Shown here: one piece after another, positions 1-64,000 of the stretch
Position numbering within the stretch: the first letter of the stretch is position 1
How the letters are laid out: each line of letters opens with the position of its first letter
DNA from: an uncultured delta proteobacterium
GTDB lineage: Bacteria; Desulfobacterota; BSN033; UBA1163
Assembly (NCBI GenBank): GCA_963708295.1
Contig: CAVPSJ010000017.1
Span: forward strand, 288,001-352,000
Direction of reading: 5' to 3'
DNA: 64,000 bases
Position numbers and translations under genes: made by a program
The notes under the pieces: generated by a model
What the model was told of the DNA's origin: nothing
The model's input: only the letters and a program-made list of their open reading frames with translations
The model's database searches: none

Positions 1-51
1 TTCGTTTGGAATGTTGCATTCTGAAGGAAGATACCGAAAACAATTTGGCTT

Positions 52-250
52 TGGGGTCGAATCTTTATCCTCAATTTTGCCTATATTTCACGAAAGTATT
101 CTTCTGCCCCTAGGTTCTTCTCTTGAAAATGAAGGTATATCTGCACCGCCACCCGTCGGATTGGAATATATCTATTTTATGAAAATGGGTCAACCGAAAC
201 TTTCGGAAAGAATGAGTCAAAGAAGTGGGCCGGTTGTCCCAGCGACAACT
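52..250. repeat. ~200-bp intergenic element, copy R1 (full)
   Basis: TGGGGTCGAATCTTTATCC...TATATTTCACGAAAGT...CTGCCCC...CCGCCACCC...GATTGGAATATATCTATTTTATGAAAATGGGTCAACCGAAACTTTC...AAGAAGTGGGC; aligns by eye with copies R2-R13. Confidence 0.9.
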
Positions 251-322
251 CTTCACTTTAAGATAGCTTTATGAGATAATGATTATTATTTGATTCTACA
301 GCCCCTTTACGACTTGTAGGGG

Positions 323-1579
323 ATGCCTGTGGAAACTCCACTCATCGAATTTAGAGATGTTACCAAGCGTTTTGGCGACCGGACTGTCCTTGACCAGGTC
401 AATCTGAAGATTTACGAGAATCAGATCACCACGATCATGGGCAAAAGCGGTGCAGGCAAGAGTGTTCTCCTCAAACACTTTATCGGTTTGCTCTCCCCTG
501 ATGCGGGGACCATCTTTTTCCTAGGGGGACCCCTTGACAAGATGAAAAGGGGAGAATGGGATCGATACAGAAGTCAGATCAGTTACCTGTTTCAAAACAA
601 CGCACTTTTCGACTCCATGACAGTGTTCGACAATATCGCACTGCCGCTGAGGCAAACGACAAGCTTAAGCAGGAAGGAAATTGAGCAAAGGGTGATGGCC
701 AGGATAGAGCAAACCGAACTCATGGAAGCGGCAGATAAATATCCGTCAGAACTCTCGGGTGGCATGCAGAAGCGTGTGGCCCTGGCACGATCTCTCGTGA
801 CAGACCCAAAGATCGTGCTCTTTGATGAGCCGACAGCCGGACAGGACCCGATCCGGAAAAATGCGATCCTGAGCATGATCGCCCATTATAGGAAAAAGTT
901 CGGTTTTACTGCGGTCCTCGTCAGCCACGACATTCCCGATGTTTTTTTCATTTCTGACCGGATCATTCTTCTCTGGGAGGGAAGGATAGCCTTTCAGGGG
1001 TCCTATGAAGAAGTCGCCAGGTTGGATCATCCCATGGCAGAGGAGTTTCTCCGGAGCCTCGAAGGGCTTCAGGATGAATTAACGGGTCTTCTTTCGAAAC
1101 AGATGTTCAAGGCCAAGTATGCCATGACGTTAAATCAGACGCAGGCAAAACAAACCGTTACGGCTGCGCTGTTCAGCGTGGAAATAGATCTTGTTACCGA
1201 AACACTTGGACCCTTGGCAGCGGCTGAGGTTGTCAAGGCCTTAGGAAAATACATCAATACAAACTTAGGTGCCTTAGAAGGATTCTCGGTCAGAAATCAT
1301 ACAGGGCAAATTCTGGCGATACTCCCCTATACCGATCTCCAGGAGGCGGAACAACTGGTGGATAATTTGGGGAGTGGACTTCAGAAGGAGGCATTATCAA
1401 ACATTCAGGCCCTCACTCAAGCGAAGATCGGTGCCAGTGCCTGTTTTGAAATCAACATTTATGCCGGTATCTCGGAAGCCAAGCCCGATGACGATATTGA
1501 CAATATCAGTGAAAGGGCAAGAGCTACCCAAAAAATCATTGGAACCTTTCGATGTGATTCGAAAGGTGGACGAATATGA
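323..1579 (+). CDS. ABC transporter ATP-binding protein (MlaF/Mkl-like) with C-terminal degenerate GGDEF-like domain
   Basis: Walker A GKSGAGKS, LSGGM signature, LFDEP Walker B, SHD H-loop; ~170-aa C-terminal extension with GGDEF-like pattern (ILAILP..., IYAGIS) but no GG(D/E)EF. Confidence 0.85.
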   Translation: MPVETPLIEFRDVTKRFGDRTVLDQVNLKIYENQITTIMGKSGAGKSVLLKHFIGLLSPDAGTIFFLGGPLDKMKRGEWDRYRSQISYLFQNNALFDSMTVFDNIALPLRQTTSLSRKEIEQRVMARIEQTELMEAADKYPSELSGGMQKRVALARSLVTDPKIVLFDEPTAGQDPIRKNAILSMIAHYRKKFGFTAVLVSHDIPDVFFISDRIILLWEGRIAFQGSYEEVARLDHPMAEEFLRSLEGLQDELTGLLSKQMFKAKYAMTLNQTQAKQTVTAALFSVEIDLVTETLGPLAAAEVVKALGKYINTNLGALEGFSVRNHTGQILAILPYTDLQEAEQLVDNLGSGLQKEALSNIQALTQAKIGASACFEINIYAGISEAKPDDDIDNISERARATQKIIGTFRCDSKGGRI

Positions 1580-1662
1580 AAAAATACTCTATAGAAACAA
1601 TCGTCGGCGTCGTCGTTGTCTCAGAAGGTTTTCTCCCGGATTTACCACATATCTTGGAATAG
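1576..1662 (+). pseudogene. Truncated MlaD-like N-terminus
   Basis: ATGA overlap with the upstream stop; reads MKKYSIETIVGVVVV (typical MlaD start), then loses similarity and stops after 28 aa, ~50 bp before repeat R2. Confidence 0.65.
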
Positions 1663-1711
1663 TACCTGGGTTCAGACTTAAAAATTGAGATCTAGATCGA
1701 GTAACTGAGTC

Positions 1712-1875
1712 GGGGTTCCGAGATCAATCCTTATTCTTGACTTCCCATATATCACGAAAGTTTGCTTCTGCCCCCAGGCCTTTTTACCTGAAAACGAAGA
1801 AATATCTAGACCACCACCCTGCGGATGTTGATTGGAATATACAAATGTTATGAAAATAGGTCAACCGAAACTTTG
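1712..1875. repeat. Intergenic element copy R2 (degenerate left end, short right tail)
   Basis: CTTATTCTTGACTTCCCATATATCACGAAAGTTTGCTTCTGCCCCCAGG...GAAAACGAAGAAATATCT...GATTGGAATATACAAATGTTATGAAAATAGGTCAACCGAAACTTT. Confidence 0.85.
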
Positions 1876-1929
1876 CGGGGTATCCCGGCATTTAATAAAT
1901 CTTCATTAATTATCTTTAAATCTACAATA

Positions 1930-3870
1930 CTAATAATTTCTATAAATAACCTTACCATCCTCATCGATATATTTATAAATTTTATCCTTTTTTTCAGAAC
2001 TATCTTTTGTGACGTATCCAATATAGAAATTAGAACCTTTGTAGACACCCTGAAACTTCGTTATATTACAACCGGTTTTTTGCTTTACAACCTCAGCTAA
2101 AGAACTTGGCATGTTGCCACGTATTGAATGTCTTGAGCTTGATACATTGGGGTCTTTGTAAGCATATGCTTCACCTATGTAACTTACTTTAGTGTTCTGT
2201 ATTCCTTCAACCCGGCTATCGTTCGATCCGGAAAAATAGATCTCTGAAAGACGCGCGTCGGGTAAAATATGTAAGCGCCATATTACTGGTTGATGAGAAC
2301 TTAAAACTAATTTCACAGGCAGATCTGTGTGACTAATAGTGACATCGGCATAGCCAGCAATTTTCTCCCCAAAACCTCTGCTGCGATTGTCTGGCAAACT
2401 TCCTTCATAAACACCAATTGCCTCTGTCTGGAAGTTTTGACAATTTATCTGCGGTGGTACAATAACTTTATCACTCTCCTTTTCAGGGGCTCCGATAGGC
2501 ATATCTTGAGAGATTACCTCTCCTATGATATCGCTAAACTTACCGAAACTAGTCTTTGAAGGCACATTTAATATCTTTAATTCATAGGGTGTGGCAAGAA
2601 GTAGTTGCCCGTTTGCTAAGACGGCCATTTTACTACTTGTGCCTGTGTACTCAGCCATTTTTTGGGCAGTTCCCCTACCCATGTCAACATAAAATGCTTC
2701 CCTTGAATGCGAGACCGATGTTTCCATGAGCAATAGATCTGTATTCTTAATCTGCGTCAGCGTAGCATACTCAAGCTTGCGAAACTTCAGTTGACGCATC
2801 TTTTTCAAGTCCGGCAAACTTCTTTGCACTATTAAACCGTGCGGCAAAGTGCCGTAAAATGACTTATTATCATTGGCAAATGCTATCGCACGCGGCTGAT
2901 AATCATAATTTGTCACTGGTTCTGCCGCACGCATGACTAAAGAAAGCTTTTCATCCATTGTTTTGATCAGTTCCCAGCTCTCTATATGACGATGTCGAAC
3001 TGCAATCAAGTACTTGTCATCAGGACTCATTACTATTAAGGAAGTTTTCTCTTTGCCTTCCACATTCCAAGCAACTTCTCCCTTTATTACGTCATAAATG
3101 CCAATGCTCTCTTTGCCGGAATATATAAAATATTGTCCCAGAGACATAGGCAATTGTTGGTATTGAGGAAGAGTTTTATGTCTGAGCAATTCGCCGGTCC
3201 TAACATCCCACATCGCGAGTTCCGTCTTGGGCGTGTAAACACACCAGATTAATATTCTACCGTTTGGAGTCAAAAAGAAACGATCGCCGAAACCCTTGTT
3301 TTTAATATACTTGGTGTTTATTCGATTAATGGCTTGCCCATTTACAAGGTCAAATATCTCTGTCGTATCATTTTGGAATGTGACAGCGGCCACCGGGGCG
3401 TCCGCGGATACAACAACTGAGCGAGGTGTACTCGGCCTAAGCTTTAGTTCCCCTGAAAAGCTTATGTTAATTGTGTTATTTGGAAGCGTGGCTTTCGAGG
3501 GGATGTCATACAAAAGACTGATTCTTTGGTCATTATATATTTCGATCCGCTGGGCATCGAAAGCTTCATAACATCCTATAAGGGTCTTATTGTCCTTAAT
3601 TAATCCAGCACAGTGACTTTTTCTCAATCTAAGCCAATCTTTGTGTGCAATTCTTAAAGCTTTTACTCTCTCGGGATTTGTTTCTAACGCGAGCAACGAT
3701 GAAAATACGGATTCTACTTTGGTTGCAGCAATGATCTGTTTTTCGCTGTCAGGGGTTTTGGTTTCACTGTCGAGCTGCATCAAATCCTGCGCGTAAGCAT
3801 TCAAGCAAATGGAAAATAGCACTGCAGCCAGCAAAACTCCTAGAGAATTCGACCGGTATCTTTTTGTCAT
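1930..3870 (-). CDS. Secreted protein: LprI/DUF1311-like N-terminus, WD40-like beta-propeller, C-terminal domain (paralog 1)
   Basis: Start moved from 4200 to ATG 3870 (MTKRYRSN..., signal peptide ending AYA-Q); WLRLRKSHC...C motif; WD-like repeats (MWDVRTGE, IYDVIKGE); terminal IYKYIDEDGKVIY resembles DUF4124. Confidence 0.75.
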   Translation of the reverse strand: MTKRYRSNSLGVLLAAVLFSICLNAYAQDLMQLDSETKTPDSEKQIIAATKVESVFSSLLALETNPERVKALRIAHKDWLRLRKSHCAGLIKDNKTLIGCYEAFDAQRIEIYNDQRISLLYDIPSKATLPNNTINISFSGELKLRPSTPRSVVVSADAPVAAVTFQNDTTEIFDLVNGQAINRINTKYIKNKGFGDRFFLTPNGRILIWCVYTPKTELAMWDVRTGELLRHKTLPQYQQLPMSLGQYFIYSGKESIGIYDVIKGEVAWNVEGKEKTSLIVMSPDDKYLIAVRHRHIESWELIKTMDEKLSLVMRAAEPVTNYDYQPRAIAFANDNKSFYGTLPHGLIVQRSLPDLKKMRQLKFRKLEYATLTQIKNTDLLLMETSVSHSREAFYVDMGRGTAQKMAEYTGTSSKMAVLANGQLLLATPYELKILNVPSKTSFGKFSDIIGEVISQDMPIGAPEKESDKVIVPPQINCQNFQTEAIGVYEGSLPDNRSRGFGEKIAGYADVTISHTDLPVKLVLSSHQPVIWRLHILPDARLSEIYFSGSNDSRVEGIQNTKVSYIGEAYAYKDPNVSSSRHSIRGNMPSSLAEVVKQKTGCNITKFQGVYKGSNFYIGYVTKDSSEKKDKIYKYIDEDGKVIYRNY

Positions 3871-4108
3871 CTTTTTGTGTTCGCCGCTGTTCTCCATGCC
3901 GCCCTCCGGGTTTCCAAAATCTTCCGCCATCTGCCACGATAAGAACGTTTCGTCATAGCAATAAACGTCCTTAGGTTTCTCGTCCTCCACTGCAATGGAC
4001 TCCTGTCTAGGGGGGACGTCGAAATGAACCTCCCAATGCTCCGTTTTCGACCGTAAAAGGGAAAAAACTTGATCTGAAACTTCCCCTCTCAACCTCGGAA
4101 GGTCATTC

Positions 4109-6070
4109 CTAATAATTTCTGTAAGTGACATTACCGTTCTCATCGATCTGTCTATAGATTTTGTCCTTTGTTCCAGAAATATCTTTTGTGATGTATCCAA
4201 TATAGAAGTTAGAACCTCGATACACGCCCTGAAACTTCGTTATATTACATCCGATTTTTTGCTTCACAACATCAGCTAAACTTGGGATGTAAGGATATCT
4301 TGACCTTGATACATTGGAATCTTCGTAAGCAAACGCGTCGCCTATATGGATTATTGTTATGCTTTGTGCTCCTCCGACTCTGCTGTCCTTTGAACCAGAA
4401 AGATAGATTTCCGAGAGACGTGCGTCTGATGAAATATGTAAGCGCCATATTACTGGTTCATGAGAACTCAAAACTAATTTCACAGGCAGATCTGTATGAC
4501 TAATATGGATGTCCACATTGCCGGCAATTTTCTCCGCCCCACCCCTGCTGCGATTGTCTGCTAAGCTTCCTTCATAGACACCGATTGCCTCTATTTGGAA
4601 ATTCTGACAATTTATCTGCGCTGGTGCAATACCTTTATCCCTATCCTTGTCAGGGGCTTTGATAGGCATATCTTGAGAGATTACCTCTCCTATAATATTG
4701 CTAAACCTATCTAAGCCCGTCTTAGAGGGCACTTTTAATGTCTTTAATTCATGGGGTGTGGCAAGAAGCACCTGGCCGTTTGCTAAAGGCGCTGTTCTAC
4801 TATTTGCGCCTGTGTGCTCAGCTATCTTTTTAGCGGTTTGTGCAACCATATCAACATAAAATGCTTCCATGTTTTGATCCGAGAACCATGCTTCCATAAG
4901 TAATAGATCTGTATGTTTAATCTGTGTCAGGATAGCATGCGAGAGGTTTGGAAACTTCAGTTGACGAATCCCCTTCAAGTCCGGCAATCTTCTTTGTACT
5001 ATCAAACCTCGCGGCAAAGTAGCGTAAAATGATTTATTATCATTAGCGAAAGCTATCGCAAGCGGCTTAAGATTAGAACCCTCCACCTGTTCTGTTGCAC
5101 GCAGAACGAAAGAGGGGGCTTCATCCATTGCTTTCACGAGTTCCCAGCTCTCTATGGAATGATCTCGAACTGCAATCAAGTACTTGTCGTCAGAGCTCAT
5201 TGCCATCAAAGAAATCCACTCCCTACCTTCTGCCACGTTCCAGGTAGCTTCTCCTTTTATTACATCATAAATGCCAATTCTGTATCTGTCGGGGAAAGAA
5301 TCGGAATAGACAAAATATCGTCCTTGAGAGGTAAGTAAGTGGTTATGTTGCGTAAGTGTTTTGTGTCTAAGCAATTCACCGGTCCTAACATCCCACATCA
5401 TCAGCTTTGCCCTTGGCACATAAAAAGAGCCAATCAATATTCTGCCGTTTGGATCCAAGAAGAAATGAACACCAGGCCTGCTGATTTTGGCATCGAAGGT
5501 TTCTATTCGATTAATAAGCCGCCTGCTAGCAAGGTCAAATATCTCTGTCATATTATTATTGAATTCGACGGCGGCTATTGGAGCATCTGCTGATACGACA
5601 ACTGAGCGAGGCACGGCCCGATTCGTGTTGTATTCTTGTGAATAGGTTAGGTCCGTTGTGTTGTCTGGAAGCGTGCCTTGCGAGGGGATGTCATACAAGA
5701 GGCCTATTCTCTGGTTATTTAAGGCTTCAATCCGCTGGATATCGAAAGCTTCATAACATTCTGAGAGCTTCTTGTCGTCTTTCTTAACGTCCTCATCCAT
5801 TAATTCAGAACAGTGGCTTTTTCTCAATCTGAGCCAATCTTTATGCTCGAGTGTTAAAGCTTTTACTCTCGCTGGATTTTTTTCCAAGGCGAGCAATGAT
5901 GAAAATGCGGATTCTACTTTGTTTGCCGCAATGATTCGTTTGTCGCCGTCAGGGGTTGATTTTGTTATGTCGGTGATATCTTGATTACATCCGTTTAAAG
6001 TGAAAAATAGGAAGAGGAAAGCACTAAGGGGAATAATAAAAATAATCGTTACAGTTTGTCGTTCTGCCAC
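4109..6070 (-). CDS. Lipoprotein paralog 2 of the LprI-like/beta-propeller protein
   Basis: Colinear with 1930-3870 over its whole length; lipobox LNGC; start likely GTG 6070 (purine-rich RBS; the ORF-track start at 6121 lies inside the sigma54 promoter). Confidence 0.75.
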   Translation of the reverse strand: MAERQTVTIIFIIPLSAFLFLFFTLNGCNQDITDITKSTPDGDKRIIAANKVESAFSSLLALEKNPARVKALTLEHKDWLRLRKSHCSELMDEDVKKDDKKLSECYEAFDIQRIEALNNQRIGLLYDIPSQGTLPDNTTDLTYSQEYNTNRAVPRSVVVSADAPIAAVEFNNNMTEIFDLASRRLINRIETFDAKISRPGVHFFLDPNGRILIGSFYVPRAKLMMWDVRTGELLRHKTLTQHNHLLTSQGRYFVYSDSFPDRYRIGIYDVIKGEATWNVAEGREWISLMAMSSDDKYLIAVRDHSIESWELVKAMDEAPSFVLRATEQVEGSNLKPLAIAFANDNKSFYATLPRGLIVQRRLPDLKGIRQLKFPNLSHAILTQIKHTDLLLMEAWFSDQNMEAFYVDMVAQTAKKIAEHTGANSRTAPLANGQVLLATPHELKTLKVPSKTGLDRFSNIIGEVISQDMPIKAPDKDRDKGIAPAQINCQNFQIEAIGVYEGSLADNRSRGGAEKIAGNVDIHISHTDLPVKLVLSSHEPVIWRLHISSDARLSEIYLSGSKDSRVGGAQSITIIHIGDAFAYEDSNVSRSRYPYIPSLADVVKQKIGCNITKFQGVYRGSNFYIGYITKDISGTKDKIYRQIDENGNVTYRNY

Positions 6071-6113
6071 TTTCTTCCTCTTCAGATAGCTTTCATTTCT
6101 GGTGCCTTTGTAA

Positions 6114-6129
6114 AGCAACAATTATGCCA
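6114..6129 (-). promoter_or_regulatory. Sigma54 (-24/-12) promoter
   Basis: Minus strand TGGCATAATTGTTGCT matches TGGCAC-N5-TTGC; lies within a ~155-bp module duplicated at 30561-30716. Confidence 0.75.
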
Positions 6130-6369
6130 GCTTAATAATGTTTGTAACATATTGCAATTAAATTGCATTTTGAGCGATTGCCAAACAAATTCCCTCAAAA
6201 TGGCTAATTCCTATATGTCTCGTGACAATCTTGAACCTATTATTCCCGGGCCACTGATCCGCTTCAGGGGCTTCTGATCCACCTTCTCATAGTTGCCTCT
6301 GTGCGCAGGAACCCAGACTTTCCGTTCAAGAAGGGAGAGAAATATAGAATCATGGAATTTGCCGGAATT

Positions 6370-6432
6370 TGGGGTCAACCGAAACTTTCAGAAAGAGGGA
6401 CTGAAAGAAGTGGTTGCTTTGTTACACTTACA
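6370..6432. repeat. Intergenic element copy R3 (collapsed or right arm only)
   Basis: TGGGGTCAACCGAAACTTTCAGAAAG...AAGAAGTGGTTG...TTGTTACAC. Confidence 0.75.
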
Positions 6433-6496
6433 CTGTTCGTTGAGAGATATCATGGAAAACAATGATGACGGGTCGAAATGTGCATGAGTATAACCG

Positions 6497-6543
6497 AAAA
6501 AACCAAGAGGAGTGGGCTATGGTCAACAACCCACTCCTCCTTG
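6497..6543 (-). terminator. Probable intrinsic terminator of the MBL hydrolase gene
   Basis: GAGGAGTGGG...CCCACTCCTC stem with nearby A-tract (U-tract on minus), just downstream of the stop at 6568. Confidence 0.55.
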
Positions 6544-6567
6544 CTTACCGGACACGATCACTTTCGT

Positions 6568-7611
6568 TTAGGCCGAGATGATATATCTCGTACCAACCGT
6601 ATTCAATATAAACTGATCGGGCATCTCTCGCGCGAAAGCCCCGACGGCCTCATACCCTGTACAGTGGATAGGGACTATATAGTCTGGTTGTATGGCCTTG
6701 ATATCCGCAATGGTTTTCTGAATGAGTTCAGGTTTGGCCCCTGTTAAGTGGAACCCTCCAACGACTAGGTGAACCTTCTCGGTGCCGGTCATCCTTTGAG
6801 CCTGCTTCACCGTATTCACAATCCCTCGATGGGCGCACGCGGAGAGCACGACCAATCCCTTCCCTTTGGCATTGAACACGATCGCCTGCTCTCCGATAAA
6901 ATCCTCCTGAACATACTCATCTCCTCTCTTCTTCACGAACATAGGCGGTATCTTTTCATAATCCGTGACTTGCTCAACCCTGCCTGCCAGGTAGGCCCCC
7001 TGAACGATGGGCGTGGGTGCCTTTACCTCTGTAATCTTGACGAGGCCCAACCCCTCAACGTCCTCCCTTTTCAACGCGAAGATGCTTCTAATCTTACCAT
7101 CGGGCATTCTCATATAGGTTCCTACAAAGAACTGCTCTCCCACGTAAAAGGGGATACCCCGGGGAATCTCTTCCCGCTTTGCCTTAAGAAGTTCTACCAG
7201 GGCTGCCTGGTGGTCACGGTGGTCATGGCTCAAGGCTATGGCCTCGATATTCTTTAGGTCTAGCTGCAGTAACTCTATATTATTTTTCATCCCCTGAGCA
7301 TCACTCGCAAAATCGAAGAGAAAGGAATGAACCCGGCCCTCCACAGTGGTCTCCACATGATATGCCAGGCCGTGCTCGCCATGCAGTCCGCGATTGGTCG
7401 TGGCTGCATATCTCTTCGCTATCTTATAATCCGGTCTGAGTGCGTCGGCGTAGTTGTCCGTGATGACGGTGATGACTATCTTCTCCGCTTCGGGTATCTT
7501 GACTGTTCCTTGCGCAAAGGCACGGTTCCGAAAGATATCGCCTGTCAAAAGGACAGTGCTGGTAACTGCTGTAGTCTTCAAAAAATCCCTTCGATTCATT
7601 TCTTTTAACAT
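6568..7611 (-). CDS. Tat-exported MBL-fold metallo-hydrolase (7,8-dihydropterin methyltransferase-like family)
   Basis: NRRDFLK Tat motif; GEHGLAY, LSHDHRDH, SACAHRG, GGFHL, PIHCTG; start at ATG 7611 after GAAAGGGGG. Confidence 0.85.
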   Translation of the reverse strand: MLKEMNRRDFLKTTAVTSTVLLTGDIFRNRAFAQGTVKIPEAEKIVITVITDNYADALRPDYKIAKRYAATTNRGLHGEHGLAYHVETTVEGRVHSFLFDFASDAQGMKNNIELLQLDLKNIEAIALSHDHRDHQAALVELLKAKREEIPRGIPFYVGEQFFVGTYMRMPDGKIRSIFALKREDVEGLGLVKITEVKAPTPIVQGAYLAGRVEQVTDYEKIPPMFVKKRGDEYVQEDFIGEQAIVFNAKGKGLVVLSACAHRGIVNTVKQAQRMTGTEKVHLVVGGFHLTGAKPELIQKTIADIKAIQPDYIVPIHCTGYEAVGAFAREMPDQFILNTVGTRYIISA

Positions 7612-7887
7612 ATATATACACCCCCTTTCTTGGGCATCTAAGAGCATTAATGGATTCTCGCGAAATAAGAGATCCCCAGAGAGTCAAAAGCCTCCAAAGG
7701 GATAGTCAATTCCCTTGGAGGCTTTTGACTCGGAACCTCTGGAAGTCCCTTTTCATAGCCCTCTCCAAAAGGTTGAGGTTAGGTTGTGAGGTTGGCTTTC
7801 AAAAACGATGTGATTTAATAAGAGGGTACTGATTCTAATTGAAAAAGTCAACAAGAATTATTCAAGAATTATTGGTTAGAATTTGCG

Positions 7888-8817
7888 TTACGGGGTCACT
7901 TTTGGCCGATGGAAACTGAGATATGCGCGCCTTGCGGTCCAACTGTAACTTCCCTTAAGGGGTCCCCCTTGAACTTCGACATTGCCTTGAATGGTATCAC
8001 TACGGATGCGTCCATTGAGGCGCATTACGGCGTTCTGTTTATCAGTTCTATCTCTAAAAGTAAAACTCAATTGATCTCCCATTAAGCGGGCATTACCCAT
8101 GGGGATTTCTTGACCCTTGATCATCACATTACCACTGACTTCCTGGAATTGCTGATCAAGACGTAGGACGTAGTCACGCATGCCCGTTGACGTGGTCAGG
8201 GTCCAGCACCACGTGCCGGCGGCATCTGCAGGGATGACCCAATAATAATAATTGGTATCTTTTGTCGTAGGATTGGGTTTGTAATAAAGCTTGACGTTAT
8301 GAACCGTCCCCATGTTGTCTGGTTTCCAGTCATCCATGTCAAATTCATGAGACACGATGCGGGTGCCGGGCCTGAGTTCGCGAAATAGCTTGGGCCGGAG
8401 TCGCAAATTCAATTCAGGATAGAGGTAAAGGGTGACGACAGTCGCTTTGCTTATGTCGGTCTTGAAGAGATCCTGCTCAATGAACTTCAGACGGTCAGTC
8501 ACTCCAGCTTTCCGGGCATTCTCGTTGCTTTCCTTAATACGAACTGGATCGATGTCCACGCCGACACCACGAGCGCCGAAAACTTTCGCTGCCGTGATGA
8601 CGATACGACCGTCTCCACACCCAAGATCATAGACAATATCGTTCGGGGTCACTTTCGCCATTTTGAGCATCTCTATGACAACCTCTTCGGGGGTTGGTAC
8701 GTAATTCACATCAGGTTGGCGTTCCTGGCTGTACCCTGTGACGCAGGATATCCAAACGCTTACTATGAGAATGATGGACAAGGAAACGCGTTCAAACCAG
8801 ACCATTTTCTCCTCCAT
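7888..8817 (-). CDS. Class I SAM-dependent methyltransferase with signal peptide and C-terminal beta domain
   Basis: YVPTP, YDLGCGDGRI, GVDID, RPGTRIVSH motifs. Confidence 0.9.
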   Translation of the reverse strand: MEEKMVWFERVSLSIILIVSVWISCVTGYSQERQPDVNYVPTPEEVVIEMLKMAKVTPNDIVYDLGCGDGRIVITAAKVFGARGVGVDIDPVRIKESNENARKAGVTDRLKFIEQDLFKTDISKATVVTLYLYPELNLRLRPKLFRELRPGTRIVSHEFDMDDWKPDNMGTVHNVKLYYKPNPTTKDTNYYYWVIPADAAGTWCWTLTTSTGMRDYVLRLDQQFQEVSGNVMIKGQEIPMGNARLMGDQLSFTFRDRTDKQNAVMRLNGRIRSDTIQGNVEVQGGPLKGSYSWTARRAYLSFHRPKVTP

Positions 8818-8830
8818 TTGCTGGACATTC

Positions 8831-9020
8831 GAGGCCGAATCTATTCTTTACTTTGTCTGTATTCCACGAAAGCCTTATTCTGACCCCCGTTTATTTCCGG
8901 GAAATGAAGAAATGTCTGCGCCGCCCCCCTGCGAATTTCTGATTGGAATATATAAATGTTATGAAAATTGGTCAACCGAAACTTTCAGAGAGAAAGAGTC
9001 AAAGAGGTGCCCCCCTTGTT
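8831..9020. repeat. Intergenic element copy R4 (full)
   Basis: GAGGCCGAATCTATTCTTTACTTTG...TTCTGACCCC...GATTGGAATATATAAATGTTATGAAAATTGGTCAACCGAAACTTTCAG. Confidence 0.9.
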
Positions 9021-9040
9021 AGGTGTATGTCGCCGATGGG

Positions 9041-9985
9041 TTATCGAAACCCATAATAGTTGGCAACCTGCTCGGCAATTCGACCGATGGCGTCCTCAAG
9101 GTAGGGACCGATGCCGTAGTGATGGGCCGTAAAGATCGAGAGCACGACGTGAGACTTCTCACTTTCAAACAGTCCCACATCATTGGCGATAAAGGGCAAG
9201 AAATCGCCCGTCTTATGGGGCACGACATAGCCCGTCACATACTTGGGAATACGGGTTCCATAAATCTGCCCACGCATGATGGTCAGCATCTGCTCGCTTG
9301 CCTTCCGACTCACAGCTTTTCCACGGGAGATTTTCTCGAGCAGTTTTCCCGCGTCCCGTGCGGAGGAGAGCCCGAATGGCGTCTTTCCCTCAGCATGAAA
9401 AGCAGCCGCATTCGGGGCGGCCTGCAACGCAGTGAACCAGGCCTCGGTAGTCCCGGTGGCTCGAATCGTTTTCAGGCCATAGCTCTGCATTAATTTGTTC
9501 ACGGGTTCAATGCCGCCGACCTTTTCAAAAAGAATATCGGTCGCGGAGTTGTCACTGAGGATGTTCATCAGGACGATCAGATCTTTGATCGTCAAAGTGC
9601 CGCCGTCGGCGAGGGTCCGGATAATCCCGGTTCCGGGTCGTTTGTCTTGGGCTTGGATCGTGTAGCGATCGTCTAAGGAGAAGCGGCTTGCTTCGATCTG
9701 ACGGAAGACTTCAACCATGAGGGGAAGCTTGATCACACTCATCGTGTCCATCGTTTCATCCGCGTTGATGGCGATTTCCTCATCGGTTTCCAGGCATTTG
9801 ATGTAAATCCCCCACTGGGCATCCACACTCTTGCTGATCCGTTCGATGTTCGAGCGCAGACGCTGTAGAGGTGTCTGGGGTGGTGACTGTTGGGCGTCGA
9901 GGGGCTTGCTCAGGGAAAAAAGCAAGAAGACACAGAAAGCGAGTCCAACGCGGTGAACCCTTGCCGAACCCGAGCGGATCATCAT
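9041..9985 (-). CDS. Secreted serine hydrolase, class A beta-lactamase-like fold
   Basis: SVIK (SxxK), SDN and HKTG motifs; signal peptide; no clear omega-loop E166 motif, so activity is uncertain. Confidence 0.85.
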   Translation of the reverse strand: MMIRSGSARVHRVGLAFCVFLLFSLSKPLDAQQSPPQTPLQRLRSNIERISKSVDAQWGIYIKCLETDEEIAINADETMDTMSVIKLPLMVEVFRQIEASRFSLDDRYTIQAQDKRPGTGIIRTLADGGTLTIKDLIVLMNILSDNSATDILFEKVGGIEPVNKLMQSYGLKTIRATGTTEAWFTALQAAPNAAAFHAEGKTPFGLSSARDAGKLLEKISRGKAVSRKASEQMLTIMRGQIYGTRIPKYVTGYVVPHKTGDFLPFIANDVGLFESEKSHVVLSIFTAHHYGIGPYLEDAIGRIAEQVANYYGFR

Positions 9986-10017
9986 GAAGTGGTGCTCCTT
10001 ACATGGATCTGGGGACC

Positions 10018-10226
10018 TGGGGCCAAATTTTTATTCTTGGCTTTGCCTATATTTCACGAACATTTCCTTCTGACCCCAGGCTTTTTCCCTGAAAACGAAG
10101 AAATATCTACGCCGCCACGCTTCCGGATTCCTGATGGGGAATATATCTATTTTATGAACATTGGTCAACCGAAACTTTCAGAGAGAGGCTCACATCAGTG
10201 GGCTGCTTGGAACACCTACCGATCCT
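10018..10226. repeat. Intergenic element copy R5 (full)
   Basis: TGGGGCCAAATTTTTATTCTTGGCTTTGCCTATATTTCACGAAC...TTCTGACCCCAGG...AATATATCTATTTTATGAACATTGGTCAACCGAAACTTTCAG. Confidence 0.9.
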
Positions 10227-10273
10227 TGATATCGGCTAATATCGGCTATTGAAGATTATAGTTTGAAATGTGG

Positions 10274-10308
10274 AAATAAAAAGGCAGGCTCAAATTGGGC
10301 CTGCCTTG
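10274..10308 (-). terminator. Terminator-like hairpin (family member also at 24527-24563)
   Basis: AAATAAAAAGGCAGG-N11-CCTGCCTT; U-rich tail on the minus strand downstream of the CocE gene. Confidence 0.6.
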
Positions 10309-10418
10309 GATGTCTGATTGACAGGATTAATTATATCTACTGCCTTTCTGAATTGCCATAATCTTACTTCAATTTAAATTCGAGGTAGCTTACCTCTGCC
10401 TATTGGCATGTCCAACCG

Positions 10419-12275
10419 CTACTTCGGAATTACAGGTACCTGCAGATAGGAGTCGTACTTGCCACCGGTGTAGATGATGTGCTCGCCCTTGTTGATCAGC
10501 CAGTCGTAGTAGAGCAACGGGTGATCCGCCACCGGGCAGTGGCCCTGGACGTACAGGCGCAGGCTCTCTCCCTTGCGGAACAGGGTGCTCGAAGGAAGAA
10601 TGGCGATCTCTACCGGCACGATTTCACCCGGCTTCAGCTTTTTCTCGCCCTGGACCTTCGGGACCGGCTGCCAGGGGGTGGACAACTTCTCGTCCAGCTC
10701 CCTCTGGGAGACCCTCATCTGGCCTCTGGCAACCATATCAGAGTGATGGCCGTTCATGCCGCGGAACTGGATTTCGTTGCCCTTCGCTATACGTTCCTTC
10801 CCGACTACCTCCTCGAGGGACCTGCAGGTCGGAGTGTCCGCATCACAGGGACCTGCGAACTTTTTGACCGCCACGAAGAGGTCCATGTCATCGGCATCCT
10901 TGGCCGATACCCACAGCTTGACCTTGATGTAGCCCGTTAGCTCGGTGTCCTCGTCAAACGTGATGCCAAAGGACGCATCGCCGCCCTGCGTTGAGTTGTA
11001 CACTGCCTTTGCGTCCTTTCCGGGTTTCGGAGTCAGGGAACCGTTTCGGGCATTCAGGTAGAGCTTCTTGTATTGCGTGCGGGCCAGGGGGAAATCGTTC
11101 TCAAGACGAACTTGATACTCATCCCGGGTCTCGCGGATCTCCATCCGGACCCGTGGTGTATCCTTCCATCCGTTTTCTATGCCTTTAAGATAATGATCGA
11201 AGAACTTCTTCTGGTACTCAAGACCATCCTCACTATAAAACCGATCCCATTTGCTGCCGCCGTGAGTATAAAGCCACTTTTCCTTGGAGGCGATCCTCCG
11301 AAAGACCTCGAAGGTGCCCCGGGTGTGAAGACCCTTATCCGACCAGCTGGCACAGATCAAGGCAGGAACGGTGATGAGATCGAGCCTCGGATTTCCCTGC
11401 ATCATCTTCTGATTTACAACGGGGTCCATCGCGGCGGCCCAGGCCTTTGCGGCCTGATCAGGAGGCATCTTCTCCACGGATTCCTTGAAAGGGCCGAGAC
11501 TTTGCGAGAAGTTTGTTTCAGGAATTCCCCCCCAAAACAAGATATCCCTGTAACGGTCTGATGCGCCTTCCCAAGGAATGATCGCCTTGAGGTGAGGCGG
11601 CGGTGGCTGATGGCTGGCCGCGTAATATTGGTTGGTGGCCAGCGCGGACACACCCACCATACCCACGTTGCCGTTGCTCCATTCCTGGACGGCGGCCCAT
11701 TCGATCAGGTGAAATAAGTCATCCCCGCCCTGGACAGGACTCGGCGGCTTTCCCTCAGACTTAAAGCCGCCCCTTTGATCGACGATTATGACCACGTAGT
11801 CGTTCGGTACCCAGAAGGCAGGATCAGGACCTTCCCAAGGCGTGAGCATGGATATTTTCATGTGGCCGAGATCAGCGCCATGCGCATGAACCCTGTACAT
11901 AAAAGGGGTATATGCGTTTGGAAGAGGGGAGCCATCAGGTTTATAACTGGGAGGAGTTTGATCCTTCCCGTAAGGTGTCATGGACAGGATGACGGGAAAC
12001 TTTCCGGATTTGTCGGGACGAAAGACGTTGCACGCCAACTTGACGCCGTCCGGCATGGTCACCATTACGTCTTTTTCGATCCGCAATCCGTCAGGGGTAG
12101 GGATGATTTGATAAGGAAGGAATCCGTCGGGGCTAGGGCGCGTTTCATAGGGATTACTGGTAGGGTGGTCAATGGCCGAGGAAACTGCTGACACGAACAC
12201 GAGGCAAGCAACAATCAGCATGGTAAGGGGAAATATCCTGGATTTCCTCCGGTTAGAATAAACGTTTTTGCTCAT
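10419..12275 (-). CDS. CocE/NonD family hydrolase (secreted)
   Basis: MPDGVKLA, TPYGK, DQRG, WSNGNVGMVGVS nucleophile elbow, SWSDKGLH, C-terminal PepX-like domain. Confidence 0.9.
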   Translation of the reverse strand: MSKNVYSNRRKSRIFPLTMLIVACLVFVSAVSSAIDHPTSNPYETRPSPDGFLPYQIIPTPDGLRIEKDVMVTMPDGVKLACNVFRPDKSGKFPVILSMTPYGKDQTPPSYKPDGSPLPNAYTPFMYRVHAHGADLGHMKISMLTPWEGPDPAFWVPNDYVVIIVDQRGGFKSEGKPPSPVQGGDDLFHLIEWAAVQEWSNGNVGMVGVSALATNQYYAASHQPPPPHLKAIIPWEGASDRYRDILFWGGIPETNFSQSLGPFKESVEKMPPDQAAKAWAAAMDPVVNQKMMQGNPRLDLITVPALICASWSDKGLHTRGTFEVFRRIASKEKWLYTHGGSKWDRFYSEDGLEYQKKFFDHYLKGIENGWKDTPRVRMEIRETRDEYQVRLENDFPLARTQYKKLYLNARNGSLTPKPGKDAKAVYNSTQGGDASFGITFDEDTELTGYIKVKLWVSAKDADDMDLFVAVKKFAGPCDADTPTCRSLEEVVGKERIAKGNEIQFRGMNGHHSDMVARGQMRVSQRELDEKLSTPWQPVPKVQGEKKLKPGEIVPVEIAILPSSTLFRKGESLRLYVQGHCPVADHPLLYYDWLINKGEHIIYTGGKYDSYLQVPVIPK

Positions 12276-12339
12276 TTAAATACCTCCTTTTTGATAAGAT
12301 TTGATAAGAATTCCCTTCAGGGGGAGCATTCTGTGTATA

Positions 12340-12550
12340 TGGGGTCGGATCTTTATCGTTTGCTTTGAGTATATTTAACGAAGGTTTCCTTCTGACCTCA
12401 GGCTTTTCCCTCGAGAATGAAGAAATATTTACACCGCCACCCTGTTGATTGCTGATTGAAATATATCTATTTTATGAACATTGGTCAATCGAAACTTTCA
12501 GAAACGAAGTGTCCAAGAAGTGGGCGGTTTGTGGCACCTGCAAGTCCTTA
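12340..12550. repeat. Intergenic element copy R6 (full)
   Basis: TGGGGTCGGATCTTTATC...TTCTGACCTCAGG...AATATATCTATTTTATGAACATTGGTCAATCGAAACTTTCAG...AAGAAGTGGGC...CAAGTCCT. Confidence 0.9.
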
Positions 12551-12750
12551 TCTTTAGATCGAACACAAAACTGAGGGTTATTGGTTAAAATCTTGAATAG
12601 AGGATTGGCGAGTTATCAGCCCATAGGAGAATGGATTAGGCAATGGGGGCCTGGATAGAAGTGAGGGGGGTTGGGACATGCGATGTCATGGCCGCAAGCC
12701 AATCGAGAGCATCACTCTCTCGTCGTTTCAAAGGCATTTACTCGCATCGC

Positions 12751-13437
12751 TCAGCTAATGAGCACTGCAAGGATCTTCGCAGGCTTACCTCCGTGAGCTT
12801 TCACCAAATGCATGCTCGTTGAATCGTAGTAGACAGAGTCTCCGGGTTTCAGGATGTCTCTGGTGTCCTCTATGACGACTTCCATTTCGCCATCCAGGAC
12901 GTAGATGAACTCCTGCCCGTCGTGCGAAGAAGGCTCATCGGCTCCGGAGGAATGGAGCGTAACAATGAATGGCTCCATCGCCCGATCTTTCTTTCCGGCA
13001 GCCAGGGATTCGTATTCGTATCCGCAGCTGGCCTCCCTGGCTTTTCCGAATCGAGAAAAACTCAGACGCTGATCCGATCTCACGATGGTAAACGACTCTT
13101 TGCCTGTAGATATGACATCCGCCATCCGAAGAGAAAGGGCCTTGCTGAGTTTAATTAGCTGCCCCAGAGGCAGCATGAACTCACCGACTTCAACTCGGGC
13201 CAGCGCGTCTCGCGAAATGCCGGTTCTTGCGGCCAACTCGTCAAGGGAAAACCCGCGCTTTTCCCGGGCTGCGCGGAGCATATCCCCGTGGCTCACCGCC
13301 TTTTCGCGTTCCGCTTTTTCGCTGGCCTTTGCGATAGCGGCAGGGTCAGTGAGAAAGTCGGGTCCCTTGTCTTCGCCGCAGTCTGACGCTGTCTCTTGAA
13401 ACTCTTCGTAAGACATCGCGTTTTTTTTCTCATCCAT
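12751..13437 (-). CDS. XRE-family HTH transcriptional regulator with cupin domain
   Basis: LRAAREKRGFSLDELA HTH; MEPFIV, HDGQEFIYVL, GDSVYYDS..H cupin motifs. Confidence 0.9.
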   Translation of the reverse strand: MDEKKNAMSYEEFQETASDCGEDKGPDFLTDPAAIAKASEKAEREKAVSHGDMLRAAREKRGFSLDELAARTGISRDALARVEVGEFMLPLGQLIKLSKALSLRMADVISTGKESFTIVRSDQRLSFSRFGKAREASCGYEYESLAAGKKDRAMEPFIVTLHSSGADEPSSHDGQEFIYVLDGEMEVVIEDTRDILKPGDSVYYDSTSMHLVKAHGGKPAKILAVLIS

Positions 13438-13514
13438 GTTTGATCCTTTCAGCCGCTGTGTATGGCACGCTGTCTCCTGGCGCAGTCCTACATGGATCTG
13501 CCGGCAAATGGCTC

Positions 13515-13713
13515 TGGGGTCGAATCGTTATCCTTGACTTTGCCTATATTTCGAAAAAGTTTCCTTCAGGTTTTTTCCTCGAGAATGAAGAAATGTTTAC
13601 ACCGCCACCCTGTTGATTCCTGATTGGAATATATCTATTTTATGAAAATTGGTCAACCGAAACTTTCGGAAAGAGAGACTCAAGGAAGTGGGCTGTTTGT
13701 TACACTCCACAAG
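13515..13713. repeat. Intergenic element copy R7 (small internal deletion removes TGACCCC)
   Basis: TGGGGTCGAATCGTTATCCTTGACTTTGCCTATATTTC...GATTGGAATATATCTATTTTATGAAAATTGGTCAACCGAAACTTTC...GAAGTGGGCTGTTTGTTAC. Confidence 0.9.
13628..13656 (-). promoter_or_regulatory. Sigma70-type promoter inside the element (representative; same motif in 10 copies)
   Basis: Minus strand TTGACC-AATTTTCATAAAATAGA(17)-TATATT. Confidence 0.75.
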
Positions 13714-14055
13714 GAGTGGGGATCGGTCTGCACTAAGGGTTGATGATTTCATTAGAAATCTGGAATAGCGATGTGGATTCCCAACTTGTTAACTTCAGCA
13801 AGAAGTCACCAAGACGCCTGACAGTCCGTAGGGTTGAACATAAGTCTTTCCAGAATAATCCCGAGACAGGGTCATTCTACGGCTCGTTCCTGGACTTCTC
13901 CGGTTTCGCGGAATAGTTCGTCCCGCTCACAATAATCAACTTGGCTCAATAGATTCCCAACCTTTACGGAGATCAGGGGGTGATACCCTAATTATAAAGT
14001 TCTCCCAAACTCCTAGACCTGACACTAGACCCACTACCGAGGTGAAGCCAAGTCC

Positions 14056-14559
14056 TTATGCCTCCCGCATCTTCATCTTCCAGGTAAACGTAAAACGGGC
14101 AACCTCCTCTCCCGCCTTTGAATATCCAACCGTTTTGCACAATACCTCCTGAGGTTCGCCCGTGTTTATCGCCTTTCTTACCGTTTCGGCTATGCGCTTT
14201 CCGTCATTACAGACAAACGTCGTAAGACCCCTGGCTTTGGCGACGAACTCTGCGGAACAATCACCCACAATGATGGAAACAGAAGGGTGGAGCTGATAGG
14301 TGTACATCTTAACCAATGCGCCGGTGCTCATCTCCGCCGCCATACCCAATACGGCCCAGAACGTCGACTTAAAAGGGTTTTTGTTGAGCCATCTATATGG
14401 AACGGAGACTTTACACGATTCTTCACTTAGTTCTCTGAGTCTCATTCCTATCATGAAGTTTATAGGTACCTGGAAAAGCAGCACGATCTTGAAGAGCACG
14501 CGGTTGTTCAAGATCCGCCGAACAAACTTTAATTTCTTCTCATCAAATTGAAAATCCAT
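14056..14559 (-). CDS. DUF4442 / hotdog-fold thioesterase-like protein
   Basis: VPYRWLNKNPFKSTFWA...AAEMSTG; start moved to MDFQF (RBS AAGGAAGGG) because the ORF-track start lies inside repeat R8. Confidence 0.8.
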   Translation of the reverse strand: MDFQFDEKKLKFVRRILNNRVLFKIVLLFQVPINFMIGMRLRELSEESCKVSVPYRWLNKNPFKSTFWAVLGMAAEMSTGALVKMYTYQLHPSVSIIVGDCSAEFVAKARGLTTFVCNDGKRIAETVRKAINTGEPQEVLCKTVGYSKAGEEVARFTFTWKMKMREA

Positions 14560-14594
14560 GCCCTTCCTTGCATAGGTTCTTGTATCGGGGGTTC

Positions 14595-14820
14595 TGGGGG
14601 TCAAACTCTTATCCTTGGCCGGAATGTGCCCCGTCCCGCCAAAGCGGGGTCGAGGGGCACAATATGAAAGAAACTTCCTCTCCGGGAAGCCCCGCCCTGT
14701 GGGCGGGGAGCTTCACTTTGCCTATATTTCACGAAAGTGTCCTTCCGATCCCAGGCTTTTTTGCCTGAAAACGAAAAAATATCTGCGCCACCCCCCTGCG
14801 GATTCCTGATTGGAATATAC
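14595..14820. repeat. Intergenic element copy R8 (interrupted by a 97-bp insertion; lacks -35 and right arm)
   Basis: TGGGGGTCAAACTCTTATCCTTGGC[insert]TTTGCCTATATTTCACGAAAGT...GATTGGAATATAC. Confidence 0.85.
14620..14716 (+). mobile_element. Non-autonomous IS200/IS605-type miniature element
   Basis: Left hairpin TGTGCCCC...GGGGCACA; right end GAAGCCCCGCCC-TGT-GGGCGGGGAGCTTCAC typical of IS605-family right ends; precise insertion with no target duplication relative to the other copies. Confidence 0.7.
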
Positions 14821-15320
14821 ACTTCGAACAGGCGAAACAGGGGATTGAAGGGGCGATCGTGGTCGCCTCCCGTTTCGCAACTCTCTTTAGTTTTGTCTCA
14901 GACCATTTTACCGGAGGAGATTTTGGAACCAATCCCCTCGAATTGATCTTGTATCCCGGCAAGATGGAAGTTGCCTACTTTACAAGCTCTTCATTAAACA
15001 GAACGATGAAATTTGGGGTCTATCTTCCTCCCGGATACTCGAAAAGCAGAACAGATTATTATCCTGTCCTCTATCTCGTCTTAGGTTACAATATGTCCGT
15101 CGATGGCATGACCAATTCTTGGATGAAATCAGTTCTTGATGGTCTCATCCTAACCGATGAGATGCAGAAGGTGATTATTGTCATCCCGGATGGATTAAAT
15201 TACAAGAATCAAAGGGAGCAGTTCTTCGTCAACCAGATCGACCGAGAACGAGGGGACAAATTCAGAGGACTATTTCTTCGACCTGGTCACTTTTATCGAC
15301 ACCTACTACAAAACGAAATA
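14821..15320 (+). pseudogene. 5'-truncated putative esterase (alpha/beta hydrolase) fragment
   Basis: FGVYLPPGY...YPVLYL, IIVIPDG; begins abruptly at the R8 junction; removing one base near 15264 restores DKFEDYFFDLVTFIDTYYKTK*. Confidence 0.65.
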
Positions 15321-15595
15321 GACCTTAAATCGGGGCATCTACCTTCTCATTGAAGGGCCCTCGTTAAAGATGGCACTGGGGTCGAAGCTCTACGATGTCT
15401 TTTTTGGATACCCCACCGACAGTGCCAGGATGATCTTCTGATCGGGCCGCACTTTCATGACTTTTGAGAGAGCCGGAATGTCGATGAATGCCAGAACGAT
15501 AGTCGCCAATCCCTCTGAAACGCAGGAGAGGTACACATTCTCTGAGATGGATCCCGCAAGGGAACCCGAGCCCTGCTGCGTTGACGGGAAGAACC

Positions 15596-16120
15596 CTACT
15601 TGACGATCGCAGCGCCCGCCTTGGCCACCACTTCGTCCTGCGAACCGGTGCCGCCGGAGCAGCCGATGGCACCGATCATCTTGCCGCCTTCCACCAGCGG
15701 AATGCCGCCGCGCGAAGCGATGGCATCATCCAGCGTTGGGATGTAGTAGAAGTTGTTGAGCTGCATCCCGTTCTCGAAGATCTTGGTCTCGCGGCGGAAC
15801 TTGGCGGCGGCGCGGGCCTTGTGCTCGGCGATCGAAATCGAAGCAAGCTGGGCCCCGTCCATGCGCTTGAACGACACGAGGTTGGCTCCGGAGTCCACCA
15901 CGGCGCAGACCAGCTTCCAGTCGTGCTTCTTGGCCTCGGCCACGGCTGCAGCAAGCACCGCGTCAGCGCGCTCAAGCGAGATCGGCGCGCCGTACGGTAC
16001 ATCGAACGGCATCTTTTCCGGGACGGTATCAAGCGGATTGGGCTGTTGTGCGCGGGTCACGCCGGCAATAAGTAAAGTAGCGCAGAGTGATGCAATGATT
16101 AAAACGGATTTCAGCGACAT
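15596..16120 (-). CDS. GlcG/HbpS family heme-binding protein (secreted)
   Basis: AVVDSGANL...RMDGA...IAEHKA, GGIPL...IGAIGCSGG..QD; visibly more GC-rich than its neighbours. Confidence 0.9.
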   Translation of the reverse strand: MSLKSVLIIASLCATLLIAGVTRAQQPNPLDTVPEKMPFDVPYGAPISLERADAVLAAAVAEAKKHDWKLVCAVVDSGANLVSFKRMDGAQLASISIAEHKARAAAKFRRETKIFENGMQLNNFYYIPTLDDAIASRGGIPLVEGGKMIGAIGCSGGTGSQDEVVAKAGAAIVK

Positions 16121-16356
16121 GGTGAATTTCCTCCTTTCGTTGACTGCAAAATGAAGGTGAAACTGGAAATTGAAATTCCATCGGGCTTACGAATTCCGCT
16201 TGGCCACGCTCAGTCCTGCCATGGCGACCTATCCGCCCATGACAAGAACTCGCTTTTTTCATTTCTCAAATATTGTACATAGGGTGGATCTTCTTATCAA
16301 GACAATTCTCTTGTGAGGAAAACTTCACAGAATGCACAAGAAAAAACCTAGTGCTC

Positions 16357-16478
16357 TGGGGTCAAAGCTTTATCCTTGACTTACCTCTATTTCACGAAAG
16401 TTTCTTTGTGACCCAGGCTTTCTTTCTGAGGACAAAAAAATACCTTCACCGCCACCCTGCGGATTCCTGACTGAACAT
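16357..16478. repeat. Intergenic element copy R9 (left two-thirds, no promoter)
   Basis: TGGGGTCAAAGCTTTATCCTTGACTTACCTCTATTTCACGAAAGTTTC...GACCCAGGC...CCGCCACCCTGCGGATTCCTGA. Confidence 0.85.
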
Positions 16479-16499
16479 CACTTCATACATCCCGTTCAA

Positions 16500-17228
16500 T
16501 TAAAGATATTCGATCCCACCTCTCAACGGAGCCGACGGGGCAAGGAATTTGAACAGCCCCGATAATAAGAAGGGGTCACTTTGATTTCCGATATCATCCT
16601 TTGAAGTAATTCCGATATAGTAGGTGCCCGATTCTGTTGGAAACTGAGGCCACTCATCCGGGACGACCAACTCCGTCTTTCCAATGACCGGTTTTGAAAT
16701 TATCCCCGGTGTTCTCTCCCACGAAAAGCTGGCAGGTTCAAAAAAGGTTCTGTCGTTGCTAACATACACTACGTAGCTGCTTGCTCCGGGAACGGGTTCC
16801 CACCAAATTTTTCGTTTAAGAATCAATGGCGCAATTTTCTCTCCCCTCGTCCACGGATATGCTTCTGTTGAATCATTCGCATGAAACCCTTTTTCTAATA
16901 AAATTGGTTTGACCGATGCGGCGATCTCTCCGGTTGCGATTGAACCTTTTGAAAGGAGATCGTCGGCTTGGCCTTGGGTTGCTACCTCTTGAGTTTCTTT
17001 TAAATCACAAACCCCCCTGTCCTGATCCTTCGAATTTTGTTTGCTTCTCAACCGCTCCTCAATCCGTCGCCAAACATCTTCCCCGTTGTTGCCCGGATTG
17101 TTTCGAAAGAAATCATCCCACGCCAGGATCATTTCCTCTCTCATTTGTTGCTTTACATACAAAAATGCAGCCTCTCGTTTCAATGAGGCGTTCTCCATGT
17201 CTATTCCCACTTTTGCTTTATGGTCCAT
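16500..17228 (-). CDS. Hypothetical protein with C-terminal fibronectin type III-like domain
   Basis: WEPVPGASSYVVY...YYIGITSKDDIGNQSD pattern. Confidence 0.65.
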   Translation of the reverse strand: MDHKAKVGIDMENASLKREAAFLYVKQQMREEMILAWDDFFRNNPGNNGEDVWRRIEERLRSKQNSKDQDRGVCDLKETQEVATQGQADDLLSKGSIATGEIAASVKPILLEKGFHANDSTEAYPWTRGEKIAPLILKRKIWWEPVPGASSYVVYVSNDRTFFEPASFSWERTPGIISKPVIGKTELVVPDEWPQFPTESGTYYIGITSKDDIGNQSDPFLLSGLFKFLAPSAPLRGGIEYL

Positions 17229-17475
17229 CGAAGAACTCTCCGATATACAAGTTAACGATCAATGAATAATCATGACGTACTGTTGGGAGATTTCCAAACA
17301 AACTTCAGCAGCGGAAAACCTTCAAGCCGGACAGGAATTTGAAATCGCGACAGGAACTAAAATCTGAAGAAGAATTCTACGCCACGGAGAGAATCTTAAA
17401 GGTCTTTCTCCGTCCGCCGCCTCCTCGTTTTCCTCTTTTTTGAAGGATCATTGACCTTTTATCTTCCAACATTAC

Positions 17476-17946
17476 CTAGGGTCGGCAAGACTCTGGCCTA
17501 ATCAGGAGCACAGGGATATGGGATTGATGGAGAACACCGAATGCCACGCTGCCCAACATCAGCTTTTTCAGTCCGGTATAACCGTGGGTCCCGATGATGA
17601 TCATATCCATACCTTTTTTCTGAGCGTACTCAGTGATCGTATCGGCAGGGCGGTTACCCTCCAGCGACTCCGTTTTTACCTTCATCCCCTCGGATCTGAG
17701 CCGGGATTCAATATCCGCAAGATACTTCCTTGATGCAATGAAGAGCGGTTTCCTGATCGCTTCGAGATCAATGCCTCTGGTGGGAATGTCATCGGACCCC
17801 ATTCTGGCCCATGGCAGATCAACTTTGACTACATTGAGAAGGGTTATTTCTCCCACGGAACCATCTTTAGAAAGGTTCTTGACATGAGACAACGTACACT
17901 CGGCTAACGGTGAACCATCCAGTGGAACTAAGACTTTTCCATACAT
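17476..17946 (-). CDS. Universal stress protein (UspA family)
   Basis: KVLVPLDGS, IIGTHGYTG...LGSVA, PVLLIR; RBS AAGGAGG. Confidence 0.95.
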   Translation of the reverse strand: MYGKVLVPLDGSPLAECTLSHVKNLSKDGSVGEITLLNVVKVDLPWARMGSDDIPTRGIDLEAIRKPLFIASRKYLADIESRLRSEGMKVKTESLEGNRPADTITEYAQKKGMDMIIIGTHGYTGLKKLMLGSVAFGVLHQSHIPVLLIRPESCRP

Positions 17947-18082
17947 ATCTCTACCTCCTTTTCAAAATTTTCACTTGTTTTTGCTTCTGTACTAAAAGGG
18001 ATATAACAATGACTGAATATGATGTGCATATTTACCAAAAATAGTCAATCGAGAAGTTCAGGAACCAATAGGGTAGGTGGTT

Positions 18083-18294
18083 CTGGGATCGAATCATTAT
18101 CCTTGACTTCGTCTATGTTTCACGAACGTGTCCTTCTGACCCCAGGTTTTTTTCTCTGAAAACGAAAAAATATCTACGCAGCCACCCTGTGGATCCCTGA
18201 ATCGAATATATCTATTTTATGAAAGTCGGTCAACCGAAACTTTCAGAAAGAACACGCTAAGAAAGGGGGCTGTTTGTTAACGCCTACAAGTCTT
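18083..18294. repeat. Intergenic element copy R10 (full)
   Basis: CTGGGATCGAATCATTATCCTTGAC...TTCTGACCCCAGG...GAATATATCTATTTTATGAAAGTCGGTCAACCGAAACTTTCAGAAAG...CTGTTTGTTAACGCCTACAAGTC. Confidence 0.9.
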
Positions 18295-18392
18295 TGCTCA
18301 AGGTCCGAAGATGACGAGCTGAAAGTGAGGATAGGGTCCGGGTTGAGTGGACGCAAACCCGCAATTCAATTCTTGAAACGGTGTCCGGCGGG

Positions 18393-20346
<1,954 letters not shown>

Positions 20347-20542
20347 ACACCTTATCCTTTCCGACAGATTTTGCCTTGAACGCCATAGCATAGCCGCACT
20401 GTTTATTTGTCATTCATAATATAACTTTTATTTTAAAACTAGGGAAGTGAATGTTTCAAGGAAGGAGTGCTCAGGCAAGGGGTTGCGGACTTTTGGGCAA
20501 TCCGCCCCATCGGAATCAAGTATTCCGGGATGGACTTTGGGG

Positions 20543-21307
20543 TCAGTCCCGCTCATGATCTTTGTTGACAATGCTCCATTCCCTCTTTGGCCATTTTAAG
20601 AGAGGTACGAGCATCGGCACTCTCTTCTGGTATTCCCGATAGGCATCACCGAATTCGACGATGAGGTCGATTTCTTCGAAGTATGAGCCGATCACGATCC
20701 AGACCGTCCACAGAAGGTTGAACAGTAGCCTGTCCCTTGTCAGATCCGGGCAAGACCAGATCATTAGTATCATGAAAAGGTAAAGCGGGTGGCGTACCCA
20801 GCGGTAAGGTCCTGCGACTGTAATAGGCATTGGCGTCGGATTCCTGCCTCGCAAACGATTCAAGATTGGTCTCAGGCCGAAGGGGTCGAAGAACCGCAGT
20901 GCTTTAACACCCCAATAAAACCCGAGAAGGGAAAGGAAAGAGACTGCGCGGAGCGACCAGCGAAGGAGACCGGATGGTGTAATGACTGTCTGAGTCGACG
21001 TCTGCCACAGCAGAATCACTAACAACAACACGATTCCTGAGGCAATCGCATAAATGGCGCCGGCATATTCTTCCGGAATGAAGCGTGCCAACCAGCGGCG
21101 GAACGGCTTTCGGATCATCCCGCTGTGTTGAATGAAAAACAAGAGGGAGAGACCGGCATCAAGCCATAAGATCCCACTTTCATCCAGATGCATGTCCAAG
21201 AGATTTAAAGACCCCACAAATAGAAAGATCATAAATACGAGTAGCGACATTCCACCCAAAATTCGAGCCAGACCAATGATTATGTACGCTGTATATTTAC
21301 TCATCAT
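20543..21307 (-). CDS. Isoprenylcysteine carboxylmethyltransferase family membrane protein (MddA/NnrU-like)
   Basis: FIQHSGM, GPYRWVRHPLY, EE..L...FG..Y..Y...VPM; start MMSKY after AGGAAGAGG. Confidence 0.8.
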   Translation of the reverse strand: MMSKYTAYIIIGLARILGGMSLLVFMIFLFVGSLNLLDMHLDESGILWLDAGLSLLFFIQHSGMIRKPFRRWLARFIPEEYAGAIYAIASGIVLLLVILLWQTSTQTVITPSGLLRWSLRAVSFLSLLGFYWGVKALRFFDPFGLRPILNRLRGRNPTPMPITVAGPYRWVRHPLYLFMILMIWSCPDLTRDRLLFNLLWTVWIVIGSYFEEIDLIVEFGDAYREYQKRVPMLVPLLKWPKREWSIVNKDHERD

Positions 21308-21510
21308 CCTCTTCCTGTGAAATCCACTCCTACTACCAAAGTGTAATGATCGGTCTGTGCTAAGAGGTATTGATTTTGCTTGAGATAATAGCGGCAAAAT
21401 CCAGATAAACATATCTGTCGAGGACACGAATGCCCCTCGGAAGTGTTTTCTTTCCTCCTGCCGTCAATCTTACGAAAGGCAACTTTTGAATTGTATTGCC
21501 GTGCGAAAGT

Positions 21511-21651
21511 CTATTTTTCCTTCTTGCTCTTCCGCTTCATGTCCAGGCTGTGTGCACGTTTATAAGTCTGAATGTCCTTGAAACGACCTTTGCTGTCCCT
21601 TACGGCATAGAGCTTCGTTCCCGATACACTGCGGTGCGTTGTACGACGTGC
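21511..21651 (-). pseudogene. Small basic protein lacking its start codon (not in the ORF track)
   Basis: Reads ARRTTHRSVSGTKLYAVRDSKGRFKDIQTYKRAHSLDMKRKSKKEK*; the codon before Ala is TAG contributed by repeat R11. Confidence 0.6.
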
Positions 21652-21895
21652 CTACATCGCCACCCGGTTGATTTCTGATTTGAATATACAAATTCTATGA
21701 AGATTGGTCAACCGAAACTTTCAGAAAGAAAAAGTCAACCCTTCGACTCCGTGGCCTGGAGGTCGGTGCTCTTGTTCGACCCAATCTCAGCCGACGGGCT
21801 CAGGGTTGACTGAACGGCGCTTCGTACCTTCACCGGTGCTTGGCGCCGCCGAACGGGTCAAAAAGGGGAGCTGGTTGTTTAACCTGCAAGTCCTC
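21652..21895. repeat. Intergenic element copy R11 (right half, interrupted by a REP-like insertion at 21739-21861)
   Basis: CGCCACCC...GAATATACAAATTCTATGAAGATTGGTCAACCGAAACTTTCAGAAAG..GTCAA[insert ending GTCAA]AAAGGGGAGCTGGTTGTTTAACCTGCAAGTCCT. Confidence 0.85.
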
Positions 21896-22277
21896 ACTGA
21901 AAGATAATCTTGCAAGTTTGACCATCACGAATAGAAAGCAAGCAGAGGGAGCGAAATAAAAATGTTACCTTTTTGGAAGGGTAACTTCGACACAGAGGAG
22001 GGCGAGGATAAAAAAAGCATACAAGCTTTTTTCCATTGGCCAGCGAGGCGGGGGGGGGTAGTGAAGTGAAAGTCACAGGAAGGAACCACACATTTGGTAA
22101 ACCTGGGGACGGCCCTTACATTCTGGTTCAATAACGAAATGAGACACACACTCACTCTCGTCCGAAGGAGGAGTCTCAACGCAGAGACGCAAAGGACGCG
22201 GAGGAACTGATTTTAGCCACCCTGAACGAAAGCTCCAGGGAAGTAGTTCAATGGGCGTATTTCCCCGGAGCTGGTTT

Positions 22278-22958
22278 TCAGGAAATATTCTCTTTGTTCC
22301 CTTTCACAAAGGCATTCAACGTGGAAAGAATACTTCTCACATTTACAATGTAGACCCTGGATTTGATGCCGTTGCCCCGATGGTATTTGCCAAAATCCTT
22401 CCCGAAGAACTTATAGACATGGCAGGTTAAAAAGATATTGATCGATGGATCCAAGAGTTGGTGGGGCATCAATCCAAAGTCCTTGCCCCAGTGCTCCCAA
22501 TTGATCTGTCCGAGACCGTAGTCGCCGGTCTCCTTGTTGATGCAATCCTCTCTGAAATTGCTTTCGGCCATAATGATCGCAATGATTTCAAGAGGGTTTA
22601 CGCCATTTTTCTGGGAAGCATGGGAGATCAAACCGGCATACCTCAACAGTTTAGCTTCGGGAAGCTGGTTTCCGGTAATGAACCGAATCACATTCGCCAG
22701 ATGCAGAACTTCCTTCACGCTGGAATCGGAGGATTTTGTGATGGAAAGAAATTCCTCCATTCCGGCTGGAAAGTCCGTTCGCAGGCTCTTTTGGGCCAGA
22801 GGCGCAATATATTCGAGCACGAAAAAAGCGGTAACGGCCACGAGGAAGACGACTTTAACAGATTCCAGGACGGTGTGGAGAATCATCCTTTTCTTAAATT
22901 TCGAGTTAAAGTCATGCACCGAGTTACACGTAATCACATGGATGTTGAAAAGCTTCAT
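22278..22958 (-). CDS. Transglycosylase SLT-domain protein
   Basis: AIIMAESNF (catalytic Glu), GDYGLGQIN, LLDPSINI; N-terminal membrane anchor; start uncertain. Confidence 0.8.
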   Translation of the reverse strand: MKLFNIHVITCNSVHDFNSKFKKRMILHTVLESVKVVFLVAVTAFFVLEYIAPLAQKSLRTDFPAGMEEFLSITKSSDSSVKEVLHLANVIRFITGNQLPEAKLLRYAGLISHASQKNGVNPLEIIAIIMAESNFREDCINKETGDYGLGQINWEHWGKDFGLMPHQLLDPSINIFLTCHVYKFFGKDFGKYHRGNGIKSRVYIVNVRSILSTLNAFVKGNKENIS

Positions 22959-23006
22959 TCCCCCTCCTCCTCTTTCAAAATATCCATTCCCTTCATTTAG
23001 TTATGA

Positions 23007-23318
23007 TCAGACCACAACCCTTCTATGAACGGTGCTTTTGGACGGCAGCGGCCCTTTCCTGTTAATCCGGATTTTCTTCTGCAGCTTTCTAAATGCCTCT
23101 TCTTCGGACCGCCTGATCGCCTCTCCCGTTAGACCCCATGCATCACCAATTTCCTCCGGAGTCCAGGGGTATGTGATCCTGCAGCAGCAGTTTCTTATCT
23201 CAAGCGCCTTGTCCGTCATTTGGATTTTGTCTCTATCGAGGCTTAACTCTTCCCAGAATAAGTTGTGAGGACATTTGAAATTCGTACAATATAAATCCGA
23301 ACTCAATCCTGTGCACAT
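23007..23318 (-). CDS. Small Cys-rich protein with sigma70 region-4-like HTH
   Basis: C..C...CPHNL...NCC followed by TPEEIGDAWGLTGEAIRRSEEEAFRKL. Confidence 0.65.
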   Translation of the reverse strand: MCTGLSSDLYCTNFKCPHNLFWEELSLDRDKIQMTDKALEIRNCCCRITYPWTPEEIGDAWGLTGEAIRRSEEEAFRKLQKKIRINRKGPLPSKSTVHRRVVV

Positions 23319-23972
23319 CTCTCAGCCCTCCTCTCGGCTACTTCTTGCAAAAGAGTGTAATGGTTTTGTGATATTGATATACAAATCCATCTTTCTCTCT
23401 TCTTTCCGATCACCCTCTAGGCGGTACCGTAAACAAATGACCTTATTCATGATGCAATCTCTCACAACTAAAGAATCCCCCAAAAACAAAAAAGCCCGTG
23501 TCAAAGTTGACCACGGGCGAATATTAATGCGATACTTTTTGTTAACCGGGAGACTCCTCATTCATATCACCGTTCATTGTAATTATAAGTTTATTTTTTA
23601 AACAACTTCTTCCTCCAGCATTCTGCAATCGGCACGTTATGTAGTTATTCAAGTCCCGTGCCACAAAAACCATCCGGCAGATCTATTATGCCACTTGACA
23701 ACACCGCACTATTTTTTCACACCTCTTGACAAAACAAGTTTAAGAAATCTTGGGGCGGTTTAGAAGAAATGTGCCGATCGGGCAAACGATTGAGCCAAAA
23801 GGTAAAGAAGGTTTAATAAGTATCAGTAATTACATTTGTTTTTCTAGACTAAAAAGGAGAGTCCTTTTTGGAAATAGGTTTTTATGTAAGTATCCAATTT
23901 TAAAGCAAGAAAGAGGGACCGATGAAAGGTCAGACCTCTGGGGTCGAATTTTTAAAGTCTGGGTCCGCAGAA

Positions 23973-24368
23973 TTAGCCTTCGGCTGGGATGAAGGGTTGG
24001 GCACAATGTTCATTAGAGATCATTTCCTCTTTCTTGGACCGAGGCATCGCTTTTATCTGTGCTTCTCGAATAAGAGCTTCGGAATGCGTCAAACCTCCTT
24101 GTTGATATAACAGCCGGACGGGCAGGCGAGTTCGGGTGTAGGCCGCTCCCCGCCCCTCACCATGTTGCTTGATCCGAACCTGCACATCTTTTGCTATCCC
24201 CGTGTAGAGCGACCCATCCCCGCAGCGGAGGATGTAGACTGTCCAATCCTTTCTCCCCCCTCTCGTCATCCCTTGGATCATTTTCAGGTATTTCGTCTCC
24301 ACATTCTCTCCGGATTGGGGCTTCAAAGGCAATGCAATATCTCGCTTAAGTGCATTCGAGTTTCCCAT
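23973..24368 (-). CDS. GIY-YIG nuclease family protein (UPF0213/YhbQ-like)
   Basis: WTVYILRCGDGSLYTGI...R...H..G.GAAYTR, ALIREAQIK. Confidence 0.9.
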   Translation of the reverse strand: MGNSNALKRDIALPLKPQSGENVETKYLKMIQGMTRGGRKDWTVYILRCGDGSLYTGIAKDVQVRIKQHGEGRGAAYTRTRLPVRLLYQQGGLTHSEALIREAQIKAMPRSKKEEMISNEHCAQPFIPAEG

Positions 24369-24371
24369 TCA

Positions 24372-24496
24372 GGAAACGAGGAAATATTTATGCCCACACC
24401 CTGTTGATGGTTGATTGGAATATACAAATTTTATGAAAATTGGTCAACCGAAACCTTTTCAGCAACAAAGACTCAAAGAGGTGGGCTGTTTGTTAG
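24372..24496. repeat. Intergenic element copy R12 (right half)
   Basis: GAAACGAGGAAATATTT...GATTGGAATATACAAATTTTATGAAAATTGGTCAACCGAAACC...GACTCAAAGAGGTGGGCTGTTTGTTA. Confidence 0.85.
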
Positions 24497-24585
24497 GATT
24501 ACCAGTAGAAAAGTTGAAAGGAGGATAAATAAAAAGGCAGAGTCTTGTGTGGTCCTGCCTTGGCTTTTGACGATTGAAGATAGGA

Positions 24586-24825
24586 TTAATTCTTAATGGG
24601 CATGTGAGATGGAATGACCCGGGAGAATTTGCCTGTATATTCACTTAGGGTTACCTTTTTGTAAAAAATAGTTTTTTTGCTCTCATTATCACCTAAAAGC
24701 ATTTTCCCCCATTTCATGACCGATGCATCGGTTATTCTTCTTGGGTCTTTTCTCCTTTCTGGTAGTATTCCTATTAAATCGTATTCCTTTACCGGGTCAC
24801 TGCAATAAAATTGATAGACTACCAT
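24586..24825 (-). CDS. Small hypothetical protein
   Basis: RBS GGGAGG; LIGILPERRKDPRRIT..SVMKWG motif looks like real coding sequence. Confidence 0.6.
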   Translation of the reverse strand: MVVYQFYCSDPVKEYDLIGILPERRKDPRRITDASVMKWGKMLLGDNESKKTIFYKKVTLSEYTGKFSRVIPSHMPIKN

Positions 24826-24990
24826 GAGAACTACCTCCCGATCTCGGTTTAAAATTTGTTCTAGGCATCATTCTCTGTTCCTGCATCGATGCTGGTCGAG
24901 GTCATCCATCGCCTTCCGGAAGCCGTTAATGTTTCTTTCTTCTGACAGTCTCTTTCTGCATAGCGGCGCTAAACTCTCCTTCGAACAGGG

Positions 24991-25920
24991 CTACTTGTTG
25001 CGGGATTTATTCTTGAGTTTTTGAGCCACTGCGAGAACGGTGTTGGCATAGATGGAACTCTTGTTGTAACGGAGGATCACTTCGCGCTGAGTGCCTTTAT
25101 CCATGGTGACCTTCCAGCCGTGCTCCCGCAGATAATTGGCAATGCTGTAGGAGGCATCGGCCTTTGTAAAGAGATCGATGCGGCCGTCATGATCGGCGTC
25201 TACTCCATAGGATAAGATATTGGAGGGTAAAAACTGGCAGAGGCCAATTGCTCCGTAGATGGAACCCGGAAAAGTCAACGGGTCGAATTCACTCTGGTTG
25301 GCATACAGGATCAGGGCTTTGAGCTCTGCGTAGGCCCAATCTGCTTTTTTCCGGCAGATGGTTCTGGCAAAGTCTTCATTCCCGGGATTGATCAGTTTTC
25401 TGGGAAGGTAAGGCCTAACGGTTTCGAGGTCTGCGCTGAGTGCCATGGAAGCCAGAGTATTGAAAGCCCGCTTCCCTCCCACGCTATCCCCGAGGTGGGT
25501 TTCCACCAGAAGTATGGAAACGATGATTTCCTTGGGCACGCAGTATTGATGGTTGATGTTTTCCAGAAGCTCTGCGTTCTCCTGGAGGTAAGAGTGCGCT
25601 TGGGCTATCACATTTTCTTTCAGATAACATGAATAGACAACTTTTGGATTGTCGGAGGGAAGTCTTGGCACTTTTTCCATCAACTCCTTGAGCTTGCTGG
25701 ACATGGGAGACGGCTCAAACGTTACCTCAGCCCGGGAGAAAAGAATCCGTACGGTGGTCTCATCAAAACCATCGGCTACTAAACGGTCAATAACAGGAGA
25801 CCAGTCGGCGAACACCCAGCAAGGCGATAATAGGAGGGCGGTGAGGACTGAGACGAATAGGAGCATCCTGAATCTTAGGTGAACTGTTGTTTGGTGCATA
25901 TCCCAATATCCTGATTTCAT
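24991..25920 (-). CDS. Lytic murein transglycosylase (MltB-like)
   Basis: IIVSILLVETHLG, GSIYGAIGLCQFLPS, DADHDGRIDL, SIANYL..HGW, YNKS..Y. Confidence 0.9.
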   Translation of the reverse strand: MKSGYWDMHQTTVHLRFRMLLFVSVLTALLLSPCWVFADWSPVIDRLVADGFDETTVRILFSRAEVTFEPSPMSSKLKELMEKVPRLPSDNPKVVYSCYLKENVIAQAHSYLQENAELLENINHQYCVPKEIIVSILLVETHLGDSVGGKRAFNTLASMALSADLETVRPYLPRKLINPGNEDFARTICRKKADWAYAELKALILYANQSEFDPLTFPGSIYGAIGLCQFLPSNILSYGVDADHDGRIDLFTKADASYSIANYLREHGWKVTMDKGTQREVILRYNKSSIYANTVLAVAQKLKNKSRNK

Positions 25921-25951
25921 GGAGGTCCAAATCTCTTATGGGTATGGTATT

Positions 25952-25967
25952 TGCAACTTTGGTGCCG
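25952..25967 (-). promoter_or_regulatory. Probable sigma54 promoter of the MltB-like gene
   Basis: Minus strand CGGCACCAAAGTTGCA. Confidence 0.55.
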
Positions 25968-26243
25968 CATTTTTGTAGCACCGTAACTATTTGTTATTAT
26001 AAATTTATCTTGAACTGCCCGATATTTTAACCAAACTCAAAATTGAAAGGCTTTTCCACAAAAGTCCCGAATTACTTCCCCTAAAGGGGAAGATCTGTTT
26101 TCATTTCTTGTTGTGGGTCGAGGGGATTGTTGATTATCAGAAATCTGGCGAGAAGTGTAGATTCCTAACTTGACGGCTTCAGGAAATACTTCCGACCGCA
26201 GGCCCTTTCACGTTTCAAGGTCAGCGGGGAGGGAGGGTTGGAC

Positions 26244-26684
26244 TCAGATATAATCCTCCCACTTCTGTCCTGTGTCGACCAGGGGTCTAATATCATAGAC
26301 TTCAAATTCTACCGCGGCGTAGATGGCCTTTGCTGCCTCCTCTGAAACTCTCGCAGCAACCTGTTTTCGAAAAGCAATCAGTTCATCTCCCTCGGTCTTG
26401 TAACCGGTCATTCTTAGATAAACTCTGAGTCCCCTCCATTCACTGGTGGTCTTTCCTGGCTCCATAATCATAAAGACAGCGTAAGGGTTCTCCTGAAGGT
26501 TAGCAAAGGTCCGGTTCTTTCTTGTTGCCATGATGACTCTTTTTTCACCTGTCATCCTGGGAGAGCCGAAAATAGCTACATTGACCCGTCCGTCTTTCTC
26601 GGCTGTACTGAGCGAACCGAGCCTGGGCATCTTGTTAAAATATTCCATCAGTTTTGCTGACATAAAACCCTCCTTCCGTACCAA
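26244..26684 (-). CDS. Pyridoxamine 5'-phosphate oxidase family protein
   Basis: LSTA..DG.VNVAIFGS, RTFANLQENPYA; true start probably MSAKL. Confidence 0.85.
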   Translation of the reverse strand: MVRKEGFMSAKLMEYFNKMPRLGSLSTAEKDGRVNVAIFGSPRMTGEKRVIMATRKNRTFANLQENPYAVFMIMEPGKTTSEWRGLRVYLRMTGYKTEGDELIAFRKQVAARVSEEAAKAIYAAVEFEVYDIRPLVDTGQKWEDYI

Positions 26685-26701
26685 TTAAGCAAATGATTGT
26701 A

Positions 26702-27436
26702 TTATTCTGCCTTCCTCGAATGTGTCCCGATGGTCCAGTTCCTCGTTCTTTTTACAAAATCCTTTACCTCATTTTCATCCCTGAAATCCCCTTGGCCGCA
26801 ATCATCATAATGAACCATCTTTTTCGGATCCCTCATGAACTTCTCACTGGGATGAAGGGCAGGGTAGCCAATGGCCATCATGTCATAAGGCTCCATCTCG
26901 ACCGGAACTCCCAATAGATCCTTTACCATGCAACTTGTGAAGGGAGTGGTGACCGCAGATACCCACTGAGAGGCCAATCCCAGGGTGGCAGCGGCCAAAT
27001 GCATGTATAAAAAAGCACTGGCAAGGCTTGAGGTGAAAGTCAACTGGCAACGATTTTGATCATACCTGAGGCCCATCGGGAGTCCTACCTTGGTTCGGGT
27101 ATCCCCAAGAAGGATGATGAACACAGGCGCTGTGGTAAAATCCATTCCCGCGTCGAGTACGCCCGAAGTCGTCCAGGGTTTTCCCTGCCAGGATTCTCTG
27201 GTGCCCTCCATGCTTTTTGCCAGTTTCCAATATTCGCCGATATATTCAACAATCTTTTTCCTCAGCTCCGGCTTTTTAACCACGACAAACTCCCAAGGTT
27301 GCAGGTTGAAACCCGATGGCGCCCAGCGGGCAACCTCAATGATCTTGTCTATGGACTCATCAGGGATCGGGTCCGGCTTGAAACGACGTATACTCCTTCT
27401 CTTTTTCACCAGCGTCAGCAGGCTATCGTAATCCAT
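26702..27436 (-). CDS. Nitroreductase family protein
   Basis: RRSIRRF..DP, ARWAPSGFNLQPWEFVVV, HLAA..LGLASQW; RBS AAGGAG before ATG 27436. Confidence 0.92.
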   Translation of the reverse strand: MDYDSLLTLVKKRRSIRRFKPDPIPDESIDKIIEVARWAPSGFNLQPWEFVVVKKPELRKKIVEYIGEYWKLAKSMEGTRESWQGKPWTTSGVLDAGMDFTTAPVFIILLGDTRTKVGLPMGLRYDQNRCQLTFTSSLASAFLYMHLAAATLGLASQWVSAVTTPFTSCMVKDLLGVPVEMEPYDMMAIGYPALHPSEKFMRDPKKMVHYDDCGQGDFRDENEVKDFVKRTRNWTIGTHSRKAE

Positions 27437-27470
27437 GCCAATCTCCTTCTTTTTATCCCCTGTCATTCTC

Positions 27471-27561
27471 TTGGAATATATCTATTTTATGAGAATTGGT
27501 CAACCGAAACCTTCAGGAAGGATGAGCCAGAAAAATGAAGGGATTTGGGGTCAACTCTTTA
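27471..27561. repeat. Element copy R13 (promoter plus right arm) followed by an isolated left end
   Basis: TTGGAATATATCTATTTTATGAGAATTGGTCAACCGAAACCTTCAG, then TTGGGGTCAACTCTTTA at 27545-27561. Confidence 0.85.
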
Positions 27562-27669
27562 CGGCCGTTGCGCAAATGATGCTTATAACGATCACACATT
27601 CGAGCTGCTTTCAGTTTGCTTTGCTACGAGCTGAGTTGGAGTTCTCCCAAAAGGTTAGCAGGTTAGTTT

Positions 27670-30423
27670 TTAATCCAATAAGGCTAGCTTTCTCTTTATT
27701 TCTTCGGCGTTTTTTGAATTGGGAGAAATCTGAAGATAGTGTTGAAAGGCTTTCTTGGCTTCTGGTTTTCGGTCTAATTTTAAACAAGCATCCCCCAGGT
27801 TAACATAAGCAATGGCACGGTGCGGATCCAGAACAATGGTCTTTTCGAACCAGTTTATTGCTTCTTCATGTTGTTCCAGTTTGTAATACATAAAGCCGGC
27901 ATTATTGGCGGCTAATACGTTGAATTCATCCAACTGGATGACCGCTAAAAACTCTTTTAGCGCTTCGGCATATTTTTTCTCCTTAAACAAAGCATCGCCC
28001 CTTTCTGTGTGTTTCCCGATATCGACACCCATGGATGGGGTTTGGCCTTTTTCTGTTTTGGCCTCAAGATGCTTGTTGACGGATTGGGCATAAGCCAATT
28101 TCTGGTGCAGTTTTTTATTCCGAAGACTTTTTTCTGCGATTTGTTTTCGAATTTGTTCCAACTGGTTATTTATTTCAATTGCTTCTCCATCCAGCTGGGT
28201 GGAGAGTTCGCTCAAAAATTCATTTTCCTGTTTCGGCTCAAAAATAAATTCGCCTCCTTCGCTTCCCGGGAGGTTGCCAAATGCAGGCGTCTGTTTTGAC
28301 AATGCTGAAACACTGGGGCCGACATAGGCCGCCAATTCCGAAGCAGTGATAAACCCATCGCCGTTCAAATCCGCCCGGCCCTCTAACCCTTGCAGAAGCG
28401 TCCAGGTAAAAACAGAATGGCCGTTCGGGCCGTCGTCTGCTACCTGCTCACTCGCTCCGCCGGCAGTCAGCATCTGGCGGGAAATTCGGCGTGAAATCTC
28501 CCGCAGGTAGTTTTCGGTTCGCACGTTACCCGATCCCCGCATTAAGGCCAAGCCGCTGTAGCAGGAATCCATGACGAATAGGACATGTTTGGCAAAGATG
28601 GCTTCCGAGATATCCTGAAAGTTTGTCATGGAAATGGATCGCCCCTGATAATTCTCTACATCCGCCTCCACCGGGACAATGTAGCCCAGATCGCGCCCGC
28701 TGGACAGCTTGCGAGTAATGCCGTGACCCGCAAAAAATACGAAGACCCGGTCATCTCGCTTGACCTTTTCAGGATTACCCATGGTGTCTCCGAGAACCGA
28801 AAGAATTTTTTCACGGGTGGCTTCTTCATTCAGTAACGTGATTATACATTCGGGTTTGAATTTATATTTTCGAATCAATAGTTCGCGGATGGCTTTTGCA
28901 TCGTTGACGGCATAGTTGAGCTTGGGCCAACTCCGGTAATCGTCAATTCCAATGATCACCGCCCAGCTTTCCCTGTACAATGCGGTGATCGCAGGTTGAC
29001 GAGAAGTAGGGGGCTCCGGAGGGGTTTCATCGATAAAATCCTTGCCATTCCAGGTCAGAAAATGATAGCCGTCATTCTTCAAGGTCTCCAGGACGAGAGG
29101 TAGCGCTTCAATGGTACGTTGATGAATGTCGTGGAAGAGAATGATCCCGCGATCCTGTTTGAATACTTCACCCAGCACCCGATTGGCAATGGATTTAGGA
29201 ATCGGATCGGCCCAATCCCTGGAGTCAACATTCCATAAAATGGATTTCAAATGGCTCTCTTGCAAAGCCGCGAGCAATTTCTCATTCTGCGCCCCATACG
29301 GGGGACGAAACAAGGTGATCGGGGTCTGGGTTACCGCTTGAAGCAGTTGATTGGGACGTTCGATTTCATCCAGCAATTCTTTGTCGGCGAGTTTCGGGAG
29401 AAAGGGATGGGTATGACTATGATTCCCAAGAGAAAAACCGGATTTTATGGCACGCTCACTGGCGGCAGCGGCACGGGTGTGCTGAATCGTTTTGTCTTTT
29501 CTAAAAGTGCCCAAATTTTGACCCACTTCAAAAAAGACCGCCTTGACCTGATATTTTTTCAGGATGTTTATGATGCGATCCGTATAGCTTGGGTGAGGAC
29601 CGTCGTCAAAGGTGAGCACCAGTGTTTTGGGAGGGAGTCGGGTGCCTGTCATTCCACGCGAAGAAGATTGCTTTTGAGTGTTTTTGTCGGCTTCTTTCGC
29701 GGGAGAGGGCAACAAATGCGAGTATTCCTTCAAAATATCTTCCCTTTTGAATTTGGTTTTTAGATAGGCCACATACCGCTCCCATGCTTCACGGCGTACA
29801 ATCATCCCCCGGGTTTCAAAACGGCCAAAGATCTTTTCCAGTTCTTTCTCGTAAAGGGCCTGAATTTCGAGCATTGCTTTTCGGTCACCCTCCAATCGAT
29901 CTTGAAGATCCATCTTTAGTTTTTGACTGCCTGGGAGGCCATGCAGTGATTCAGCCATTTGATCAACACTATCCCGAAAGACCAGCTTGTCGGCATCACG
30001 CCATTCAGCAAAGTCTTCCAGTGTGTTGAGGAATTGTTCGACATCAGAGGGTACGATACTAAAATCGGCCATGGATGCACGTTCAAGCTCTCCGTTCAAT
30101 TGTTCTACGAGATCGTTGAGGCGTTGCTGATTTTCATGAAAAAGCATTTCTCCAACGATGGAGGCGGACTCAAGCTGCTGAGCATCCAGTGAAGCATCAT
30201 TTTCGAGTAAAACAATAATTTTCCGATAGGTGTTGACCATGTTTGAAAGATTCTCTTTCAGGGAGGCACTTTCTACCTGAATCGTCTGCTGTGTAGAAGA
30301 GGCTATCTTTAAAGAAGAAGGAGAATGGAGCAACCAGATGAATCCGGCCAGGGCAATGAGTATCGCAACAGAAATAGAAATGATGAGGCGTTTACCCGGT
30401 TTATTCAATGACAATTTACCCAA
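27670..30423 (-). CDS. Polysaccharide deacetylase - caspase-like (peptidase C14) - TPR fusion protein
   Basis: LTFDDGP, GNHSHTH, FRPPYG, DSRDW, ILFHD; FAGHG and DSCYSG His/Cys dyad; C-terminal TPRs; N-terminal membrane anchor. Confidence 0.9.
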   Translation of the reverse strand: MGKLSLNKPGKRLIISISVAILIALAGFIWLLHSPSSLKIASSTQQTIQVESASLKENLSNMVNTYRKIIVLLENDASLDAQQLESASIVGEMLFHENQQRLNDLVEQLNGELERASMADFSIVPSDVEQFLNTLEDFAEWRDADKLVFRDSVDQMAESLHGLPGSQKLKMDLQDRLEGDRKAMLEIQALYEKELEKIFGRFETRGMIVRREAWERYVAYLKTKFKREDILKEYSHLLPSPAKEADKNTQKQSSSRGMTGTRLPPKTLVLTFDDGPHPSYTDRIINILKKYQVKAVFFEVGQNLGTFRKDKTIQHTRAAAASERAIKSGFSLGNHSHTHPFLPKLADKELLDEIERPNQLLQAVTQTPITLFRPPYGAQNEKLLAALQESHLKSILWNVDSRDWADPIPKSIANRVLGEVFKQDRGIILFHDIHQRTIEALPLVLETLKNDGYHFLTWNGKDFIDETPPEPPTSRQPAITALYRESWAVIIGIDDYRSWPKLNYAVNDAKAIRELLIRKYKFKPECIITLLNEEATREKILSVLGDTMGNPEKVKRDDRVFVFFAGHGITRKLSSGRDLGYIVPVEADVENYQGRSISMTNFQDISEAIFAKHVLFVMDSCYSGLALMRGSGNVRTENYLREISRRISRQMLTAGGASEQVADDGPNGHSVFTWTLLQGLEGRADLNGDGFITASELAAYVGPSVSALSKQTPAFGNLPGSEGGEFIFEPKQENEFLSELSTQLDGEAIEINNQLEQIRKQIAEKSLRNKKLHQKLAYAQSVNKHLEAKTEKGQTPSMGVDIGKHTERGDALFKEKKYAEALKEFLAVIQLDEFNVLAANNAGFMYYKLEQHEEAINWFEKTIVLDPHRAIAYVNLGDACLKLDRKPEAKKAFQHYLQISPNSKNAEEIKRKLALLD

Positions 30424-30563
30424 TAAAAACTCTTTTGGTATAGTTTTGTTACAAATTTATTGAATTCATGGATAAAACCAACAAGAAATAATTGTTCTCA
30501 AGCGAAAATAACACCTGCTTAAAACTCCTCCTTCGCCAACCATTGAACTTTTAAAGGTGTTAA

Positions 30564-30579
30564 AGCAATAGTCGTGCCA
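30564..30579 (-). promoter_or_regulatory. Sigma54 (-24/-12) promoter
   Basis: Minus strand TGGCACGACTATTGCT, near-consensus. Confidence 0.8.
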
Positions 30580-30900
30580 GCCGAATAATGTTTGTAACAG
30601 ATTGAATTTACGTTAAATGTTGAGCTTTTCTTGAACAAAATCCCTCAAAACGGCTAATTCTTATATGTCTCATGACAATCTTGAACTGCCATTCCCCGGC
30701 CACTGACCGGGTTCAGAATGTCGAGGATCAAATGGGTGCTGAAGAATCAGTTCAAACATCTCAATTCTCAGAGGACGATGAAAACGTGTGTTCTCTTCGA
30801 TTTAATTGACAAGTAAAAAGTGCCGGTCTAGAATGTGAACGAGTGAAATCGGGCAAGTGCCCCCCGCGCCTTGCGGAAAAAGGGGAGGTATTCGAGCAAC

Positions 30901-33576
30901 ATGGCTGATATCAGGCGGATGTTCGATCCCAAAACAATCGCTCTCATTGGTGCAAGCGAGAGAGAGAACTCTACCGGTCGAAACCTGCTTCAGAACCTGT
31001 TGTCCACGAACGGCAGGGAAAGAACAATCTATCCCGTAAACCCAAACAGGAAGAGCGTCCTTAACCTGGAATGCTTTCCCAGTGTTTCTGCCCTACCGAG
31101 AGCCGTCGATCTTGCCGTGATCGTCTCTCCCGCTTCCACGGTCCCCTCGGCTGTCGAAGAATGCGCCAACGCCGGCGTGCAAGGCGTGCTGATCGTTTCC
31201 GGTGGTTTCAGGGAAGCCGGACCCGAGGGCGAGAAGCTTGAGCAAGAAGTAAGTGCGATCGCCAAGCGACATGGACTCAGGATCCTGGGGCCCAATAGTC
31301 TTGGCCTGGTGCGCCCCCACATTGGCTTGAATGCAACCCCATTGAAGACAAACCCGGAAAAAGGCAATATCGCCTTCATTTCGCAGAGCGGCGCATTTGG
31401 AAGGGCCTTGCTCGACTGGGGTATGGACGTGCACATGGGGTTTAGCATGTTTGCGTCGCTGGGCTCTATGATCGACATCGACTTCGGCGATCTGATTGAT
31501 TTTCTCGGACACGATACGCACACGCGCAGTATCATGCTTTACATAGAAGAGGAGGTCGGGGATGTCAAACAATTCGCGAGTGCAGCCCGGGGCTTCGCGC
31601 GCAACAAGCCGATTGTCGTTCTGAAGCCTCCCCGCCGTACGGCGCGAGCCAACCATGCCCTCTCTCACACGGGGCAGATGGCCACCCATGAGAGGGTCTA
31701 CGATGCGGTATTCAAAAGGGTCGGGGTCGTGAGGGTCAAATCTGCTGCCGATCTCTTTAACACGGCGGGCGTGCTTGAGGCCAGACACTTGCCCAAAGGC
31801 ACGAGGCTCATGATCATTACCAATGCATCGGGCCTGGGCGTCATGGCCACGAACGCGTTGAATGAAATCGGAGGACGACTGGCAAGGTGTTCGGAGGAGA
31901 ATGAGCAAAAATTCAGGGCCACTTTGCCCTCGTACTGGAAGCCAACAAATCCCATGGATATCCTGAGGGATGCAGATGTTGAGAGATATGAGCGCGTTGT
32001 CCGGATATGCCTTGCAGACTCCGGCGTGGACGGGGTTCTGGTCATTTTTACTGCGCAGGGTGCAGCCGAGCCAGATGAGCTCGCACGCGCCATTGTGCGG
32101 CTTGCCCGCGAAGCCTGGAAGCCCATCATCACAACGTGGGTGGGTGGAGGAGATGTCCAGCAGGCCCGAAAAATCTTTCTCGAGAACAACGTACCGACTT
32201 ATGTAACACCGGAAGAGGCGGTGAGGACCTACTTTTACATGTACAGCTACGAGCGGAACCTTGAACTCATGTATGAGACGCCGTCCGATCTTCCCGTTGA
32301 CCAGGCGCCTCCAAAGAACAACCTCAAAACTCTTATCCGGAGGGCTGCAGCCGCCGGCAGGACGGTTCTGACTGAGGAGGAGTCGAAGCGGTTTCTCATC
32401 AACTACGGTATCCCCACCGTCAAGACATACATGGCCCACACGCCCGAGCAAGGCGTCGGAGCGGCAAGGGCTTTGGGATACCCGTTGGTACTCAAAGTGG
32501 CCTCACCCGATATCACCTACAAGAGCGATGTCGGAGGGGTCATCACGGGCATCACCTCAGAGGAAGAGCTTCGGTCTGAATACGACCGCCTATTGAAACG
32601 GGTCACAGAGAATTGCCCGGACGCAACGATCACCGGCATCACCGTCCAGAAGATGATTGAGAAAATAGACTATGAAATCATCCTGGGTGCAAAAAAAGAT
32701 GAGGACTTTGGATCGGTCATCCTGTTTGGTATGGGTGGCACGAGTGTCGAGATATTCCAGGACTTCGGCGTGGAGCTGCCCCCGCTCAATCAGACCCTGG
32801 CGCGCAGACTGATGGAGGAGACGAAAGTCTACCGCCTGCTTAAAGGTTACAGAGGAAAACAACCCGCGGATCTCAAGAAGCTCGAGCAGATCATTGTGAG
32901 CTTCTCTAATATGATCATCGACTTCCCTGAAATCGCAGAGGTCGACATCAATCCGATCGCCATCACCGGCGGGACAGCATACGCTCTCGACGCACGGATC
33001 GTTATTGATAAGAACTGTCTCGAGTCCACCACACCCTATCCCCATCTCATTATCACACCGTATCCCACAAAATATGTGATGACCTGGAGGATGACGGACG
33101 GCACCGAGGTGCTCTTGCGGCCCATCAAGCCCGAAGATGAACCCATGGAGCACGAGATGCTCACCAGCCTGTCAGAAAAGACGCTGCGAGAGCGGTTTTT
33201 CCAGGCCATCAAGCACATCACGCACGAGATGCACATCCGCTTCTGCAACATAGACTATGACCGGGAAATGGCTATCGTCGCCGAACTCCGTGAAGGTGAA
33301 AAGAGAAGAATTCTCGGTATTGGTCGATTAATTATTGAACCTGAGGGAAAAAGCGGCGAGTTTGCCGTTGTCGTGCACGACGATTTTCACGGTAAAGGGC
33401 TGGGATACAAACTCGTTGACATGATGATCGGCATTGCTCAGGAAAAGGGGCTGGAGGAGGTCTACGCTTTGGTTCAATCTGACAATACAAAGATGCTCAG
33501 CCTATGCCGAAAGCTAGGCTTCGCCATTGAGTTCTTGCCGGACAAATTAAGCAGAGTCAGCTTGCCATTAAACTGA
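30901..33576 (+). CDS. Acetate-CoA ligase-like / GNAT fusion (protein lysine acetyltransferase Pat family)
   Basis: IALIGAS, GPNSLG, ISQSGA, ATP-grasp region, C-terminal GNAT (LLRPIKPED...GKGLG); RBS GGAGG before ATG 30901. Confidence 0.92.
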   Translation: MADIRRMFDPKTIALIGASERENSTGRNLLQNLLSTNGRERTIYPVNPNRKSVLNLECFPSVSALPRAVDLAVIVSPASTVPSAVEECANAGVQGVLIVSGGFREAGPEGEKLEQEVSAIAKRHGLRILGPNSLGLVRPHIGLNATPLKTNPEKGNIAFISQSGAFGRALLDWGMDVHMGFSMFASLGSMIDIDFGDLIDFLGHDTHTRSIMLYIEEEVGDVKQFASAARGFARNKPIVVLKPPRRTARANHALSHTGQMATHERVYDAVFKRVGVVRVKSAADLFNTAGVLEARHLPKGTRLMIITNASGLGVMATNALNEIGGRLARCSEENEQKFRATLPSYWKPTNPMDILRDADVERYERVVRICLADSGVDGVLVIFTAQGAAEPDELARAIVRLAREAWKPIITTWVGGGDVQQARKIFLENNVPTYVTPEEAVRTYFYMYSYERNLELMYETPSDLPVDQAPPKNNLKTLIRRAAAAGRTVLTEEESKRFLINYGIPTVKTYMAHTPEQGVGAARALGYPLVLKVASPDITYKSDVGGVITGITSEEELRSEYDRLLKRVTENCPDATITGITVQKMIEKIDYEIILGAKKDEDFGSVILFGMGGTSVEIFQDFGVELPPLNQTLARRLMEETKVYRLLKGYRGKQPADLKKLEQIIVSFSNMIIDFPEIAEVDINPIAITGGTAYALDARIVIDKNCLESTTPYPHLIITPYPTKYVMTWRMTDGTEVLLRPIKPEDEPMEHEMLTSLSEKTLRERFFQAIKHITHEMHIRFCNIDYDREMAIVAELREGEKRRILGIGRLIIEPEGKSGEFAVVVHDDFHGKGLGYKLVDMMIGIAQEKGLEEVYALVQSDNTKMLSLCRKLGFAIEFLPDKLSRVSLPLN

Positions 33577-33666
33577 CATCGTCTTTTGACCCGTCATTCG
33601 GCAACTTGCCTTTGATAACGACAGGGACCGATCCTGCAATACCTTTAAAGCGGATCGGCTGTAAGG

Positions 33667-33696
33667 AAAAAGGGAGCCTGTTGGCTCCCTTTTTTT
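33667..33696. terminator. Bidirectional intrinsic terminator
   Basis: AAAAAGGGAGCC-TGTT-GGCTCCCTTTTTTT between convergent genes. Confidence 0.85.
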
Positions 33697-33708
33697 AGTT
33701 CACTCGGT

Positions 33709-34695
33709 CTATTTATTCAGCTTGCTTTTGAACTTTTCCAGCATCTTCGGCACGACCACCTTATAGTCGCCCACGATACCGATGTTTGCGTTCTTGAATA
33801 TGGGCGCCTCAGGGTCTTTGTTGATGGCCACGATGCAGTCCGATGTCCTCATACCCGCCAGGTGCTGGATGGCGCCGGAAATGGCGCAGGCGATGTAGAT
33901 TCTCGGCTTAACCGTCTTGCCGGTCTGTCCTACCTGGTGTTCGTACGGTATCCATCCGGAGTCGACGGCTGCACGGGATGCGCCCAGTGCTCCTCCCAGG
34001 GTGTCGGCCAGGTCCTTTAAAATCTTGAAGCCTTCGGGGCCGCCGGTGCCCCTGCCGCCCGATACGATGATATCGGCCTCAACCATGTTTACCGTGACCT
34101 GTGATTTGATGAACTCAAGGAACTTCGTATTCAGGTCTGCCTCGGCGACGGTAAAGGTTTCTTTTACCACCTCGCCCGATTTTGATGCATCCTTTTCAGG
34201 CATGGCAAATGCCTTTGGTCTCAGCGTTGCGATCTGCGGTTTCGCCTTTTCATTGACCACCGTCACCGAATAATTGCCGCCAAAAGCAGCCCTTGTGAGC
34301 TTTATTTGTCCGCCTTCTACCTTGATGCCGATACTGTCCGTGCAGAGCCCGATACCGAGATTTGCAGCGCTTGCCGCTGCCACGTCCGTGCCCTGACTCG
34401 TGGCCCTGAAAAGGGCGACTTCCGGTTTGTACTTGCCGAGGACAAAGCTTGACGCCTTTGAGTAAGCTTCCGCATTGAAAGTCTTAAAAATAGGCCCTTC
34501 TACGGCGTAGACTTTGGAGGCGCCACACTGAAAAGCCTCTTTCGCAGTATTCCCGACATTTTCACCGATGACAAAGGCGCATAGGCCGGAGCCGAGTCCA
34601 TTCGCCAGGGTCTTTCCGATGCCCAATAATTCGAAGGACATCGGTGTCGTTTCACCACCTTTGTGTTCTATATACACCCATACATCGTTAGCCAT
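33709..34695 (-). CDS. etfA: Electron transfer flavoprotein alpha subunit
   Basis: [39 protein letters not shown]. Confidence 0.97.
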
Positions 34696-34713
34696 TGTTC
34701 TCTCTCCTCCCGG

Positions 34714-35511
34714 TTATTTTATGACTTTCATGTCGATGAGTTTGTCGGTGACGATATTGGCAATATCTTCAAGCTCGCCTTTCAAGAGCTCTCCTGCTCC
34801 ACGGGGAGGGGGTACGGCGATCTCAACAACCTTTGTAGAGGCGCCGGCTGCACCGATCTTGCCCTTGTCCACCCCTAAGTCATCTGCATTCCACTGAGGG
34901 ATGGTCGCCTTAGCGGCTTTTTTGATACCCATGAGGTTCGGGAGCCGCGGCTCGTTGATGCCTTTGATAACGGCAACGACGGCAGGCAACTTTGCTTCTG
35001 TGACTTCGATGCCGCCTTCGATGGCCCTTTCAACGACGATCTTTTTATTCGCCGCATCGACCTGGCGTACTTTTGAAACGTACGTGAGAGGGCTCCAACC
35101 GAGGATGGCAGCCATTTCTGCGGCCACGACACCGGTATTGCCGTCGGTAGACTGTTTTCCGCAGAAAACAACATCCACGCCGCCAATTTTCTTAAGGGCA
35201 GCGGCAAGGACGGAAGCGGTTGCATAGGTGTCGGAACCTGCGAAGGCGTCATCGGTGCAGCGATGCACCTCATTGACCGTGAGCGCCAGGGCGTTCCTCA
35301 GGGCGTCGTTGGCCTTTTCGGGACCCATCGTAATGGCCACGATGTCTCCATCGTACTTTTCCCTTGTGAGTAAAGCCTCTTCCAGGGCAAACTCGTCAAA
35401 GGGGTTTGTGATGGGGTTCATGCCGTCTCTCTTGAGAGTACCTTTCGGGGTATCCCATTTGATTTCAGCTTCTGTGTCGGGAACCTGTTTGATACATACA
35501 GCGATTTTCAC
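34714..35511 (-). CDS. etfB: Electron transfer flavoprotein beta subunit
   Basis: MKIAVCIKQVPDT, NPFDEFALEEAL, GKQSTDGNTG, NEPR. Confidence 0.97.
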   Translation of the reverse strand: MKIAVCIKQVPDTEAEIKWDTPKGTLKRDGMNPITNPFDEFALEEALLTREKYDGDIVAITMGPEKANDALRNALALTVNEVHRCTDDAFAGSDTYATASVLAAALKKIGGVDVVFCGKQSTDGNTGVVAAEMAAILGWSPLTYVSKVRQVDAANKKIVVERAIEGGIEVTEAKLPAVVAVIKGINEPRLPNLMGIKKAAKATIPQWNADDLGVDKGKIGAAGASTKVVEIAVPPPRGAGELLKGELEDIANIVTDKLIDMKVIK

Positions 35512-35735
35512 AGTATCCTCCTTTTAGAGTATTATGATTCACCCACATAGGAGGTGGGTCTTCTCTTTTCAACGAATGCGGTCACAGCTTCTTTCTGGTC
35601 TTTCGTGGAGAATAAACAAGAACTCGCTTGGGGATGAATTGAATATAAGAAAGAGGGGGATAGTTTGTCAAGACAGGTCCGTTCAAAGAGATCCTGATAA
35701 ACTTTGAAATCCTCTTTTTCTCTTCCGAAGGAAGG

Positions 35736-37771
35736 TCACATGGACTGAACGACCAGTTCGCACAGGTCGTAGGCGGCCATGGTTTCTGTCTTCCCCTTCT
35801 CTTTGATCCCGTCAAAGAGCATGGTCAGACAATAAGGGCAGGCCGTCCCGATGAACTCGGCCTGGGTCGCAATGGCCTGATCGGTCCGCATCTGATTGAT
35901 CCGCGTCCCGATATGCTCCTCCATCCACATCCTTCCCCCGCCCGCCCCGCAGCAGAAGCTCTTCTTGTGATGCCGCTCCATCTCCACCAGCTTGAGCCCC
36001 GGGATGGCATGGAGTATCCTGCGGGGAGCCTCAAAGATCTGATTCGCCCTCCCCAGGTAACACGAATCGTGGTAGGTGATCACCTTGTCGATCGGTTTGG
36101 TCAGCTTCAGCTTTCCACTGGAGATCAGCGTCTTCTATGAATGGGACGTGGTGAATGACTTCAAACTCGCCGCCAAAGGAGGGATACTCGTTTTTCAACG
36201 TATGGAAGCAGTGGGGACAAATCGTCAGGATCTTCTTCACACCGTGTCCTTTCAGGATCCCGATGTTTGCCTCCGCCGTGGTCTGAAACAGGTATTCGTT
36301 CCCGATTCTCCGGGCCGGGTCCCCGCAGCACCCTTCCTCATTGCCCAGGATTCCAAACCGGATGCCGCTCGCCTGAAGGATCTTGACCATCGCCGTGGCA
36401 ACCTTCTGATTCCGGGCATCGAAGCTCCCCACACAGCCCACCCAGAACAGGACCTCCGGGTTTTCCACTTCGGTAATGGTTTTCACTCCCAACCCCTGGG
36501 CCCACTCCGCACGTGTCCCCCGGGCCGCCCCCCAGGGGTTGTTGCTCTTCTCCAGGTTCTTTAACGTCAATCGAACCTCGGAGGAGTATTTGGTCTCGAC
36601 CAGGACCAGGTAACGCCGAAGATCGATGTTGCGGATCACCTGCTCCACGTAGACCGGACAGGCCTCTTCGCAGGCCATACAGGCCGTGCAGGCCCAGAGC
36701 TCGTCCTCTCCCACCGTGGCTTCCATGATCGCCTCCGGCTTGCGCTGATCCGGAGCCGTGGCCAGTAGTTTCGGCCCCTCCCGCCTCAGATGGTCTTTCA
36801 GGTTCTGAGTCATCCGTCTCGGAGAAAGGGGCTTGCCCGTGAGATGAGCCGGGCAGACATCCTGGCATCTCCCGCAGTTGGTACACCCCTCAAGGTCTAA
36901 GAGCTGTTTCCACGTCAGCTCCGGGATCTCCCGGACCCCAAAGGTCTCTGCCTCTTCAAAGTCAGGAATGGGTAGCAACACCCCCTTGGGCTTGAGGTTA
37001 CGGAAGTAGACGTTGATGGGCGATAGGAAGAAGTGCTGAAGCGGGGTGCGGGTGATAAAGACATAGGCAAAGAATAAGAAGGCGGGAAGGGCATGGATCA
37101 GGACCCGGTGCCAGACCAGGAGCTCGTTCAGCGCATCGGTCGGAAGGATCAGAAAGAATCGGGACAGAGGGTAGCTCAAGGGAGCCCAACAGCTCCAGTC
37201 GGGAACCGCTCCGCCGATCACGGCAATCCGGTAACCCTTGATGAAGAAGCCGGTGATCAGAAGCACCACCCCCCAAAGATAGATCAACGTGTTGGTGGGT
37301 TTTGTCTCCAGGCGCGAGGGTTTGAGGATATACCTCCGGTAAACGGCCAGAAGCCCGCCAACAATCACCAGAATCCCCCCGATTTCTGAAACGAAGGAGG
37401 CGTACTCGAAGAGGACCTGCGGAGGAAGGGTCAGACCCACGGGGTATGAAAAGAGCCTCACGAATTTACCCAGGAAGATCAGAATGGCCCCCCAGAAGAT
37501 CAAGAAGTGCATGGAACCCGGGTAGAGCTCCTTCCAGAACCGGACGTGGCCGAAGGTCACGGCCACAAGGGTCTTGATCCGGGTGGCCCCGCTGATCGGA
37601 GCGGTTCTGCGCTTTCCCCAGATGCCAGAGCCGGTAGTGCCGCCACCAGAAGGCCAGGGCCGAGACCGCCAGAAGCCCGATGAAGAGTACGAGAAAACCG
37701 AGGATGATGGGCAAAAAGATTTTCAGGATGTACACTTCTTGACTTGTCCAGAAACGGGTTAGAGAATTCAT
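35736..37771 (-). CDS. Membrane-bound Fe-S oxidoreductase (FadF/HdrD-like, ETF:quinone oxidoreductase-type), split by two +1 frameshifts (~37590, ~36133)
   Basis: TM region with His residues, CTNCGRCQDVCP, CTACMACEEACP, two CCG domains; single-base corrections join the three ORFs. Confidence 0.85.
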
Positions 37772-37800
37772 TTTACCTTTCCCAGTCGTTCTTCAGATGA

Positions 37801-37990
37801 ATAGACATCCGATGAGGCCCACCCCCACCCCCTGAACCAAGTGAGGTTCAGGGCATTGTCCTGCACCCTACGTGGTGCAGGGCTTCCCCTCCCCCTGAAG
37901 GGGAGGGAAACCGTTGTGCTCCTTCCCCGAAGAGGAGGGAAATGCTTCTGTTCCTCCCCCTTCAAGGGGGAGGTCAGGAAGGGGATGGGG
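37801..37990. repeat. Composite REP-like palindromic element
   Basis: CCCTCCCCCTGAAGGGGAGGG hairpins with nested CCTGAACC..GGTTCAGG and CCTGCACC..GGTGCAGG; inverted near-identical copy at 62545-62703. Confidence 0.8.
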
Positions 37991-38037
37991 ATTTGCCGCA
38001 GCAGTATCATTATGTCTTCTCAATGACGGCCTCATGA

Positions 38038-38259
38038 TTAAGTTAACAAACGAGGATAGAAGGTAACCAAATGGGCAACAAAAAAGACCAATGCCAAACA
38101 GCCCATGATCATAAAGACCCAGCAGAGAAATGTCTTGTATTTCTCTTCCACCCCAAAGTCGAAGGCGGTCAGTTTCACCCCAAGGAAGAGCGACCCGATC
38201 ACCCCCATCAATACTATGATTTCTACAATCATCACCACTGGCCTTAATACGCTTCCCAT
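38038..38259 (-). CDS. Small two-TM membrane protein
   Basis: Two hydrophobic segments; RBS GAGG; operonic position. Confidence 0.7.
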   Translation of the reverse strand: MGSVLRPVVMIVEIIVLMGVIGSLFLGVKLTAFDFGVEEKYKTFLCWVFMIMGCLALVFFVAHLVTFYPRLLT

Positions 38260-38292
38260 CGTCGGTTCCTCAGAATAAAATCAGTTGTTAAG

Positions 38293-39492
38293 TCAAGCTG
38301 CCTTCTTCGCCGCCTCGGGTGCTTGCTGCGCACCTTCCGTGACTGGCAGCAGCTCCAGATTCTTTAGACCCACAAGAAATAACAGTCCCATCAGGGTAAA
38401 GATCCCGAGGGACATGAACGTCTCGATCGGAGTGATCGGAAAGGATCCTGCCATTCCCCAGATCCCCTCAATCTTCCCGGGATACAGAGGCAGGGGATAG
38501 GCCGTCCCGGGGACTACCAATGAAAACCTCTCTCCAAAGATGCCGATCACTACCAAGAACGCAGCTCCCAGCACTCCCTTCAGGTTCTTAGAGTATTTCG
38601 GATGAAGGAGGATGATCAGGGGTAAGAGATAGGCGAACCCCACCTGCAGGACCCAGAAGATCCAGGAGTAGGGCCCCGTCAAAAGCCAAACCGTAGCGTC
38701 CCGGTGGGGGGAGTAAAGATGGGTCAGTTTATCCACCAGGACCATCACCGCCAGAATCACAATCAAGATCCGGAGCAATCGACTCAAGGAGAAGATGAGC
38801 TCCTGGTTGAGATTCCTTCTGGTAAATTTAAAGACCGCCACCACCGCGATCATCAGCAGGGCCAGCCCCGAGACCATGGCCGCCGTCAGAAATTCAAAGG
38901 GCTTGATGGGCGAAAAGAAGATCGGCCGGGTGGCAATGAAACCGAAGATGGCCCCTGTGCCCATATGAACCAGAGCCGCCCAGCCAATGGCAATCTTCCC
39001 CATCAGCTTGATGAATTTATGCTTCTCAGCAAAGATCGCCCCAAGGTAAATCACCCCGATCAGAAAGTACCCTCCGTAGAGAATCCCGTTGACCGCAAAC
39101 ATGGAGCGCATGTTGTTTAAGACGAAGAACATAAAGAGACGCCAGGATTTCTCAGGCCTTCCGAGATCTAACGCAATCCCGATCATGGCCCCAAAGATAA
39201 GCACGATGGCCAGAAAGACCGCAAGCCTGGCGATGGGTCGATATTGTTCTTTCCCGAAGACATAGGTCAGGGAAGAAAGGATCAGAGAGCCCGCACTCAG
39301 CCCGATAAAGTAGATGGTGATCGTAATCGGCATGCCCCAGGGAATGATGCTGCTCGACCCAAGGACATGGTGGCCCGAGATGTAGCTCACCATAAAACAG
39401 ATAAACCCAATCGCAGAAAAAACCGCCAGCAGAACAAATAGAGTATAAAATTCTTTCGATTTACCCTCTATTTTCGAGAATGTTAATCCCAT
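38293..39492 (-). CDS. NrfD/PsrC family membrane anchor subunit
   Basis: PWGMPI..YFIGLSAG, DLGRPE, ~10 TM helices. Confidence 0.92.
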   Translation of the reverse strand: MGLTFSKIEGKSKEFYTLFVLLAVFSAIGFICFMVSYISGHHVLGSSSIIPWGMPITITIYFIGLSAGSLILSSLTYVFGKEQYRPIARLAVFLAIVLIFGAMIGIALDLGRPEKSWRLFMFFVLNNMRSMFAVNGILYGGYFLIGVIYLGAIFAEKHKFIKLMGKIAIGWAALVHMGTGAIFGFIATRPIFFSPIKPFEFLTAAMVSGLALLMIAVVAVFKFTRRNLNQELIFSLSRLLRILIVILAVMVLVDKLTHLYSPHRDATVWLLTGPYSWIFWVLQVGFAYLLPLIILLHPKYSKNLKGVLGAAFLVVIGIFGERFSLVVPGTAYPLPLYPGKIEGIWGMAGSFPITPIETFMSLGIFTLMGLLFLVGLKNLELLPVTEGAQQAPEAAKKAA

Positions 39493-39536
39493 GGGAACTC
39501 CCTCAATTCAAATCTTATTAATCGGTCCATCATTCA

Positions 39537-39603
39537 ATAGACATCCGATCAACCCCACCCACCCCCACCCCCACCCTTACCCTCCCCCTGAAGGGGAGGG
39601 AAA
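39537..39603. repeat. Short (un-nested) version of the REP-like element
   Basis: ATAGACATCCGAT...CCCCACCCTTACCCTCCCCCTGAAGGGGAGGG. Confidence 0.7.
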
Positions 39604-39612
39604 ACGTAATTC

Positions 39613-40299
39613 TCATTTCAAAAGGTAGTAGACTTTGGGTTTCGTATCCAGCTCCTCTCGAAGCCTGATCCATCCCCGTGAGGAGAGCAGCCGGGATACC
39701 TCAGAGCCCGTGTCGTCCAAGTCTCCAAATTTTCTGGCCTCCGCAGGGCATTCCTCCACACAGGCCGGAACCACCTCGGTCCCGATCTTTTTGCCCTCCT
39801 TGAGCGCTTGATCGATCCGATGAAAACAGAACGTGCATTTCTCCACCACCCCGTGGGTCCGGGTCGGAAACGGCCACTGACCCCAAACACCCCGATCCGG
39901 AGGCAGATCAGGACGATGATATTCCTTGTCCTCCTGCTCGATGCTGTTGAAGCTTCGCGCTCCATAAGGACAGGCAACGATACAGTATTTGCACCCGATA
40001 CAACGCCTGAAGTCCTGTACCACGATCCCGTCTTCCCGACGATACGTCGCCCTCGCCGGACAAACGGTGACGCACGGCGCATGCTCACACTGCATACACG
40101 GCATCGAGATCAGCTCGGTATTGACCCGGGGGTATTTCCCCGTGGTCGCCGCGATCACCTTGTTCCAAAAGATGTCTCTTCTCATCTTCTGCTCTTCCGG
40201 CGACCCATACGGAACGTTGTTTTCCACCTTACAGGCCGTCGAACAGGCCTGGCAGCCCGTGCATTTGTCCAGATCTATCACCATTCCCCATCTTGCCAT
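39613..40299 (-). CDS. 4Fe-4S dicluster subunit (NrfC/DmsB/ArrB-like)
   Basis: CTGCQAC...C, CMQCEHAPC...CP, CIGCKYC...CPY, KCTFC...PAC...CP. Confidence 0.95.
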   Translation of the reverse strand: MARWGMVIDLDKCTGCQACSTACKVENNVPYGSPEEQKMRRDIFWNKVIAATTGKYPRVNTELISMPCMQCEHAPCVTVCPARATYRREDGIVVQDFRRCIGCKYCIVACPYGARSFNSIEQEDKEYHRPDLPPDRGVWGQWPFPTRTHGVVEKCTFCFHRIDQALKEGKKIGTEVVPACVEECPAEARKFGDLDDTGSEVSRLLSSRGWIRLREELDTKPKVYYLLK

Positions 40300-40383
40300 G
40301 TTATCCCTCTACAGTCAGGTTTAGGTTTAGGTCGATGTTCAGATTTTTAATTTCTCAACCTTAAACTTAACCTTAACCTCAAC

Positions 40384-42750
40384 TTACGCTTTATACACCT
40401 TCACCCGTGTGTTAAAGAAAGCGGCCTGCCCGCTCAGGGTGTCGTAGTCGACCCCGAGAATGTCATTGGGATTGACCCCGATCCCTTTTTGCCACTTCCC
40501 ATAGGAGCTATGTCCCTGCCCCGAGGGAATCGCAACCACCTCCGGATGAACCCCTTCCGAGAGTTTGACTTTCGCCTTGATTTTCTGAAACGGCGACTCC
40601 ACCCATACCCACTGGCCATCCCGAAGTTTCAGGGAGGCTGCGGTCTCGCTGTTGATCTTGACCAGGGTCTCCCAGCCCACCCCATCCATGGGCAAGAAGA
40701 TCTCCTGCGCCCAGGGATAGTTCTGACTCCCATTCTCCACGACCATCAAGGGTTGGTAGGGGAGAAGGACCAGAGGGTATTTGTCTTTTTCCCCTAAGAA
40801 TTTCGGCTCCCCGGAGTGAGGCAGATAGTCCAACTCCCCCTCTTTGCCCATCTTTGTCCGGGCAAGCAGTTGCTTCAGGTTTCCCGAGGAGAATTCAAAT
40901 TTCCTCGAAGGCGTCTGAAAGATCCGAGGATATTTATGGTATTCGTAGTCTTTTCCTACCCAGACTCCCCTCTCAAGAAATTCTTTCCAGGGAATCAGCG
41001 CCTCCATCCGAAACTTAACGAATCCTTCCGCAGTATCCCCTATGTTAGTAAAGGATTGGGCGATACTTCCGTTCATTCCCTTTGCTACCTGAAAGAGGAT
41101 GTCCACGACAGACCTTGCGCTGCCATGAGGCTTAACCACGGGCTGTTTTATCTTCACCTCTGCAAAACCCGACCCTGAAGGCGAGTGATCGTAACCCCAT
41201 TCTTCCAGGTAGGTCGTGCAAGGCAAGATCAGGTCAGCATAGAGCGCCATCTCGCTGACAAAGGGAGAGATATGAACATAGTAAGGAAGTTTCTTCAATG
41301 CCTTATCCCATCGGTCCGTCCCGGGGGCTGACAGATTGAAGTTGCTGTTGAACCCGATGGCCATCTCAATAGGATAGGGAGTATTTTGTAGGATGGATTC
41401 CGGAATCTGATTGGTCACAACTTTTGCCCCAGGGAATTTGTCCGTCCCCCGAAGATCGATGATAGGCTTGGCCTTGCCTTTTTTCGCGATCTCATCTTCT
41501 GTGAGTCGCGGCAGGTCATTGTAGTTGACATTTTCCTGATAAAGGACCCCTCCCGGAACATCGATGCTCCCCACCAAAGCGTTCAAACAGTATATCGCGT
41601 AGCTCGCAAAAGACCCTTCAGGCCGGTTGATCGATTCCTGACCCCGGATGGCAAGGGCCGGCCGCGTCCGGGCAAATTCTCTCGCAATCCGGCGGATGCT
41701 CTCAGCTGAGATCCCCGTGACCTTCGACACATCCTCCGGGCTGTATTGACCCAGCGCCAGTTTCTTATAGGCTTCAAACCCCACGGTCCAGTCTCTCACG
41801 AAGGTTTTGTCAATAAGCTCTTCGCTCAGGATCACATGAGCCATCCCCATCGCCAATGCCCCGTCCGTACCCGGGTTGATGGGCAGCCACTCATCCCCTC
41901 TGGCTGCCGTCAGGGAGTACCTCGGATTGATGACGACGATCTTCGTGCGATTGGGCTTTTCCCGCCTGATTTTTCCCCATTTCCTCAAGTATCGAGACAA
42001 GGGCCTGGACGACTCCAGAAGGTCAGCCCCAAAGGCCAAGATGTAGTTGGTCTGATCCAGATCATAGGCCGTAGCGCTGTAGTGACCATCCGCCATCCAG
42101 TTGCCCGATTTCTCCGCCTCACCCTCGAGCCCTTCCCCCGAGATCAAATTGGGCGTCCCGAATGCTTCCCCAAACCGAATCATCATGTCCTGGCTGCTGA
42201 TGCTGTTGAGCCCGTAAAAGAGAAGAAGTTTGTTCGGCTCCCCCCCCTCTCGAAGTTTCTTTAACCGACCCGTGATCTCACCCAAGGCCTCCTCCCAACC
42301 CATAGGAACCCACTTCGGATCAACCCCCTTTCCTTTCTCCGGGTTGGTCCTTTTTAAGGGTGTGCCGATCCGCCCCGGATCGTAAAGCACCTGAAGCCCA
42401 ATGTGCCCCCGAGGACAGATCTTCCCGTCAGAGACTTTGGAAAGCCGATTCCCGCTGATCCGGACCGCCTTCCCATTGACCACCCTGACCCGGATCCCGC
42501 AACGGGCCTGGCAGTTTAAACAAGAAGAAACAACCCATTTTTCTTTGACAACGCCCGGGCTCTTTGAGACCAGGGGCTCGGCGGAATGGGTCTCCAATGG
42601 ACCCAGGACCTTCCCCGCTCCCACGGCTGCACCGCCCAAAGCCGATATCTTCAGAAATGTCCTCCTATCGATGGTCAACTTTTTTTGCTCCTTCTGTCCC
42701 GCTCCCAACCGACCGCTCTTTTTCATCGCCTCTACCCCGATTTGTTCCAA
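40384..42750 (-). CDS. Tat-exported DMSO-reductase-family subunit, ArrA/PsrA-like
   Basis: DRRTFLK; CLNCQARC...C; GKICPRGH..LQVLYDP.R..PLKRTNP.KG..DPKWVP..W.EAL; start may be MKKSG. Confidence 0.88.
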   Translation of the reverse strand: MEQIGVEAMKKSGRLGAGQKEQKKLTIDRRTFLKISALGGAAVGAGKVLGPLETHSAEPLVSKSPGVVKEKWVVSSCLNCQARCGIRVRVVNGKAVRISGNRLSKVSDGKICPRGHIGLQVLYDPGRIGTPLKRTNPEKGKGVDPKWVPMGWEEALGEITGRLKKLREGGEPNKLLLFYGLNSISSQDMMIRFGEAFGTPNLISGEGLEGEAEKSGNWMADGHYSATAYDLDQTNYILAFGADLLESSRPLSRYLRKWGKIRREKPNRTKIVVINPRYSLTAARGDEWLPINPGTDGALAMGMAHVILSEELIDKTFVRDWTVGFEAYKKLALGQYSPEDVSKVTGISAESIRRIAREFARTRPALAIRGQESINRPEGSFASYAIYCLNALVGSIDVPGGVLYQENVNYNDLPRLTEDEIAKKGKAKPIIDLRGTDKFPGAKVVTNQIPESILQNTPYPIEMAIGFNSNFNLSAPGTDRWDKALKKLPYYVHISPFVSEMALYADLILPCTTYLEEWGYDHSPSGSGFAEVKIKQPVVKPHGSARSVVDILFQVAKGMNGSIAQSFTNIGDTAEGFVKFRMEALIPWKEFLERGVWVGKDYEYHKYPRIFQTPSRKFEFSSGNLKQLLARTKMGKEGELDYLPHSGEPKFLGEKDKYPLVLLPYQPLMVVENGSQNYPWAQEIFLPMDGVGWETLVKINSETAASLKLRDGQWVWVESPFQKIKAKVKLSEGVHPEVVAIPSGQGHSSYGKWQKGIGVNPNDILGVDYDTLSGQAAFFNTRVKVYKA

Positions 42751-42992
42751 AAACCAACTCGCATCCCACTCAAAAAAGGTTTGCGCTTTATTTCACGAGT
42801 TGACTATATGAAAGGGGAAATAGTTTGTCAAGGAAAATCGACCGCAGAATTGCCTCAAATTAGATGTTACGGGTGTCCACCTCTACGAACTCGACCGATT
42901 GACTCCTGATCTGTTAACCGAAATATGTTATTCTAAGCAATGCTCTTTTTCTCCTTTGCAGTTTTGAAGGGAAAAGGATAGGAGATCGATTA

Positions 42993-43604
42993 GTGAACTT
43001 TCTTGCCCACCTGTTTCTCTCCGGCGACGCTTCGGAACTCCTCGTTGGAAATCTCATGGGTGATTTTGTCAAAGGGAGGCTGGACGGGCGTTTCCCGCCT
43101 GGCATTGAACGGGGGATTTTACTGCACCGAGAAATTGATTCCTTCACAGGCCAGAACCGGCACTTTCTTCTCAGCAAGCGGCGGCTCGATAAATCCTTCG
43201 GCCTTTACCGGGGAGTGTTGGTCGATCTTTTCTATGACCACTTTCTTGCAGCACACTGGGAGGATTATGCGGACGTGCCTCTCTCTCTCTTTATATCAGA
43301 CGCCTGGCGGGTTCTTTGCGAGCACAAGGAATTTCTCCCGGATAGACTGCAGCGCATCATGCCGTTTATGTTCAGGGATTGGCTGCCGTCGTATGGCGAC
43401 ATTGGGGGTATAGCTACAGTCCTGCACAGGATATCTTGTTTCAGGCTTAAAAGAGCAAACCGTCTCGGGGAAGGGGCCGAAGCATTGAGCAGGCATTACG
43501 CGGAACTTTACAGGGACTTCCGGGAGTTTTTTCCTGAATTGCTTGCCTTCTCAGAGGTTCGGAACACGCCCCCCACAAATTCTAGCTCCCTTACCCCTGC
43601 ATGA
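42993..43604 (+). CDS. acpH: Acyl carrier protein phosphodiesterase
   Basis: MNFLAHLFLS, GNLMGDFVKG, LHREIDSFT, DLFYDHFLA. Confidence 0.92.
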   Translation: MNFLAHLFLSGDASELLVGNLMGDFVKGRLDGRFPPGIERGILLHREIDSFTGQNRHFLLSKRRLDKSFGLYRGVLVDLFYDHFLAAHWEDYADVPLSLFISDAWRVLCEHKEFLPDRLQRIMPFMFRDWLPSYGDIGGIATVLHRISCFRLKRANRLGEGAEALSRHYAELYRDFREFFPELLAFSEVRNTPPTNSSSLTPA

Positions 43605-43945
43605 CGAACAATCCCAGGAGTATGATGGGCCTTATTAAAGAAAACCGGCAGCGAGAACTTCCACTTTCATCAAGAACCTGTAAGTCAGCGGACGTCCTGA
43701 GAACTCGTCCTATACGATTGCGTCGTACGTTGCTCGGCTGTTTTAGACCTCCCGATTCGAAATCCTTATCGTTGAGAGGAACTGCATAACTGTCTCAAAC
43801 ATATGGACTGGTTATTTGGCAGAGAATGAGAGAATATCATACCGGTCGGAGCGCAATCTCGGACACCGAAATTGCGATATTGCAAGCCTGCCCGGAAAGC
43901 TTTATCCTTAAAAAGAGATCCTTGGGTGTTCCTCTTTCCTATGCG

Positions 43946-44692
43946 ATGACAACGGACCCTTTTTCCATTTCAATCCTCTCGGCGGGCAGAGGCTGGCTCG
44001 TGGTTGAGAAGCCCTCCGGGCTGAGCATCCAGGAGAAGCAGGGGCAGGGCCTTTGTTCCGTCCTTCAGTCTCGGATCAATACCGACCCGGACCTCAGGAA
44101 CAAGATCGACTGTGATCCCGGGTTCGGGATTCTTCCCGTCCACCGCCTTGACCGGGAGACGAGCGGCGTTATCCTCCTAGCCTGCCAGCCCGCGACCTTC
44201 AGCTACCTCGCCATGCAATTCGAACACCACAAGGTCCGGAAGCGCTATATCGCCCTCCTCCACGGAGACCTCCCCGAGCCTGCCGGGGAAGATGGCTGGG
44301 GGCTCTGGACTTGGCCCCTGTCTAAGGAGGCGGGGGGCCGGTTACATCCAGAGGGCCGCCCCGGGGCGGTCCCGTCCGAGACCCGCTTCCGGGTCCTTCG
44401 GAGAAACGCCCATTACACCCTCATTGAGTGCGACCTTTTGACCGGCCGCAAGCATCAGATCCGGCGTCACGCCCGGCTTGCGGGTCATGCCGTGGTGGGC
44501 GATACGCGGTACGGCACATCCCGGTCCCTCAAGTTCCTACGCGAGGAGATGGGTTTTATCCGACTCGCCCTCCATTCCTTATCCCTTCAGGTCCAGTTAC
44601 CCGGAGCGGCGGCACCCCAAGTGTTCCAATCCCCGGCCATTCCCCCGGAGATTCTCCGTCTTCTGGGGCAAGACCAGGAATCTGAAACCTGA
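43946..44692 (+). CDS. RluA-family RNA pseudouridine synthase (copy 1)
   Basis: KPSGL, VHRLDRETSG, LLTGRKHQIR, VVGDTRYG, LALHS; start chosen at MTTDP. Confidence 0.9.
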   Translation: MTTDPFSISILSAGRGWLVVEKPSGLSIQEKQGQGLCSVLQSRINTDPDLRNKIDCDPGFGILPVHRLDRETSGVILLACQPATFSYLAMQFEHHKVRKRYIALLHGDLPEPAGEDGWGLWTWPLSKEAGGRLHPEGRPGAVPSETRFRVLRRNAHYTLIECDLLTGRKHQIRRHARLAGHAVVGDTRYGTSRSLKFLREEMGFIRLALHSLSLQVQLPGAAAPQVFQSPAIPPEILRLLGQDQESET

Positions 44693-44816
44693 CTTAGTCC
44701 GACCCCCGGTGCCCTCAGACCGCCTTGGCGTATTTATGATTTTTGGACGTTATATGATCCCTCTCAATACAAAAAAAAGGGTTAAGCGGAATCGCCTAAC
44801 CCCTGGATGATTAAAG

Positions 44817-44861
44817 TGCCGGGTCGCGGAATCGAACCACGCACACGAGGATTGTCAGTCC
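44817..44861 (-). repeat. Duplicated 3' half of tRNA-Phe (att-like site)
   Basis: Matches 50904-50948 with two mismatches; the 5' half is absent. Confidence 0.85.
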
Positions 44862-44897
44862 AGCCAGCACAAATTGTGCCAGCACGAAAGTTAGTAC

Positions 44898-47324
44898 TTA
44901 AAGGTCATTCTGCATTGAATAGCCGATGGCTTCATAGCCCTTAACTCGTTTCTTGTACATCCGCATCAGCGTCGGGACGTGGATGTCGACGTAATCGTAA
45001 ACCTGCACCACCCGTTTGTTATCGTGAAGCCGGTGAAGGCGTCCCACGTACTGTTGGAGAGTACCGCGCCAGGAAATGGGCATGGCCAAAAAGAGGGTGT
45101 CCAGTCTGGCATCATCAAACCCCTCTCCAATATACCGTCCTGTGGACAGGATCACTCGTTCCTTTGAATCTGGCACGGCTTTAATTTGATCAGCCATCGC
45201 CTTGCGTTGTTTACTGCCCATCCCGCCCTTAAGAACGATGATATTCTGGGCGACACCCTTAAGTTGTTCGGCGAATTGCTCTAAGTGCTCAACCCGTTCC
45301 GTTAGAAGGAGGGGGGAACGTCCCATTTCTAAAGCTTTCAGCAGATCATTGAAGATCAATTCATTGCGATCCTTGTCAAGTACAAGGGCGGCATAGATAT
45401 CCTGGATTTTCACATCGGCTGATTCCGGGGCCATTCTAAAATTCGTGTGCCTTGTTATGACCACATGCTCGAATGGTCGCGCGGCTGCCTGCTTCTTCGC
45501 ACTTTCCCTGAAACGGATGGGACCACACTGCATTAAGATAATAGGGTGATGGCCATCCTTTCGGATCGGAGTTGCAGTGAGGCCCACAATGTACTTAGCT
45601 TTTACCTGTTTTAGAACCTGTTCAAAGGTAAAGGCAGGGATGTGGTGGCATTCGTCAACAATGATTTGACCATATTCGGCCACCATGTCTTTGACCTCCC
45701 CCTTGCGATTGAGGCTCTGGATGAGGCCTATGTCGATAGAACCGGTAACCTTCTTCTTGCCGCCACTCACCTGACCAATCTCTTCCAACGGCATCCCAAG
45801 GAATAAAGCCAATCGTTCGCGCCACTGGTCCATCAGTTGCCTGCGGTGGACCAACACCAGCGTATTGACTTTTCTATTTGCGATAAGCCATGCCGCTATC
45901 ACGGTCTTACCAAAAGCGGTTGGGGCGGACAGGATACCGTAGCCGTGAGTAAATAATTGCTGAGCAGCTTCCTGTTGCAGGGGCCGAAGTTCCCCCTTAA
46001 AAGTGACGTTGATTGAAGTGCCCCCGAAACGCTCGTCAGCCAGCTCTGGTTTGATATTGTGTGTTTTGATCAGCTCAAGTGCATCATCGAGGCAACCCCG
46101 TGGAAGGCCAATATAGGACGGGAAATCTTCCGCACAACCGATGATCCGGGGTTTGCCGAAAGTCGACAAGCGCATGGCCTGAGCCTTATAGAAGTCCGGG
46201 TTCTGAAAGGCAGCCAGCCGAATCAGACGGTTTAACATGGCAGGAGGCAACCCGTTCTTTTCAATATAGATCAGGTTGCCTTGGACTATTCGGACAGTCT
46301 CGGGGAACGGTCCTTGAATGGGTTTCTCCTTTTTCTTCTTTGAAGGCGGCAAAGTCCAGGGATCCTCCTCGATCCCATCATCGGCCAGGCTGATCCGGAC
46401 GCCAAGGATGGTTCCGTTTCGGGAAGCCTCCTGGACAATGGTTTCCACTTTCTCCAACTGGATTCTTTCAATTGCTGATAGAAATATCCACTGGTCGGGA
46501 TAGGGTTCGAACGCCTCATTCACGAAGACGCTATTGCCCTTCTCTGCGGGAACTCGTTGTAAAGGAAGAGCGATGAGATTCCCAAACCCACCCTTTGGCA
46601 TCGTATCCTGACTTGGAAAGAAACGATCATAAGAATCCAGACCGATTTGATGGCGTCGTTCCATTGAACGTGTCAAGATGGCACAACCAAATTTCCGAGC
46701 CAGGGAAGCCGAGACCGGGCGGTCAAAGAACATCCAGACATGCCCTCCCTTCCCTGATCTCGAACGTTCCAGTGCTGCGGAAACCCCTATCTCACCACAG
46801 GTTCTAAGAAAAACAGCCACATCCTCTTGCCAGGATTTCTTATCGAAATCGACAGCCAAAAACCAGCAGGTTTCATCCGGCAAGAGCGGGTAAACCCCGA
46901 CCGTGTGTTTTCCAAGCAGATGGCCACGAATCACTTCATCGGTGACCGGCTTGAGATCTCGATTTTCACAGTCGGAACATTTCACCATGGGTTTGCGACA
47001 AAAGGGACGGTTCCATTCGTTTGCACAAGCAGGTGAGTAGCCGGAATTTCCTTTTCTCCCTTCCCATCTGACTGGATAAGCGTCTTCACGCCCACGGAAC
47101 AGGGAACGAAAAAGAGCAATCTGGGTTTCTATTGGAGAGTCATTGGTAACTTGATTTGCAGAGGTATATGGCGTGGATGGTTCTGATACAATTGGTTTGG
47201 GTGTTGGCGTACGATCTTCAGGATGTAAACCGAGTAGCTTCTTTAGCCGTTCATTTTCCTCCCTCAAAGAAGCACATTCTTTCAATGCTTCTTGGAGTTG
47301 GTCTTTCAAGGTCTTCGGGATCAA
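44898..47324 (-). CDS. AEP primase-like domain fused to SF2 DEAD/DEAH helicase (TOTE-associated type)
   Basis: FRSLFRGRED, FLAVDFD, ERSRSGKGGHVW, GNLIALPLQ; APTAFGKT, DECHH, GLTATP, QQYVGRL. Confidence 0.85.
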   Translation of the reverse strand: MIPKTLKDQLQEALKECASLREENERLKKLLGLHPEDRTPTPKPIVSEPSTPYTSANQVTNDSPIETQIALFRSLFRGREDAYPVRWEGRKGNSGYSPACANEWNRPFCRKPMVKCSDCENRDLKPVTDEVIRGHLLGKHTVGVYPLLPDETCWFLAVDFDKKSWQEDVAVFLRTCGEIGVSAALERSRSGKGGHVWMFFDRPVSASLARKFGCAILTRSMERRHQIGLDSYDRFFPSQDTMPKGGFGNLIALPLQRVPAEKGNSVFVNEAFEPYPDQWIFLSAIERIQLEKVETIVQEASRNGTILGVRISLADDGIEEDPWTLPPSKKKKEKPIQGPFPETVRIVQGNLIYIEKNGLPPAMLNRLIRLAAFQNPDFYKAQAMRLSTFGKPRIIGCAEDFPSYIGLPRGCLDDALELIKTHNIKPELADERFGGTSINVTFKGELRPLQQEAAQQLFTHGYGILSAPTAFGKTVIAAWLIANRKVNTLVLVHRRQLMDQWRERLALFLGMPLEEIGQVSGGKKKVTGSIDIGLIQSLNRKGEVKDMVAEYGQIIVDECHHIPAFTFEQVLKQVKAKYIVGLTATPIRKDGHHPIILMQCGPIRFRESAKKQAAARPFEHVVITRHTNFRMAPESADVKIQDIYAALVLDKDRNELIFNDLLKALEMGRSPLLLTERVEHLEQFAEQLKGVAQNIIVLKGGMGSKQRKAMADQIKAVPDSKERVILSTGRYIGEGFDDARLDTLFLAMPISWRGTLQQYVGRLHRLHDNKRVVQVYDYVDIHVPTLMRMYKKRVKGYEAIGYSMQNDL

Positions 47325-47371
47325 TCATAGCCGTCCACATCACCCTTCATAAGTTTTGCCACGCTTCGTCC

Positions 47372-47719
47372 TCATCTCCATCGAGCCCATCGCCGGTAGG
47401 CATCGATCCATTCCGCCCCTTTCGGTTTTGGCTCCGGAAGCGGTAAGTCGATGACAGGGACCCTCAGCCTTTCGCGACCGCGCCGACAGACCGCCACGAT
47501 CTCACCAGCTTTGTTCAAATCGACTCGCTCCACCGTAACCTCTACCCCAAGCAGTTTCGTTGCGAACGGGACCGCCAGGTTTTCTTCCAGCATTGTGAAG
47601 ATGCCAGTGACCTCCTCGGACTCGTTGTAGCAGTCCACCGTGGCTTCCTCAATCAACTTGTCAAGATGGGCCGTGCTGGATCGATGCAGCGCTTTTTCTG
47701 GAACCACCTTGTTTCGCAT
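47372..47719 (-). CDS. Small protein, CcbP/'calcium-binding'-like family
   Basis: LIEEATVDCYNESE, PF...LG..V.V, WIDAYRRW. Confidence 0.65.
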   Translation of the reverse strand: MRNKVVPEKALHRSSTAHLDKLIEEATVDCYNESEEVTGIFTMLEENLAVPFATKLLGVEVTVERVDLNKAGEIVAVCRRGRERLRVPVIDLPLPEPKPKGAEWIDAYRRWARWR

Positions 47720-47976
47720 TCTTCGGAACCTTTGGCATATTACCCCCTACCCCACCCCCATGAGTCGTCATACCGGGTCTTCCTGTCCATGTCTCCTTCG
47801 GTCATAGATTCTCTCTGCCCCGCATACACCCATGTCCCGAAAAATTTTTGGGGTGTTCATAAGGGACTCCTCCCCAAAATTTTTTGGGGTTCCCCGGCTA
47901 TTATCCGGTCCATGGTCCTGGGGCCTTCCACGGTGCCTTATCAATCCGTGTATGGCAGGGTTACTCCCCTCTTCGA

Positions 47977-48330
47977 TCATCCTTTGTTTAGTTCTTTCAT
48001 CAAGGCAGCAACTTCCTCTCGGAGGGAAGGCAGGTTGGCTTCAAGAATCCCCCAAACGACATCGTCGGCAACCGAAGAATAGCCATGGATAAGACGATTG
48101 CGGAAGGCAATGATTCGCCCTGCATCGCTTATTCTGGAACGTAGACTCGGATCAAGGCGGAGCAGTTGGGCAAGCGCCTCTCCAATGATCTCAAATTGAC
48201 GTTCGACAGCAGAGCGGAGCATGGGGTCGGCAGAATAATCCGAGAAGGTTCTTCCGGCGGTGAATCGGATCAGTAATTCACAGGCCTCGTTAATGTCGAA
48301 AAGATATTTCTGGATCTCAAGCTGCTTCAT
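47977..48330 (-). CDS. HEPN (DUF86/HepT-like) RNase toxin
   Basis: AVERQFEIIGEA, RNRLIHGY (Rx4HxY); start overlaps the upstream MNT gene. Confidence 0.9.
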   Translation of the reverse strand: MKQLEIQKYLFDINEACELLIRFTAGRTFSDYSADPMLRSAVERQFEIIGEALAQLLRLDPSLRSRISDAGRIIAFRNRLIHGYSSVADDVVWGILEANLPSLREEVAALMKELNKG

Positions 48331-48628
48331 AAAGGACTTCTTCAGTTTCTGCAACCGCTTGTCTGAAAAACGGATTGCGAATGGGTGCCAATTCTACGAG
48401 ATCGACGGGTACCTGAAAGAGCTTCTGAAGATCTTCCATGAGGCCGAAGTAGTTGTCAGCATGTTGGACAGGGGACATCGGCTTGAATTCAACAATGAGA
48501 TCAAGATCGCTTGACGAACGATCAAATGAATCAGTCGCCGCTGATCCGAATAAGGCAAGACGACGAACTCCACGATTTTTGCACAGGTCCACCATATCTT
48601 TGAGCTTCTCTTGGACAACTCGGTTCAT
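48317..48628 (-). CDS. Minimal nucleotidyltransferase (MNT) antitoxin
   Basis: LFGSAA...SDLDLIVEF, VDLV. Confidence 0.9.
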   Translation of the reverse strand: MNRVVQEKLKDMVDLCKNRGVRRLALFGSAATDSFDRSSSDLDLIVEFKPMSPVQHADNYFGLMEDLQKLFQVPVDLVELAPIRNPFFRQAVAETEEVLYEAA

Positions 48629-48803
48629 CTGAACTCCCGCCCTCGAAATCGGATTTGGCAGAAGGATTAATTACCAGTTCAATTATAGGAAAGAGAAAGC
48701 ACTCAAAACAACAAGAAATATTTCTCGGAGCATCTTCGTTGGCCGCCTGTTTCCCAGCCTTCAATACGATCGCGAATAATCGGCCATGTTCGGGATCGTT
48801 TTG

Positions 48804-49439
48804 TCACAGCAGCGCCTCAAGATACGGACGTATCACTTTTTCAACCCTGCACACTCGCGCGAATTGCATGAGCTCTTCAGATTTAAAGCGCTTCTTTTCA
48901 CGGTAGAGCTTAAGTGCCTCAATGGCCGTATCGAGGCCGATCTTATTTCGATACTTGAAGCAATCGGCGATTGTTTTCTCTGGACTATAGATGCGAACTG
49001 GAACACCGTCTATTTTGTGTGTTTGGATTCCATGGGTGAAGGCTTGCCCTGAAAACCAGAAGATTCGAATGGGAGGATGAGTAAGCCTGGGAGCTTCTGT
49101 TCCTCGCTCCAGTGCTACATAAACCTCGTGAGGGACTTGAGTGGTGATTTCATGGTATGCCAGAGCAGAAATGAGACAAATTACACCATTCGGTATCTTC
49201 AGGGAGACTGATACCAGGTCGGGATTACCGAGTGGTGGCAGATCCGCAAGCCGATAGAGACCCCGGCCAAGTTTTTCTATAACACCAGCTTCCAGCATGG
49301 TGTAAAGCATTCTGCGGTGAATGTTGGCTTTGAGGGCTTCACTCATTCGCAGCACGCCCCCATGATGCCGAAAAACTTTTTCTGCCTTTTCGAACTGTCC
49401 CTGGTTCACCATGCTGACCTGACTCCTGAATTGATACAA
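48804..49439 (-). CDS. Type IV TA AbiEi-family antitoxin
   Basis: LGRGLY, ICLISALAYHEITTQVP, YSPEKTIADCFKYRNKIG. Confidence 0.88.
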   Translation of the reverse strand: MYQFRSQVSMVNQGQFEKAEKVFRHHGGVLRMSEALKANIHRRMLYTMLEAGVIEKLGRGLYRLADLPPLGNPDLVSVSLKIPNGVICLISALAYHEITTQVPHEVYVALERGTEAPRLTHPPIRIFWFSGQAFTHGIQTHKIDGVPVRIYSPEKTIADCFKYRNKIGLDTAIEALKLYREKKRFKSEELMQFARVCRVEKVIRPYLEALL

Positions 49440-49584
49440 AACACTTACACTTATTGATATTTGCAGGTATTATGTCTCTAACCTGGAAAATTGTCAATCA
49501 AAAACGACACCCTGTGGTTTACAAAAATGGTTATTTCTTGCCTTTGGGTAATGAAATTCCGATATTTTTAAACTTCACGAGGAA

Positions 49585-49770
49585 ATGACACAGGAGGAAA
49601 GGCGGTTTATCGTATCCGTTAAAGAGGGAAAACCCCAGTGGGATTTGTTTGGGGTGTCCGGAATCGAGAATCTACCTGGTGTTCGATGGAAGGTTCAAAA
49701 CATACACCGAATGACGCCAATGAAACACCGGGAGGCACTACGAAAACTCCGGGACTACCTTAGCGTATAG
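49585..49770 (+). pseudogene. C-terminal fragment of an AbiEii/AbiGii-like nucleotidyltransferase
   Basis: ERRFIVSVKEGKPQWDL...LPGVRWKVQNI resembles the C-terminus of that family (from memory). Confidence 0.55.
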
Positions 49771-49938
49771 CCATCATGTTTGACGCTTCCAGTTCCACCC
49801 TAATTAAACGTGCCAGAAAATTAGATACTTCATACTGATATGAGCGCAGTCTTGGACACCGAATTTGCGATATTGCAAGCCTGGCGAGAAAGCCTTACTC
49901 TTAAAAGGACATCTTTGGGTGTCCCTCTTTCTAATGTG

Positions 49939-50689
49939 ATGACAACGGACCCTTTTTCCATTTCAATCCTCTCAGCGGGCAGAGGCTGGCTCGTGGTTGA
50001 GAAGCCCTCCGGGCTGAGCATCCAGGAGAAGCAGGGGCAGGGCCTTCTGTTCCGTCCTTCAGTCTCGGATCAATACCGACCCGGACCTCAGGAACAAGAT
50101 CGACTGTGATCCCGGGTTCGGTGTTCATCCCGTCCACCGCCTTGACCGGGAGACGAGCGGCGTTATCCTCCTGGCTTGCCAGCCCGCGACCTTCAGCTAC
50201 CTCGCCATGCAATTCGAACACCACAAGGTCCGGAAGCACTATATCGCCCTCCTCCACGGAGATCTCCCCGAGCCTGCCGGGGAAGATGGCTGGGGACGCT
50301 GGACTTGGCCCCTGTCTAAGGAGGCGGGGGGCCGCTTACATCCCGAGGGCCGCCCCGGGGCGGTCCCATCCGAAACCCGCTTCCGGGTCATTCGGAGAAG
50401 CGCCCATTACACCCTCATTGAGTGCGACCTTTTGACCGGCCGCAAGCATCAGATCCGGCGTCACGCCCGGCTTGCGGGTCATGCCGTGGTGGGCGATACG
50501 CGGTACGGCACATCCCGGTCCCTCAAGTTCCTACGCGAGGAGATGGGATTTGTCCGACTCGCCCTCCATTCCTTATCCCTTCAGGTCCAGCTACCCGGAG
50601 AGGCGGCACCCCAGGTGTTCCAATCCCCAGCCATTCCCCCGGAGATTCTCCGTCTTCTGGAGGAAGGCCAGGGATCTGAAGAAGGGTGA
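49939..50689 (+). CDS. RluA-family pseudouridine synthase (copy 2), +1 frameshift near 50046
   Basis: Near-identical to 43946-44692; GGCCTTCTGTTCC versus GGCCTTTGTTCC in copy 1. Confidence 0.85.
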
Positions 50690-50903
50690 TCCTTCCCGGC
50701 CAAGGTCAAAGTTCAGATCTCATCTTCACCTTTCATCGGCGATTTCATTAACTTGACTTGGTCCTACCCTCGAAGGGCCCTCCAGACTGCCTTGGCTTAT
50801 AGTTTATCTCCCATAGAGAAACTTATGATTTTATGGACGTTATATATCCCTCTCAATCAAAAAAAGGGGTTAAGCGAATCGCCTAACCCCTTGATATTAA
50901 AAG

Positions 50904-50976
<73 letters not shown>

Positions 50977-51083
50977 ATCCTAAGTAACAAGAATTTTATA
51001 TTACAACCCTCTTCGATGTGTCAAGAGTTAATTCAGGCACTGGACTTTAGACTATCAGACGCAGGAATTTTCTGAACCATCGC

Positions 51084-52149
51084 TTATGACGATTCATCTT
51101 TTTCGGATACACCGGCTTCGGAAAAAGTGGCCATTTCATCAAGGATCCTAAGACTGGCCTCTGCCAGAGATATTCCCAAAGCCGCCCCCGTTCCCTCACC
51201 CAGACGAAGGCCAAGATTGAGCAAGGGCTTCAGGCCGAGATGGTCCAAGATGATTCTATGTCCCTCCTCCACCGATTGATGAGATGCGATCAAATAAGGT
51301 TTAGCTTGAGGGGAAAGCGACGTGGCAATCAAGGCGGCGGCACCGGAGATAAAGCCGTCGAGAACGACCGGGATCTGATATCTGGCTCCAGCCAGTATCA
51401 CCCCCGCAATTCCTCCGATCTCAAGACCTCCCACTCTGGACAGCACATCAATGGCATCTTTCGGATCCGGCCGATTTCGTTCCAGCGCCGCCTGGATGAC
51501 CTTGACTTTTTTCTCCCATCCCTTATCATCAAGGCCTGTCCCCCTTCCCGTAACAGCTGCAACGTCAGTCCCTGTCAATGCTGATGTGATTGCACTGGAA
51601 GCCGTCGTGTTGCCGATTCCCATATCGCCGGTTCCTAAAATATCCATTCCTTTCGACAATTCCTCTTCAACCAACTCAATTCCCGCTTCAATCGAACGGA
51701 TCGCTTCCTCTCTTGCTCATGGCAGGTCCTTTGGCCATGTTCTGAGTTCCCATCGCCACTTTTTTGTCTACCAGATCGGAATGTCGTTCAAGGACGGAGG
51801 CCACTCCCAGGTCTGCGATGACCACCCTGGCTCCTATATGTCGGGCGAGTACATTGATTGCGGCCCCACCTCGAAGAAAATTATAGACCATCTGGGGGGT
51901 AACTTCAGACGGATAGGCGCTGACTCCTTCTTTCGTAATACCGTGGTCTCCGGCCAACGTAAAGATGACTTTGTGAGCAATCCGGGGCCTTGGGTTTCCT
52001 TTGATTCCTGCGACCTGGATAGAGAGGGACTCAAGCTGCCCCAACGAGCCTTGCGGTTTCGTGAGATCATTTTGTCTCTTTCTGGCCTCTGCCATGGCCT
52101 CTTTATTTAACGGTTTGATTTCTGCAAGGGTACGGTTCATTTTTTCCAT
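51084..52149 (-). CDS. cobT: Nicotinate-nucleotide--dimethylbenzimidazole phosphoribosyltransferase, +1 frameshift near 51713
   Basis: LTKPQGSLGQLE, AGDHG, GDMGIGNTT, LRLGEGTGA; removing one A restores GPAMSREEAIRSIEAG. Confidence 0.92.
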
Positions 52150-52395
52150 CGATTTTTCCTATCCTCCTGATTTCTCCCTCACCCGCCATCGGAATGCGCA
52201 CGTTTAGGGTAAGAGGCTATTATCGCTGACGCAAGAAACTCAATTCTGCATGGATTTGAAGCCCCTGAGTTCCATGATTAAAAGGTTGCGCTCTAAAGCT
52301 TCCTCACCCGCCTGTCTGCCCCGTTTCTTAGAATTTCTGTCACTTCTCCCCATCATGACAAGGTCTCCTTCGGAGAGGGCAGGGTGGGGTGTATG

Positions 52396-53385
52396 TCAAT
52401 TTATAAAATACATTTGAACTAAAATGACGATGATCACAGCAATGAGAGAGTTGACGAGCATAAAGTTAAGCGATTCCTTTGCCACGTTTCGATCGATCGG
52501 TCTTTCGGGTTCTCCGATCAAAGGTTTCTCCTCGACTCTTCCGAAGTAGAAATTCTTCCCCCCTAATTGAACCCCAAGCGCTCCAGCCATCGCTGCTTCA
52601 GGATATCCGCTGTTGGGGCTCGGATGCTTTCTGCCATCTCTCCGTGCCGCTCTCCATGCCCCTCTCCAATTCTTCCTCAGGGTGAAGGAGGAAAGGACAA
52701 ACAAAAGTGCGGTCAGCCGTGAAGGGATGAGGTTAGCGAGGTCGTCTCCCCTCGCCGACGCCCACCCGAGATATCGATAGCGGTCATTTCGATAACCCAC
52801 CATCGAGTCCAAAGTATTGAGAGCTTTGTAGGCCATGGCCAAAGGAGGGCCTCCGATGACCAAATAGAACAAGGGGGCCACGATACCGTCCGAGGTGTTT
52901 TCCGAAACGGTCTCAATCAGGGCTCGGCAGATTTCTTTCTCATCGAGATGATTCGTCTCTCGACCGACGAGGAATCCAATTTGTTTCCGAGCAAGGGCAA
53001 GGTCTTCCTGCTCCAAAGCCCGGATGACCTTTCTGGGCTCATCATAGAGATTTCGTGTTGCCAGTGTGGTATAGGCAAAAAAAATGGAGATGACGGACGA
53101 AAAAACAGGATGGACCCAGCCCGCCATTCGGATGATGGCCCATGTCGAGATCCCTGCCCCGGAGACGATGGTGGCAGCCAGGATCACCCCTGAAAGGCGT
53201 TGCATCCGAGGCGTGTGGGCCCGTTGAAGAAGCTTTTTCTCAAGAAAGGAGATGGTCCTTCCTATCCATTTTACCGGATGAGGGTAACCGGGAGGGTCTC
53301 CAAAAAGTAGATCGGCGACATAGGCCGCTGAGATTTCGAGAACAGTCATGGGATTATCCGGGAAATAGGACAGCGCAAACGGCAC
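52396..53385 (-). CDS. cbiB: Adenosylcobinamide-phosphate synthase
   Basis: GDP...HPV, ENTSDGIVAP, NTLDSMVGY, HPSPNSGYPEAA. Confidence 0.95.
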   Translation of the reverse strand: MPFALSYFPDNPMTVLEISAAYVADLLFGDPPGYPHPVKWIGRTISFLEKKLLQRAHTPRMQRLSGVILAATIVSGAGISTWAIIRMAGWVHPVFSSVISIFFAYTTLATRNLYDEPRKVIRALEQEDLALARKQIGFLVGRETNHLDEKEICRALIETVSENTSDGIVAPLFYLVIGGPPLAMAYKALNTLDSMVGYRNDRYRYLGWASARGDDLANLIPSRLTALLFVLSSFTLRKNWRGAWRAARRDGRKHPSPNSGYPEAAMAGALGVQLGGKNFYFGRVEEKPLIGEPERPIDRNVAKESLNFMLVNSLIAVIIVILVQMYFIN

Positions 53386-53406
53386 GGAACGGTTTGAAAC
53401 CGTTCT

Positions 53407-54144
53407 CTACTTCAAAATAATAAGAAAGATGAGGCATAAGAGCTCCGAGAGTTCATTTGCCGCGCCGAGAATGTCTCCTGTCACTCCGCCCAATTTCTTC
53501 AGAAAGAAAAGACGAAATGCGAGACTGAAAAGCCCGATCCCTAAAAAGACCATCCCCCCGTCCAGCCCCCGAAGCAGCAGTCCAATACCCAATCCTGAAG
53601 CGGAAGAGATGATCATTTCCCGGGTGGTCAGGTTTTCAACAAAAGGTTTGGCCAATCCTCCGCCAGCCCTGGCATAGGGCGATCGAAAACAGACCCAAAC
53701 CATAGAATTTCTTCCCATCACCGTCATCAAGATGAGTGAGTAGGGAACGGATGGCCCCACCATTTGTTCTAAAGCAAGATACTTGGCTCCGATCAGGAGG
53801 ATAAGGCCGACGACTCCGAAGGCGCCGATTCTGCTATCTTTCATCACTTCCAGGATATCTTCTTTGGGTCCGCCAGCGGCGAAACCATCGATGGTATCTG
53901 CAAATCCATCCAGATGGAGGCCTCTGGTCAGGAGGACGAGACATCCCAATGTCAACCAGAGAACAAGGGAATTGGAGAAGAGATAGGAGAGCAAGAAGTA
54001 GGCGACGGCCAAGAGCAGGCCGATCACCAAGCCCACCCAAGGAAAGAAAGCCATCGAACGGGCTAATCCCTTTTCATCGGGAAGCGGAAGTCGAGTCATC
54101 GGCAGAATGGTAAGGAAAGAAAGTGCTTGAAGGAAATCTTTCAT
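53407..54144 (-). CDS. cobS: Adenosylcobinamide-GDP ribazoletransferase
   Basis: FLTILP, GLHLDGFADTIDG, MKDSRIGAFG, GGVTGDILGA. Confidence 0.95.
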   Translation of the reverse strand: MKDFLQALSFLTILPMTRLPLPDEKGLARSMAFFPWVGLVIGLLLAVAYFLLSYLFSNSLVLWLTLGCLVLLTRGLHLDGFADTIDGFAAGGPKEDILEVMKDSRIGAFGVVGLILLIGAKYLALEQMVGPSVPYSLILMTVMGRNSMVWVCFRSPYARAGGGLAKPFVENLTTREMIISSASGLGIGLLLRGLDGGMVFLGIGLFSLAFRLFFLKKLGGVTGDILGAANELSELLCLIFLIILK

Positions 54145-54671
54145 TTTTCCCTCTTCAAAAATACGGGCATCCCTGAAACCATAAAGACGACCGTTTGTGC
54201 CACGGCAGCGATCTTCTGATTAGCCATCCCTGCTAAATCCCTGAAGCGGCGACCTAACGATTCCACCGGTACAATCCCCATCCCGACCTCATTTGAGACA
54301 ATGATGAACGACGATTGGCCCTGTTTCACCGTATCGAGCAATGTGCTTACCTCATTCATGACTTCAGGATCGCTCTTCTGTCTCATCAAAAGATTAGAGA
54401 GCCAGAGCGTCATACAGTCCAGAAGAATAACTTCCGTATGATTCGCGTGCTGTCTGATCGCATCAGCAACCTTGATCGGTTCTTCAACCGTCTGCCAGTC
54501 CAAACCCCTCTTCTTTTTGTGATCTTCGATGCGCTTAGCCATCTCTTCATCGAAGGCTTCAGCGGTCGCCAGGTAGAGCTTTTTATGGAAATGGTGATTG
54601 GCATAATCCAATGCAAATTGGCTTTTGCCGCTTCGACATCCCCCGGTGACAAAAATCAATGTTGTATCCAT
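54141..54671 (-). CDS. cobU: Adenosylcobinamide kinase / guanylyltransferase
   Basis: GGCRSGKS, YLATA, DCMTLWLSN, VSNEVGMG. Confidence 0.95.
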   Translation of the reverse strand: MDTTLIFVTGGCRSGKSQFALDYANHHFHKKLYLATAEAFDEEMAKRIEDHKKKRGLDWQTVEEPIKVADAIRQHANHTEVILLDCMTLWLSNLLMRQKSDPEVMNEVSTLLDTVKQGQSSFIIVSNEVGMGIVPVESLGRRFRDLAGMANQKIAAVAQTVVFMVSGMPVFLKREK

Positions 54672-55702
54672 TTCTCCTCCAGAATGGAGAGCGAACTCCT
54701 GAGTTCATTCATTGAAAAAACCTCTATCGAGACGATCCCATGATAATGGCGAAGGGAGGACAGAATGAGATCCAGCTCTGGCTCCGGCAATGTATCAATT
54801 CCGAGGTGGTCCGAACCGTTGCGAAATCCGTGAAGATGGATGATGGAAGTCCCGGGAAGATAAGTTTCCAGATAATGCCGGAGATCATAGCCGTGGGTCA
54901 GGATGTGGCCAATATCGAGACATACGGAAAGCCCAAATTCCCTGACGTTGTCTTCGATCCATTCGAAGGGATACCCGAGAGTTTCGATGGAAATCCGTTT
55001 GCTTTCGATTCCGGAATCCAGAATTTCCTTTATGGATTGGGACACGCGCCGTTGCCATGCCTCGATATCCCTTTCCTGGACAGATTCCTCCCCTCCTCCC
55101 GTGAGAGACTGTGTCGTCATCCTCTTTTTGTCATTGCGAGCGAACGAAGCGGGCGTGCCTGCACGCCGAAGTGCCCCGTCAAGAGCATCTGATGAGTAAG
55201 AGTTTCGGCACGCAGGCGTGGCAATCGCTCTATTTCGAATGCCTCTTGAGATTGTTTCGGTCGTTTCACTCCTTCGCAATGACATTGCGAAGGAGGTTCT
55301 TGGTAAAAAAGGAATGGGGGGATTTATAAAATCGAGATGAAGCGTGTAGACGGATGGATTCAAGGGAAGGGTCCGTTCCATCACTGTTTTTATTATAGAA
55401 GTCCCATGGGTTCTGACGTCGTCACGTTCATCCCCAAGAGATACATCGAGAGGCAAATGAATATTGAAGCCCAGACGGTGGAGTTTGGAGAGTTCAACGA
55501 GGTGGTCAATCACGCCGGGGTCTGGAATACGATCGGGCTTCTCGCTCTCGAAGAGGACCAATTCGATCTCATCGAAAAAAGGACCCAGCTTGGCGACATT
55601 GGGGACGATCTCGTCGGGATAAATGTAAGAGGTCGTCCCCAGCTTGAAAGGAAATCTTCCCCGGTAATTTTTAAGCATCCATGAGTCCAATTTTTTTCTC
55701 AA
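54656..55702 (-). CDS. cbiR: Cobamide remodelling phosphodiesterase CbiR-like protein with in-frame repeat-derived insertion
   Basis: FKLGTTSYI, IELVLFES, HLPLD, CLDIGH, HLHG..DH, EVF (AP endonuclease 2 fold) within the cob operon. Confidence 0.75.
   Translation of the reverse strand: MRKKLDSWMLKNYRGRFPFKLGTTSYIYPDEIVPNVAKLGPFFDEIELVLFESEKPDRIPDPGVIDHLVELSKLHRLGFNIHLPLDVSLGDERDDVRTHGTSIIKTVMERTLPLNPSVYTLHLDFINPPIPFLPRTSFAMSLRRSETTETISRGIRNRAIATPACRNSYSSDALDGALRRAGTPASFARNDKKRMTTQSLTGGGEESVQERDIEAWQRRVSQSIKEILDSGIESKRISIETLGYPFEWIEDNVREFGLSVCLDIGHILTHGYDLRHYLETYLPGTSIIHLHGFRNGSDHLGIDTLPEPELDLILSSLRHYHGIVSIEVFSMNELRSSLSILEEKWIQH
55085..55323. repeat. Nested REP/MITE-derived insertion inside cbiR
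   Basis: GTCATTGCGAG...GCAATC and GAGATTG...CGCAATGAC arms, inner CCTGCACGCCGAA..TTCGGCACGCAGG, GAGACTGTGTCG end. Confidence 0.75.
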
Positions 55703-55713
55703 TAATGGGAGAG

Positions 55714-56445
55714 CTATGGGGACAACAGCGACTTTCTCAGATTGACGACCTTCCCGACGACAAAAACGGCCGGAGCGTTGATATGCTGTGCCTTTGATTT
55801 CTTAAAGATATTTTCCAAATTTCCCTGGACAACCTTCTGGCCGGGAAGCGTTCCTTTTTCAATCAGCGCGCAGGGGGTTTCCGGGCTTCTTCCATCTTCC
55901 AGAAGCTTCTCGGCGATCCTCTGCAAGTTTGCTACGGGCATCAGGAAAACCAGGGTGTCGGCATTGGCGATCTTGACTTCCTCGTCATCTCTCCGATGTC
56001 CGGTAATGACTGCCACCGAGGAGGCATAATCACGGTGTGTCAAGGGTACTCCTGCGGCAGCAGGAACGGCGACTGCTGAACTGACGCCGGAGACAACCTC
56101 AAAGGGAATGTTCTTCTCGACCAGGGAGGCGGCCTCTTCCGCCCCGCGGCCAAAGACGTACGGATCGCCATTCTTCAAACGGACGACGACCGAATGCTTT
56201 CTTGCTTTTTCGACCAGCAGTCGATTGATCTCCTCTTGTTTCATCGTGTGATGGGATGAAGATTTTCCAGCGCAGATCAGCTCGGCCCCCTTCCTGGCGA
56301 AAGACAGGAGGCGCTGATCGATCAGAAAATCATAAACGATCACATCCGCCTGTTGAATGAGTCTCAGCCCTTTGACGGTGATCAATTCCGGATCGCCGGG
56401 ACCCGCCCCCACCAGATAGACCTTGCCTTTTCTTTCCTCTTTCAT
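55714..56445 (-). CDS. cobA: Uroporphyrinogen-III C-methyltransferase
   Basis: VYLVGAGPGDPELIT, RLKNGDPYVFGRGAEE, PLTHR, ITGH. Confidence 0.95.
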   Translation of the reverse strand: MKEERKGKVYLVGAGPGDPELITVKGLRLIQQADVIVYDFLIDQRLLSFARKGAELICAGKSSSHHTMKQEEINRLLVEKARKHSVVVRLKNGDPYVFGRGAEEAASLVEKNIPFEVVSGVSSAVAVPAAAGVPLTHRDYASSVAVITGHRRDDEEVKIANADTLVFLMPVANLQRIAEKLLEDGRSPETPCALIEKGTLPGQKVVQGNLENIFKKSKAQHINAPAVFVVGKVVNLRKSLLSP

Positions 56446-56451
56446 TGCAAT

Positions 56452-56925
56452 CTACCCCTTTGTCTTTGCGAGTTTTCTTTTTTCGATAAACTTCCTTATC
56501 CTGTCTCGGATGCGTACGGACGTCGCAGGAGAAAGGCCATCCGTTGAAACAGCGATGGAGACCCCTCTCTTTCGAAGCACTGCCGGAAGGATGAAGGCGG
56601 AGTCCTTTGCCGAATCGACGACATTGACAAGGAGCTTCCGCTTTGCCGCATCTCTGGCGATCTCTGCATTGACTTTACGGTCGGAAGTGGCGGCATAGAC
56701 CAGAAAAGCTCCCTTCAGATGGCTGGCCCGGTATTCACTCCGGGTATCATCGATCTTCCGTTGGCTTACCCATTTCGACAAGCGATCGGTCAAATCGGGG
56801 CTGACCACCCTGACCCGGGCTCCGCAGAGAAGGAGGTTTCTCACCTTTCTTTCCGCTACCCTTCCTCCCCCGATCACCACGCAGCGTCTATCTTTGATAT
56901 TCAGGTTGATCGGATAATATTTCAT
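56452..56925 (-). CDS. Precorrin-2 dehydrogenase (SirC / CysG N-terminal-like)
   Basis: YYPI, VVIGGGRVAERK, AATSD..VN, VNVVD, IAVSTDGLSP. Confidence 0.9.
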   Translation of the reverse strand: MKYYPINLNIKDRRCVVIGGGRVAERKVRNLLLCGARVRVVSPDLTDRLSKWVSQRKIDDTRSEYRASHLKGAFLVYAATSDRKVNAEIARDAAKRKLLVNVVDSAKDSAFILPAVLRKRGVSIAVSTDGLSPATSVRIRDRIRKFIEKRKLAKTKG

Positions 56926-56992
56926 TGTTTTCGATCACTCCATCCAATGGCAAGCACCCGTATGTTCTCCCTCACCCTTACCCTCTTCCCTG

Positions 56993-57219
56993 GAGACTGT
57001 GTCGCAAAGGAACGTCCGAGGAGAGAGGTAGTCGGGTTCCAAAGTTTTAGAATGCGGGTTTTTTAGGTATGCGAAACCATCGTTGGCTCAAAATTATATG
57101 TCTTCATATGGTTGGCGACCCTGAATCCAAACGGTTAAAGGTTGCCGCTCTAAATCTTTTTCACCCGACCGCCTCTCTCTTTTTCGAAAAGCGGTGCTTT
57201 CATATTGCGACACAGCCTC
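56993..57219. mobile_element. MITE with 15-bp terminal inverted repeats inserted into a REP hairpin
   Basis: GAGACTGTGTCGCAA ... TTGCGACACAGCCTC (14/15 match), flanked by CCCTCACCCTTACCCTCTTCCC and GGGGAGAGGG. Confidence 0.75.
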
Positions 57220-57316
57220 CCGGGGAGAGGGGACAATCGAAGTAATTTCTACGCAAGATGCGGCCTCCGGAGCCTGACCGCCGCCATCTTGGTTACTTTG
57301 AATTCCCCTTTGGAAT

Positions 57317-58189
57317 TCATTTGGGATTTGGAGCTTGGAATTTGGCATTTTTATTTTGCTTCCGTTCGTATCCCCGGGGAGTGATCATGTAGCTGCCCTT
57401 CGTGAAAGTCTTTGAATTGCCCACGATGACCGTTGCTCCCATATCGATCTGCTTGACCCTAAGCATTTCCTTCAAGGGAACGAGTATGACTTCTTCATCG
57501 GCCCTTCTCGCATTTCGTACAACCCCTACGGGAGTTTGGGGGGACCGGTATTTCAACAGAATTTCCCACGCTTTTTCAAGAGGCTTGATCCTTTTCTTGC
57601 TCTTCGGATTGTAGAAGACGATGACAAAATCGCCCTGGCAAGCGGACCGGATCCTCTTCTCAATCACCTTGGCATCCGTCAGGAGATCGCTTAAAGAGAT
57701 CACTGCAAAATCGTTCATCAAGGGCGCTCCCAGGAGACTGGCGCAGCTGGAGGCTGCCGTCACTCCCGGAACAATCTCCAAGGGAATTTTTGAATCCCCC
57801 TCCTTCGCGAGAAGCTCGAGGATGACCCCGGCCATGCCATAGATGCCCGGGTCACCACTTGAAACGAGACAGACATCGTTTCCCGCAAGGGCCTTCTCAA
57901 TCGCTCTTCCGGCCCGGGTGAGCTCCTGTGTCATCCCCGAAGAGATGATCTCCTTGCCGGCCAAGAGACCCCCGGTCAGATCGCTATCGAGAAGCCGGAG
58001 GTAGGCCTGGTAGCCCACAATGACGTCACAGTTTCTGAGGGCTTGATAGGCCCGTGGGGTCAAGGAATCCCTGTCTCCAGGGCCGATTCCGACAATCCTT
58101 AACCTTCCCTGGCGATGGCCACGCAGACCCTGCCTTGCTTGAGTTTGGGCACGATCAGCTTTGTCTTTCTTCCTGCCAAGAGTGCGCAA
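57317..58189 (-). CDS. cbiH: Cobalt-precorrin-3B C17-methyltransferase (start uncertain; homology begins ~58105)
   Basis: IVGIGPG, VGYQAY, SSGDPGIYGMAG, GAPLMNDFAVISLSDLLT, MITPRGY. Confidence 0.9.
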   Translation of the reverse strand: MRTLGRKKDKADRAQTQARQGLRGHRQGRLRIVGIGPGDRDSLTPRAYQALRNCDVIVGYQAYLRLLDSDLTGGLLAGKEIISSGMTQELTRAGRAIEKALAGNDVCLVSSGDPGIYGMAGVILELLAKEGDSKIPLEIVPGVTAASSCASLLGAPLMNDFAVISLSDLLTDAKVIEKRIRSACQGDFVIVFYNPKSKKRIKPLEKAWEILLKYRSPQTPVGVVRNARRADEEVILVPLKEMLRVKQIDMGATVIVGNSKTFTKGSYMITPRGYERKQNKNAKFQAPNPK

Positions 58190-58839
58190 GGTTCGCTCAC
58201 CCCCTCCACTCCGATTTTTTCTTTAACAAAGGAGGACCTATGGTAAGGTCCGTTAAAACGCTTAACCTGATCCATGGAAACTATTTTCAAAGGAAGACCC
58301 AGGTGGAGGCAGGCCCCCTTCAGGCCGGGTTCATCTCCCTTTAGGCCGATTGTCGCAACGCACCGGATGTCCTCTCTCGAGCATTCGCCTTTTTTTAGAG
58401 CCCGGTCGATCGCTTCAAGGATCTCTTCCTGGCTCGTCCCTTTTCGACAGCCGACGCCAACGATCAGACGCTTCATCGTTTCAGAGGCGGTTGTGATCAC
58501 CGATTCGGCGCGGAGAATGGAAGCCACCTGGCTGGCCAGCCGGTTGGCCCCTCCTTCGTGACCGGAGAGGGCGCTGATCGCAAACCTTCTGTTTTCGTCC
58601 ACCACGACGACCGCGGGATCGGTATGTTTGCTTTTGATGAACGGCGCAATCACCCGGATGACGATTCCCAAAGCCATGATAAAGATGAGCCCTTCATATT
58701 GATCAAAAATTTCTGCCACCGTCTTCCGAAGGGCATTGGACTCGGATAAGAAATAGACCTGGTTTTCTTCGAGGGAGACGGCCAGTTCTTGAGCCGTCTC
58801 GTTCCCTTCCTTCGTAATGGCGATGATGGCTACCTTCAC
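58099..58839 (-). CDS. cbiG: Cobalt-precorrin-5A hydrolase
   Basis: MALGIVIR.IAP, KHTDPAVVVVD, LSGHEGGAN, GVGCRKG, GVSEPCA. Confidence 0.93.
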   Translation of the reverse strand: MKVAIIAITKEGNETAQELAVSLEENQVYFLSESNALRKTVAEIFDQYEGLIFIMALGIVIRVIAPFIKSKHTDPAVVVVDENRRFAISALSGHEGGANRLASQVASILRAESVITTASETMKRLIVGVGCRKGTSQEEILEAIDRALKKGECSREDIRCVATIGLKGDEPGLKGACLHLGLPLKIVSMDQVKRFNGPYHRSSFVKEKIGVEGVSEPCALLAGRKTKLIVPKLKQGRVCVAIAREG

Positions 58840-59091
58840 CCCGCCCTTCCTTTCATAAAGGTATTTTTCAACCTGAGCTTTAAGCGTCCTAATGCACTAC
58901 CGCGATGTTCTAAACGTTTTTCCCTTTCGAAATCATCCTTTCAACAGGGAGTAAGTGTTTTGTAGAATATACTTTTCCATTTTGATGTTCTTTCATTCTT
59001 TTTTCTAAAGTTGAGGTACATCCAACATAAATAGAAGCATTTCTCTTGCTTTCCGACACCTATACGAAAAATCAATTAGGACGGGCGGGGC

Positions 59092-59850
59092 TCATGAGTT
59101 CTTCCTTTTTCGGAAGCCGTGTTCGAAATCGGCGTCGTAGAGTTTCGATCTCCGGTAAGTCTTTCCGAGAACTTCTCCCACGACAATCAGCGCATGACGT
59201 TTGATCCCCGCTTCCTTCACCTTCTCGGCAATCGTTCCCAGGGTGCCGATGATCTTCCGTTCCTCGGCCCAGGAGGCTTTTTCAACGACCGCGACCGGTG
59301 TCTCCTCTCCGTAGCCCTTGGCTAGCTGGGCCACCACCTTCTCGATCTCGTGAACGCTTAAGAAGATTACCATCGTGGCTTTAGTCTCGGCTAACTTCTC
59401 CAGATTTTCCCTTGCAGGAACTTCGGTCCTGCCGGAAATCCTGGTCAGGATCAGGGTTTGGCTGACCCCCGGGAGAGTGAGTTCGCGTCTGAGCGTGGCT
59501 GCAGCAGCCTGATAGGCGCTGATACCGGGAACGATCTCGCAATCGATTCCTTCTTTTTCACACGCGTCCAGTTGTTCCTGCAAAGCGCTGTAGATGGAAA
59601 GATCGCCGGTGTGAACTCTGGCGACCGTTCTTCCGGCCTTTTTCGCCTCCCTGTAGATGTTCAGGATCTCTTCAAGCTCCATCGTTGACGAGTCATGGAG
59701 AACCGCACCCTGCCTTGCGAATTTCAGGATGTCCGGGTTGATCAAAGAGCCTGCATAGATGACCACATCGGATGTCCCAAGGATTCTTTTTGCCTTCAAC
59801 GTCAGAAGCTCCGGGTCACCGGGACCTGCCCCGATAAAGTAGACCTTCAT
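59092..59850 (-). CDS. cbiF: Cobalt-precorrin-4 C11-methyltransferase
   Basis: GAGPGDPEL, YAGSL, RVHTGD.SIY, ELTLPGVSQTLILTR, SKLYD..F.H.FR. Confidence 0.95.
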   Translation of the reverse strand: MKVYFIGAGPGDPELLTLKAKRILGTSDVVIYAGSLINPDILKFARQGAVLHDSSTMELEEILNIYREAKKAGRTVARVHTGDLSIYSALQEQLDACEKEGIDCEIVPGISAYQAAAATLRRELTLPGVSQTLILTRISGRTEVPARENLEKLAETKATMVIFLSVHEIEKVVAQLAKGYGEETPVAVVEKASWAEERKIIGTLGTIAEKVKEAGIKRHALIVVGEVLGKTYRRSKLYDADFEHGFRKRKNS

Positions 59851-60590
59851 TGTAGTTTCCTCTTGGGATTCTTCACGATGATGACGGAAAGATATCCCTC
59901 TCTTTCGACTTTATTCAAAGAGGAGAGATCGTGAATCATCTTCTCTCCAGGCTGCCCGAGGTGGCTCACGAGCACCGAATGCTTCAGAAGGTCCAATTCT
60001 CCGAGCAGGACCATGACCTTGTCCAGTTTCGATCCCACCTTCATGAGGACCACCGTATCAAAGGTTGTGAGCACCTCTTTTAATCCTCTCAGATCTTTTC
60101 TCACAGGAAGGACGGCCAGGGTCTCGTCTGCCTGAACCAGGGGAACCTGCGCTCTGGCTGCCGCGGCATTAAAGGCACTGATTCCAGGAATCGTCTCCAC
60201 TTCGATATCGGGAAAGTTTTGAAGAAGCGTCCTCAGAAGATAGATGTAGGTGCTGTAAATGAAAGGATCTCCCAGCGTGATGAATGCTCCCTGTTTTCCC
60301 TTGGCGATTTCTTCGGCGATCCTTTGAGCTGCCTTCTCCCAGTGGGTCTTTAATACGTTTTGGTCACGGGTCATTGGAAAGGGGAGTTCCACAAACTCCT
60401 TGTCGGCAGAGGTTGTTGTCTCGATAATCGACCGGGCCCAGGAGCTTCCGTCTTCATCCCCCTTTGGACAGAAGACGATATCAACCTGGTCCAGGATCTC
60501 CTTTGCTCTGAGGGTCAGAAGTTTCGGGTCTCCGGGCCCGACTCCGATGCCGTAGAGCTTACCAAAGTTCGTTCTCCGTGCATTCTTATT
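59847..60590 (-). CDS. cbiL: Cobalt-precorrin-2 C20-methyltransferase (frame open to ~60590; nearby ATGs are out of frame)
   Basis: Upstream of the ORF-track start the same frame reads GKLYGIGVGPGDPKLLTLRA; FPM, TLGDPFIYST, VLMK. Confidence 0.9.
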   Translation of the reverse strand, partial: NKNARRTNFGKLYGIGVGPGDPKLLTLRAKEILDQVDIVFCPKGDEDGSSWARSIIETTTSADKEFVELPFPMTRDQNVLKTHWEKAAQRIAEEIAKGKQGAFITLGDPFIYSTYIYLLRTLLQNFPDIEVETIPGISAFNAAAARAQVPLVQADETLAVLPVRKDLRGLKEVLTTFDTVVLMKVGSKLDKVMVLLGELDLLKHSVLVSHLGQPGEKMIHDLSSLNKVEREGYLSVIIVKNPKRKLQ

Positions 60591-60748
60591 CCTGCATATT
60601 AAATTGGGTGTGCGAAATAACCTCTAAAATCCATCTCCATCTCCGATGCCTGCCAGCGGGCAGGGATATCGAAAAAGTGACTGCATTTGAAAAACTTTGG
60701 AGATTAGGTTTTGCCCCGCCCGGCTCCTCAGAGTTTTCCAAGCCTTCG

Positions 60749-61375
60749 TCAATCCTCCTTCTGGATGATCATCACACACAGCCCGAACCCTTCCATGGCC
60801 CTCAGGCTTTTCAGATCCGTATCGACGATTCTTTCATCGGGGTAGGTCAGGTTTTCCATCACAATGGCCCTCCGGTTCTCCACTCCTTTTTCGAGCAAGT
60901 GGGCAGCTATTTTCTCGGGAGGGAGACCCGGATCCGTGAAAAGAAAGGTTTTCATGGAATTCTTGACCCTCGCGGCCAGATCGTCCATCTTCCGGCCATG
61001 GAGACTGAGAAGAGTCGCATCTTCCCATCGCTCTCCTATTCTGGCAAAGGCGATCTGAACGGTGCTGACACCGGGAATGACGACGTAATCTTCTTTTCTT
61101 AAGACCTGCGAGATCGTTCCAAGGAAACTGTAGAGGCCCGGATCTCCGGAGACGAGAACGGCGATCTTCTTCTTCTCCCTCTCCTTCAATAAGAAGGGGA
61201 TCACCTGCTCAAAATTTCCTTCCAATAATTGCTCTTCTTTATGAAGAGGTTGAAACAGACGAAGGGCCCGTCTTCCCCCGATCAAACAGTCTGACCTCTC
61301 GATTTCTTTTCTGGCAATGGGAAGCAGATAATCTTCCGTCCCCGAGCCGACACCGATGATGTAGACTTTGTTCAT
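60749..61375 (-). CDS. cbiE: Cobalt-precorrin-7 C5-methyltransferase
   Basis: IIGVGSG, GGRR.L, SGDPGLYS, PGVSTVQ, SLHGR, ENLTYPDE. Confidence 0.92.
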   Translation of the reverse strand: MNKVYIIGVGSGTEDYLLPIARKEIERSDCLIGGRRALRLFQPLHKEEQLLEGNFEQVIPFLLKEREKKKIAVLVSGDPGLYSFLGTISQVLRKEDYVVIPGVSTVQIAFARIGERWEDATLLSLHGRKMDDLAARVKNSMKTFLFTDPGLPPEKIAAHLLEKGVENRRAIVMENLTYPDERIVDTDLKSLRAMEGFGLCVMIIQKED

Positions 61376-61391
61376 GATGCCCTTTTCTATC

Positions 61392-61431
61392 CCCCCTCAC
61401 CCCCGCCCTCTCCCACCAGGGGAGAGGGAGA
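61392..61431. repeat. REP-like hairpin
   Basis: CCCCCTCACCCCCGCCCTCTCCC-ACCAG-GGGAGAGGG. Confidence 0.7.
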
Positions 61432-61442
61432 GAGGTGGTTTT

Positions 61443-62501
61443 TTATTCATCATGGCTTGCTAAAACGTCTCCCTTTAGAGAGAGAAGGATGCAGCGTATC
61501 CTAAATTTTTCCCCGACACGATGCTTCACCTTTGACGCCACTTCATTGGCAATATCATCAAAGACATTCATCATCCGATACTCTCGGAATAGGTCAATGG
61601 TCGCCTCTGCCGTTGTCTGACGGAGAATGGCCTCGATTATTTCTTGGTCCGCCCCACGACGCCGGGCGTGATCAACGATCGTCTCAATCCGACGATCCCC
61701 GAATCGAGAGTGGGTATTGAATTGCCCCCCGGCGACTTTGACCAGCTTTCCGATATGTCCGACCAGAAGGACTTCTTTAAACCCTTTCTCTCCACATTGA
61801 TCCAGCATATATCCTACATGGTCGCCGATTTTGATGACGGAATCCTCGGGAAGCTGAAGGGCCTTCTTGCAGAACCGTTCTCCCACATAGCCAAGGACGA
61901 GGGCGATCTTCTCCAACCCTTGAGCCCTGAGGACATCAAGCTGAAGAGAGAGGGAGGTCGTGTAGGCATTGATCGATTTGGGCTCGACGATTCCCGTCGT
62001 TCCGATAATGGAGATCCCTCCCTCAATTCCGAGACGGGGATTGAAGGTTTTTTCTGCCAATGCCTCGCCTTCCGGAACGGTGATGGTTACCTCCGCTCCC
62101 TGACCATCTGGCAGTAAACTGGAGACATCACGGAGGATCATCTCCCTCGGAGTAGGGTTGATGGCAGGTTCACCCACGGGCACGGCCAATCCGGGTTTGG
62201 TAACAATGCCAACCCCTCTTCCACCCCGGATGGTCACTCCAGGGGTATCGGAAAATCTTACGGTTGCGTAGATCCTGGCGCCGTGGGTGACGTCCGGATC
62301 ATCCCCGGCGTCCTTCACCACCCCGCAGCGGGCATAGTGATCACCCCACTCCGTATCGATGACCGGGAGAAGAAGTTTGATTCCCGAAGGAGTCTCCAAT
62401 TCCACTTCGTCAACTCTCCTTCTGCCCAGAAGCATCATGGTGGCGGCCTTTGCCGCTCCCTGGGCGCAACTGCCCGTGGTGTATCCTTTTCTTAAGCTCA
62501 T
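61443..62501 (-). CDS. cbiD: Cobalt-precorrin-5B C1-methyltransferase
   Basis: LRKGYTTGSCA, KDAGDDPDVTHG, AINPTP, NPRLGI.GGISIIGTTG, GHIGKLVK. Confidence 0.96.
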   Translation of the reverse strand: MSLRKGYTTGSCAQGAAKAATMMLLGRRRVDEVELETPSGIKLLLPVIDTEWGDHYARCGVVKDAGDDPDVTHGARIYATVRFSDTPGVTIRGGRGVGIVTKPGLAVPVGEPAINPTPREMILRDVSSLLPDGQGAEVTITVPEGEALAEKTFNPRLGIEGGISIIGTTGIVEPKSINAYTTSLSLQLDVLRAQGLEKIALVLGYVGERFCKKALQLPEDSVIKIGDHVGYMLDQCGEKGFKEVLLVGHIGKLVKVAGGQFNTHSRFGDRRIETIVDHARRRGADQEIIEAILRQTTAEATIDLFREYRMMNVFDDIANEVASKVKHRVGEKFRIRCILLSLKGDVLASHDE

Positions 62502-62544
62502 CGTGGTTTCTTCACAACATCCTAATGATACTGCTCCGGCAAAT

Positions 62545-62703
62545 CTCCCATCCCCTTCCTAACCTCCCCCTTAAATGGGGAGGAACATAACTATTTCCCT
62601 CCCCTTCAGGGGGAGGGGAAGCCCTGCACCACGTAGGGTGCAGGACAATGCCCTGAACCTCACATGGTTCATGGGGTGGGGGTGGGGTTCATCGGATGTC
62701 TAT
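62545..62703. repeat. Composite REP-like element (inverted copy of 37801-37990)
   Basis: Reverse complement shares the ATAGACATCCGATGA...CCTGAACC...CCTGCACC...CCCCTGAAGGGG block. Confidence 0.8.
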
Positions 62704-63546
62704 TCATTTTCTAACCAGCCGGATGATCTCCTCTCTTGCTTCGCCGATCGTGAGGGGAATTTTATCGAAAGGGAGTCGATCGTCGTGCTTGAGCCGGTAA
62801 ATCAACTCTGCAATCTGAGGAAGCCGTAGTTTCATCTCTTCCATTTCATCAGGGGTTGTAAAAACATCCTCGGGCGATCCTTCTCTGACCATTCGTCCTC
62901 TGCTTAAAATGTAGAGCCGGTCGACGAAGAGCGGGACCAGGTCGACCCGATGGGTTGCCATGACCATGGTGATCCCCTGCTCCTTATTGAGTCTCATCAA
63001 GAGGTTCATCATCCTGTATTCTCCCATCGGATCCAATCCATCGGTGGGTTCATCCAGAAGCAGTATCTCCTGTCCCATAGCCAGAAGACCTGCAATACAG
63101 ATCCGCTTTTTCTCTCCGAAGCTCAGGTGGTGAATGGATCTCTTTCCATAGCCCTCCATGTCCACCTCGTTGAGGGATCTCGTGACCCGGAGAGCCACTT
63201 CGTCTCCGGAAAATCCCATGTTGATCGGTCCGAAAGCTACATCTTCGAAAACAGTCGGGGCAAAAAGCTGTTCGTCGGAGTTCTGAAAGATCAGGCCGAC
63301 TTTTCGATAGATTTCCTTCGGGGACAACTCCCGGATTTCCTTTCCATCCAAACGGACACTCCCTTCGCAATCTTTCAGCAACCCATCCATCACTTTGAGG
63401 AGGGTGGTTTTTCCGGAACCATTCGCTCCCAGAATGCCGATGAATTCCCCTCGTCTGATCTCGAGATCGATATCCGATAAGGATTGTGTCCCGCCAGGAT
63501 ATTTAAATGAAACCTTTTTGACGGAAAGTCGAATTAGATCATCCAT
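62704..63546 (-). CDS. cbiO: Cobalt ECF transporter ATP-binding subunit
   Basis: GANGSGKT, FQNSDEQLFAPTV, LSFGEKKR, DEPT.GLDP. Confidence 0.92.
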   Translation of the reverse strand: MDDLIRLSVKKVSFKYPGGTQSLSDIDLEIRRGEFIGILGANGSGKTTLLKVMDGLLKDCEGSVRLDGKEIRELSPKEIYRKVGLIFQNSDEQLFAPTVFEDVAFGPINMGFSGDEVALRVTRSLNEVDMEGYGKRSIHHLSFGEKKRICIAGLLAMGQEILLLDEPTDGLDPMGEYRMMNLLMRLNKEQGITMVMATHRVDLVPLFVDRLYILSRGRMVREGSPEDVFTTPDEMEEMKLRLPQIAELIYRLKHDDRLPFDKIPLTIGEAREEIIRLVRK

Positions 63547-64000
63547 AGATATCCCATCGCCAAAACAAAAATCATCGAGCCCAAGATCTCCGAACCTTTT
63601 AAGGGCCTCTCCAATGCCATCGGAATGCGGCCATCGAATCCTCTCTGGACCAAGGCCATTGCCGTATTCTGGCTGTGTTCAAAAACTTTCAGGATGAGGG
63701 AGCCGGTCAAGGTGCCAAAAGAGCTTAAACCCCGTTTAAAGCTCGTGTAACCCAGCCGGGTCTTTTGAGAATTGTAGATGACCAGACTCTCGTCAAGGAG
63801 GACGAAGATGTACCGGTAGGCAAAGACCATCACCTCGATAAAACCTTTGGGTACCCTCAGCCAGGAGAGACCGGCCATGAACTCGGTAAAGGGTGTCGAA
63901 AACCCCATGATCGTCAGGATCGAGACGGCTCCGATGATTCGACTGCCGATCATCAACCCTTCCCTTAACCCCTCCTGGTAGGCTGCAATCTTCAAACCAA
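63534..64000 (-). CDS. cbiQ: Cobalt ECF transporter T component (5' end outside the window)
   Basis: STPF, YRYIFVL, RLGY, ALVQRGFDG. Confidence 0.88.
   Translation of the reverse strand, partial: GLKIAAYQEGLREGLMIGSRIIGAVSILTIMGFSTPFTEFMAGLSWLRVPKGFIEVMVFAYRYIFVLLDESLVIYNSQKTRLGYTSFKRGLSSFGTLTGSLILKVFEHSQNTAMALVQRGFDGRIPMALERPLKGSEILGSMIFVLAMGYLWMI

Follow-up and report, generated by a model that had tools for sequence, protein, structure and literature searches.

Co-oriented arrays of a promoter-like repeat between variable accessory genes in uncultured Thermodesulfobacteriota

In the genome of an uncultured wetland bacterium, a repeat of ~206 nt (profile length) is clustered at one locus in a single orientation, between functionally unrelated genes. 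The best-conserved part of the repeat is a promoter-like core; among related species the genes between copies vary, ends of homology are enriched near the repeats, and one repeat is chimeric, joining parts of two others. Our preferred explanation, probable though far from assured and drawn from sequence comparison, is that one promoter module has been put to use many times over and that the conserved cores of its copies act as sites of homologous recombination.

The repeat family at the source locus

We built an nhmmer profile from seven full copies in the window (the whole 64,000-nt stretch of DNA that was analysed) and searched the entire source genome (G000; 4,946,535 bases, 91% complete) at E ≤ 0.01. 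This returned 29 copies, 27 of which lie within a single 50-kb locus, every one on the plus strand. The window accounts for 13 (E 8e-08 to 1e-60, plus strand throughout), with none found by the profile in 27,538-64,000, and to the left of the window the array runs on for 22.4 kb with 14 further plus-strand copies (C17:265,586-285,688). Only two copies fall outside the main locus (C4:588,205-588,313, minus strand; C12:110,624-110,708, plus strand), the former with a co-directional ORF beginning ~70 nt downstream. A separate repeat search recovered the same copies (families D1-D5, D9, D10, D12 and D14). The original prediction had claimed at least 13 copies in one orientation, confined to the first 28 kb of the window, and all 13 positions were matched on the plus strand, the one real offset being a copy placed at 14595 that begins at 14711, at profile position 25. 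The whole-genome scan likewise agreed with its claims that the element is locus-specific and is not a scattered MITE, as 27 of the 29 copies lie on one strand at one locus.

Copies match the profile on the plus strand and their promoter-like core reads on the minus strand, which is the strand given below; identification was by nhmmer, with further evidence in brackets.

47..244, minus: full copy, profile 2-206, core from TTGACC at 193 to TATATT at 165 (E 4e-59; promoter scan 10/12)
1713..1887, minus: copy lacking the distal upstream part, profile 2-178, core 1864..1836 (E 9e-47; promoter scan)
1930..27466, mainly minus: cargo of unrelated genes (Pfam scan, 27 ORFs)
6372..6429, minus: remnant, profile 149-206 only, the upstream part without the -10 box (E 8e-08; alignment)
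8827..9024, minus: full copy, profile 4-204, core 8975..8947, with a methyltransferase gene (7888-8817, minus) downstream (promoter scan; Pfam)
9041-9985, minus: class-A beta-lactamase-family gene, 28 nt downstream of the next copy (Pfam)
10013..10217, minus: full copy, profile 2-206, core 10168..10140 (promoter scan)
12335..12540, minus: full copy, profile 2-207, core 12488..12460, with an S15/CocE-type hydrolase gene (10419-12275, minus) downstream (promoter scan; Pfam)
12751-13437, minus: XRE-cupin regulator gene, 72 nt downstream of the next copy (Pfam)
13510..13707, minus: full copy, profile 2-206, core 13656..13628 (promoter scan)
14711..14820, minus: partial copy, profile 25-133, leader part and -10 region without the -35 (alignment)
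16354..16475, minus: partial copy, profile 4-127, leader part only (alignment)
18079..18283, minus: full copy, profile 2-205, core 18233..18205, with a Usp gene (17476-17946, minus) downstream (promoter scan; Pfam)
21649..21738, minus: partial copy, profile 93-182, promoter core only (alignment)
24369..24497, minus: partial copy, profile 78-203, abutting the start of a small GIY-YIG gene (23973-24368, minus)
26702-27466, minus: nitroreductase gene, its longest-ORF start overlapped by the next copy (Pfam)
27458..27537, minus: rightmost partial copy, profile 107-189

Six of the 13 window copies are full length and seven are cut at one or both ends. Identity among copies is ~75%, similar within and between genomes, and apart from overlapping hits we found no near-identical copies and no recent burst; judged by this identity, the copies are old. 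The Pfam scan bore out the claim that the genes between copies are functionally unrelated and mostly on the minus strand. They encode two tandem paralogues without assigned function, an MBL-fold protein, a methyltransferase, a class-A beta-lactamase-family protein, an S15 hydrolase, the XRE-cupin regulator, DUF4442, HbpS-like and Usp proteins, a split OYE/pyridine-nucleotide reductase, NnrU, SLT transglycosylases, GIY-YIG, a PNPOx-like protein and a nitroreductase.

The promoter-like core and its leader

On the minus strand the conserved core, TTGACC-17 nt-TATATT, resembles a sigma-70 promoter aimed at the cargo genes: its hexamers lie near consensus, its spacer falls within 16-18 nt, and it faces a downstream gene. 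Read on that strand, a T-rich stretch is followed by the palindrome GAAAGTTTCGG, the -35 box, a 17-nt spacer containing a second palindrome, ATTTTCATAAAAT, the -10 box, and a shared leader of up to ~120 nt, which opens with conserved CAGGGTGGCGG and in which a second GAAAnTTTC palindrome occurs. Across 147 copies from seven genomes, the -35 and -10 columns are the best conserved of the element. A loose -35/-10 pattern is matched by 113 copies, 112 of them with a 17-nt spacer, and within these 113 the exact hexamers TTGACC and TATATT occur in 109 and 84, respectively. Profile positions 118-160 are retained by 127 of the 147 copies, whatever their truncation, and the ~50-nt promoter core is ~90% identical from copy to copy. 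When window positions 1-20000 were scanned for promoters, seven of the nine best sites proved to be minus-strand repeat copies, with 10 of 12 hexamer matches. Inside the 15 arrays the promoter-facing strand carries 65,529 of 81,916 ORF residues (80%).

The original prediction viewed the element as a delimiter and underweighted the promoter facing the cargo; since that promoter is the best-conserved part, the delimiter would primarily be the control region of each gene. We rejected a riboswitch or other structured leader RNA: an Rfam search of the window at gathering score matched only a tRNA and no family for the repeat, RNAalifold gave 0 kcal/mol for 50 leader sequences, and one leader folded as RNA had z = 0.77.

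Cargo turnover and breakpoints among relatives

Related species yielded 147 copies in 15 regions of seven genomes, all 147 co-oriented within their region, at 29 to at least 42 copies per genome and in arrays of up to 27; one genome of the genus, G010, carries four co-oriented arrays. Variable cargo between relatives had been anticipated, and gene-order comparison confirmed it: G000 and G010 have the left-flank genes in common and only five shared cargo blocks, most cargo being different. When repeats from different regions were paired by one orthologous flank, the other flank was unshared in 36 of 38 pairs, and in G010 the same cargo flank adjoins repeats in two arrays 1.5 Mb apart. Cargo includes toxin-antitoxin pairs and one IS3 transposase, and gene fragments (including one of AhpC) and one split gene occur within arrays.

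Ends of homology within arrays fall at ≤60 nt from a repeat in 61 of 152 cases, a 3.5-fold enrichment over the expectation from the 11.4% of bases lying that close, where the null is array bases rather than intergenic bases and the genomes compared are related rather than independent; the remaining 91 fall away from repeats. A repeat at 239,976 in G010 is a chimera of two repeats that bracket ~4 kb in G004, with the switch near the -10 box, so at least one ~4-kb insertion or deletion bounded by elements left a chimeric repeat. Clean three-way comparisons placed switches at profile 118-122, 121-140, 133-140 or beyond 148, all inside the conserved core yet at differing positions, and 133-140 could accommodate three of the five clean crossovers. 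Copy starts are spread over ~100 profile positions and copy ends over ~50; several truncated copies stop just after CCGAAACTT, and at the upstream end of the repeat flank-specific sequence begins directly past conserved ...TTTGTT. Crossovers do not share one exact position at the site's end, as both the switch intervals and the truncation points vary between events.

These results speak for one half of the earlier proposal that the array was built by repeated recombination at the element, through the breakpoint enrichment and the chimeric 4-kb indel, and against its other half, a dedicated enzyme acting at a defined site. Domains of recombinases, transposases or reverse transcriptases were absent from the 64 ORFs scanned around the array (C17:250,069-319,908); elsewhere on the contig, the closest match to a tyrosine recombinase lies 78 kb away and is a fragment of 121 aa. 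Across the arrays and their surroundings the same three classes were missing, save for the IS3 transposase carried as cargo. Differing crossover intervals, spread truncations and the age of the copies (~75% identical) argue against a defined site.

In our preferred explanation each copy would be a promoter-plus-leader module driving the accessory gene or genes downstream, so that the locus would consist of successive co-directional transcription units, each with a promoter of its own, with transcription presumably starting at the core and a regulator probably common to all units. Because the ~50-nt core is so similar across copies, the module would also provide portable homology. Ordinary homologous recombination, probably of RecA type rather than through a dedicated enzyme, would then delete, insert or replace the genes between copies, whether the partners are two direct copies or a resident copy and array DNA from a relative; it would leave a chimeric copy and keep copies in one direction and one place. 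The minimal mobile elements of Neisseria, where gene content at single fixed sites is swapped by homologous recombination through conserved flanking genes, offer a parallel in that exchange at a fixed place through flanking homology, without a dedicated recombinase, is proposed for both; here, however, the homology is a repeated promoter module and the sites are many and in tandem. Against this explanation stand the ~75% overall identity, which makes a poor RecA substrate outside the core, the 91 of 152 homology ends that lie away from repeats, and the conservation of a long leader (~120 nt) without predicted structure. Homologous recombination alone, moreover, does not account for how unrelated genes first acquired the module.

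Alternative readings and known systems

It is possible, if doubtful, that the arrays are an undescribed gene-capture system of uncultured Thermodesulfobacteriota, in which the ~200-nt module would be both cassette promoter and site of excision, insertion and interspecies exchange, run by a distant recombinase or by directed homologous recombination. We consider a new site-specific cassette system unlikely, that is, an integron-like system whose cassettes bring their own promoters and whose repeat or core site is used by a recombinase encoded elsewhere. It would suit the integron-like layout (27 co-oriented copies at one locus in G000, four arrays in G010), the cargo turnover between species, the element-bounded indel with its chimeric repeat, the three crossovers fitting profile 133-140, and the boundaries after CCGAAACTT and ...TTTGTT. 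A trans-acting recombinase may be encoded far from the arrays, but arrays and neighbours lack a recombinase, transposase or reverse transcriptase apart from the IS3 cargo, further crossovers fall at 118-122 and beyond 148, copy ends are widely spread, the XRE-cupin gene is followed by a repeat at anything from 43 to 360 nt with truncations that differ from lineage to lineage, and the copies are old, without a recent burst. A static regulon island also seems improbable to us: old tandem duplications of a promoter-gene unit would have been followed by replacement and decay, the repeats now being only co-regulated promoters. Divergence within an array equal to that between species (~75%), a core matching the expected RNA polymerase contact region (~profile 95-170), the gene fragments and split gene, and the 91 homology ends away from repeats are all consistent with such an island; the 3.5-fold breakpoint enrichment, the sharing of only one orthologous flank in 36 of 38 repeat pairs, the chimeric repeat at the 4-kb indel and the cargo flank common to two distant G010 arrays are not.

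Integrons are the textbook means of shelving and swapping accessory genes, through a special integrase and folded attC sites, and the VCRs of the Vibrio cholerae superintegron, ~120-nt, highly similar, hairpin-forming attC sites adjoining an intI gene, came to notice initially as an intergenic repeat that, in one orientation, separates unrelated genes at a single chromosomal locus. The present repeat shares that arrangement but has no hairpin, high similarity or nearby intI. For 72 sequences of profile 140-206, RNAalifold energies were 0 to -0.05 kcal/mol whichever strand was folded, for 26 full copies they were -3.1 to -3.6, and one full copy folded as ssDNA had z = 0.21 against shuffles. No integron integrase exceeded the TIGR02249 cut-off in G000. 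Four of 15 genomes of the genus did pass this curated cut-off, and G010 and G003 hold integrase fragments, but eight stretches around the genus integrase matches contained no convincing repeat copy (three weak partial hits, E 0.01-0.08), and the integrase contig of G011 bears a different repeat. Genomes with intact IntI are mostly poor in repeat matches (G001 0, G013 1, G011 5; G006, with 15, is the exception), whereas repeat-rich G000 has no IntI. We therefore rejected an integron attC site, there being no conserved hairpin, no integrase nearby and other sequence adjoining the genus integrases, and the earlier view that the element is not attC survives on the missing hairpin and missing IntI association. 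The related possibility of a CALIN, an array without integrase in which the repeat or its last 57 nt is attC for an IntI acting in trans, is highly improbable: the genus integrases, and AAC...GTT triplets that can be found by eye in profile 149-206, would allow it, but the folding and genomic distribution above count against it, and the last part of the repeat is missing from 58 of 147 copies. According to Cury et al. 2016 (PMC4889954), attC sites are imperfect palindromes with R''-L''/L'-R' boxes and "similar palindromic structures", and promoters are rare in cassettes. Relative to integron arrays and CALIN, our arrays are alike in the one-directional site repeated between unrelated single genes or small operons, in the high cargo turnover among relatives with toxin-antitoxin cargo and, for CALIN specifically, in the absence of an integrase nearby; they differ in lacking a palindromic attC fold and an IntI link, in the ~206-nt repeat with its promoter-like core, in having the repeat ahead of the gene towards which it points, not as a recombination site on the 3' side, and in imprecise junctions.

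We rejected a MITE or other non-autonomous transposon, as the terminal columns are unpaired in the consensus fold, so that terminal inverted repeats are lacking, and copies are not scattered in both orientations. Correia elements also carry a promoter to neighbouring genes on a short repeat, but they have terminal inverted repeats and target duplications and are scattered in both orientations, whereas the present repeat is clustered, co-oriented and without terminal inverted repeats. Promoter-bearing MITEs such as these are known (PMC3575422), and by eye two IS types in G003 arrays have terminal repeats, CGGGCTGTTG and CAGTCTGTTG, that look similar to the repeat's upstream end, GGGCTGTTTG; even so, a MITE-like or IS-end derivative with an outward promoter, spread non-autonomously by a transposase, is very unlikely given co-orientation of 147/147 copies over 15 regions, the concentration of 27 of 29 copies in one locus, the want of near-identical copies beyond overlapping hits, and the lack of any repeat match in phage, plasmid and viral collections. 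The repeat does fit the description of putative mobile promoters (PMPs), defined by ≥80% identity over ≥50 nt upstream of genes with non-paralogous coding sequences (PMC3575422). PMP families are mostly pairs (Nijveen, Matus-Garcia and van Passel 2012, PMC3575422), match no known IS or Rfam family and spread by means stated to be unknown; clustering and orientation are not described there. In our set, profile bins 121-165 are 78-92% identical between unrelated copies, compared without applying the definition's -150 to -50 start-codon window, and the genes downstream belong to unrelated Pfam families. Very similar upstream sequence before unrelated genes and the lack of an IS or Rfam match are thus common to both, but 29 to at least 42 copies per genome, co-oriented arrays of up to 27, a shared leader of up to ~120 nt and species-variable cargo set the present family apart.

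An integron-like layout is reached here with an apparently ordinary promoter as the sole shared part. If our preferred explanation is true, a reused promoter doubles as portable homology and builds a cassette shelf without a dedicated enzyme, and genes entering the shelf would at once become wired into a common control circuit; if instead the gene-capture reading is true, the arrays would amount to a gene shelf resembling an integron, every cassette having an individual copy of a common, co-regulated promoter to express it. The arrays, which as study material provide ~150 natural variants of a single promoter, bear on how promoters reach new genes, the means of their movement being stated as unknown (PMC3575422), and on how uncultured wetland anaerobes assemble hydrolase, oxidoreductase and detoxification genes.

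Extent and distribution of the co-oriented repeat

A repeat search of the window returned several overlapping families of 5-10 copies each in its first 28 kb, and from seven aligned full copies we built an nhmmer profile of 210 positions that was run over the whole genome (G000; 20 contigs, 4,946,535 bases; 91% complete, 5.6% contamination). The search recovered 29 matches at E <= 0.01, of which 27 lie at C17:265,586-315,537, every one on the plus strand, while the remaining two are single copies on contigs C4 and C12. On contig C17 the window occupies 288,001-352,000. The original prediction had described at least 13 copies in one orientation in the first part of the window and had proposed a genome-wide scan and an Rfam search as checks. 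Those 13 copies (E-values 8e-08 to 1e-60) are 13 of the 27 in an array of ~50 kb whose left end lies 22.4 kb beyond the window start, and the profile found no copy at 27,538-64,000. At Rfam gathering thresholds the whole window gave tRNA only and no family for the repeat. Separately, window 43837-50948 carries a direct duplication with ~6-kb spacing and 88-96% identity in the matched blocks:

43,837-44,346 matches 49,830-50,340
44,772-44,861 matches 50,859-50,948

A tRNA-Phe was scored in the second duplicate only (50903-50976, minus strand); the tRNA-like end of the first, at ~44,772-44,861, was not called as tRNA.

Queried with one copy, a BLAST-type search matched 13 of the 14 remaining genomes of the genus, five of ten other genera of the family (short core only) and none of 16 genomes from outside the family. 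An exact 21-mer from the core occurs in 57 stretches of a species-representative collection, nearly all titled as uncultured Thermodesulfobacteriota, delta-proteobacterial or Syntrophales MAGs; one Dehalococcoidia-binned contig carries two co-oriented copies, and a Melioribacteraceae match spans just 26 nt. Viral contig, phage and plasmid collections gave no match. Fifteen fetched regions from seven genomes contain 147 copies, co-oriented within every region. All genomes are metagenome-assembled and repeats are prone to assembly errors; the same pattern appears in G010 and G003, relatives assembled in two and ten contigs, respectively. The nearly closed G010 has 42 core matches, confined to one of its two contigs, with an isolated copy at 125 kb and four clusters:

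207-270 kb, plus strand
1,286-1,292 kb, plus strand
1,572-1,581 kb, plus strand
1,711-1,744 kb, minus strand

GC skew on C17 tracks the coding strand and gives no position for the array with respect to origin or terminus. Two further observations concern the array flanks. In G003, orthologues of the left flank (stretches L042-L044 against C17:249,855-252,048) lie to the right of the array and reversed, so that the array direction relative to them is opposite to that in G000 and G010; either the whole array is inverted or there is a second one on the opposite side. In G010, the conserved left flank is separated from the first repeat by a block (C1:198,967-206,599, stretch L029) that encodes a DNA methylase, an AAA_21 ATPase and a ResIII-type helicase, a restriction- or defence-like set that G000 lacks.

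A predicted promoter and leader ahead of unrelated genes

Across the 147 copies, the best-conserved columns read, on the minus strand, AAGTTTCGG-TTGACC-AATTTTCATAAAATnnn-TATATT-CCAATCA, and the core contains the palindromes GAAAGTTTCGG and ATTTTCATAAAAT. A loose -35/-10 pattern is present in 113 of these copies, with a 17-nt spacer in 112 and a TTGACC -35 box in 109; the -10 box is TATATT in 84, TATACT in 21 and TACATT in 8. A promoter scan of window 1-20000 gave 29 sites against 22.9 expected, a total so close to expectation that we place weight on the top sites alone, and seven of the nine sites scoring 10 of 12 are minus-strand repeat copies. RNA runs were searched for window 8800-18300, and none was listed that contains it. 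Only 40 copies are full; truncation removes the leader end in 50, the far-upstream end in 19 and both in 38. The promoter core (profile 118-160) is nevertheless retained in 127 of 147, and nearly all copies keep approximately profile 95-170, from the palindrome that immediately precedes the -35 box to a conserved CAGGGTGGCGG ~20-30 nt beyond the predicted start, which is presumably about the stretch covered by RNA polymerase. Full copies share an extra ~100 nt of leader containing a second GAAAnTTTC palindrome. No conserved fold was found for the repeat DNA or its leader RNA (alifold energies 0 to -3.6 kcal/mol), and no unusually stable one (z = 0.21 for ssDNA, z = 0.77 for leader RNA).

Several other readings of the repeat were set aside. 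A small plus-strand ORF across the core (MKIGQPKLSE...) was rejected as coding because its start codon is unconserved, being ATG, ACG, GCG, GTA, ATA or TAG depending on the copy, and because one copy has a 1-nt deletion. Resemblances of parts of the repeat to dif, a tRNA T-arm and a heat-shock element, compared by eye, were dropped. As a separate observation, G003 C2:14,185-39,281 (L042-L044) holds two IS types in three copies each, with DUF772 + DDE_Tnp_1_6 transposases of 492 aa and 518-524 aa. Four of the six, in either orientation, interrupt four different repeat copies at the identical position, between ...GGGGTCGAATCTTTA and TTTATCCTTGAC..., where TTTA is duplicated, which suggests that these IS types prefer this spot. 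Their terminal repeats, CGGGCTGTTG and CAGTCTGTTG, resemble GGGCTGTTTG at the other end of the repeat.

Scanned against Pfam, ORFs from the window (27), its left extension (25) and the left flank (12) gave mutually unrelated functions, and together with a strand count these results bear out the original description of the cargo as unrelated and mostly on the minus strand. Hydrolases include a carboxylesterase, two S15/CocE-type proteins, a class-A beta-lactamase-family protein and an MBL-fold protein; redox proteins include two nitroreductases, an OYE-type reductase, an acyl-CoA dehydrogenase, a PNPOx-like protein and molybdopterin-binding proteins. Regulators (HxlR, XRE-cupin), Usp, DoxX/MauE, PilZ, MFS transporters, antitoxin-like proteins and several family-less ORFs also occur. 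In the 15 array regions of seven genomes the strand faced by the predicted promoter carries 65,529 of 81,916 ORF residues, counted on crudely called ORFs of >= 80 aa. A variable gap (median ~100 nt if the longest ORF is used) separates the leader end from the next co-directional ORF, and the stray C4 copy lies ~70 nt before such an ORF.

Some cargo genes are incomplete or duplicated. An OYE + pyridine-nucleotide-disulphide reductase gene (window 18393-20391, minus strand) is split into two overlapping ORFs, with Oxidored_FMN 2-169 in 19738-20391 and 171-339 plus Pyr_redox_2 in 18393-20054, by a frameshift or assembly error. Fragments of Esterase (positions 1-71 of 251; window 14859-15353, plus strand) and AhpC (3-37 of 124; L010:4713-4976, a fetched stretch) lie within the array. 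Two tandem paralogues of 756 and 670 aa (window 1930-6121, minus strand; 71-86% nucleotide identity in blocks) could not be assigned convincingly to any Pfam or NCBIfam family and gave a weak beta-propeller match only.

Three genes were considered as candidates for a special role. The XRE-cupin gene (window 12751-13437) is not supported as the arrays' own regulator: orthologues of >= 90% identity occur in seven of 15 genus genomes, all with at least five repeat matches in the BLAST-type search, the repeat-rich G003 has none, and at 32 metagenome loci with an orthologue the repeat is present at 7 and absent at 25. The 417-aa ORF adjacent to the first copy (C17:264,269-265,522) was dropped; it has no Pfam or NCBIfam family, is not paralogous to window 323-1579 and occurs in two of 15 genus genomes, away from arrays. 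Lying immediately behind a repeat copy, a small GIY-YIG (YhbQ-like) gene (window 23973-24368, minus strand) is unconvincing as an array enzyme; single-copy in 11 of 15 genus genomes, repeat-poor ones included, and in or beside the arrays of G000, G003, G006 and G010, it is among the few conserved array residents.

Array differences between genomes

Genes left of the array are common to G000 and G010 at 88-95% identity. Inside the arrays, five blocks are shared, mostly in the same order, and the rest differs:

AAA/DUF4143 gene
HxlR + ferredoxin-domain gene
256-nt piece
XRE-cupin gene
GIY-YIG gene

A comparison of gene order and content between strains had been proposed alongside the original prediction; between these two genomes it gave variable cargo and a conserved left flank. 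When repeats from different regions were paired by orthology of their flanking 300 nt (>= 82% over >= 150 nt), 17 pairs shared the leader side only, 19 the upstream side only and two both. Among inter-genome homology blocks inside arrays (>= 400 nt, >= 82% identity), 61 of 152 ends fall <= 60 nt from a repeat, against 11.4% of array bases in such zones (binomial p ~1e-19, with a null of all array bases that ignores intergenic position and genome relatedness, the genomes compared not being independent samples).

Individual copies exhibit switches of ancestry. The repeat at G010:239,976 is chimeric, its leader side matching C49:24,846 and its upstream side C49:20,770 of another relative, G004, with the switch inside GGAATATAT...TTTT near the -10 box; G004 therefore carries ~4 kb of additional cargo, bounded by two repeats, at the place of the one chimeric copy in G010. 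Clean switches in three-way comparisons fall at profile 118-122, 121-140, 133-140 (twice, in related triads) and beyond 148, and two further triads are mosaics with no clean switch. Copy starts range over profile 16-155 and copy ends over 146-195. In metagenome contigs a repeat follows the XRE-cupin gene after 43, 86, 86, 163, 216 or 360 nt, with six different truncations. The switch points are not one precise site.

Copies are ~75% identical whether drawn from the same array, another array of the genome or another genome (neighbours, 77%), and 100 of 145 have their best match in another genome; there has thus been no recent burst and no homogenisation. Core identity between unrelated copies is 87-92%. 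Contigs from four wetland runs on window 8000-19000 are short (longest pieces 124-771 nt), with summed depth far higher in repeat bins than in cargo bins and many unlike loose ends; the sides of their joints between repeats are just 20-51 nt, and we gave these contigs no weight as evidence on rearrangement. A GC-rich hairpin beside a partial copy (window 14682-14715; CCCCGCCC-TGTG-GGCGGGG) looks like a separate, widespread short repeat: its bin reaches a summed depth of 1,200-3,600 against tens to a few hundred in most cargo bins, with many unlike loose ends at both borders.

Possible recombination and proposed accounts of the array

The array was originally attributed to a dedicated enzyme encoded outside the window, and this part of the prediction found no backing. 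Pfam detected no recombinase, transposase or reverse-transcriptase domain in the scanned ORFs of window, left extension and left flank; in G000, G010 and G003 no tyrosine-recombinase match lies near an array (the closest in G000 is a 121-aa fragment 78 kb off), and serine recombinases were found only on the G010 contig that has no core match. A site-specific recombination system of a new type, for which the integron-like layout and the chimeric repeat speak, is an unlikely explanation, set against scattered switch points and these distant recombinases. A static regulon island would fit copies as diverged within arrays as between genomes and the block ends that lie away from repeats; we regard it as equally unlikely given the enrichment of block ends at repeats and the chimeric copy. 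Descent from a transposon would fit the resemblance of one repeat end to IS terminal repeats; with uniform orientation, clustering and no recent burst, we consider it improbable.

An integron remnant is the least probable of all. Integron arrays have a similar layout, but the repeat lacks defining features of attC and CALIN as set out in PMC4889954: it has no conserved hairpin and no association with an integrase or recombinase, in line with the original view that it is not attC. No match above the curated cut-off of the integron-integrase model was found in G000, against four of 15 genus genomes with one; G010 and G003 carry C-terminal fragments. Eight stretches around integrase matches gave just three weak partial profile matches (E 0.01-0.08). 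Repeat matches in the BLAST-type search do not track integrase presence among genus genomes: G001 has an intact IntI and no match, G013 two and one match, and G000 no integrase yet at least 27 copies. In G011 C108:7,113-13,341 (L038), a different repeat with a GGCCAACTTTTTTATGGATGACCCC core (seven copies, 0.5-2.1 kb spacing) adjoins an integrase above the cut-off and probably represents that integron's own attC sites.

The simplest account, and on balance the one we favour from sequence comparison, is a reused promoter module that doubles as a homologous-recombination site. A promoter with operator-like palindromes and a leader would be maintained by selection, and its conserved core would be long enough to serve as a recombination target. 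Recombination between direct copies, or with array DNA of relatives, could then delete, insert or swap the intervening genes; we infer these last two steps, which are consistent with crossovers scattered over the core and with no recombinase being linked to the arrays. A circle released from between two direct copies would carry one copy and could re-enter at any other, always restoring the same direction, so that clustering and co-orientation would arise without a dedicated enzyme. This account does not cover the first acquisition of the module by unrelated genes, nor why 40% of copies retain ~100 nt of leader without structure.

Among the articles returned by literature searches on mobile promoters, CALIN/attC, integrase-less cassette arrays and Syntrophales repeats, we found no description of the repeat. 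Of published concepts the putative mobile promoter comes closest: in such families unrelated genes share highly similar upstream sequence, mostly in pairs and with means of movement unknown (PMC3575422). The repeat core falls within that definition; compared with those families, however, this one is far larger, forms co-oriented arrays and bounds variable cargo.
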